From contig CBFGKH010000012.1 in NCBI GenBank assembly GCA_965649295.1, positions 1-40,521 on the forward strand: a stretch of 40,521 bases of DNA, in the 5' to 3' direction. This stretch comes from a candidate division WOR-3 bacterium. Lineage in GTDB: Bacteria > Hydrothermota > Tepidihabitantia > Tepidihabitantales > Tepidihabitantaceae. Positions 1-40,521 of this stretch are shown here, one piece after another (position 1 is the first letter of the stretch; every line of letters begins with the position of its first letter). Both the position numbers and the translations under genes were made by a program. The notes beneath the pieces were generated by a model. That model did not search any database, was not told the DNA's origin, and was given only the letters and a program-made list of their open reading frames with translations.

Positions 1-164
1 CGTTCATCCTTCAACGCGAAGTAGCGATGTCCAGACGGATAGACCTTCAGGCCCGAAACTTCACCCGCGACCCAGATATCGCCGAGCCGCTCGCCGAGCA
101 CCGCTGCTGCCAGCCGATTGACCTGACTGACAGTCAGGACCTGCCGACTAAGCGCCGCCTCCAT
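1..164 (-). CDS. xseA: Exodeoxyribonuclease VII large subunit, N-terminal part (runs off the window)
   Basis: Manual translation from ATG at 164: MEAALSRQVLTVSQVNRLAAAVLGERLGDIWVAGEVSGLKVYPSGHRYFALKDE. It matches the XseA OB-fold motif (lTVS.l...iwV.GEvS......SGH.YF.LKD). Not in the ORF track. Confidence 0.9.
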   Translation of the reverse strand, partial: MEAALSRQVLTVSQVNRLAAAVLGERLGDIWVAGEVSGLKVYPSGHRYFALKDE

Positions 165-268
165 CCTACTTCCCGCCGCTACTTCTACCTGCCATTGGTG
201 ATAAGACTACTTTCGGTCTGCACCTCGACTCCGCGTCGTTCTCTTTGCCCTTGGTGGTCTCCCAATCG

Positions 269-1123
269 CTACTTCTTCGAGTAGTCGTAGAAACCACGGC
301 CGGTCTTGCGACCAAGCCAGCCGGCTGCCACCATTCGACGCAGCAACGGGCAGGGCCGATACTTATCATCGCCCAGGTCCCGGTGCAGCACCGAGAGAAT
401 CGCCAGACAGACATCAAGACCAATCAGGTCGGCCAGTGCCAGCGGCCCCATCGGATGATTCATACCGAGCTTCATAACGCCGTCAATTGCCTCGCGGTCG
501 GCTACGCCTTCAGCCAGACAGTAGATAGCCTCGTTGATCATCGGCAACAGCACCCGGTTGGAGACGAACCCGGGCGAGTCGTTGACCACGATCGGTGTCT
601 TGCCCAGTCGCTTAGTGAGCTCAACAATCTCAGCAACTACTGCCTCGTCGGTGGTCAGCGCCCTGACTACTTCAACCAGTTGCATCAGCGGTACCGGGTT
701 CATGAAGTGCATACCCAGTACCCGAGTCGGACGCTTGGTCGCACCAGCAAGCTCGGTCACCGAGATTGTTGAAGTGTTGGTGGCAAGAATTGCCTGCGCT
801 TCACAGACCTGATCAAGCTTTTGGAAAAGCTCACGCTTGACATCCAGGTTCTCAATCACCGCCTCCACCACGAGACCACAAGGGTTGACCGCTCCCAGCT
901 CAAGACTGGTTTTCACTCGCGCCAGCGCCGCCGCCGCCGCATCTGCGGTCATTCGCTCCTTCTCGACGAGCTTGTTAAGCGATGAACGGATGGTGCCAAG
1001 TCCACGGTCAAGAAAACGCTGCTCGACATCGACCAGTACAACCTCGTGACCTGTCGCCGCAAACACCTGAGCTATGCCCGCGCCCATCGTGCCGGCGCCG
1101 ATAACTCCAACGCTACTGTTCAT
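269..1123 (-). CDS. hbd: 3-hydroxybutyryl-CoA dehydrogenase
   Basis: 284 aa with GAGTMG Rossmann motif, [28 protein letters not shown] and HPMGPL.LAD.IGLD. AGGAGG lies upstream. Confidence 0.93.
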
Positions 1124-1159
1124 TACCTTACCTCCTGATAACTGCAGACACTCACACCT

Positions 1160-1187
1160 AACTTAGCCTGGTGCTAACCGGTGTCAA
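1160..1187 (-). promoter_or_regulatory. Candidate sigma70 promoter for hbd-xseA
   Basis: Minus strand TTGACA-16 nt-TAAGTT upstream of the hbd SD. The -10 element is imperfect. Confidence 0.45.
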
Positions 1188-1212
1188 GGCAGGCCGCTGC
1201 GCCGGCAAGCAG

Positions 1213-1249
1213 TGGCGGGCGGGTGCCCGTCGGCGCCGCCCGCCCGCCA
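1213..1249 (-). terminator. GC-rich stem-loop downstream of the C25 gene
   Basis: tggcgggcggg ... cccgcccgcca forms an 11-bp inverted repeat just after the stop at 1264. There is no clear U-tract. Confidence 0.55.
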
Positions 1250-1263
1250 GCAGGATAGTGCGA

Positions 1264-4200
1264 CTAACGCGCGAAGACGACCTTCCGACTTAGGGTGCCG
1301 TCCGCGCTCTCCAGACGATAGCAGTAAACTCCACGGGCAACCGGCTGCCGCTGTCCGTTACTGCCGTCCCACTGAACAGTGTGGGAACCAGCCTCGACGA
1401 CCCGATCCACCAGCTCAACAACCTGCCGACCAGCCATATCAAACACCGCCAGCCGGACGTGCATCCGCCGCGGCACCGCATAACTGATAGTCGTTGACAA
1501 CCGGAACGGGTTGGGTCCGCTCTCACCAAAGGAAAGCTTGACCGGTGTCACTACTTCCACTCGCTCATCATTCAAACCAGTCCGCGGCAGCGGAGGATTG
1601 GTCGTGTACTTGATCGCCATCCCGGCTCCAATCGTAGCAGCACCACGGTGATAGGTCTGATCGAAAAGGCAGGTGATTCCAACTGTTGACTGCGGATTTT
1701 CGATGCCGACGGTATTGCTGGAATAGCCATTGGCCGTGAGATACTGAGTGACAATCACATTATCGCCAGTCACCGTATAGACCGATGTGTCATAGATAAT
1801 CACCTGGAACCAATCAAAGACGCTTCTTGCCGAGTAGTAAGACATCGAGTCCCACTGCACCACAAAACGGTGATTGGCAGCATCGTGATAGTACCAGACG
1901 CCGTTACTCGTCGGCGGATAGAGGTCATCCCAGTTGACGGCAACGATGCCAGGACTGGCAGCATCAGGCAACCGGGCGTTCGTGTAGGTTGATGCGGTTG
2001 TCGAACCCGGCGCCACCCAGCCGTTACCGCAGATTGATATCTGGTTGAAGGACTGGCCGTAGTAACGCCAGGGACCAAAGCCGGTCGGCAAGCTCACCGT
2101 CTGCGTCTGGTCGTCGCTCAGAGTCAGCCGAGTGCCGACCCCTACGATATTCACCCACGAGAAGACCGGTGCTTCGCTGTAGAAGACGTCGGTTACGTCA
2201 TAGGCATAGTACCGCGGCGCCACTCCTGGACTGTCGGGAATCGGGTCCACGGTACGAATCACACCAATGTCCAGCATAAAGACAGTGCGCGTCACGAGAG
2301 CACCGGTCGTGACAAGTAGCGTGCAGGGCACCTGTGTCTCGCGGGGAATGGCTGCGCTGGCCAGCACGCGGAATCGGTCGCCATCGTTCGTCCCCAGTGT
2401 CTCCCGAGGAATGTCGCCGAAGGCGCCAAGTGAATCGAGAACTGTCAGCCGCGCATCACCGGCACGCAACACCGCAGTCACGCCATAGGCATTGCCAAGC
2501 CCGTTGTTGCGCAGCGTGACTATCAAATCGCCACTTTCGGATGGCTCAATCATGCCGTTGCCATTGCCACCTGGCGCTGGGTCGTCGGCCCTAACCAGGA
2601 CAAACTCCAGTCGCGGGGCACCAACCGTCAGTGTCACCGGCGAGACCCAGACCGAATCACTGGCATCGCGGCATTCCAAGCTGAACCGCACCACATAACC
2701 GTTCGTGCACGTTCCGGCAATCTCAAAACCAAATCCCAGCGCCCCAGAGTAGCTCGAATCCCCAGCCGGGATATTACCGAACTGCCGCACTGAGTCGGTT
2801 ATTGTCACCCGCGGATCAGCCGACCGCAGTCTTGCCGTAACCCCTACTGCCGTGGCGCTGCCCCAGTTCTTCAACCAGACCGGCAGGTTGATCGTCTCAC
2901 CTGGGTTGGGGATGCCGTCGCCGTTGCCAGCGGCATCATCAACCACATGACGCAGATACATCACATAGGCACCAGACGATGGCAGAGCCAGAATCGAACC
3001 AAGGTGTGGCGCAAGATTATGCCCAGTAACCGTAATCAGCACTGTGTCCGGCCGCAGGGTTGTCAGCCCAAGACTCGCAACCCCAGCCGCATTGGTATAG
3101 CCGACGGCCCGGACTGTCGAGTCGCTCACCGACATCGCACAGACGAGCGCACCCCGAACCGGACTCCCCTGAGCAGTCACCCCGACCTCAAGTGGAAAGG
3201 CGCCGACCGGGATCACCGGCGGATACGCAACCGTCAGCTCCCGCGGCTCCAGTGAATAGACATCAACCGCACCGTCACCCATCAGGTTGTACATCTCAAG
3301 ATAGCGACGGGTCATGCTGGTGTTGCCCATCTGCTGGAAGTATATCAACTTGGCTTTGTTGAACCCGCCCATAATCCATGTGAAGGCTGAGTCAAACATG
3401 CAGTCGAATACTCGCCGCTCCAGCGTATCGTCCTCGGTCCAATAGGAGTTCACCGACGAAGCGATGTGCGCCAGCGCTCCCCGCCGACCGTTGCGAATCC
3501 AGGCCTCAGAAAAACACTCGGGATAGCTGGTTGAAGCATAGTTGCCCGAAACACAGGCGTACGTCTGCACATAGGGAATCAGGTCAACATTGGTCAGGGC
3601 TCGAACATCGTTATTGTCGAAATCAGGATCAGCCCAAGATGTCTCGCTACCGTGTCCCGAATAGGTCACCCACGATCGGCCACCATTGATGGCGGTGACA
3701 ATCGGTGTCCCCGAGCCATAGTAAAGCCAGAGTGAGTCACAAACAATTCCCAGCGGCCGCAGCTTGTTCATCACATAGGTATGAGTCCGTTCTGCCACTT
3801 GGTGATTGCCACCATCCGACGAGGCGATGAAGTACTGCTTCTTCAGCCAGGCAGTACCGCCAGTGAGGGTTCGCTGTTCGTAGGCGACCACCCTGGCAAC
3901 GAAGCTGTCCACCTGGGCAGCCGAAACCAGCGAGGCTCGACTAACATCAATATCAGGCAGATAGTCAGTACCCTGGACCAGCGCGTAGTCCAGGTCGGTA
4001 TTCGGGTTACCCTGTCCTTGGCCGGTAAAATAACCAATCCTATCAACATCACCAACTAGCAGAACAAAGCTCGGTGGTACCGGCCAAGTGTTATAGGCGT
4101 TCTGGATGTAGTTCTTGATCACGGTTGCCGAGCTACCGCCGACCTGGGTTAGCGTGCGGACAAAGACATCGAACCCACGCCGTGTTCGCCAAGCAGCCAG

Positions 4201-4920
4201 CGGCCGGATATTAGGCTCCCAGGCATCCGGGACAATGATCAGGTACCCAATCGGCAGGGTCATCTCCGCATCGGTTGCGAACCGCTCTGCCCCATCCACC
4301 ACCCCAACCAGCCGTCCAGCAAAAGCCGGCGACGCATAGCGCTGATGCATCGACCGAGTTGTTGCCCAGTCCGCATCCTCCCAGCGCAGCCGTACAGTCA
4401 TCTGTGTTGCCACCTGGAGTTCATTGCGGCGTGAGTTATAGCTCACCGGCAGAATCTCAACGACCGCAAGGCGGTGGCCTCGAACCTCAACGAACTCCAC
4501 GATTCTCGCGCCCAGCTCGTTTGTCGGCTTGTCAGCGCTGTAGGCATCAGCAGCGAAAGCAAACGCGGGCATCGGCCCTGACTTCGGAACTGACGGCTGA
4601 ACTGGCAACAGCGGCGCTGAAAGATTCAACACTGTCGTGGACTGAACGTCCGCCACGATCGAGACAGTTCCACCATACGGCACTTCGACCAGCCGCCGCA
4701 GCACCGGTACCTGGGGCTCACCCACTCCAGCGCTGACACCGGCTCCGGGCAGCGTCAGCAACTGAAACTGACCCAGGTCAGTAGCGACCGTTGACAGAGA
4801 ATAGTTGTCAGTAGAAAAGGTGTAGCTGCCGCCGTCAGGCAGGTTCGTCCACTGCAGATTCTCTCCTGCAACCGCCAGCGTCGCCAGCACGCCAAAGAAC
4901 AACGACCACTTACGATACAT
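1264..4920 (-). CDS. Secreted gingipain-like C25 cysteine peptidase (propeptide + C25 + large C-terminal module + FlgD/T9SS-type CTD)
   Basis: Signal peptide MYRKWSLFFGVLATLAVA; propeptide GEPQVP; YLIIVP and VLLVGD; catalytic TYSGHG and YACVSG; CFSEAW; YNLMGD; C-terminal PNPF...VRLAVFDMAGRQV...WDG...GVYCYRLE...RKVVFAR. Start moved to ATG 4920 (AGGAGG at 4925-4930). Confidence 0.88.
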   Translation of the reverse strand: MYRKWSLFFGVLATLAVAGENLQWTNLPDGGSYTFSTDNYSLSTVATDLGQFQLLTLPGAGVSAGVGEPQVPVLRRLVEVPYGGTVSIVADVQSTTVLNLSAPLLPVQPSVPKSGPMPAFAFAADAYSADKPTNELGARIVEFVEVRGHRLAVVEILPVSYNSRRNELQVATQMTVRLRWEDADWATTRSMHQRYASPAFAGRLVGVVDGAERFATDAEMTLPIGYLIIVPDAWEPNIRPLAAWRTRRGFDVFVRTLTQVGGSSATVIKNYIQNAYNTWPVPPSFVLLVGDVDRIGYFTGQGQGNPNTDLDYALVQGTDYLPDIDVSRASLVSAAQVDSFVARVVAYEQRTLTGGTAWLKKQYFIASSDGGNHQVAERTHTYVMNKLRPLGIVCDSLWLYYGSGTPIVTAINGGRSWVTYSGHGSETSWADPDFDNNDVRALTNVDLIPYVQTYACVSGNYASTSYPECFSEAWIRNGRRGALAHIASSVNSYWTEDDTLERRVFDCMFDSAFTWIMGGFNKAKLIYFQQMGNTSMTRRYLEMYNLMGDGAVDVYSLEPRELTVAYPPVIPVGAFPLEVGVTAQGSPVRGALVCAMSVSDSTVRAVGYTNAAGVASLGLTTLRPDTVLITVTGHNLAPHLGSILALPSSGAYVMYLRHVVDDAAGNGDGIPNPGETINLPVWLKNWGSATAVGVTARLRSADPRVTITDSVRQFGNIPAGDSSYSGALGFGFEIAGTCTNGYVVRFSLECRDASDSVWVSPVTLTVGAPRLEFVLVRADDPAPGGNGNGMIEPSESGDLIVTLRNNGLGNAYGVTAVLRAGDARLTVLDSLGAFGDIPRETLGTNDGDRFRVLASAAIPRETQVPCTLLVTTGALVTRTVFMLDIGVIRTVDPIPDSPGVAPRYYAYDVTDVFYSEAPVFSWVNIVGVGTRLTLSDDQTQTVSLPTGFGPWRYYGQSFNQISICGNGWVAPGSTTASTYTNARLPDAASPGIVAVNWDDLYPPTSNGVWYYHDAANHRFVVQWDSMSYYSARSVFDWFQVIIYDTSVYTVTGDNVIVTQYLTANGYSSNTVGIENPQSTVGITCLFDQTYHRGAATIGAGMAIKYTTNPPLPRTGLNDERVEVVTPVKLSFGESGPNPFRLSTTISYAVPRRMHVRLAVFDMAGRQVVELVDRVVEAGSHTVQWDGSNGQRQPVARGVYCYRLESADGTLSRKVVFAR

Positions 4921-5053
4921 CAAGCCTCCTAATGTGACAGCAGCCCGCGCTGCCTCTACGCCAATGGGCTCACCGACCTCGGGAGCCGGACTAGTTTGTC
5001 ATTGTGGGTGGCGGTGGCCTCACACCGCTGCCCGCAGATGTCCTAACACTATA

Positions 5054-5082
5054 ATTATAGTGTCTTGGTCGATTCCGGTCAA
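5054..5082 (-). promoter_or_regulatory. Sigma70 promoter of the C25 gene, -10 embedded in an 18-bp palindrome
   Basis: Minus strand TTGACC-17 nt-TATAAT. The palindrome acactataattatagtgt lies at 5046-5063. Confidence 0.75.
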
Positions 5083-5150
5083 ACAGGATAGGTCATTCCC
5101 GCTTCTCCTCCTCCGGCTCCTCTGGTAACTGTCCTATGAGCTCGAGACCA

Positions 5151-5281
5151 GCTTTTCTATGCCTTTCTACCCTTGGTGGTTTTGGCGGCAGCCCACTTCG
5201 ACTTTGTGTCTTAGTGCCCTTGGTCGCGAACCTTCCCTTGATTCTAGACTTACTTTTCCCTCAGTAACCCTGGTGGCAAGA
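5151..5281. repeat. Cluster of three degenerate copies of a dispersed 'gtgtcttagtgcccttggtggcaag'-like repeat
   Basis: ctacccttggtggttttggcggca (~5167-5190), ctttgtgtcttagtgcccttggtcgcgaa (5202-5230) and cagtaaccctggtggcaaga (5262-5281). Confidence 0.6.
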
Positions 5282-5304
5282 ACGGCAGCATAGAGTCGTG
5301 AGGT

Positions 5305-5333
5305 TTGACAATCACTAGTTGCCTGCCTACTAT
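5305..5333 (+). promoter_or_regulatory. Sigma70 promoter of alr (probably leaderless)
   Basis: TTGACA-17 nt-TACTAT, then 6 nt, then ATG 5340. No SD. Confidence 0.7.
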
Positions 5334-5339
5334 GCCCCA

Positions 5340-6524
5340 ATGGACTACGGCCGAATCTGGGCTGAGATTGACCTTGATGCATTCGAGCAGAACCTTACCG
5401 AGCTGCGGCGACTCGCCGGAACCTGTCGCTTACTACTCGCAGTCAAGGCTGAAGCCTACGGGCACGGGCTGACCGAGATTGCGAAGGCAGCAGCAGCTAA
5501 GGTAGACATGATGGGTGTCGCCAGTGTTGAAGAAGGAATCAGCATCCGTCGGGCTGGTATTGCTACCCCAGTGCTCATTCTCTCACCGGTCCCTGATGTC
5601 GACATCCCGGCCCTCTTTGAACACCAACTGACACCCGCAGTGAGCGAGTCGGCGTTCGCCGAACGACTTGCGGAAGAGGCGTCGCACCGTCACACCACAA
5701 TCGGACTGCACGTCGAGGTTGACACCGGCATGGGCCGCACCGGCATTGACTGCAGTGAAGCCGCTGCCTTCATCAGTAGGCTGGTTCAGCTGCCTGGCAT
5801 ACGCGTCGAGGGAATCTTCACCCACTTTCCTGCTGCCGACTCAGATATCGAGTTCTCCCAGCACCAGCTCGAGCTGTACGCCGAGCTGCAGCAACAACTT
5901 GAAAAGCTAGGTGTTGGCAAATTCCTCCGCCATGCGGCCAATAGCGCTGGGCTGTTGAATATCGCTGGCTCCCGCCTCGACCTGGTACGACCGGGGCTCA
6001 TCGCCTATGGAGTTCTGCCCGACTCCTATCATTCCGGTCAACGCCAGACCAACATCAAGGTGAAACCAGTGATGAGTCTACGCTCGAGGATTGTCAATCT
6101 GCGGCGAATTCCTGCCGGTCGTTCAATCGGCTACGAACGTTCGTACTTCACAAGGCGCAACTCGCTGATTGCCGTCATCACTGCCGGCTACGGTGACGGC
6201 TACCCCTGGTCGTTACGCAACCGTGGTGCCGCAATCGTTCGCGGCCGCCGCGCTCCCATAGTCGGCAGTGTCTGTATGGACCTGACCATGCTCGACGTGA
6301 CCGACATACCCGAAGTTAGCCTCGGCGACTCAGTGACCCTGCTCGGCACAGCCGAAAAGGAGACAATCACTGCGAACGAACTGGCTGAATGGGCGGGAAC
6401 GATTCCGTATGAGATAATCTGCCGTGTCAGCCCGCGTGTCCCGCGGATCTACCTGCGGGACAATAAGGTCGTTTCGGTGCGAACCCTGCTTGGTTACGCC
6501 CATGATGACTGGCAACACGACTGA
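5340..6524 (+). CDS. alr: Alanine racemase
   Basis: WAEIDL, PLP-lysine motif AVKAEAYGHG, VDTGMGR, FTHF, HAANS, VRPG, IGY, GYGDG, VCMD and TIPYE. Start re-assigned to ATG 5340. Confidence 0.96.
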   Translation: MDYGRIWAEIDLDAFEQNLTELRRLAGTCRLLLAVKAEAYGHGLTEIAKAAAAKVDMMGVASVEEGISIRRAGIATPVLILSPVPDVDIPALFEHQLTPAVSESAFAERLAEEASHRHTTIGLHVEVDTGMGRTGIDCSEAAAFISRLVQLPGIRVEGIFTHFPAADSDIEFSQHQLELYAELQQQLEKLGVGKFLRHAANSAGLLNIAGSRLDLVRPGLIAYGVLPDSYHSGQRQTNIKVKPVMSLRSRIVNLRRIPAGRSIGYERSYFTRRNSLIAVITAGYGDGYPWSLRNRGAAIVRGRRAPIVGSVCMDLTMLDVTDIPEVSLGDSVTLLGTAEKETITANELAEWAGTIPYEIICRVSPRVPRIYLRDNKVVSVRTLLGYAHDDWQHD

Positions 6525-6771
6525 CAATCCGACAGCTGCTAGCTTCAGCTCGTTAATCATCAGCATCGCCGCCACTGCCCTAGCTTATCTCGGGCACGGT
6601 AACCTGCCGGGCACCGACAAAGTCGAGAAGAACCTCGACCTCGCCCGTCAGGCCATTGACACGATCGCGATGCTCAAGGTCAAGACCGAAGGCAACCGCA
6701 CACCCGAAGAGACCAAACTGATTGATGAGCTGCTCTTCCAGCTCCGGGCGGAATACGTGCGGGCGTCCTGA
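6502..6771 (+). CDS. DUF1844-family protein
   Basis: FSSLIISIAATALAYLG...LDLARQAIDTIAMLKVKTEGNRTPEETKLIDELLFQLRAEYV fits the DUF1844 pattern from memory. Start is ATG 6502 or 6505, overlapping the alr end. Confidence 0.8.
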   Translation: MMTGNTTDNPTAASFSSLIISIAATALAYLGHGNLPGTDKVEKNLDLARQAIDTIAMLKVKTEGNRTPEETKLIDELLFQLRAEYVRAS

Positions 6772-6792
6772 CCGATAGCCACAATCAGCATC

Positions 6793-6820
6793 TTGACACT
6801 AGGTGACTGCCGACTATCTT
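6793..6820 (+). promoter_or_regulatory. Candidate sigma70 promoter of plsY-gpsA-merR
   Basis: TTGACA-16 nt-TATCTT, 8 nt before ATG 6829. No SD. Confidence 0.55.
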
Positions 6821-6828
6821 GAGCTCGA

Positions 6829-7443
6829 ATGACTGCCGACCTTACTAGAGTTGTCAGCTCGCTGCTTGCCGGTTTCGTGTTCGGCTCAATCCCCTTCGGC
6901 CTGCTGATCAGCAAATCACGTGGCATTGACATCCGTCAGCACGGCTCGGGCAATATTGGTTTTACCAATGCCCTCCGGACCCTGCCCTGGCCCTGGGCCT
7001 TGGCGGTCCTTCTGCTCGATATTGCTAAAGGCGCACTGCCGGTCGCCTTGGCACCAAGATTTGGGCTCCTGACAGCGCTCGTCGGCAGCGGTGCAGTCCT
7101 TGGCCACGTGCTAACGCCCTGGCTCGGGTTCCGCGGTGGTAAGGGCGTTGCCACCGCCATCGGCGTCGCTGCCATACTCACCCCACGCAGCCTGCTGCCG
7201 GCCATGGCCCTATACCTCGGGCTGTTACTTCTCGCCGGCATCGTCTCACTCGCGTCTCTGTCCCTCGCCGTGTCATTGCCTCTGCTCACCACCGTAATCT
7301 ACCCCCGCGACTGGCAGCTGCTCGGCTTCACCCTCACCACTGGCATCATCATCCTCCTCAGACATCGCTCCAACATCACCCGTCTCGCGGCCCGAACCGA
7401 GCCCCGCCTGAACATATGGCTGCGTCTGTTCCGCCGACAATGA
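6829..7443 (+). CDS. plsY: Glycerol-3-phosphate acyltransferase (acyl-phosphate dependent)
   Basis: GSIPFG, DIRQHGSGNIGFTNALR, DIAKG, GH..TPWLGFRGGKGVAT and RHRSNITRL. Multi-TM protein adjacent to gpsA. Confidence 0.95.
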   Translation: MTADLTRVVSSLLAGFVFGSIPFGLLISKSRGIDIRQHGSGNIGFTNALRTLPWPWALAVLLLDIAKGALPVALAPRFGLLTALVGSGAVLGHVLTPWLGFRGGKGVATAIGVAAILTPRSLLPAMALYLGLLLLAGIVSLASLSLAVSLPLLTTVIYPRDWQLLGFTLTTGIIILLRHRSNITRLAARTEPRLNIWLRLFRRQ

Positions 7444-8528
7444 AAAAGACGATTGGTAGTAACGAATCCTCTCCGTCAACTGGCCCGCACCCGTCTCCCT
7501 CATCGTGCCTTGGCACCTTTGATGGCAAGAAACGAACTATCGGATTCTTGGGAGCTGGACGCTGGGCCCTCACCCTCGCCGTCCATCTCGACGCCATCGG
7601 CTTCCATGTCACCCTCTGGGAAACAGAGTCAGCTGCCCTCCAGCGACTCCAGTCCACCCGTTCGCATCCAGACCTGCCACCATCTTTCGCTCTGCCCAGC
7701 TCAGTCAAAGTGACTGACTCCCTAACCGACACCCTTGCCGACGCTACGATACTCGTCTTCGCCGTGCCATCAGCAGCGCTCGCAGCCGTTGCCCAAGCTG
7801 CGGCTCAACACAACCAAACCTGTCAAACGATTGTCACCGTGACCAAAGGCCTCGAGCCACAGACCCAGGAACGGCTCTCCTGCATACTGCAGCAGGCATT
7901 CCCACAAGTACCGGTCGTAGTTCTTGCCGGCCCCGGCATACCATATGCCATGGCTGCTGGTGACCCAACATCACTGGTCGCCGCTTCCCAGAACGAGATA
8001 GCTGCTGAAGTTATTCGTGACACATTCACTGGCGGGAATCTACGCGTTTACTCACACAATGACGTCGCCGGCGTCGAACTCGGGGCAGCCCTCAAGAACG
8101 TCATAGCCATCGCTGCTGGCGTTGCCGACGGCCTTGGCCTCGGCATCAACGCCAAGGCCGCACTACTCACCCGTGGCTTGGCCGAGATAATGCGACTCGG
8201 CCAGGCACTCAACACCAACCCCCTCACCTACGCCGGCCTGACCGGCATAGGTGACCTGATTGTCACTGCTTTTTCCGAGTATTCACGAAACCACCGACTC
8301 GGCCAGTACATCGGTCAAGGTACGACACCAGCCGATGCCCTGCGCCGCCTAAACGGCGTAGCCGAAGGTGCAGTGACCTGCCGGTCAGCCCGCACGCTGG
8401 CCGCCAGGCACAACATCGAGATGCCAATCACCGAAGAAGTCTACCAACTTCTATATGCTGCGGCGGCGCCGCGAGAATCGCTAGCCCGACTGCTTGGTCG
8501 CCGACCCAAACCAGAGGTCTGGAGATGA
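7440..8528 (+). CDS. gpsA: NAD(P)H-dependent glycerol-3-phosphate dehydrogenase with a repeat-derived N-terminal extension
   Basis: GAGRW, AVPS, TKGLE, LAGP, GVELGAALKNVIAIAAG, GIGDLIVT, SRN, EG and EMPI. ATGA overlap with the plsY stop. Confidence 0.93.
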   Translation: MKKTIGSNESSPSTGPHPSPSSCLGTFDGKKRTIGFLGAGRWALTLAVHLDAIGFHVTLWETESAALQRLQSTRSHPDLPPSFALPSSVKVTDSLTDTLADATILVFAVPSAALAAVAQAAAQHNQTCQTIVTVTKGLEPQTQERLSCILQQAFPQVPVVVLAGPGIPYAMAAGDPTSLVAASQNEIAAEVIRDTFTGGNLRVYSHNDVAGVELGAALKNVIAIAAGVADGLGLGINAKAALLTRGLAEIMRLGQALNTNPLTYAGLTGIGDLIVTAFSEYSRNHRLGQYIGQGTTPADALRRLNGVAEGAVTCRSARTLAARHNIEMPITEEVYQLLYAAAAPRESLARLLGRRPKPEVWR

Positions 8529-8854
8529 ACAAAGAGAAGTACTACAGCCTGACTCAGACCTGCGAGCGCCTGAAGGTGCCGCCCTATGTGCTTCGTTACT
8601 GGGAACGCGAGTTCGAAATCAAGGTCAAACGCAACTCTGCCGGCCGACGCATCTACTCACAGAGCCAGCTCGACCAACTCGCAACCATCAAACGACTGCT
8701 GCACGAGGAGAAGCTTACGATCAAGGGTGCCCGCCGGCGGCTGGCGCAGCAAAGTAACCAGTCAAGTCAGCCTCCAAGCGCCACTGACCTTCGCACCCAA
8801 CTCGCCACAATCAAGAACGAACTTCGGGCAATCCGGGCACTACTCGAACCTTAG
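8525..8854 (+). CDS. MerR-family HTH transcriptional regulator
   Basis: YYSLTQTCERLKVPPYVLRYWEREF...RN.AGRRIY...IKRLLHEEKLTIKGAR. ATGA overlap with gpsA. Confidence 0.88.
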   Translation: MNKEKYYSLTQTCERLKVPPYVLRYWEREFEIKVKRNSAGRRIYSQSQLDQLATIKRLLHEEKLTIKGARRRLAQQSNQSSQPPSATDLRTQLATIKNELRAIRALLEP

Positions 8855-8930
8855 TTACCTTTCCTACCCCTGTTTCGTTCTAAATGCTGTTTCTACCCTC
8901 GGTGGCAGAACCTTGCCTGGCCGCCGCTGC

Positions 8931-10814
8931 CTACCGCATCTGCTCGACCGCTCGCTTCACCTCTTCAATTGACGCCCCGTCCTCTAGCGTCGTCAGGTCG
9001 CCGATCTTTGCTCCTTCGACAATCCCCTTCAGCACCCGCCGCATCACCTTACCTGACCTCGTCTTTGGCAGCAGCTTCACAAACTGAACGTCCCGCGGAG
9101 TGGCAATCGCCCCGATCTTCTCCCGCACCAGGTTGATAATTGACCTCCGCATCTCTGCCGATGGCTCCTGTCCCTGCTTTAGAACGACAAAAGCCACCAC
9201 CGCCTGTCCCTTCAGCTCATCAGCCACACCGATCGCACTTGCCTCGGCCACCGCTGGGTGACCAGATATTACCTCCTCAACCTCCCGCGTGCCCAACCGA
9301 TGACCGGCAATGTTGATTACTTCATCAGCCCGCCCCAGTACCCAGAAATAGCCTTCTTCATCGCGAATCGCAAAATCGCCAGTGTAGAAAAGTAGCTTAC
9401 CAGGAAAGTGCTTCCAGTAGGTCTGCTCATAACGCTCATCATCCCCGTAGAGCGTCAAGAAAGTGCCTACCGGCAACGGCGGCCTAGCTACCAGCAAACC
9501 GCGCTGCCCAGCAAGAACCTCCTCGCCGTTCTCATTGACAACAGCCAGGTCCCACCCATAGACCGGCTTCGTGGGCGAACCCGGCTTGAACGGTAGCAGC
9601 TCGATCCCCGGCATGTTCGCCAGCATCGGCCAGCCTGACTCGGTCTGCCAGTAGTGGTCGATCACCGGCTTGCCTAGCGCGTCCTTAGCCCAGTTCCAGG
9701 TCGGCTCGTCGAGCGGCTCACCGGCGAGAAAGATGTAGCGGAGTGCCGAGAGGTCATGTTGCTGGAACCAATCCGCCGGAAACTTCCGGAGCATTCGCAT
9801 TGCTGTCGGCGAGCTAAACATCACGTTGACACGGTGCTTCTCACAGACCTGCCACCAGATGCCTGGGTTAGGAAAGTCGGGTGTGCCTTCGAACACAACC
9901 GTGGTCAAACCCGCCAGCAACGGTCCGTAGCAAACATAAGAATGACCAACTGTCCAACCGAAATCCGAGGTCGAAAAATAGACGTCTCCATCTCTTGTCC
10001 CGTAAATGAGTGGCATCGAGGCGTAAAGCGCTGTCATATGTCCGCCGGTGTCTCGGACCACGCCCTTGGGCTTACCAGTTGTCCCTGAGGTATAGAGCAA
10101 ATAAAGGGGGTGGGATGATTCAACCGGCACCGGGTCAACTTCGGCGCCCGCGTGCTTCGCCATCTCCTCGTACCAGAGCCGGTCTCGGCCAGCCACACGC
10201 TGCCAGCTGTTGAGACCGCGGTCTAGCACCACTACGTGCTGCACTTTGTTCTTGGCAATGGCCAATGCCCGGTCGCAGATGCCCTTCAAGTCAACCGGTT
10301 TCTGCTTACGGATACCGCCATCAGCAGTGACGACGACCTTGACCCCGGCGTCGTCAATTCGATCGGCCAGCGACTCGACACTGAACCCAGCGAAGACAAC
10401 TGCATGCGGTGCACCGAGGCGAGCGCAGGCCAGCATCGCCACCATCGTCTCAGGCACCATCGGCAGGTAGATGAGAACCCGGTCACCCTTCGCCACTCCG
10501 AGCGAACGCAGTACTGCCGCAAACTGGTTGACCTCATCAAGCAGCTCACGGTAGGTTATCGTTCTCGACCTACCGGTTTCCGGGCTCTCCCAAATAACTG
10601 CCACGCGGTTGCCCCGCCCACTCGTAACATGCCGGTCCAGCGCATTGTAGCAAAGATTGGTCTCGCCACCGGTGAACCAGCGATAGAACGGTTCACGCGA
10701 ACGGTCAATTACCTTATCCCACTTCCGGTACCAGTGTAGCTTCTCGGCCCATTCTGCCCAAAACTCCTCCGGCTGCTCCACTGACCGGCGATAGGTCTCC
10801 TGATAAGTCGCCAC
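8931..10814 (-). CDS. prpE: Propionate--CoA ligase (Acs/PrpE family, PrpE-like)
   Basis: YTSGTTGKPKGVVRDTGG (PrpE-type RD.GG rather than Acs H.TGG), DHYWQTESGWP, GHRLGTREVEE and LPKTRSGK. GTG start with a GAGGAGG SD. Confidence 0.8.
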   Translation of the reverse strand: MATYQETYRRSVEQPEEFWAEWAEKLHWYRKWDKVIDRSREPFYRWFTGGETNLCYNALDRHVTSGRGNRVAVIWESPETGRSRTITYRELLDEVNQFAAVLRSLGVAKGDRVLIYLPMVPETMVAMLACARLGAPHAVVFAGFSVESLADRIDDAGVKVVVTADGGIRKQKPVDLKGICDRALAIAKNKVQHVVVLDRGLNSWQRVAGRDRLWYEEMAKHAGAEVDPVPVESSHPLYLLYTSGTTGKPKGVVRDTGGHMTALYASMPLIYGTRDGDVYFSTSDFGWTVGHSYVCYGPLLAGLTTVVFEGTPDFPNPGIWWQVCEKHRVNVMFSSPTAMRMLRKFPADWFQQHDLSALRYIFLAGEPLDEPTWNWAKDALGKPVIDHYWQTESGWPMLANMPGIELLPFKPGSPTKPVYGWDLAVVNENGEEVLAGQRGLLVARPPLPVGTFLTLYGDDERYEQTYWKHFPGKLLFYTGDFAIRDEEGYFWVLGRADEVINIAGHRLGTREVEEVISGHPAVAEASAIGVADELKGQAVVAFVVLKQGQEPSAEMRRSIINLVREKIGAIATPRDVQFVKLLPKTRSGKVMRRVLKGIVEGAKIGDLTTLEDGASIEEVKRAVEQMR

Positions 10815-10874
10815 AGTTCCTCCTCTAAATGAACTATGATGGTAACCGGCTATTCGGAAGCCCAGATTCCAGGA

Positions 10875-12818
10875 CTAGAGCGGCTCAATTAGGATGAGCG
10901 GCTGGCCATACTCAACCGATTCACCGTCGCCAACCAGGATGTCGAGAATCTTGCACTTCTTCTCTGCCTGAATCTCGTTCATCAGTTTCATCGCCTCAAC
11001 GATGCAAAGCGTCTGTCCTGGCTGGACTATGTCGCCCTTACGGATGAATGGCGGCGCCTCAGGCCGGGGCCGCAGGTAGAAAGTGCCCACCATCGGCGAG
11101 GTGACCTCCTCACCGGCCGGCGGCCGTTGCTCCGCAGTCGCTGCTGGTGTCGCTGCCGACGGAGCAGGCTGCGGCTCAGTCCGAACTGGCTCTGGCTGCG
11201 GCGTAGCCGGTGTCACGACCGAAGCTACTGCTGGCAGTTCGGCCGGAACCGGACCACCGCGCTTAATTCGCACCTTGGCCTGCCCAAGCTCCCAGTCAAG
11301 TTCAGTCACACCGTGGGCACTGGCCAGCTCCACCATCAGTCGCAGCCGCCGCATCTCCGGATCCTCAGGCGGTGCCGCTGGCTGGACCGGCGCCGGCTGC
11401 GACTTGGGCTTCTCCGACGGTCTAGGTTCCTCGACCGCTGCTGTCGGGTTCTTGCGCCACTGAAAGAACCTAAGTGCAACCTCAGGAAAGATGGCATATG
11501 AAATATAGTCCTCTTCCTGCTGCACTAGGTCTTTGGCCAACTCGCGTCGCACCTTGGGCATGGCCGGTTCAAGCAGATCGGCAGGCCGGCCCTTGATAGG
11601 CTTCTCGTTGCCGAGAATCTTGGCCGCGACCGCCTCGCGAATTGGCGCTGGTGGCCGACCATACAGTCCCTTGACGTAATCCTTGACCTCTTTCGGCACC
11701 AGCTTGTACCGCTCACCGGCCAACACGTTCATCACTGCCTGCACGCCGACAATCTGACTTGTCGGCGTCACCAGCGGTGGAAACCCCAGGTCCTCACGCA
11801 CCCGCGGCACTTCTTCCAGCACCTCGGCTAGCCGGGCCTCAGCCTTCTGCTCGCGCAGCTGGGAGAGCAGATTAGAGGCCATGCCACCTGGTATCTGATG
11901 GGTGATGACCATCGAGTCAATCACCTTACTGATGCCGACGCAACGCTCGCCATGGAGTTTCTCAAAATGGTTCTCGATGACTTCCATCCGACCAAGATCC
12001 AGACCAGGGTCGCGGGGCGTACCCACAAAACAGGCCAGCATTGTCTCGGCTGCCGGCTGCGAGGTCATGAATGCCAGCGGTGCAGTGGCCGTATCGATCA
12101 CATCAACACCGGCCTCGGCCGCCTTGAAATAGGCGGCAACTGCCATTCCGCTTGAGGCATGACAGTGAAGCTGAACCGGCAGGCCCAGTTCCTGTTTAAG
12201 GGCGGCAACCAACTCGTAGGCAGTGGTTGGCGAGATTATGCCGGCCATGTCCTTGATGCAGATCGAGTCAATGCCCATCTCCCGCTGCTCTCGGGCTCGG
12301 GCCAAATAATACTCAATCGTGTGGACCGGACTGATGGCATAGCAGAGGGTGCCCTGCGCGTGTTTACTGTATTTCTTGACGTATTCTATTGCTCGTTCGA
12401 GGTTACGGACATCATTCAGGGCGTCAAAGATGCGGTAGATGTCCATGCCGCGCTCGGCCGAACGGGCAACAAACTCCTCGAGAACGTCGTCTGGATAGTT
12501 CTTGTAGCCGACCACATTCTGGCCGCGCAGCAACATCTGCAGCTTTGTCTTCTTGACCCGCCGCCGAATCTCTGTAAGCCGCTCCCAAGGGTCTTCGTTA
12601 AGGTAACGCAGGCAGACGTCAAAGGTCGCGCCACCCCACATCTCCAGCGAATGGTAACCGACCTCATCAAGCGTTTCGAGTATCGGCAGCATGTCTGCCA
12701 GCCGCATCCGCGTCGCCCAGAGCGACTGGTGGGCATCGCGCAAGGTCGTATCAGTGAATCTAATTTTGGCAGTCGCAGCCTGTGGCTCGATCAACTGCTC
12801 ATCCTTGGTTGTCTTCAT
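10875..12818 (-). CDS. Pyruvate/oxaloacetate carboxyltransferase (OadA/PycB/5S-like) fused to an AccB-like biotin carboxyl carrier
   Basis: DTTLRDAHQSL, EMWGGATFD, EDPWERL, KDMAG, HCH, HQIPGGM and PPLVTPTSQIVG, then a Pro/Ala linker, SPMVGTFY and the biotinylation motif EAMKLMNE. Confidence 0.88.
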   Translation of the reverse strand: MKTTKDEQLIEPQAATAKIRFTDTTLRDAHQSLWATRMRLADMLPILETLDEVGYHSLEMWGGATFDVCLRYLNEDPWERLTEIRRRVKKTKLQMLLRGQNVVGYKNYPDDVLEEFVARSAERGMDIYRIFDALNDVRNLERAIEYVKKYSKHAQGTLCYAISPVHTIEYYLARAREQREMGIDSICIKDMAGIISPTTAYELVAALKQELGLPVQLHCHASSGMAVAAYFKAAEAGVDVIDTATAPLAFMTSQPAAETMLACFVGTPRDPGLDLGRMEVIENHFEKLHGERCVGISKVIDSMVITHQIPGGMASNLLSQLREQKAEARLAEVLEEVPRVREDLGFPPLVTPTSQIVGVQAVMNVLAGERYKLVPKEVKDYVKGLYGRPPAPIREAVAAKILGNEKPIKGRPADLLEPAMPKVRRELAKDLVQQEEDYISYAIFPEVALRFFQWRKNPTAAVEEPRPSEKPKSQPAPVQPAAPPEDPEMRRLRLMVELASAHGVTELDWELGQAKVRIKRGGPVPAELPAVASVVTPATPQPEPVRTEPQPAPSAATPAATAEQRPPAGEEVTSPMVGTFYLRPRPEAPPFIRKGDIVQPGQTLCIVEAMKLMNEIQAEKKCKILDILVGDGESVEYGQPLILIEPL

Positions 12819-14175
12819 AATATCTGATAATCTCCTGACTCACAAGTTCCATTGCCATTGCCCTTGAACCCTTGACCAGGATTGTATCGCCCGGTTTGAC
12901 CAAGTCAAACACCGCTCCCCTGGCTTCTTTGCTCGAATCGAAACGGACAATCCTTTCCAGGCCGGCTGCCCGCGCACCCCTTGCCGTAAACTCGCCAGCT
13001 GGCCCAACCAAGACAAGTCTATTTACAAAACCTGCTGCCAAGCTGCCCAATCGCTCATGAAACAGGGCTGAATCCTCTCCCAGTTCCAGCATATCGCCAA
13101 GAAAGGCGATACGACGTTCGACCGGACCAGCTCTACCCAGAACCTCAAGAGCTGCCGCCATGGACTGGGGATTGGCATTATAGCAGTCTTCAATTAACGT
13201 AACCGGCCCGAGCCTGATGACTCGCAGCCGCATCGGCGGTGGAACGAAACTGGCGATCGCTACTGGCATCTCGTCAAACTCCATGCCAACTGCAGCGGCT
13301 GCAGCGCAGGCAGCGAGGCAGTTCAGGACATTGTGCCGGCCCGGTATCGGTAGCACAACCTCGTGTCGGCCCTGGAGCTTGAATCGGCTGCCAACAATCC
13401 CATCATCCCTGACATCGCTAGCAAAGACAGTTGCGCGGTTCTGTAGTCCAAAGGAGATTTGTGACAAGTCTGGTCTGGCCCGGCTGATTGCCATCACTGC
13501 TGGGTCATCGGCATTGACCACCGCCACCCCATTCTCGGGCAACGCCGCGAGCAGCTCTGCTTTCTCTTGGGCAACGCCTTGCCGACTCTTCATGAACTCA
13601 AGATGGGTATCGCCGACGTTAGTGATAACTCCAATCTCAGGGCGACAGATGGCAGCCAGTCTCGCTGTACCGCCAAGCTCGTTCATCTCAATCTCAAAGA
13701 TTGCCACCTCGGTCTCGCGACTCATGCGCAGAACGGTCAGCGGCACACCGATATCGTTATTGAAGCTGGCCTCGGGTTTCAGTGTCCGGAACCGCCTTCC
13801 CAAGATTGCAGCGAGCAACTCCTTCGTCGTGGTTTTGCCATTACTGCCGGTTACGGCTATCACCCGGGCTGAGAGTCGGTCACGATGCAGCGAAGCAATC
13901 CTGGCCAAGGCCGCAGTCGTGTTGGCAACAACAACTGCCAGCACCTGGTCTGGAACTGCCGCCTCAGTCTCGACGACTACTCCGACCGCCCCGCGCTCAA
14001 CCGCCTGCTGGCAAAATTGGTGCCCGTCTAGCCGCCGGCCGCGAATGGCAACATAGAGGTCACCAGGTTGCAGAGTACGGGTGTCAATCGAGATACCGGT
14101 CACCTCCTGTTCCTGGCAGTTGACCAGCCTGCCACCAGTGGCAGCAACAATCTCACTCAGTCGCATTGGTTCCAT
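12799..14175 (-). CDS. murF: UDP-MurNAc-tripeptide--D-Ala-D-Ala ligase
   Basis: SIDTR, DGH, VTGSNGKTTTKE, FNNDIGVP, TNVGDTHLE, DCYNANPQSM, GDMLELG and VKGSR. Confidence 0.95.
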   Translation of the reverse strand: MEPMRLSEIVAATGGRLVNCQEQEVTGISIDTRTLQPGDLYVAIRGRRLDGHQFCQQAVERGAVGVVVETEAAVPDQVLAVVVANTTAALARIASLHRDRLSARVIAVTGSNGKTTTKELLAAILGRRFRTLKPEASFNNDIGVPLTVLRMSRETEVAIFEIEMNELGGTARLAAICRPEIGVITNVGDTHLEFMKSRQGVAQEKAELLAALPENGVAVVNADDPAVMAISRARPDLSQISFGLQNRATVFASDVRDDGIVGSRFKLQGRHEVVLPIPGRHNVLNCLAACAAAAAVGMEFDEMPVAIASFVPPPMRLRVIRLGPVTLIEDCYNANPQSMAAALEVLGRAGPVERRIAFLGDMLELGEDSALFHERLGSLAAGFVNRLVLVGPAGEFTARGARAAGLERIVRFDSSKEARGAVFDLVKPGDTILVKGSRAMAMELVSQEIIRYYEDNQG

Positions 14176-14177
14176 GG

Positions 14178-15200
14178 CTAGACAATGAGCATTGCGTCGC
14201 CAAACGAGTAGAACCGGTAGCGCTGGGCAATGGCATGCTGATACGCGGCCAGCACTCGCTCCCGGCCAGCAAACGCTGCCACCAGCATTAGCAGTGTTGA
14301 ACGGGGCAGGTGGAAGTTCGTCAGCAGCGCACCACAGACTCGCCAGTGGTGACCTGGGTAAATATAGAGCTGTGTCAAACCCTGACCGGCCTGTACCATC
14401 ACCCCTCTGTCTGTCGTGACGGCCTGTGTCTCGAGCACACGCACCGTGGTCGTGCCAACGCAGACTACCCGCCGACCTGCAGCTAGGGCACGGTTCACCT
14501 GAACAGCACTCTCGGCCGAGAGTACAAACTCTTCCTCGTGCATTGTGTGCTCTTCAACCACTGTTGTCTTGACCGGCCGGAACGTGCCCAAACTGGCGTG
14601 CAGCGTCACCTGGGCCATTTCAACTCCCTGTTCTGCCAGCCGCGCGAGCAGCTCGGGCGTGAAATGGAGGCCAGCTGTCGGCGCTGCCACTGCGCCGGTC
14701 TGGCGGGCGTAAACTGTCTGATACCGTTCAAGGTCGGCACACTGCTGCTTGATGTACGGCGGCAGTGCCAGTTCACCGTGCTGGTCGAGCAGCCTCGCTA
14801 CGTCAGCACAATCAAATCTGATAATCCGTAATCCATCTGGCTTTCGCTCCAGCACTTCGACACTGGCATCGCCGATAGTAATTCGAGTACCAGGTCTTGC
14901 CTTGCGTGCTGGCCTGGTTAGTGCTTCCCAGACATTGGCATCAACCTGCCGCACAAGCAGCAACTCGATACTGCCGCCCGTGGCCAGTCGACCAAACATC
15001 CGGGCCGGCATTACCCTTGTATCATTGAGTATAAGCAGGTCCCCTGGCCGTAGCCAATTCCCAATGTTAGCAAACCGGTCATCGTGTAGCTCGCCGGTGC
15101 TCCGCTCCAAGACCAAAAGACGCGATGCGGCCCGATCTGGCAACGGCTCTTGGGCAATCAGTTCTGGCGGTAGCTTGTAATCGAAATCGGCAACGAGCAT
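14178..15200 (-). CDS. queA: tRNA preQ1(34) SAM ribosyltransferase-isomerase
   Basis: FDYKLPPELIAQEP, LPPYI, YQTVYA, AAPTAGLHF, GTFRPV, VGTT, TNFHLPRSTL and YRFYSFGDAM. Confidence 0.97.
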   Translation of the reverse strand: MLVADFDYKLPPELIAQEPLPDRAASRLLVLERSTGELHDDRFANIGNWLRPGDLLILNDTRVMPARMFGRLATGGSIELLLVRQVDANVWEALTRPARKARPGTRITIGDASVEVLERKPDGLRIIRFDCADVARLLDQHGELALPPYIKQQCADLERYQTVYARQTGAVAAPTAGLHFTPELLARLAEQGVEMAQVTLHASLGTFRPVKTTVVEEHTMHEEEFVLSAESAVQVNRALAAGRRVVCVGTTTVRVLETQAVTTDRGVMVQAGQGLTQLYIYPGHHWRVCGALLTNFHLPRSTLLMLVAAFAGRERVLAAYQHAIAQRYRFYSFGDAMLIV

Positions 15201-16085
15201 CTAGGGCAGTTCCGCGCCGGTTAGCAACCGGTAGGCCTCGCGGTAGCGCGCGGCTGTGCCGCTAATCACTGCCGGCGGCAGATGCGGTGCTGGCGGCTTC
15301 CTGTCCCAGCCGCTGGCAATGAGAAAGTCGCGCACAAACTGCTTGTCAAAGCTCGCTGGCGAGCTGCCCACCTGATACTCGGCCCGCGACCAGAACCGCG
15401 ACGAATCGGGTGTCAACGCCTCATCAATCCAGATGAGCTTGCCGTCGAGCAGCCCAAACTCGAACTTCGTATCGGCAATGATGATGCCACGACCGAGCGC
15501 ATACTCGGCTGCCTCACGGTAGATGCGCAACGAAACCTCCCTGACCTGGCTGGCCAGCTCGCTACCAATAAGTTCAGCTGCCTGCTCAAAACTGATGTTC
15601 TCATCATGACCGGTCTGAGCCTTGGTCGAGGGAGTGAAAATCGGCTCCGGCAGTCGCTCTGCTTGCCTTAACCCTGCTGGCAACTGCTGGCCGCAGACCG
15701 TGCCGGTTCGCTGATAGTCATTCCAGCCACTGCCGGCCAGGTAGCCGCGCACCACGCACTCAATCGGCAGCGGCTGGCAGCGCCGGACCAACATTGCCCG
15801 ACCATCCAGAGTATCTCCGAACTGCTGTAGCACCGTCGGGAAATCAGCCACGTCAGTTGTCACAAGGTGATTGGGCACTGTCTCGCGGAAACGCTCAAAC
15901 CAAAATCGAGACAACTGGGTCAGTACCCGGCCCTTGTCTGGAATCGGGTCGGGCAGCACAACATCGAATGCCGACAACCGATCGGTACAAACAATCAGCA
16001 AGTACTCACCGACCGCAAAGATGTCTCTGACCTTACCCCTGCCAACCTGTTTGATACCTGGCAGCTCAACCTTTGAAAGAAGCAT
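15201..16085 (-). CDS. purC: SAICAR synthase
   Basis: GKVRDIF, TDRLSAFD, ECVVRGYLAGS, FTPSTKA, ADTKFEFG, DEALTPDSSRFW and DKQFVRD. Start ATG 16085 with an AGGAGG SD. Confidence 0.96.
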   Translation of the reverse strand: MLLSKVELPGIKQVGRGKVRDIFAVGEYLLIVCTDRLSAFDVVLPDPIPDKGRVLTQLSRFWFERFRETVPNHLVTTDVADFPTVLQQFGDTLDGRAMLVRRCQPLPIECVVRGYLAGSGWNDYQRTGTVCGQQLPAGLRQAERLPEPIFTPSTKAQTGHDENISFEQAAELIGSELASQVREVSLRIYREAAEYALGRGIIIADTKFEFGLLDGKLIWIDEALTPDSSRFWSRAEYQVGSSPASFDKQFVRDFLIASGWDRKPPAPHLPPAVISGTAARYREAYRLLTGAELP

Positions 16086-16089
16086 GCTA

Positions 16090-16731
16090 CTACCTCCTCG
16101 GTACACCCACCGGCATCAGGTATAGCGGTTCGAACCTGCCACCGGTCAACCGCTTCACCTCCTGATCAGCAAACGCTCCGACCATCACCGTGCCTAGTCC
16201 CAGTGCCACACACTGCAAATGAACGTTCTGGCCGACGTGACCAGCTTCCATGTGCACATACCGCCGACCTCGTTCGCCATAGCGCCTCGTGGTGCGGCTG
16301 TAGTCTGCAGCTAGCACGACAACTGCGGCCGCATCCACCACCCACTTCTGACCATAGGCCGCACTACCGAGTTCGGCACGCAGGTCCTTAGTGCCTAACC
16401 GATGCAGGGTATGGTCGCTCCCATCATACCGATAGAGTCCTGACCCCAGCCCACGCACCCGACCGGAAGCTACAAAGACCTGCAGCGGATAGGTTGCACC
16501 AGCTGATGGTGCGGTGCGGCTACCCGGCTTTGCCGAATTGCCTTGTGCTGCCCAGAGAAGCTGACCCAGTTGCGACAGCGAAAGCGACTCCGGGCCGAAA
16601 CTGCGTACCGACCGCCGGGACCAGAGCGCTCGCTCCACAGAAACCGCGCCGATGGTGTCTGGCGCCGGCAGCCGCACAACCGAATCCATGGACAAGGGAG
16701 CGGCCAGCAAAGCTAACAACCAAAGCATCAT
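16090..16731 (-). CDS. SagB/ThcOx-family nitroreductase-fold protein with an N-terminal hydrophobic signal
   Basis: RRSVRSF, LGQLLWAAQG, RTAPSAGATYPL, RYVHMEAGHVGQN, LGLGTVMVGAF and LYLMPVG. Confidence 0.85.
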   Translation of the reverse strand: MMLWLLALLAAPLSMDSVVRLPAPDTIGAVSVERALWSRRSVRSFGPESLSLSQLGQLLWAAQGNSAKPGSRTAPSAGATYPLQVFVASGRVRGLGSGLYRYDGSDHTLHRLGTKDLRAELGSAAYGQKWVVDAAAVVVLAADYSRTTRRYGERGRRYVHMEAGHVGQNVHLQCVALGLGTVMVGAFADQEVKRLTGGRFEPLYLMPVGVPRR

Positions 16732-17231
16732 TGCCGGCGGCCAAGCTCCTTATCCTTCTTCGCCACCTCCTTGGCCATGCCCCGGCGGTAGGCGACGAGC
16801 TTCTGCGCCAGCGACTGGTCACCAAGCGCCAATATTGCAACTGCCAGCATACCGGCATTGGCCGCTCCGGCCTTGCCGACAGCCATGCAGGCCACCGGCA
16901 CGCCAGCCGGCATCTGCACGGTCGAAAGCAGAGCGTCGAGGCCGTTCATTCCAGCATCAAGCGGTACCCCAATCACCGGCAGTGTGGTATGCGCGGCCAC
17001 AAACCCAGCCAGATGCGCAGCCTTGCCAGCACCGCAGATGATGACCCGCACCCCTTGGCTCGCTGCCCGCACAGCAAACTGCCGACAGCGGTCTGGTGTC
17101 CGGTGTGCGGATATTACATGTAGCTCATAGGGAACACCGAAACGGTCGAGAATCTGACAGGCTTCTGCCATTACTGGTTCGTCGGCGATACTACCCATCA
17201 AGACGGCTACTAGCGGCTTGTTCACATTCAT
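16728..17231 (-). CDS. purE: N5-CAIR mutase
   Basis: LMGS..D, VISAHRTP, GAGKAAHLAG, PVIGVP, DALLSTVQMPAGVPVA and NAG.LA. Confidence 0.96.
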   Translation of the reverse strand: MNVNKPLVAVLMGSIADEPVMAEACQILDRFGVPYELHVISAHRTPDRCRQFAVRAASQGVRVIICGAGKAAHLAGFVAAHTTLPVIGVPLDAGMNGLDALLSTVQMPAGVPVACMAVGKAGAANAGMLAVAILALGDQSLAQKLVAYRRGMAKEVAKKDKELGRRQ

Positions 17232-17237
17232 AACCCA

Positions 17238-17286
17238 ATTCTAGCTGCCGAGCGTGGTTTGTAAAGCGCCCGGCCATAGCTATAAT
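17238..17286. promoter_or_regulatory. Back-to-back sigma70 promoters for purE (-) and larA (+) with overlapping -35 boxes
   Basis: Minus: TTTACA-16-TAGAAT-6 nt-ATG. Plus: TTGTAA-16-TATAAT-6 nt-GTG. Confidence 0.7.
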
Positions 17287-17292
17287 CAGCCT

Positions 17293-18618
17293 GTGCGCTT
17301 CAAACTCGCCTACGGTACGACAACCCAACCGCTGCTGGTGCCCGAACGCAACCTTCTTGCCGTGATTGAACCACTTGACCCTGGCCCGGCGCCGGATGCC
17401 GCTAGTGCCATCGAACAGGCTGCGGCTAAGTGCCAGCAGTTTCTTGGCAGTGCTCGCCGCGTCCTCGTGCTCGTCAACGACTACACCCGTCCCACACCCA
17501 ACTCACCGATTCTGGCTGCGCTGCAACCCGTGCTCAGTGACCGCAGTGTCAGCTATCTTGTCTGCTCTGGAACCCACCGTCCGCCCAGCGAGCGAGAATA
17601 CGAGGCCATCTTTGGCCCGACGTTCTGGGCCGAGCACCGTCACCAGGTCCGCAGCCACGATTGCTACAACCGAACTGGTCTCTACTTCCTCGGCCGCACC
17701 CGATTCGGCACCGATGTCTGGCTAAACAAGGCCGTCGCCCAGGCCGATGCGGTCATCACCATCAACTCCATCGAACCACACTATTTTGCCGGCTACACCG
17801 GTGGCCGCAAAGGATTCCTGCCTGGTGTTGCTGGACTGGAGACAATCAGCCACAACCACAACATGGTTACTCACCCGGCAGCGCTGCCCTTCAGCCTGGC
17901 TGGCAACCCAGTGCACGAGGATATGACCGAGGCTGCCCAGATGGTCACCACTCCGGTCTTCTCGATTCAGGTTGTCCAGGACCGTCATCACCGCGTCTTT
18001 GGTATCCACGCTGGTGACCTCTTCGAATCGTTCCGCACTGCCAGTGCTGCTGCCTACCGGCTCTTTGCCGTACCGGTGAGTGCGCAAGCTGACATTATCA
18101 TCAGTGTTCTCCGGCCGCCCTACGACATCAACTTCTACCAGGCACAGCGGGCAGTTGAGTTCTGCCGGGCCTGCCTCAAAAATCCCTCGATTCAGATAAC
18201 CGTCTCTCCTTGCCGCGACGGCATCGGCAACGACGGATTCATCCAATGCTTCCGCAACTGCCAGACACCGGCTGACCTGCTTCGAACTGCCGTAACAGAA
18301 CAGGTGCTAGAGACAGCAAGGCACCAATCCGACTCCCTACGAACAAGTACCCCTTCGTGTCTTAGTGGCTGTAGTGATAAGGAATCCTCTCCTCACCTCG
18401 CCTTTGGCTGGCACAAGTCTGCCCGACTGGCTCAGATTATGGCAACAACCGAACTCTACACCGTGATGGGCATTGACAGTGCCGTTGTCCGCTCGGTCTT
18501 CATGACGCCTTTCCCCACAGTCCAGCAGGCTCTGGACGCCGCACTAGCGAAGCTCGGGCCCGAAGCGACAGTAATTGTCATCCCTGACGCCGGTTCGGTG
18601 GTACCGGTACTCACCTGA
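17293..18618 (+). CDS. larA: Nickel-pincer (NPN)-dependent lactate racemase family protein
   Basis: VRFKLAYG start (GTG 17293), NDYTRPTP, GTHR, EPHYFAGYTGGRK, HNH, GNPVHEDM, DINFYQA and C.DG.G. Substrate cannot be assigned. Confidence 0.85.
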   Translation: MRFKLAYGTTTQPLLVPERNLLAVIEPLDPGPAPDAASAIEQAAAKCQQFLGSARRVLVLVNDYTRPTPNSPILAALQPVLSDRSVSYLVCSGTHRPPSEREYEAIFGPTFWAEHRHQVRSHDCYNRTGLYFLGRTRFGTDVWLNKAVAQADAVITINSIEPHYFAGYTGGRKGFLPGVAGLETISHNHNMVTHPAALPFSLAGNPVHEDMTEAAQMVTTPVFSIQVVQDRHHRVFGIHAGDLFESFRTASAAAYRLFAVPVSAQADIIISVLRPPYDINFYQAQRAVEFCRACLKNPSIQITVSPCRDGIGNDGFIQCFRNCQTPADLLRTAVTEQVLETARHQSDSLRTSTPSCLSGCSDKESSPHLAFGWHKSARLAQIMATTELYTVMGIDSAVVRSVFMTPFPTVQQALDAALAKLGPEATVIVIPDAGSVVPVLT

Positions 18619-18696
18619 ATTCGCTGGCCGTTGGTCGGCGCGCAATCGCCGCAACCAAGACCCACACAACGGTCTTCACCTGCCTGGACAACAAGC

Positions 18697-18996
18697 TAAC
18701 CCGAAACGCCGACGCTGGCTAGTCCGCAGACCGAACCAGCAGCCCAAGCCATCATACCTAGCCTAGCAACGTTCTAAACAGAACGAGTAGCACCGCCGAT
18801 ACCAGCCTGGCAAGCCTCAGCACCAGCAACGAGACTGACAATAATGCTGAGATAGCCGCAGACATGCTGTAGGGTATGGCCACAAGCTGCTTGGCCAGGA
18901 ACCTGAATCACTTACTGGCCAACCTCTACCGAAAGAGTCTGGGGAACCATCCCGGGGACAGCCCACTGGATGGGGTTACCAGCATAGCCGTCAGGA
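18697..18996. repeat. Highly degenerate 12-bp-period tandem array (~25 units ending R-R-C-A)
   Basis: Cut into 12-mers from 18721 (23 units counted): position 9 is purine in 21/23, position 10 purine in 22/23, position 11 C in 16/23 (never A), position 12 A in 15/23. Confidence 0.65.
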
Positions 18997-19210
18997 CGTA
19001 ACCAGCAGAACTACAAACGGTTGCAATAATGCAAGCACACGTTCAGACACCTAACTTTGATCTCTCGCGGCAAGGCCCGGGATTCTCTGCACCAAACGGC
19101 CTTATCTTGCGTATAACCTAATGTCCGGGTAGCACGGACGAACAAGGCAGTTATCCGACTGAGTCTGTTTCCTGCCCACTGACCAGGGCAGCTGACAGTG
19201 TTGCGATTCC

Positions 19211-19239
19211 TTGACTCCTGTCTAGCCCAGGCCTACCAT
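19211..19239 (+). promoter_or_regulatory. Candidate sigma70 promoter (leaderless) of the small membrane protein
   Basis: TTGACT-17-TACCAT-5 nt-ATG 19245. Confidence 0.6.
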
Positions 19240-19244
19240 CGTTC

Positions 19245-19637
19245 ATGAAACCACGTGGTATTGTCGGTGCCGTTCTTGGCAGTCTGCTTCTGCTCTTTGG
19301 CCTCTTGATACTAATCGGCTCACGTCAGCTTGGTGGTATCATCCCAACCCTCATCGGCGCAACACTCGTCTATCTTGGATTCCGGCCTGGCCGACATTCA
19401 CTGGCCCTGTTCGGCCATGCCTGCATCGCCACCGGCTGCATGCTGGTGGCGTGGGGCATCTACCTGCTGCCCTACTCACCACCCACGTTTGCGACTATCT
19501 TCACCCGACCGCTGTTCTGGGGTCTCTTCTCAATCCTCGGCGGAGTCTGCGCCAACTACCATGCTTTCTGTAACTGTGTCCGGCGCCACGAACCAGCCAC
19601 CTGCCACCAGCCTGGCCCTAGCAGGCCGCAGTCCTAG
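19245..19637 (+). CDS. Hypothetical small membrane protein (~4 TM)
   Basis: 130 aa with four hydrophobic segments and a C-terminal H.FC.C. It has its own promoter candidate. Confidence 0.7.
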   Translation: MKPRGIVGAVLGSLLLLFGLLILIGSRQLGGIIPTLIGATLVYLGFRPGRHSLALFGHACIATGCMLVAWGIYLLPYSPPTFATIFTRPLFWGLFSILGGVCANYHAFCNCVRRHEPATCHQPGPSRPQS

Positions 19638-19701
19638 ACTTCTATCTTGATAGTCCGCACCCTGCTCCCCTTGGTGCGACTATTGTCTTTGGGCCAAACC
19701 C

Positions 19702-22287
19702 CTAGTTGTCACCCAACTGCCGTCGTAGTTCAACCAGCAGGCTGAAGGCTTGGAGCGGCGAGAGCTCATCGGGATTGACTTCAAGCAACCGCTTCAACAC
19801 CGGATGCATTTCCAGCGGCCTGTCCGCAGCCAGAGCAATGTCCGGTTCAGACGGACCAAGCCGCGCGATTGACACCCGCTCTCCACTCTCGAATCCAGCC
19901 AGAACCTCTTCGGCGCGTTTGATTACCGACATTGGCAGCCCGGCCAGCCTGGCCACCGCAATCCCATAGCTTTTGTCAGCAGCTCCCGGTCTGAGCTTGC
20001 GCAAGAAGAGCACAGTGTCGCGCTGCTCCTTCACCGCGAAAGAAAAGTTGCGAGCCCGCGGCAGCAATGTTGTGATATCGGTCAACTCATGATAGTGGGT
20101 AGCAAACAGCGTCTTGGGCCGCAGCTTGTCGCCGTGTAGATACTCAACCGCCGCCCACGCCAGTGCCAGACCATCATTGGTAGAGGTCCCTCGACCGACT
20201 TCGTCGAGAATGACCAAACTGCGGGTCGTGGCATTGTTAAGGATATTGGCGGTCTCGGTCATCTCCGCAAGAAAAGTCGAGACTCCGCGCGAGAGGTCAT
20301 CAGATGCACCGATGCGAGTGAATATCTTATCGACGATACCGATGCGGGCCCGCTTTGCTGGCACAAACGAACCGAGCTGAGCCATAATGACGATCAGCGC
20401 GACTTGCCGCAGATAAGTGGACTTACCGGCCATGTTCGGTCCGGTGATAATTGCTAGTTGACAATCTTCCGTATCAAGCCGGGTGTCGTTGGCGATAAAC
20501 TGGCCACCAAGCATCGTCTCGACAACCGGATGACGACCGGCCTCAATCTCGAGTACCGTCGAATCGTCAACCAGCGGCCGAACGTAGTCATGCTCGCTGG
20601 CGGCCTGGGCCAGACTCGCCAGCGCATCGAGCTCGGCCAGCAAACCGGAAAGATCCAGCATCCGCGGCACTTCCCGACCGATTCGCCGTCGCAGCTCAAC
20701 CAGCAGTTCAAACTCAAGCCGCTTGCTCCGTTCCTCGGCATGCAGCACGCGAGTCTCGTACTCTTTCAGCTCCGGTGTGATAAACCGCTCCGCGCCGACC
20801 ACGGTTTGCTTGCGAAGATAGTGTTTCGGCACTAGATGCAGATTCGACTTGGTGACCTCAATGTAGTAGCCAAACACCGAGTTGAAACGGACGCGCAGAT
20901 TGGCAATGCCGGTCCGCTGCCGCTCGGTCTCCTGCAGCTCAGCAATGTAGGCCTTGCCATTGGCTGCCAGCGAACGGAGCTCGTCCAGTTCGGCGCTGGC
21001 TCCGGCTCGAATCAGGCCACCGTCAGTCAGCGAGAGTGGCGGGTCATCGACCAGCGTTCGACTGATGTCGCTGACGACCGCATCGAAATCCTCAATACCA
21101 TCGCCAATCCGCCGCAAGATTGCCGATCGGCAGTTACTCAGCCGACTCTTGATTCGCGGCGCAGCTCCCAGCCAGTTGCGCAGGGCAATAATCTCCCGGC
21201 CATTCGCCCGTTCCAGTGCAACCCGACTTGCCACTCGTTCGATATCACCGATACTGGCAAGGTCTGCTTGCAGTTCAGCCAGTAGCCCGGTAGGGCCGAG
21301 AAGCTCGCTAATCGCGTCCTGGCGCTCGACTATCTTCTGCACATCAAGCAACGGTGCCAGTAACCAGCGCCGCAGTAGTCGAGCTCCGGCTGGCGTCCTG
21401 GTTCGGTCTAACACTCCCAGCAAAGTCAGTTGCGCACCGGTCTTGCCATCATCGTGCTGGACCCGTTCGACGAGCTCCAGGTTGCGCCGCGACACCCTGT
21501 CAACAAGCAGGCAGTCAGCCGCAAAATAGGCGGCTATTTTGCGAACGTGACCAAGCGCTGCCTTCTGGGTCTCTTCTAGATAGTGGAGCACCGCGCCGGC
21601 CGCACCAATTCCTTCGGTCATGTGCGCCACGCCGAACCCCTCCAGCCCGGCCACACCAAAATGACTCGTCAGCTTGTCAAACGAATACTCCTCAGTGAAG
21701 TAGTAGTCATCAAGCTTTGTCAGATGTAACCGCTGAGGCAGAATCTCGGCTGTCCAGGTTTGCGGCACCAGCACCTCGGCCGGTTCAACCTTCTGAATCT
21801 CCTCAACCAGGCCGGTAGCATCAGTCTCCCCAATGCTGAACTCGCCGGTCGAGACATCACAGAAGGCTATCCCGTATTTCCCGGCTGCTGGCGCCACGGC
21901 CAGCAAATAGTTGCTCCGGGCTGGTTCGAGCAGATTCGGCGCAGTCACTGTTCCGGGCGTGACGACCTCGACGACCTCGCGCCTAACAACCGGCTTGCCC
22001 TTCTGTGGCAGTTCGAGCTGATCGCAGACCGCCACTTTGAAGCCCTGCGCCACCAACCGGCCGATGTAGGTATCAACTGCCTTGGCTGGGACCCCGGCCA
22101 GGGGCACACGATGGTCCGGCCCGTGTGGCCGCGATGTCAGCACCAACCCCAGTGCCTTGGCACCAACTGCGGCATCCTCGTAGAACATCTCGTAGAAATC
22201 ACCCACCCGGAAAAGCAGCAACACACCCGGATGCTGCTCCTTGATGCGACGATACTGGGCGAGTAGTGGTGTAAGCTTCTCAGCCAT
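19702..22287 (-). CDS. mutS: DNA mismatch repair protein MutS
   Basis: TP...QY, LFRVGDFYEMFYEDA, GYYIEV, ITGPNMAGKSTYLRQ, STFLAEM, DEVGRGTST, FATHYHEL and SYGIAVARLAGLP. Confidence 0.97.
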   Translation of the reverse strand: MAEKLTPLLAQYRRIKEQHPGVLLLFRVGDFYEMFYEDAAVGAKALGLVLTSRPHGPDHRVPLAGVPAKAVDTYIGRLVAQGFKVAVCDQLELPQKGKPVVRREVVEVVTPGTVTAPNLLEPARSNYLLAVAPAAGKYGIAFCDVSTGEFSIGETDATGLVEEIQKVEPAEVLVPQTWTAEILPQRLHLTKLDDYYFTEEYSFDKLTSHFGVAGLEGFGVAHMTEGIGAAGAVLHYLEETQKAALGHVRKIAAYFAADCLLVDRVSRRNLELVERVQHDDGKTGAQLTLLGVLDRTRTPAGARLLRRWLLAPLLDVQKIVERQDAISELLGPTGLLAELQADLASIGDIERVASRVALERANGREIIALRNWLGAAPRIKSRLSNCRSAILRRIGDGIEDFDAVVSDISRTLVDDPPLSLTDGGLIRAGASAELDELRSLAANGKAYIAELQETERQRTGIANLRVRFNSVFGYYIEVTKSNLHLVPKHYLRKQTVVGAERFITPELKEYETRVLHAEERSKRLEFELLVELRRRIGREVPRMLDLSGLLAELDALASLAQAASEHDYVRPLVDDSTVLEIEAGRHPVVETMLGGQFIANDTRLDTEDCQLAIITGPNMAGKSTYLRQVALIVIMAQLGSFVPAKRARIGIVDKIFTRIGASDDLSRGVSTFLAEMTETANILNNATTRSLVILDEVGRGTSTNDGLALAWAAVEYLHGDKLRPKTLFATHYHELTDITTLLPRARNFSFAVKEQRDTVLFLRKLRPGAADKSYGIAVARLAGLPMSVIKRAEEVLAGFESGERVSIARLGPSEPDIALAADRPLEMHPVLKRLLEVNPDELSPLQAFSLLVELRRQLGDN

Positions 22288-22392
22288 CAGCAGGAAGACG
22301 CTGCAGCCTCACGTCACCGTCTCTAGGCCGCCGACCGCTATTGTACCGGCTCAAGCCCCATCATCCTGCGAAACTCTGCGTATTTCTCTTGG

Positions 22393-23424
22393 CTAGGCAG
22401 CGTTGCTCAATTTGGTAATAACCTCACCAAGGATTCGGCGGGCCCGAGCAACGTCGCCTTTGTCAATGTAGAGCGCCGCCAGTGCCAACCGGGCCAGCAA
22501 GTTGGCGTCTTGGGCCCCGCCGCTACGTTCAAGCAAACGCAAGGCAGCCGGCAGGTCCTCCTTCTTTTGGTATATCTCGGCCAGCGCCACCGCCAGACCG
22601 GCATCATCTGGTACTCGTCGCAGCAACTGCTCATACAGTCTGGCCACATCTTCGAACCGACCCGCCTCATAATAGGCCCGCTCAAGCCGGTCACGTACCA
22701 GTCGGTTCTGCTCCGGTGCGATACTGACAACCTCGCCCCAGGTGCGGATGGCCCCCTCACTGTCACCCTGAGCCAGTTGCAGGTCACCGAGGGCCACCCG
22801 TGCCTCCAGTTGCCGTGGGTCGAGTTTGATGGCTTCTTCCAACCAGACTCGGGCCTGGTCTGGCTCCAGCTTAGCCCGGGCCCGGCCAAACAGGGTGTAG
22901 AGTCGAGCCGCTGTCTGCCGCTGCGCTGGATTGCGGCCGATCTCCCGCAACAGACCTTCAGCCTTCTCCCACGCGCCGGTCTCAACGTAGAGCTCAAGTA
23001 GTCGCTCGCGACTGGCCATGTCCTGCTTGTCCATATGAACTAGCTCTTCAAGAATGGCAATCGCCTTCACCTTACGATCGGTTCGGGTATAGTCGCGCAC
23101 CAGAGTCTGATAGACCCGACGTTCGTCCGCTGGTGCCAGATTGCGCCGCAACGCGAGGTTCTCATGAATCCGTAGCGCCCGCTCGACGTCGCCCTTCTGC
23201 ATGAACAGGTCACCAAGCCGGATGTAGGCATCAACATTGTCGGTATCACTATTGACCGCGTCCTTCAGCCGGGCAATCGCTTCATCGATCCGGCCATCAA
23301 TCATCAGCCGCAGACCCTCAACATAATCAGGAACCGCCTGCCGCCGCTGGCGCAGAAAGTCGCGCACAACCGGGTACAGCGCGACCGCCAGTACCGCGAG
23401 CACGACGATGACCAGCCAGGTCAT
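22393..23424 (-). CDS. TPR protein with an N-terminal TM anchor, LapB/YciM-like
   Basis: TM, then DYVEGL..., AYIRLGDLF..KGDVERALRIHENL (LapB-like) and TPR helices. It directly follows a LapA-like gene. Confidence 0.75.
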   Translation of the reverse strand: MTWLVIVVLAVLAVALYPVVRDFLRQRRQAVPDYVEGLRLMIDGRIDEAIARLKDAVNSDTDNVDAYIRLGDLFMQKGDVERALRIHENLALRRNLAPADERRVYQTLVRDYTRTDRKVKAIAILEELVHMDKQDMASRERLLELYVETGAWEKAEGLLREIGRNPAQRQTAARLYTLFGRARAKLEPDQARVWLEEAIKLDPRQLEARVALGDLQLAQGDSEGAIRTWGEVVSIAPEQNRLVRDRLERAYYEAGRFEDVARLYEQLLRRVPDDAGLAVALAEIYQKKEDLPAALRLLERSGGAQDANLLARLALAALYIDKGDVARARRILGEVITKLSNAA

Positions 23425-23753
23425 GATGCCTCCCTCGCCGACTTGCTCGCACTCTCAGCGGTGCCGTTCTCCAGCGGTGCGTTGCGGAGCTGACGCAGCT
23501 CCTCCATCAGCCCCTCCCGCTCCTTACGCTCACGATAGAGCCGGGTGCGCAACTGCACCTCAGAAACGAGTGTAAAAATGCCGACGCAAAGTGCGCCGAA
23601 GGCAAAGGAGTAGAGCATGATAAACGCCACCGGCACGTCATAGTAGGTACGGTTGAAGACAACAGCTGTGGCCGTGTTCTGTGAGTTCAACAGCGCCAGC
23701 ACCAGCACCACCACAAACGCCAACAAAATGAGAATCACCCGTAGTATAACCAT
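23421..23753 (-). CDS. LapA (DUF1049)-family membrane protein
   Basis: 110 aa with two TM helices, ALLN...V and VP motifs and a basic coiled-coil tail. ATGA overlap with the TPR gene. Confidence 0.75.
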   Translation of the reverse strand: MVILRVILILLAFVVVLVLALLNSQNTATAVVFNRTYYDVPVAFIMLYSFAFGALCVGIFTLVSEVQLRTRLYRERKEREGLMEELRQLRNAPLENGTAESASKSAREAS

Positions 23754-23763
23754 TGTTTCCTCC

Positions 23764-25083
23764 CTAGCCGGCCGCCGTGACCGCTACCTGACACTCAGCC
23801 ACTGGGGTCCAGCCTTTGACGTGCGTCACCCGGCATTTGACCAGTGCGCCGGGCACTACCCGACCATTGACAATCACCGGCTTGCCGCCACGCGTCCGAC
23901 CCAACCAGCCGTGGCCGCGCCGGCTCGGCTCCTCAATCAGCACTTGGTAATCCTGGCCGACCATTTGCCGATTCCGCTCCCGCGTAACCCTATTCTGCAC
24001 CTCAATCAGCCGGGCCAACCGGCTTCCTGCCTCCGCCTCAGGCACCCGCGGCTCGATTTGCGCCGCCTGAGTGCCGGGCCGTTCTGAGTAACGATACATG
24101 TAAGCCGAATCAAACCGCAGCTCCTGCACCAAGTCGAGCGTTGCGGCGAAATCATCTTTTGTCTCAGTTGGGAATCCAACGATGATATCAGTCGAAAGGA
24201 CAAGCTCCGGGAGCCGACTGCGAACCGCCTGCACTTTCGCGACATACTCTGCCCGGGTGTAACCGCGGTTCATCAGCCTGAGAATTCGATCCGAACCCGA
24301 TTGTAACGGTAAGTGCAGTCCCGGACAGACACTACCCAGCCGTTCCATTGCCGCAATCACCCGCTCATCAAAGTCACGCGGATGCGAGGTAAGAAAACGA
24401 ATGCGCGTCGAACCGGCGATCCTGTCCACCGCCTCCAGCAGCGCCACAAAGTCGTGACCGGCATCACTGTAGGCCAGCACATTCTGACCGAGCAGCGTGA
24501 TATCCTTCACCCCGCTCTCAATCAGTGCAGCGACCTCGGCTAGTACGCGACCAATCGGTCGCGAGCGCGCCCGACCCTTAACCAACGGGACGATGCAGTA
24601 TGAGCAGTTGTTGTCGCAGCCGCGCATGATCGTGACAAAGGCAGTCTGCCGCCGGTCCGGCCAGGGCTGAATCTCATCGTAACACTCGTTGCCGAGTTCG
24701 GTGCAGACCAGCCCCTGCTCGCCAGCCTGCAGCCGGTTCAGCAAACCCGGCAGTTGCCGATAACAATCCGGGCCGACAACGAGGTCAACCAACTCATTAG
24801 TCACCAGTTCACGGCCGTAACGCTGGGCCATGCAACCCAGCACGCCAATCAGCCGTCCCGGCCGGGCTGCCCGCAGCCAGCGCAACGTGCCCAGCCGTCC
24901 CAGCGCCCTAGCCTCAGCATGGCTACGCACCGAACAGGTCATCAGCAACAACACGTCGGCTTCGTCCGCAACCTTGGTCTCTACCAACCCGGCGTCAGCC
25001 AGAATCCGCCGAACCACGCCGGCTTCATACACATTCATCTGACAACCGTAGGTCTGAAGGTAGAATCTAGTCAACTGTCTCAT
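23764..25083 (-). CDS. miaB: tRNA-2-methylthio-N6-isopentenyl-A37 methylthiotransferase
   Basis: TYGCQMN, TCSVR, GCMAQ, radical-SAM GCDNNCSYCIVP, LLGQNV, RFLTSHP, HLPLQSGS, STDIIVGFP, YSERPGT.A and a TRAM tail. Confidence 0.93.
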   Translation of the reverse strand: MRQLTRFYLQTYGCQMNVYEAGVVRRILADAGLVETKVADEADVLLLMTCSVRSHAEARALGRLGTLRWLRAARPGRLIGVLGCMAQRYGRELVTNELVDLVVGPDCYRQLPGLLNRLQAGEQGLVCTELGNECYDEIQPWPDRRQTAFVTIMRGCDNNCSYCIVPLVKGRARSRPIGRVLAEVAALIESGVKDITLLGQNVLAYSDAGHDFVALLEAVDRIAGSTRIRFLTSHPRDFDERVIAAMERLGSVCPGLHLPLQSGSDRILRLMNRGYTRAEYVAKVQAVRSRLPELVLSTDIIVGFPTETKDDFAATLDLVQELRFDSAYMYRYSERPGTQAAQIEPRVPEAEAGSRLARLIEVQNRVTRERNRQMVGQDYQVLIEEPSRRGHGWLGRTRGGKPVIVNGRVVPGALVKCRVTHVKGWTPVAECQVAVTAAG

Positions 25084-25198
25084 TCTACGCGGACTGCGGC
25101 GAAGTCAAGCCTGATGATTCAACACCGAGACTAGCACCCTCAGGACACCAAGCGAACAAGGGTTCCCCACACCCATAGCGAATGCCGGCTCCGTGGGC

Positions 25199-25226
25199 TT
25201 GACTTTCGCCTGTATCCTGCTATCCT
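25199..25226 (+). promoter_or_regulatory. Candidate sigma70 promoter of the lipoprotein gene
   Basis: TTGACT-16-TATCCT with a TG just upstream of the -10, then AAGGA before ATG 25252. Confidence 0.5.
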
Positions 25227-25251
25227 CCACCCTGGCACCAAGGAAGCTTCA

Positions 25252-25734
25252 ATGACTAGAAAACTGCTCCTGATGCTGACCTGCTGCCTGCTCACCTTGG
25301 ACCCGGCCTGTGGCCGCAAGTCCGAGGCACCACAGCCGGTACGCCGACCAGCAGACTTCAGTAATCTTGCGAACCAAGCCCAGCGCCAGCCACTTCAGCC
25401 CGGGCTCTGGATTCTCGAACCGTCTGATGGTGCCAGTGTCCCCTACCGTCCAATATTCGCTGGGACGATCTCCGACACAACAATCGAAGCTGTCTGGCTC
25501 GTAGTACGGGCTGTCGGCATGCCCGACTACTGGATTCAACCACCCGCACCGGTGCGTGACGACGGCGTTTGGGTCTGTCAGCCCTACATTGGCCTTAGTA
25601 ACACTCAAGCTGGGGTCAAGTTTGAAGTAAGGGCCGTGGCCGGACCCCAGAACCCGCTGGCCCCTGGCCAGAAACTTGGGACCTGGCCCAAGGGCCGCTA
25701 CCAGTCCAACATTGTTGTTGTTGCCCGCGAGTAA
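25252..25734 (+). CDS. Hypothetical exported protein, possibly a lipoprotein (beta-rich domain)
   Basis: MTRKLLLMLTCCLLTLDPAC-GRK signal-like N-terminus; WLVVR, YWIQP, DG.W and FEVRAV. It has a promoter and SD candidate. Confidence 0.7.
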   Translation: MTRKLLLMLTCCLLTLDPACGRKSEAPQPVRRPADFSNLANQAQRQPLQPGLWILEPSDGASVPYRPIFAGTISDTTIEAVWLVVRAVGMPDYWIQPPAPVRDDGVWVCQPYIGLSNTQAGVKFEVRAVAGPQNPLAPGQKLGTWPKGRYQSNIVVVARE

Positions 25735-25749
25735 CGTTCTGCTGACTGC

Positions 25750-26727
25750 TTAGTTCGGTGTAAAAGTTCGGATTATCGCCTCAACCTGCGCTAGGGCATT
25801 CAGCTTACGTTGACCGGGATTGAAGACCGACCCATCCAAGAGAAAAAATCGTTCCTGATAGTTGAAAGCATAGGCGACGAACGGCCCTCCCAGTACCCGC
25901 CGGTTGTTCTGCCAGACACCAGTCACTCGCAGCGCCGGCCTGGCCAAGAACAGAATCGACTCGGCCTGAACATAACCCGGCTCAACCGAGTCACCGTCGT
26001 AGAACCGGCCGGTAACTGAGTCCCGCAGCCGCACCACTCCTGCCAGCTCGAGCGGCCGAACGGTATCCTGCCAAAAGACGAAAACACTCCGGTCCGGATA
26101 GTGACCAAAGATATAGAAGAAGCCACGTGCCAGCGAGTCATCGTTCAACCGCCAGCGCTTGGGTACGTCAATCGTGAAGCGGCAGCGCCGACCGATGCTA
26201 TCTGTCAGCTCACGGTCTAGCCCCTCACGATAGACTGCCCGCTGCATCTGCAGCATCAGAATCTCTCGCAGTGAATGCCGAATCCGAGCCGCATAAAGCT
26301 CCAGCCCCGGAACGAGCAGTTCCGGCGTTCGAGCCACAAAGAGAAGAACGAACTGATTCTTGACCCAGGGATTGGTTATCCGAAAAAGACCATAGTCCTC
26401 GGCAGCCAGCGAGTCAGCCCGGCTGCCCAGCAGGGCTAGAACCAGCGAGTCGGCAGTTGTGCCAATCACCAAGAGCAGCCGGAAGCGCGAGTAGGTATCG
26501 AGCCGGTCAAGCGTACCGACGCGGAGCCGAAACTCCGGCTCTGGCTGCGGAGTAGCAACCGGTTGCTGGAGAATACTACTGACCGTCCCAGCCACAGCAT
26601 CCCATTCGCGGCTGATGACCGTCACCTCGCGCAACGGCCCCAGCGGTTGATCAGAAATCGAACTGCAGCCACCTAGCCAGGCGGCAGCCAAAAGCATCGT
26701 TACCGTTGCAGTTCTCACTCTTACCAT
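25750..26727 (-). CDS. Lipoprotein, DUF4837-like
   Basis: Lipobox WLGGC; PQPEPEF, NPWVKNQ, RDSV, GVWQ, GGPFVAY and DGSVFNPG..K resemble DUF4837 from memory. Confidence 0.7.
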   Translation of the reverse strand: MVRVRTATVTMLLAAAWLGGCSSISDQPLGPLREVTVISREWDAVAGTVSSILQQPVATPQPEPEFRLRVGTLDRLDTYSRFRLLLVIGTTADSLVLALLGSRADSLAAEDYGLFRITNPWVKNQFVLLFVARTPELLVPGLELYAARIRHSLREILMLQMQRAVYREGLDRELTDSIGRRCRFTIDVPKRWRLNDDSLARGFFYIFGHYPDRSVFVFWQDTVRPLELAGVVRLRDSVTGRFYDGDSVEPGYVQAESILFLARPALRVTGVWQNNRRVLGGPFVAYAFNYQERFFLLDGSVFNPGQRKLNALAQVEAIIRTFTPN

Positions 26728-26729
26728 CT

Positions 26730-28799
26730 CTAGCCCACACGCAGCAGTTCGGCCCGACCGGCATAGCGGCCGAGCAGTGTCTGCCGAACCGACTCATTCT
26801 CCGGTTGGCTAAGCTGGGGGTCAAGCTCGACCAACCGGAAGGCATCGTGCCGCGCCCTTTCCAGTAGTTGCCGGTCGCGGCCGAGATCGGCAAGCTGCAG
26901 GTCCGGTAGACCGTGCTGCCGGGTGCCGAGTAGTTCACCTGGACCCCGTAACTGCCAATCCTTTTCTGCCAGTTTGAATCCGTCGGTCGTGCGACAGAAA
27001 TACTGCAACCGCTCCAGTGTTTCCGGCAGAACACCAGTGCCCGCAATCAACAGGCAGTATGACTGGCGCTCACCTCGACCGATCCGGCCTCGCAACTGGT
27101 GTAGCTGCGCCAGTCCGAACCGCTCCGCGTGCTCAATAACCATCACCGTCGCATTAGGCACATCAACCCCAACTTCGATGACCGAGGTGGCAACCAGCAC
27201 ATCAATCCCACCGCTTCGGAACTCTTCCATCAGCGCAGCTCGCTCCTCAGGCCTGAGCCGGCCGTGCACCAGTCCAACTCGCCGACCGGGCAGAGCCTGT
27301 CTTGTCTGCTCGAACGTCGCCACCGCTGAAGCCAGGTCCAGCTTCTCACTCTCCTCAATCAAAGGACAGACCACAAAGACCTGCTCACCGGCAGCCAGCC
27401 GACGCTCGATGGCACCATATACCTCCTGCCGCCGACTCTCTGAGAGCAACCGAGTGACCACTGGTCGGCGACCGGGCGGTTTCTCATCGAGAATCGAGAC
27501 ATCAAGGTCACCATAAAGCGTCAGGGTAAGCGTACGGGGAATCGGCGTGGCGGTCATCACTAGAAAATCAGGATTCAGGCCCTTGGCCAGCAAAGCCGCA
27601 CGCTGCAGCACTCCGAAACGATGCTGTTCATCGACCACTGCCACGGCCAGTTGTCGGAAACGGACACTCTCTTCGATCAGCGCATGCGTTCCAAAAAGCA
27701 CCTGCACCTCACCCGACTCAAGGCCGTCTCGGATTCGCTGCCGCTCTCCAGCTTTCGTCGAACCGGTCAGTAATGCGGTTCGAACGCCAAGGTCAGCCAG
27801 CCGACTAGCCCAGTTCCGAAAATGCTGCTCCGCTAGAATCTCGGTTGGTGCCATCATCGCTGCCTGACAGTTGTTGTCCACTGCCACCAGCATCGCATGC
27901 ACCGCCACCACTGTTTTGCCCGAACCGACATCTCCCTGTAACAATCGATTCATGCACCGATTGCTGGCCAGGTCGTGTTCGATCTCAGCGATAACCCGCT
28001 CCTGCGCCTGGGTCAAAGCAAAGCCCAGACTAGCCCGAAACCTCGATATCAGTCGGCCTCCAGTCAGCAGACGACGTTCCTTGGGTACTGCTGCCACTGC
28101 CTGCCGACGCAGAGCCAGCAACAGTGTGAAATAGAACAGCTCGTCATAGACGAGCCGTGCCCGCCCCTGCTCAGCACTGGCAACGTCTTGAGGAAAGTGC
28201 ACCTGCTCCAGCGCCTCGGCTACCGCCGGGTAGTGATAACGCTGCCGCAGCGCTGGCGGCAGCGACTCAGGCACCAGGTGACTGTATTGATCCAACGCTA
28301 TCCTGACTGCTCGCCGAATCGTCCAGATTGACAACCCCTCAGTTAGTGGATAGACCGGAATCACTTTGTTGGCAAAGGTGAACTCATCGCCCCGCAGCAC
28401 TTCAAACAACGGATTGACGAGCTGGTTGTGACGATAAGCGGTGACGGTGCCCGAAACGAGTAGCTCCTGGCCAGGGCGGAACAGCTCTTGCAAGCCGGGC
28501 CGATTGAACCAGAGCACCTCGATCGTTCCGGTACCGTCCCGCAGGAGCAACGAAACAATCTGCCGGCGGCGGCGTGTTCGGCGCGAGCTAACCGTCAGGA
28601 TTCGACCAACCACCGTCACCTCATTGCCGACGCGCAACTCGCCGATTGCGGCAACTCGTGAGCGATCGATGTAGCGCCGTGGCAAGAGATAGAGCAGTTG
28701 GCCAACGGTCTTTACCCCGATTCGCTCCAGCAGCGCCGCCCGTTTCGGGCCGATGCCGCGCAGATACTGAACCGGCGTATCAAGCGGACTGACTGCCAC
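26730..28799 (-). CDS. recG: ATP-dependent DNA helicase RecG
   Basis: MNRLLQGDVGSGKT, MAPTEILAEQH, DEQHRFGV.QR, MTATPIPRTL, VIEVGVDVPNA, ERFGLAQLHQLRGRIGRG and RGPGELLGTRQHG. Confidence 0.97.
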   Translation of the reverse strand: MAVSPLDTPVQYLRGIGPKRAALLERIGVKTVGQLLYLLPRRYIDRSRVAAIGELRVGNEVTVVGRILTVSSRRTRRRRQIVSLLLRDGTGTIEVLWFNRPGLQELFRPGQELLVSGTVTAYRHNQLVNPLFEVLRGDEFTFANKVIPVYPLTEGLSIWTIRRAVRIALDQYSHLVPESLPPALRQRYHYPAVAEALEQVHFPQDVASAEQGRARLVYDELFYFTLLLALRRQAVAAVPKERRLLTGGRLISRFRASLGFALTQAQERVIAEIEHDLASNRCMNRLLQGDVGSGKTVVAVHAMLVAVDNNCQAAMMAPTEILAEQHFRNWASRLADLGVRTALLTGSTKAGERQRIRDGLESGEVQVLFGTHALIEESVRFRQLAVAVVDEQHRFGVLQRAALLAKGLNPDFLVMTATPIPRTLTLTLYGDLDVSILDEKPPGRRPVVTRLLSESRRQEVYGAIERRLAAGEQVFVVCPLIEESEKLDLASAVATFEQTRQALPGRRVGLVHGRLRPEERAALMEEFRSGGIDVLVATSVIEVGVDVPNATVMVIEHAERFGLAQLHQLRGRIGRGERQSYCLLIAGTGVLPETLERLQYFCRTTDGFKLAEKDWQLRGPGELLGTRQHGLPDLQLADLGRDRQLLERARHDAFRLVELDPQLSQPENESVRQTLLGRYAGRAELLRVG

Positions 28800-28805
28800 T
28801 CTCGG

Positions 28806-30858
<2,053 letters not shown>

Positions 30859-30932
30859 TGTCAATGCCGATGACTTGCTGCTAATCGCAGTCTTGGTGAC
30901 GGCCAGAATCAACTCCCTAGTGGGCGACGCGA

Positions 30933-31901
30933 CTACTCTGGCTGCGGACGACAGACAACGGTACTGTGCAACTCCAGCCAGTCGAGCAGTTGTGACACCC
31001 GGCCCTGAGCAAGACCAATACAGGTATCGGCAGCGCCGTAGTAAACATTGATGCTGTCACCGTCATCGCCCAGTGTCGTGCCGCAGACAAAAACAACGTC
31101 ACTGACATCGCCCTGCCGTTCCCACGGCTCATCCGGACCAAGCACCCACTCGTCGCTGCGGCGCAGACATCGCTCCGGCTGCTCGCGGTCCAGCAGCGCC
31201 AGGCCCTGCCGATACAGACAGCCGGCAGCGGTCTGTTTCACACCGTGGTAGAACATCAACCAGCCACGCGCTGTCTCAATCAGCGGCCCGCTCAGCCCAA
31301 TCTTATTCGCATCCCACCAGGCCCCACGCCGTGGCAGTAGCACCGGTCGGTGTCTTCCCCAGTGAAGCAGGTCTGGTGACTCGGCTAGCCAGATGCTGGC
31401 ACCAAGTCCGGTATGAGGCCGATGTAGCATCAGCCATCTGCCGTCAAACCGTCGTGGGAGCAGGGCCGCATCCTTATCATCGGGTGGCATAACCACCCCC
31501 AACCGTTCGAACTGACGGAAGTCGCTTGTCAGCGCCAAGCTGACTGCTGGACCAGCCGGTGAGTAAGCAGTGTAGGTGACAGCATATCTGCCAAGCTCAG
31601 GCAGATAGACAATTCGTGGGTCCTCAACGCCCCAGAGTTCTTCCGGGTGAGTATCCGGGCTGGGCACGAGTGCCGGTTCCGGGTCAATCTGCCAGTCACC
31701 GACACCGTCTCGCGACCTCGCTACCCAGAGCATCGAGATGCCCCGTCGGTCTTCAACCCGACAGAGAAGCAGGGTGGTGCCATCAGCCAATCGCACTACA
31801 CCGGGGTTGAAAACGGTATTGATGGTAACCGGCCAGTCTTTGGCCGAAAGGATTGGATTGCCGGCCACCCGTCGCAACAGACCGTTATCCTGACCGGTCA
31901 T
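30933..31901 (-). CDS. GH130-family glycosidase/phosphorylase (5-bladed beta-propeller)
   Basis: NPIL, VFNPG, RVED, WGVEDPRI, YTAYS, DKDAAL.P, HRP, KIG...P, YHGV, VVF.CG and YYGAADT. AAGGAG SD. Confidence 0.88.
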   Translation of the reverse strand: MTGQDNGLLRRVAGNPILSAKDWPVTINTVFNPGVVRLADGTTLLLCRVEDRRGISMLWVARSRDGVGDWQIDPEPALVPSPDTHPEELWGVEDPRIVYLPELGRYAVTYTAYSPAGPAVSLALTSDFRQFERLGVVMPPDDKDAALLPRRFDGRWLMLHRPHTGLGASIWLAESPDLLHWGRHRPVLLPRRGAWWDANKIGLSGPLIETARGWLMFYHGVKQTAAGCLYRQGLALLDREQPERCLRRSDEWVLGPDEPWERQGDVSDVVFVCGTTLGDDGDSINVYYGAADTCIGLAQGRVSQLLDWLELHSTVVCRPQPE

Positions 31902-31950
31902 CTTCCAGGTTCTCCTTCAGTAGTACCGTCCTGGCGGTCAAACCTACTGC

Positions 31951-34218
31951 TCACTTTGCCTCCTCAATCAGCAACTTCGTCTTACCCATGGTCAGTCGGG
32001 CCAACAGCCAGGCCAGGGTTGATTCCGCCCCCTGATTGAGGCTCACCCGGTCCGGTTCCAACCCATCATGACAGCCGCCAGTAGCGTAGTCATAGAGGGG
32101 CAGGCCAAGGTCGTTACGGCCAAAGAACCACTCAAATGCCCGCACCATCACCTGCCACCAGCGAATGTCGCGCGTCACCTGATAGGCGGCCCGGCCGGCG
32201 TCAATCATCGTCTGCGCCTCGATCGGTTGTTGGGCAAATCTCGCTCGTTCCCCGCCCCGCCGATACCAACCGTTCGAGCCAATCGGCACAAAGTGGCCTT
32301 CGGCCGCGGTTGTCACACCGACCAGCCAGTCGAGCGCTGTGAGCGCATCGTCTACCATGTCCCGACGCCCCATCGCCTGGCCCGAAACAAGCAGGGCATG
32401 GCCGAGCCGGGCATTGGCATAGGTAAGCGATTCTTCGAACCAACGCCAGTCTGCAGTTGCGTTAGCCTGATAGAGCCGATGCAGCCGCTCGGCCAACACT
32501 TCGCGCATACGCCGACCATTCGAGTCACCCGGGAACTTCCGCAGATAGTGATCGAGCCCAAGTAGCGTATAGGCCCAGGCCCGCGGACTGGTAAATAGCT
32601 CGGTTGCCGGCAGGGCTGCCGCTAGCAGGTTCATCGCTGCTGCGGCCATTGCCTCATCCGGCGATAGATTGACTACCCAGCCCAGGGCCATAAGAGCGCG
32701 GCCATGACAGTCCTCAGACCCACAGTCATCAAGCCAACGCCGGTCATAGCTCATCAGATTGTGAAATCGTCCCAACTCCGGAATGAAAGCGTAGTTGAGA
32801 AAAGCAAGATAACGCGATGTCAACACCCGCAGCTCCGACTCAGTCGGCCCAAACTCTCGACTTGCAACTGCCACCATCAATGCCCGGGCATTGTCGTCAG
32901 TTGTGTAGCCCTCAGCATAGTTTGGCACTGAGAAGCGCGCGTGCTGGAAGATACCGGTTGTATCCGACAGCCGCCGCAGGTGCGAAAGATCAACCTCAGG
33001 CAGCTCAACGTCCTGCTCAGCCAAGGTCGCGACCCGGCCGACAGGTCGTGGCCGCTGCTGCCGGTCCGCCCGTGCCCGCGCGAACAAGTCTAGGTAGCGT
33101 CTGGCTACCTCACGCCAGACCATCTGCCGACCGAAAGTGTAGGCCCGCTTGCGCATCGCGTGACGCTCCACCTCATTGTCAAAGAGCCAAATCACCTTCT
33201 CAGCGAGAGCAGTCGGATCGCGAAACGGCACGAGCACACCCCGACCTTCAGCGAGCAGGTCAATCGCATACCAGTAGGGCGTTGAGATTACCGCCTTGCC
33301 TGTGCCAAGCGCATAAGCAAGTGTACCAGAGGTGATCTGTTCCTCATTCAAATAGGGTGTCACATAGATATCAGCCGCACCCAGAAACTCGCGGAGCTCG
33401 CCGATTGACACAAACCGGTTGTGGAAAACGATACTGTCTTGCACCCCAAGCTGCCGGGCCCGCCGAGCCAAGCCCTGCCGATACTCCTCGCCATGTTCGC
33501 GCCGGACATGGGGATGGGTAGCACCGAGCACGATATAGACTACGTCCGGATACTTGGCCACGACTGCCGGCAGCGCCGCAATCATGTTCTCAATACCCTT
33601 GTTGGGCGACAGCAACCCAAACGTGAGAATCACCCGCCGGCCCTCGACTCCAAACTTGTCCTTGTAGAAGTTCGGATCAACAAAGGGCATGTCGGGAATA
33701 CCGTGGTGAATCATCTCAACCTTCTCGTCCGGCACACCCCAGATTGTTCGCAAGAACTCCTGTGCCCGCTCACTCATCACGACCAGCCGGTCCGAGAGCC
33801 GACAGATTTCGTCCATCACCCGCCGTTGTTCATCATTCGGGTTCTTCAATACCGTGTGCAACGTTGTAACAATCGGCACCCGTAGTCGCCGCAGAGTAAT
33901 CAGCAGGTCAGCGCCAGCCGGACCGCCAAAGATGCCATACTCATGCTGCACACAGACGAGACTCGCGCCGCCCATGTTGATGAAGTCGGCAACCTGACGG
34001 TAGCCTTCCGGGTCACGCTGCGGAACTTCAAACCTGACCCGTGCCGGGTAGTCATAGCCTTCGGCGGTGTCGTTCATCGCTACCGCGTAGCAGTCAACAT
34101 CAACTGCCTCCTGGGCAACCGCCTCGCACAGGTCGGTCGTGAAAGTAGCGATGCCGCACTGCCGTGGCAGATAGTTGCCAAAGAATACTATCGAGTTGAG
34201 ACCAATTGCTTTCACCAC
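31951..34218 (-). CDS. Family-4 glycosyltransferase fused to a C-terminal helical (six-hairpin glycosidase-like) domain
   Basis: YLPRQCGIATFT, QHEYGIFGG, TTLHT, TFGLLSPNKG.E and PYLNEEQITSGTL; then GYTTDDNARAL, SEDCHGR, LTYANA, QQPIE and GCHDGL..NQGAESTL. Start GTG 34218 after AAGGAG. Confidence 0.88.
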   Translation of the reverse strand: MVKAIGLNSIVFFGNYLPRQCGIATFTTDLCEAVAQEAVDVDCYAVAMNDTAEGYDYPARVRFEVPQRDPEGYRQVADFINMGGASLVCVQHEYGIFGGPAGADLLITLRRLRVPIVTTLHTVLKNPNDEQRRVMDEICRLSDRLVVMSERAQEFLRTIWGVPDEKVEMIHHGIPDMPFVDPNFYKDKFGVEGRRVILTFGLLSPNKGIENMIAALPAVVAKYPDVVYIVLGATHPHVRREHGEEYRQGLARRARQLGVQDSIVFHNRFVSIGELREFLGAADIYVTPYLNEEQITSGTLAYALGTGKAVISTPYWYAIDLLAEGRGVLVPFRDPTALAEKVIWLFDNEVERHAMRKRAYTFGRQMVWREVARRYLDLFARARADRQQRPRPVGRVATLAEQDVELPEVDLSHLRRLSDTTGIFQHARFSVPNYAEGYTTDDNARALMVAVASREFGPTESELRVLTSRYLAFLNYAFIPELGRFHNLMSYDRRWLDDCGSEDCHGRALMALGWVVNLSPDEAMAAAAMNLLAAALPATELFTSPRAWAYTLLGLDHYLRKFPGDSNGRRMREVLAERLHRLYQANATADWRWFEESLTYANARLGHALLVSGQAMGRRDMVDDALTALDWLVGVTTAAEGHFVPIGSNGWYRRGGERARFAQQPIEAQTMIDAGRAAYQVTRDIRWWQVMVRAFEWFFGRNDLGLPLYDYATGGCHDGLEPDRVSLNQGAESTLAWLLARLTMGKTKLLIEEAK

Positions 34219-34341
34219 TGCCGGGACTCCTTTCGCCGGACAATTGCTGCCGATTCTAGCCTGACTACCTGTCCCAAGCAAGCCCTGGCAAACTGCCACC
34301 AGCCGTCAGAATGGCAACGACGCCGACCAGTCAAACCAAGA

Positions 34342-34371
34342 GCTGGGAGCGGGATGACTCCCGCTCCCAGC
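34342..34371 (-). terminator. Intrinsic terminator-like hairpin after the second C25 gene
   Basis: gctgggagcggga-tgac-tcccgctcccagc is a perfect 13-bp stem, followed on the minus strand by tcttggttt. Confidence 0.75.
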
Positions 34372-34392
34372 AAGGATAAGGCCAGCCTTAGT

Positions 34393-37300
34393 CTAGCGGA
34401 GCATCACCGCCCTGGTGGTCACCCGGCCAGCATCGGTTTCGAGCCGATAGAGATACGTGCCGTTTGCAACGAGCTGGCCCGCGTCATCGCGACCGTCCCA
34501 TTGCACTGTATAGCTGCCAGCTTCGACCTGGCCGCTAACCAGGGTTCGGACGGCCCGACCGCTCACATCGAAGACCACGAGCCGTACCCGGCCCGGTACC
34601 GGCACCTGCCAGTTGACACCAGCGCTGGTCCGGAACGGATTGGGAGCCACTGCCAAGGCGAGGCCACGGTTCAGCCTAACACCACTAGCCGCAGCCTCCT
34701 TGACGCCCACAAACGGTGGGTCAGTCGTGAACTTGATTGCCCGGTTGGCCGTCAACGCCGAGCTACCGCGGTGGTAGTTGTTGTCGAATAGACACTGAAT
34801 ATAGACTCCCGTTGTGGGAACCGCCTGCTCGCCAACCGTGCACGAGGACGGGTCAGTGATTATCTGGTACTGCATCACCGCCTCGCAGTTGCCGTCCCAG
34901 GCAGCCAGGGTTGTATCATAGAGGATAATCTGGAACTTCTGATAATTCGACTGAGCACGATAGAAAGGCACCGAGTCATACTCAACGATGAAGCGATGGT
35001 TCGCCGCGTCGTGATACCACCAGACTCCACCGCCGTAGGGCGGATACATGTCGTCCCAGTGTAGGAAGAAGGCCGGCGGCAGTGAGGTGTTGGGTAAGGC
35101 CGTGTTCGTATAGGTCGAAACCGTGGTCGAACCCAACCCGACCCAACCGTTGCTGCAGATCGAGAGCGTCGTGTAGTTCTGCCCGTAGAACCGGAACGGC
35201 CCGAAGCCAGCCGGCAGGTTGATGGTGACGGTCTGGTCATCAGAAAGCGTCAGCCGTGTACCCAGGCCAGCAATCTCGACCCAGTTGTACTGCGGTGCCT
35301 CACTATACATCGTGTCGGTGTTCTCGTAAGCCCAGTAAAGTGCGGGGGTACGCGGCCCATCCGGAATCGGATCAACCGGTCTAATCTCGCCAACCATGAT
35401 TGTGAACGGCATTCGCTGCACCAACGCACCGCAAGTCACAATCAGCGTACAGGAAATCGGCGTCTCCGGTGCCATCGCTAGAGTTGTGACCGCGAACCGA
35501 TCTGCACTATTCGTGCCCGTGCTCTCCGCCATAATCAGGCCATAGGTACCAAGCGAGTCATCAACCAGCAACCGACTATCACCCGAACGCAACACTGCCG
35601 TCACGTTAGCAGCGTGGCCAAATCCGGTGTTGCGCAGGGTGACCATCAGTTCGGCGCTCTCACTCGGATCAATCCGGCCATTACGGTTACCGCCGGGCAC
35701 ATTGTCGTCAACCGCGTAACCGACATAAGCCAGGTTCGGCGCGCCAACCCGAATCATAACCCGTGATGTCCAAGTTGAATCGTTCGCATCCCGACAGACG
35801 AGCTGGAACTGAATCATATGCCCATTGGTACAGGCCGGCGCGACCGTAAATTCGTAGCCGTCTGCTCCGGTCCAGGCCGAGTCGCGCGCCAGCACTGTCC
35901 CGAAGTTATGCGTCGAGTCAGTCAGGGTAACAAACGGGTCGCTGATGCGCAATGTACCAACCAGACCCACCGCGTTTGAGTCACCATGGTTCTTCACCCA
36001 GAGCGGTAGATTGATTGTCTCTCCCGGATTGACGCTACCGTCACCGTTGCCACCGCCGACATCATCAATCGTATGCCGCAGATAGGTGACATAGGCGGTG
36101 CCTGATGTCTGCGCCAGACAAGTACCCTCAAACGGCAGGATCTTCTGTCCGGTCACGGTGACGTGGAACTCACCCGGGGTCAGAGCATTGATCGCCAAAG
36201 TAACCGTTCCCGCGGCATTGGTGTAGCCGGTGACATAGAACTCGCCCGGCTTCCACAAACAGACGAGCGCGTCCTTGACCGGTGTGCCCTGCCGAGTGAC
36301 CGTTAGTGTCATGTCAAACTGCCCAAGCGGGGCGATAGGCACGTAGTCAACAGTCGGCGCTGCTGGCGCCCCGGTCCAAACACTGAGTGCTGGGTCACCG
36401 AGCCAGTAGTACATCTGCGCATTGTCAGTGCCGCCCTGTGAGCTGTAGTAGCGCTGGATATAGGCATCGGCATTGTTCAGCATCCAGCCCAGATCGTACG
36501 TCGGGCAGGAGTAGAGCCGTACTCCCGGCACGTTGTTCTGATAGGTATCGCCGAGACAGCGGAAGAGCAGCGAGTCCCAACCATGATTCGGAATCGTATA
36601 GGAGGCCTCGGAGGCGCCGACCGAGGCCACGGCTCCGCCCGGATACTTGCGCATCCAGGTTTCACCCATGCACGAAGGTGTCGAAAGGACATGATTGAGG
36701 CAGCAGCAGTTGATCACAACCGGCGTCATGTCGCCGTTGGTCAGAGCATTGACCTGGGCCGCACCCCAACTAGCACCGTTCCGGTCCCAGCCAGTCCATG
36801 ACGTCTCGTCGCCATGGCCACGGTAGTTGACTACTACCCTGCCTTCGTTGATTGCACTCGTGACCATCGCATTGGTACCGTTAGCACCGCCGAAGATGGT
36901 GTCAAAGTTGTAACGGTAGAGCGGGTATGGGAAGTTAAAGATGCCGCGCGAGCAGGCCGCGTACTTCAGCGGATACTGCTCCGAGTGCGCTACCAGCGAG
37001 ACCCGGCTGAACCAGTCGGGAGTCATTGGTGGGTCTTTCTGGAACTTCAGCGTCTTGAGAATCTGTTTGCGCAAGTCGGCCGTGTCCGTAACGCTGAACC
37101 GGCCCAGCCCGACATCAAAGTAGTTGTCCGGCGATGCCGGCGGGACCACATCAACGTACCAGATATCAGCACCGCCGACTGCCGGGTAGTTGTGCTGTGG
37201 AATCTGGTTGTACTCGCCAACGAGAAGCACCCAGCGCAGCACCGGCGGATTGTTGCGATTATACTCAGCCTTGACCGATTCGCGGATGGCAACATCGGTC

Positions 37301-38097
37301 CAGTTCGAGCCATAGATTACCCGCGTCCTGACGCCACGCTTGTAATGCCAGGCGACCAGGCTGTCAAGCCAGCTATTCTGATAAGCACTGTGCGCAATCA
37401 CTAAATAGCGGACGCCCGGATTATCGTTCCAGCGGACATCAACCGGCAACTGATCGAAGTTATCAATGTGCGAGCTGTAAATCCCGGCGAGCCAAGGTTC
37501 AATCACTCGTCGCACCGGCGTACCCGGATGATTCACCCGGACGCGCAGGTGCGTATAGACGCGCAGCTCCTGCTTGGCCGCGTTGTAGGTGACTGGCGAG
37601 ATTTCGATGGTAGCAAACGGCAGTTCGCGCCACTGCGACTGCAAACTCACCCGCGCGAGCTCAGCCGGATACTGAACGTCCTTGGCATAGGCTGCCGGGT
37701 CAATCGTGAACTCTGGCTCGTCGTGGTCAGTCAGTGGCCGCTGGGCCGGGTAAACAAGCACACCGGCGTAGGTCTGATACTCTGCTTCCAGCACCTCAAC
37801 CGTAACTCTCGCATTGTCCGGCAATCCCAGATTGCTGACAATCTGGGGCAACGCCGGTGCCCCAATGATGCCGGTCATCGCCGGCTGCCCTGGCAGGGAC
37901 AAAGCCGTGTAGGTCTGACCGGCCTCAATCTTCTGCTGGGTCTCAACGCCAGTCAGCGTGATGTCCAGCACCGTAGCACTGCTGCCCTCACTCTGCACCT
38001 GCACTCGGGGAGCAGCCGGGCTACCATTGCCCAGCCAACCGCCCACAGCGATGCCAGCCAGAGCCAGCAGCACCAGCACGAAACTAGTCTGTCTCAC
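34393..38097 (-). CDS. Second secreted gingipain-like C25 peptidase with the same C-terminal module
   Basis: GTG 38097 after AAGGAG; signal VRQTSFVLVLLALAGIAVG; GAPALP, YLVIA, VLLVGE, GRF, NYRGHG, CCCLNH, CMGETW and WLGDP; CTD PNPF...FDVSGR...WDGRD...GTYLYRLE. Confidence 0.88.
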   Translation of the reverse strand: MRQTSFVLVLLALAGIAVGGWLGNGSPAAPRVQVQSEGSSATVLDITLTGVETQQKIEAGQTYTALSLPGQPAMTGIIGAPALPQIVSNLGLPDNARVTVEVLEAEYQTYAGVLVYPAQRPLTDHDEPEFTIDPAAYAKDVQYPAELARVSLQSQWRELPFATIEISPVTYNAAKQELRVYTHLRVRVNHPGTPVRRVIEPWLAGIYSSHIDNFDQLPVDVRWNDNPGVRYLVIAHSAYQNSWLDSLVAWHYKRGVRTRVIYGSNWTDVAIRESVKAEYNRNNPPVLRWVLLVGEYNQIPQHNYPAVGGADIWYVDVVPPASPDNYFDVGLGRFSVTDTADLRKQILKTLKFQKDPPMTPDWFSRVSLVAHSEQYPLKYAACSRGIFNFPYPLYRYNFDTIFGGANGTNAMVTSAINEGRVVVNYRGHGDETSWTGWDRNGASWGAAQVNALTNGDMTPVVINCCCLNHVLSTPSCMGETWMRKYPGGAVASVGASEASYTIPNHGWDSLLFRCLGDTYQNNVPGVRLYSCPTYDLGWMLNNADAYIQRYYSSQGGTDNAQMYYWLGDPALSVWTGAPAAPTVDYVPIAPLGQFDMTLTVTRQGTPVKDALVCLWKPGEFYVTGYTNAAGTVTLAINALTPGEFHVTVTGQKILPFEGTCLAQTSGTAYVTYLRHTIDDVGGGNGDGSVNPGETINLPLWVKNHGDSNAVGLVGTLRISDPFVTLTDSTHNFGTVLARDSAWTGADGYEFTVAPACTNGHMIQFQLVCRDANDSTWTSRVMIRVGAPNLAYVGYAVDDNVPGGNRNGRIDPSESAELMVTLRNTGFGHAANVTAVLRSGDSRLLVDDSLGTYGLIMAESTGTNSADRFAVTTLAMAPETPISCTLIVTCGALVQRMPFTIMVGEIRPVDPIPDGPRTPALYWAYENTDTMYSEAPQYNWVEIAGLGTRLTLSDDQTVTINLPAGFGPFRFYGQNYTTLSICSNGWVGLGSTTVSTYTNTALPNTSLPPAFFLHWDDMYPPYGGGVWWYHDAANHRFIVEYDSVPFYRAQSNYQKFQIILYDTTLAAWDGNCEAVMQYQIITDPSSCTVGEQAVPTTGVYIQCLFDNNYHRGSSALTANRAIKFTTDPPFVGVKEAAASGVRLNRGLALAVAPNPFRTSAGVNWQVPVPGRVRLVVFDVSGRAVRTLVSGQVEAGSYTVQWDGRDDAGQLVANGTYLYRLETDAGRVTTRAVMLR

Positions 38098-38183
38098 TTC
38101 TGCACTCCTTTCGGTCTGAAAGCCCAACGCCCGCAGCAGACAGCAGCGGTACTCTTGGGCCAATTGGATGAACTCATCCCAAG

Positions 38184-40521
38184 CTACCGCGTCAGCACGG
38201 CCTTGCGCGAAAGCTCACCAAGCGAACTTTCGAGCCGGTAGAAATAGATGCCAGCCGCAAGTTCACGGCCATTCTCATCAGCACCATCCCAGCTAATTGA
38301 ATAGCTGCCCGCTGCCTGCTGACCGACACCAGTATTGACAAGCTCTCGCACCACCCGGCCGGCAGCGTCATAGACCGCTAGCCGCACGCTAGCTGGCTGC
38401 GGCAGCGAGTAGCTCAGCACGACCCGACCAGCAAAAGGATTGGCTGACGGCATCAGGCTCAAACGACCAGCTGGCAGCGACGTTGGCGGTGCCGCAATGC
38501 CGACTAGTGGTTCAACCGTCAGATAGCGGGTTGCCCGGCCAGCAACAATCGGCATCGCCCCGCGGTGGTAGCTGCCATCAAAAAGCGCCTGGATAAAAAT
38601 GGTTCGGCTCGGGTCTTGCTCACCGACCGTGCACGAACTCGGGTCGTCAACCCGCCGATACTGCACGACTACTTCGCAGTTTCCATCGGGTGCCGCACGC
38701 GTTGTATCGTAGAAGATAATCTCGAATGTCTCAAAGCTTGTGCGAGCACGGTATAGTGAGATTGAATCATACTGCACAATTAGCCGGTGGTTCGCCGCGT
38801 CGTGATACCAGAAGACGCCATTGCCGGTCGGCGGATAAAGGTCATCCCAGAATCCGAAGATCGCCGGCGGCAGTGAGGTGTTAGGCAGGGCCGTGTTGGT
38901 GTAGGTAGAAACCGTTGTCGAGCCCAGTCCGACCCAGCCGTTGCTGCAAATCGAAAGCATCGTATAGTTCTGGTTGTAGAACCTGAACGGTCCGAATCCG
39001 GCCGGGATAGTAATCTGCACAGTCTGGTCATCAGAAAGCGTCAGCCGTGTGCCTAGCCCGGTGATGTCAACCCAGTTATAGACCGGCGCCTGCTGGTATA
39101 GCGCATCACCATCGTCATAGGCCCAGTAGAGGGCCGGGGTTCGCGGCCCGTCACTAATCGGGTCAACCTGCGTCACCCTGCCAACAGTGATACCGAAAGC
39201 AACCGTTGTCGGCGGGTAACCGGTCTGGGTAATACGCAGTGAACAAGGAATCACAAACTCGCGCGGAATGGCGGCACTTGCCCTGACTCGGAAATGATCA
39301 GCTTCATTCATCACCCAGGAATCAGCCGGTACCAAGCCATAGACTGCGGTCGAGTCTAACACCTCAAATCGAGCATCAGCCGACACCAGCACCGCGCTTA
39401 CGTCATAGCCATTACCCAGCCCCCGATTCTTCAACTGGATCGCAATGTCGCACTCCTCGCCCGGGTCAATCTTGCCGTTGACTCCGTCATACGCAAAGAC
39501 CGAATCCGCAACATAGCGCGGCGTACCGACCAGAATCGAAAAACCGGTCACCCAGACTGAGTCGTTGGTATCGGTAACCGCGAGATCAAACTTCAACTCA
39601 TAGCGATTGGTGCAGGATGCGGCAACGGCAAAATGGTAGCCGTCAGCACCGGTATAGCCGAGCGAATCCTCCAGAATCGAACCAAAGTAGCGCACCGAAT
39701 CCGTAATCGTAATGTTCCCGTCATTCGTCCGCAGCACGCCGGTAACACCGTACGCGGTGAAATCGCAGAGATTGACAACATAGACCGGAAGGTTGATCTG
39801 CTCACCCGGGTTGACGATTCGGTCGTTATTGCCACCCAAACTGTCGTCAATAATGTGGCTGTGATATCTCACACCGAAAGGCGGTTGTGTCGCATTCACT
39901 GCGGCCAGCGCGTCAATGCGGCCAGCACCGAAATCATTGTCCTTGCCGGCCGGGCCAAGGTCAAAGGCCGTAGTTTCGAGAATCGAGTCTATCTGCCTCG
40001 GGGTCAGGTTCGGGTTCTTCTGCAGCATCAGACAGACCACCCCTGCCGTATGCGGCGTGGCCATCGAGGTGCCGTCCATCAGTTGATAGCCGCTGCCGGT
40101 GTAGCTGCACGACTTCACGGCCACACCCGGCGCCGACACATCCGGCCGCGTCAGCCCTGGCGGATAGGCATAGTCGTTATACGGCGCAACCGACTGCCAG
40201 GATGTCGGCCCGGTGCTTGAGAAGCTGGCAATCCTATCAAGACTGTCAGTCGCGCCAATCGACGTGATGCCCGACAATGCACCGGTGCCGGTGTTCTGTG
40301 GGTTCCACCACGGCGGCGGTGCATTACCCGGACAACGGCAGTTGTTCGGTGGCGGGAAGTAGCCGCGCTCGTTGCCCGCAGCCACCATCTGGGCCAGACC
40401 AGCCGCGTTCACCACATCCGCAGTCTGCCGCCACACCGCCTGCGCCGGATTCCACGAAATGTACCAGCCCAAGGACATCGTGTAGAGGTCAGCTCCGTTC
40501 GCCGGCGACAATGGCGGCGAC
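38184..40521 (-). CDS. S8 (subtilisin-like) serine peptidase with the same C-terminal module; 5' end outside the window
   Basis: MSLG, AAGNE (oxyanion Asn), FSSTGP, PDVSAPG, DGTSMATPHTAG (catalytic Ser) and FGAGRIDA, then the shared module and CTD. The frame is open to the window edge. Confidence 0.9.
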   Translation of the reverse strand, partial: SPPLSPANGADLYTMSLGWYISWNPAQAVWRQTADVVNAAGLAQMVAAGNERGYFPPPNNCRCPGNAPPPWWNPQNTGTGALSGITSIGATDSLDRIASFSSTGPTSWQSVAPYNDYAYPPGLTRPDVSAPGVAVKSCSYTGSGYQLMDGTSMATPHTAGVVCLMLQKNPNLTPRQIDSILETTAFDLGPAGKDNDFGAGRIDALAAVNATQPPFGVRYHSHIIDDSLGGNNDRIVNPGEQINLPVYVVNLCDFTAYGVTGVLRTNDGNITITDSVRYFGSILEDSLGYTGADGYHFAVAASCTNRYELKFDLAVTDTNDSVWVTGFSILVGTPRYVADSVFAYDGVNGKIDPGEECDIAIQLKNRGLGNGYDVSAVLVSADARFEVLDSTAVYGLVPADSWVMNEADHFRVRASAAIPREFVIPCSLRITQTGYPPTTVAFGITVGRVTQVDPISDGPRTPALYWAYDDGDALYQQAPVYNWVDITGLGTRLTLSDDQTVQITIPAGFGPFRFYNQNYTMLSICSNGWVGLGSTTVSTYTNTALPNTSLPPAIFGFWDDLYPPTGNGVFWYHDAANHRLIVQYDSISLYRARTSFETFEIIFYDTTRAAPDGNCEVVVQYRRVDDPSSCTVGEQDPSRTIFIQALFDGSYHRGAMPIVAGRATRYLTVEPLVGIAAPPTSLPAGRLSLMPSANPFAGRVVLSYSLPQPASVRLAVYDAAGRVVRELVNTGVGQQAAGSYSISWDGADENGRELAAGIYFYRLESSLGELSRKAVLTR

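Follow-up and report, generated by a model that had tools for sequence, protein, structure and literature searches.

A shared C-terminal tail with a diverged NIDO-like domain is reused on several peptidase families in a WOR-3 genome

Gingipains RgpA and Kgp of Porphyromonas gingivalis combine a propeptide and a C25 catalytic domain with an Ig-like spacer, non-catalytic beta domains and a type-A sorting domain. NIDO domains occur in nidogen-1/2, alpha-tectorin, mucin-4, SNED1 and SUSD2; no NIDO domain is known to have a ligand or a function, in animals included. The RemA/RemZ-type adhesins of Flavobacterium johnsoniae are also type-A T9SS cargo (PMC10994853). The trapped substrate in that cryo-EM work is well resolved in its sorting domain only, so it offers no structure for the NIDO-like part of RemA (PMC10994853). 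The open-access full-text literature yielded no paper linking nidogen-like domains with T9SS, and none that ties WOR-3 to C25, gingipain or T9SS. WOR-3 bacteria are uncultured. An estuary-sediment study ranks them with the lineages richest in extracellular peptidases (PMC4411801).

We analyzed a window of 40,521 nucleotides, the entire contig C12 of a WOR-3 genome, in which three genes (A, B and C; Table 1) carry a shared tail behind different peptidase heads. In head A, Pfam identified Propeptide_C25 (aa 35-182) followed by Peptidase_C25 (aa 227-554; E 6.5e-57, 193.9 bits), and in head B the same pair (aa 68-211 and aa 253-595; E 3.9e-45, 155.1 bits). Head A aligns to Lys-gingipain (Kgp, 4rbm; E 5.1e-33), with the positions of the GHG histidine and the cysteine matched, and to RgpB (E 9.3e-31). 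With the His/Cys dyad of head B read by eye in the translation, both proteins have the predicted make-up of C25 peptidases, a propeptide and a catalytic domain with its dyad. Gene C lacks its 5' end, since the window spans the full contig and the gene runs off it; full-length S8-headed relatives measure 1041-1065 aa. What remains of head C is the C-terminal part of Peptidase_S8 (aa 8-200, profile positions 109-288 of 288; E 2.4e-26, 93.2 bits) with the serine motif 'GTSMATPH', the N-terminal catalytic part, and with it presumably Asp and His, lying beyond the contig end. The N-termini of A and B read as hydrophobic in translation, and that of C is off the contig. The original prediction had named two C25 heads and one S8 head, and the Pfam matches agree with it. 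Gene B follows gene C on their shared strand after a gap of 20 nt; in a relative (G120), the gene immediately upstream of a C25 gene is likewise an S8 gene, with a gap of 3 nt.

Table 1. Features of the three tail-bearing genes in the window.
Feature	Position	Strand	Details
Gene A: C25 (gingipain-like) peptidase + shared tail	1264..4923	-	1219 aa, TTG start; ORF + translation
A unit 1, Ig-like sandwich, 'DD..GNGDG..NPGE' loop	2620..2958	-	fold inferred from model of homologous B segment
A unit 2, Ig-like sandwich	2251..2619	-	
A NIDO-like domain	1591..2250	-	profile match E 3.6e-134
A predicted T9SS type-A sorting domain	1267..1518	-	stop codon 1264-1266; FlgD_ig E 1.7e-5; TIGR04183 26.8 bits
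Gene B: C25 peptidase + shared tail	34393..38163	-	1256 aa, TTG start; ORF + translation
B unit 1, Ig-like sandwich	35743..36084	-	AF2 model + Foldseek
B unit 2, Ig-like sandwich	35377..35742	-	AF2 model + Foldseek; related to unit 1
B NIDO-like domain	34714..35376	-	AF2 model; ESM Atlas neighbours
B predicted T9SS type-A sorting domain	34396..34647	-	stop codon 34393-34395; FlgD_ig E 1.1e-11; TIGR04183 27.2 bits
Gene C: S8 subtilase + shared tail	38184..40520	-	778 aa, 5'-truncated; ORF + translation
C unit 1	39525..39872	-	
C unit 2	39168..39524	-	
C NIDO-like domain	38508..39167	-	profile match E 9.9e-147
C predicted T9SS type-A sorting domain	38187..38447	-	stop codon 38184-38186; FlgD_ig E 1.9e-12; TIGR04183 26.9 bits

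The tails are colinear and nearly equal in length at 564, 563 and 562 aa in A (aa 656-1219; 1264-2958), B (aa 694-1256; 34393-36084) and C (aa 217-778; 38184-39872), with pairwise identities of 298/558 (A-B), 270/551 (A-C) and 302/554 (B-C), or 49-54%. They begin 8-13 nt from the ends at 2970, 36097 and 39880 given by the original prediction, whose colinear tail and quoted motifs are all present. Each tail comprises four domains: two related Ig-like sandwiches, a 220-aa all-beta domain and a type-A T9SS sorting domain. The two 'DD..GGN.DG..NPGE' units, described as related in the original prediction, are homologous (24/81 identical, E 1e-11). An AF2 model of the two units of B (me47939848296; pLDDT 94.6) gave 268 Foldseek matches at E<=0.001, all to tandem Ig-like or beta-barrel domains, the best at E 1.5e-7. 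The strongest match to CARDB (PF07705), B unit 1, reached 15.1 bits (E 0.027), below the Pfam cut-off of 22.7 bits. We call the units CARDB-like only, their modeled fold being a generic tandem Ig-like sandwich.

The original prediction had not recognized a named family in the middle domain. A Pfam search with the three window copies returned no family at E<=10, which makes that impression understandable, yet several lines of comparison contradict it and identify the domain as a diverged NIDO-like domain (PF06119), a probable relative of the animal NIDO domain. Scored against Pfam NIDO, which has a gathering cut-off of 25 bits, the window copies fall short (A, 15.3 bits, E 0.02; C, 13.4 bits, E 0.081; B, none), and because none of the three passes, their membership is transitive. 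A profile built from them found 25 copies in the genome, 11 of which match Pfam NIDO at E<=1 and two of which exceed the cut-off; these two, L022 and L025, score 26.1 and 25.8 bits and are found by the window-copy profile at E 2.1e-17 and 2.4e-9. At E<=0.001, a profile of all 25 copies matched 35,188 representative clusters in a set of 1.84 billion proteins, and among 31 database relatives that we picked from 150 listed clusters, 25 pass the NIDO cut-off with 29-104 bits. The ESM Atlas clusters closest to the B domain likewise carry NIDO (scores 0.94 and 0.90), and the domain profile also hits a T9SS adhesin chain named RemA (8gl6; residues 50-191, E 4.1e-13). In an alignment of the 25 paralog copies, certain Trp, Tyr, Asp and Asn residues vary little or not at all; also visible are the motifs 'F.FYG..Y..lsv.sNG' and 'W.D', which we take to correspond to animal NIDO. 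The AF2 model of the B domain (mbe933b2869cc) is confident and all-beta (pLDDT 94.0, pTM 0.92); searched with it, solved structures gave no match beyond weak neighbors, N-domains of sugar enzymes, that lie within noise.

At the extreme C-terminus, some 80 residues of each of the three proteins match TIGR04183 ('T9SS type A sorting domain') above its cut-off of 23 bits, and FlgD chains in the PDB match the B domain (E 4.8e-7); all three proteins are thus predicted type-A cargo, in keeping with the FlgD/T9SS-type end first proposed. Candidate components of a translocon and attachment machinery are encoded in the same genome. SprA_N is found above cut-off (56.7 bits) in an ORF of 1864 aa, and a PorV-like gene (36 bits, above cut-off) adjoins a PorU-like gene. 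Two ORFs resemble PorU, with alignments that span positions 3-1093 of 1095 and score 369 and 340 bits, short of the NCBIfam cut-off of 420 bits; the 369-bit ORF, aligned at full length, is the one beside the PorV-like gene. The GldM models TIGR03517 and PF12081 have no match in the genome, nor does PorP/SprF PF11751, which is not a motor part; control genomes likewise gave none or only sub-cut-off matches to these models. Of the T9SS components sought, SprA-like, PorV-like and PorU-like candidates (SprA/Sov, PorV, PorU) were recovered, and the GldM models gave no match here and none above cut-off in the controls.

The original prediction described the tail as plug-and-play, and its reuse bears this out. 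The genome encodes 24 proteins with the NIDO-like domain: eight have C25 heads, one S8, two M14, one M28 and one M6, four are Kelch/Ig giants, and seven are without a recognized head. The cassette therefore serves at least five peptidase families in this genome. Head-less forms include proteins of 451 and 454 aa made of unit 2, the NIDO-like domain and the sorting domain, and relatives likewise encode ORFs of about this length. All 24 proteins have a C-terminal sorting domain; the NIDO-like domain abuts it in 16 and lies far from the C-terminus in eight. The same census, made with an iterated home-made HMM that may over-count, gave some 136 ORFs with a sorting domain, about 112 of them without the NIDO-like domain. 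As for lineage specificity, the claim holds for the exact chassis, which 49 of the 121 genomes sampled from the phylum carry (E<=1e-30), but not for the domain itself, given its 35,188 clusters.

The NIDO-like domain is the best-conserved segment of the tail. Among B, C and L026-L029 it is 65-83% identical, compared with 34-59% for the units (two-unit proteins only) and 28-45% for the sorting domain. Codon identity at conserved residues is alike inside and outside the domain (43-57% vs 32-59%), which rules out recent gene conversion as the cause; the NIDO-like domain is therefore under much stronger purifying selection than its neighbors. The domain tree resolves three subtypes, with good support, that do not follow head type. 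The domain of A is sister to that of a 1627-aa C25 paralog of the same subtype (L030; support 99/95), and that of C, an S8 protein, is sister to the domain of the C25 paralog L027 (96/96). For the NIDO-like domain, the AU test rejects monophyly of the C25-headed tails (delta lnL 105, p-AU 9e-7); for unit 2 it does not (p-AU 0.41). On a tree of 140 domain rows, head type changes 12 times against a minimum of four for five states. These trees show that the NIDO-like domain has in the past been exchanged between genes whose heads differ.

On balance, we favor a reading in which the shared tail, itself non-catalytic, is a cassette for the export and display of T9SS-like cargo, its NIDO-like domain binding one common ligand; we infer a surface-display stalk with a common-ligand module. 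The cassette runs from one or two Ig-like spacers through the NIDO-like domain and a short linker to the type-A sorting domain. Guided by the sorting domain, the protein would cross the outer membrane via SprA/PorV, and a PorU-like sortase would then cut off the sorting domain and anchor the protein. The NIDO-like domain would come to lie nearest the cell surface, a placement suggested by its adjoining the sorting domain in 16 of the 24 proteins. There it may bind a glycan of the envelope or matrix, or a partner common to these proteins, with the Ig-like units holding the catalytic head at a distance from the surface, and it may functionally replace the haemagglutinin/adhesin domains of RgpA and Kgp.

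An unlikely but serious alternative is that the domain acts as a CBM or lectin that docks the peptidases on particulate food (glycoproteins, cell-wall debris or exopolymer) and not on the producer's own surface. Database representatives pair NIDO-like domains with S8, C25, C11 and M4/M36 heads and with T9SS, RTX or dockerin/cohesin ends, and this variety of ends implies that the domain is independent of the anchoring route. The domain also stands at the N-terminal end of the RemA-named adhesin and of the Kelch giants here, its weak fold neighbors are N-domains of sugar enzymes, and its conserved Trp, Tyr, Asp and Asn are residue types frequent in sugar sites. Those fold matches are within noise, however, no NIDO domain is known to have a ligand, and the domain's fixed place next to the sorting domain in 16 of 24 proteins is at least equally consistent with a role close to the surface.

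Two readings turn on docking to a partner. In one, which we consider improbable, the NIDO-like domain mounts a dozen or more hydrolases (C25, S8, M14, M28, head-less) on a common WOR-3 surface receptor as a cellulosome-like 'proteolysome', the three subtypes being docking specificities; if true, this would make it the first NIDO domain with an identified ligand and function. In the other, a shade more doubtful again, NIDO-like domains bind each other or a scaffold and build multi-enzyme complexes on the cell, again with three docking specificities. Gingipain-adhesin complexes and cellulosomes provide analogues for such assembly, and the very high conservation across paralogs with different heads, the three subtypes crossing head type, the S8-C25 gene order kept in G120 and the conserved head-less proteins, which could be scaffolds or caps, are all compatible with it; against it counts that neither an interaction nor a candidate scaffold came to light. 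Very unlikely is a helper that aids translocon passage, release or cargo folding and has no role after export: in this genome a sorting domain accompanies every NIDO-like domain and usually adjoins it, but most sorting-domain ORFs lack a NIDO-like domain, a third of the proteins carry it far from the C-terminus, and in other bacteria it is paired with ends unrelated to T9SS, dockerin and RTX among them.

Under the display-cassette reading, the locus would show how one WOR-3 genome organizes its peptidases, with a single cassette reused on several families. A small soluble bacterial NIDO-like domain on assayable enzymes would also offer a practical route to a NIDO structure and ligand.

Compared with known systems, gene A resembles the gingipains in its propeptide and C25 catalytic domain, and the overall layout from head to type-A sorting domain is the same. 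Where gingipains have a 'cleaved adhesin' region, the proteins described here have two CARDB-like sandwiches and a NIDO-like domain; unlike in gingipains, the tail also occurs on S8, M14 and M28 heads, and its host belongs to WOR-3, not Bacteroidota. In RemA the NIDO-like match is N-terminal in a large adhesin without a peptidase; relative to animal NIDO, the domain described here is bacterial and borne by peptidases and T9SS cargo. Other bacterial NIDO-like peptidases differ in turn: here a fixed chassis of unit, NIDO-like domain and sorting domain has multiplied within one small genome, is common to several peptidase families, and comes with head-less forms and three domain subtypes.

The C25 peptidase genes A and B and the S8 gene C end in one colinear tail of 564, 563 and 562 aa, respectively, at 49–54% pairwise identity, and all motifs quoted in the original prediction were found in these tails. 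As that prediction held, the two N-terminal tail units are mutually related, with 30% identity across 81 residues (E = 1e-11), and the FlgD/T9SS-type end is borne out, with A, B and C all scoring above the NCBIfam cut-off for 'T9SS type A sorting domain'. A linker of 20–24 residues precedes this sorting domain. An AlphaFold2 model of units 1 and 2 (236 residues, alignment of 19 paralog rows) consists of two beta sandwiches at pLDDT 94.6. Foldseek comparison of the model with the PDB returned 268 matches at E ≤ 0.001, led by tandem beta-barrel/Ig-like domains of transglutaminases, BspA, RbmA and WxLIP, and the units match Pfam CARDB weakly (E = 0.027). The modelled fold of both units is a generic Ig-like one.

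The domain between these units and the sorting domain had not been recognised as a named family; it does belong to one. Kinship with NIDO (PF06119) was first suspected from the motif pattern and afterwards tested. None of the window copies matches Pfam NIDO significantly (B, no match; A, E = 0.02; C, E = 0.081). In this genome, a profile built from these three copies recovered 25 copies spread over 24 ORFs (E = 1e-146 to 2e-9). Of these copies, 11 match Pfam NIDO at E ≤ 1, two of them above its 25-bit cut-off (26.1 and 25.8 bits). A search of 1.84 billion proteins with the 25-copy profile gave 35,188 representative clusters with E ≤ 0.001; tightening the threshold to 1e-10 left 20,187, and to 1e-30, 4,692. 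Many carriers are giant proteins, the highest count in a single protein being 14 NIDO-like copies. Among 31 database relatives that we picked from the best 150 matches (shorter ones plus two giants), 25 score above the NIDO cut-off, at 29–104 bits, and the nearest ESM Atlas clusters carry NIDO with scores of 0.94 and 0.90. Against PDB sequences, the same profile matched residues 50–191 of a chain named RemA (8gl6, E = 4.1e-13); a match to the lectin PllA (E = 0.024) was too weak for use. Foldseek returned no PDB match for the NIDO-like model at E ≤ 0.001, which fits the cryo-EM report on the T9SS translocon, where the well resolved part of the trapped RemA homologue is its sorting domain only (PMC10994853). 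The assignment draws on the paralog, database, ESM Atlas and RemA matches together: by transitive sequence homology, and without a direct Pfam match, the middle domain belongs to the NIDO-like superfamily as a divergent member.

Within the NIDO-like domain of B (window 34714–35376) lie four cysteines, in 'SICSNGW', 'DGNCE', 'SSCTVGE' and 'IQCLFD'. Their positions recur in several of the closest paralogs and are mostly absent in A and in distant copies; the residues may form disulfides in one subtype.

The tail is not confined to the C25 and S8 heads on which it was first noticed. By head, the 24 NIDO-like proteins of this genome comprise eight C25, one S8, two M14 carboxypeptidase, one M28 and one M6 protein, four Kelch/Ig giants and seven without a recognised head. 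A local HMM detected the full pair of Ig-like units in the S8 protein and in no fewer than 7 of the 8 C25 proteins. The M14 and M28 proteins, like two head-less ones (451 and 454 aa), have unit 2 alone; in one of these cases the match extends partially into unit 1. In 16 of the 24 proteins the NIDO-like domain stops 68–83 residues before the C-terminus, directly ahead of the sorting domain. The principal genes and unusual paralogs are collected in the table below.

Genes of the window and selected paralogs in the same genome (G000)
Feature	Coordinates	Strand	Description
Gene A	window 1264-4923	minus	1219 aa; C25 propeptide and catalytic domain (Pfam)
Gene B	window 34393-38163	minus	1256 aa; C25 propeptide and catalytic domain (Pfam)
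Gene C	window 38184-40520	minus	778 aa, 5' end cut by contig end; S8 subtilase (Pfam)
Head-less tail-only protein	G000:C2:194854-196215		454 aa; unit 2, NIDO-like domain, sorting domain
Head-less tail-only protein	G000:C9:82603-83955 (L057:14604-15959)		451 aa; unit 2, NIDO-like domain, sorting domain
L030, C25 paralog	G000:C10:13691-18574		1627 aa (database relatives, 1628 aa); additional unit-2-like copy at aa 679-777, upstream of normal tail
L039, Kelch/CARDB/Ig giant	G000:C1:211-6810		2199 aa; NIDO-like copies at aa 435-644 and 778-993, sorting tail
PorU-like C25 sortase gene	G000:C9:70389-75000		
PorU-like C25 sortase gene	G000:C6:27219-30440		

Beyond this genome, the exact tail arrangement (the chassis) was detected at E ≤ 1e-30 in 49 of 121 genomes sampled evenly across the phylum, a set that takes in every other sampled member of the family (11 of 11) and every further one of the order (8 of 8). 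Copies number 3–15 per same-family or same-order genome versus 16 here, and the ORF sizes recur at about 1060, 1240, 1020, 450, 1640 and 880 aa; ORFs of 449–458 aa with a NIDO-like domain were found across many relatives. In the database at large, the NIDO-like domain is partnered with S8, C25, C11 and M4/M36 peptidases and with T9SS, dockerin/cohesin or RTX ends.

We also compared how the parts of the tail have evolved. Among ten chassis paralogs, the NIDO-like domains of B, C and L026–L029, which together carry C25, S8 and M14 heads, are 65–83% identical, while identity is 34–59% for the two units among two-unit proteins and 28–45% for the sorting domain. Median terminal branches in maximum-likelihood trees are 0.2 for the NIDO-like domain versus 0.77 for unit 2. 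Recent gene conversion could produce such local identity; in eight pairs, however, codon identity at identical residues is no higher within the domain (43–57%) than in its flanks (32–59%), and this explanation was rejected. Synonymous sites are therefore equally saturated inside and outside the domain, and its high protein identity reflects purifying selection.

The NIDO-like tree also cuts across head types, with three supported groups: {A, L030}, {L032 (C25), L033 (M28)} and {B, C, L026, L027, L028, L029}. A constraint that makes the six C25-headed tails monophyletic lowers the log-likelihood by 105 units in the NIDO-like tree (p-AU = 9e-7) and by only 1.8 units in that of unit 2 (p-AU = 0.41); this group was named after a FastTree tree had been seen, and is defined by head type, independently of the tail. 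On a 140-row domain tree with 113 head-labelled rows, head type requires 12 changes, against a minimum of 4 for five states and 28–30 in five label shuffles. The cost of the clade constraint and the count of head changes together show that the NIDO-like module has been exchanged between differently headed genes, with breakpoints near the domain borders.

The genome (2.28 Mb, 19 contigs, rated 100% complete; the window is the complete 40,521-bp contig C12) encodes candidate machinery for exporting such proteins. The T9SS components that had been proposed as a check include a SprA-like ORF (56.7 bits) and PorV-like barrels (36 bits), both above cut-off. Two PorU-like ORFs, both aligned along the entire model, reach 369 and 340 bits, below the 420-bit cut-off; one of these C25 sortase genes is immediately followed by a PorV-like barrel gene. 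No match to GldM (two models) or PorP/SprF was obtained in the whole genome, a blank that does not equate to absence, as control genomes were uninformative. An iterated home-made local HMM, which may over-count, placed a sorting-type domain at most 12 residues from the C-terminus in ~136 ORFs, among them all 24 NIDO-like ORFs. The ~136 ORFs sum to 109,926 aa, or ~330 kb of the genome; for secreted or surface proteins this fraction is very large, though the underlying count may be too high.

In the window itself, head A aligns with Lys-gingipain (E = 5.1e-33), including the catalytic His and Cys positions. The S8 match of C covers the C-terminal 180 profile positions of subtilase; because full-length S8-headed relatives measure 1041–1065 aa, ~270–290 residues are absent from C. 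Gene C precedes B on the same strand with a 20-nt gap (window 38163–38184), and in the relative G120 an S8-headed gene precedes a C25-headed one by 3 nt (L053:3376-10380). The tandem pair in G117 is C25–C25, and in G081 and G010 the contig end truncates the upstream gene, whose head is not readable there. Conservation of the S8–C25 order in the window and G120 suggests co-transcription. A wider operon or island was rejected, the 21 other large window ORFs scanned having housekeeping or unrelated functions. Immediately downstream of B on the same strand (window 30933–34299) are genes for a glycosyltransferase of 782 aa with GT4/GT1 domains and for a GH130 mannoside-phosphorylase-like protein.

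We propose that the cassette would export and display T9SS-type cargo, with the Ig-like units as putative spacers and the sorting domain as the likely signal for export and anchoring. The NIDO-like domain is the part under the strongest constraint and usually the closest to the anchor; it would bind something common to all these enzymes, which may be the surface of the cell itself, a polymer that serves as food or a partner protein. A homodimer prediction for two NIDO-like copies, run without controls, scored 0.00 against a mark of 0.42 and speaks neither for nor against binding.

The PF06119 family is already catalogued and very widespread in bacteria. In the open-access literature we found no paper on the NIDO-like domain in bacteria, nor on C25 or T9SS proteins of WOR-3; one study describes WOR-3 bins as rich in extracellular peptidases (PMC4411801). 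The system is valuable chiefly as a workable way into the structure and function of NIDO-like domains. Its layout of head, Ig-like domain, adhesin domains and sorting domain is shared with the gingipains RgpA and Kgp. In the WOR-3 tails, by contrast, a NIDO-like domain occupies the adhesin position, and the cassette is used by several peptidase families.
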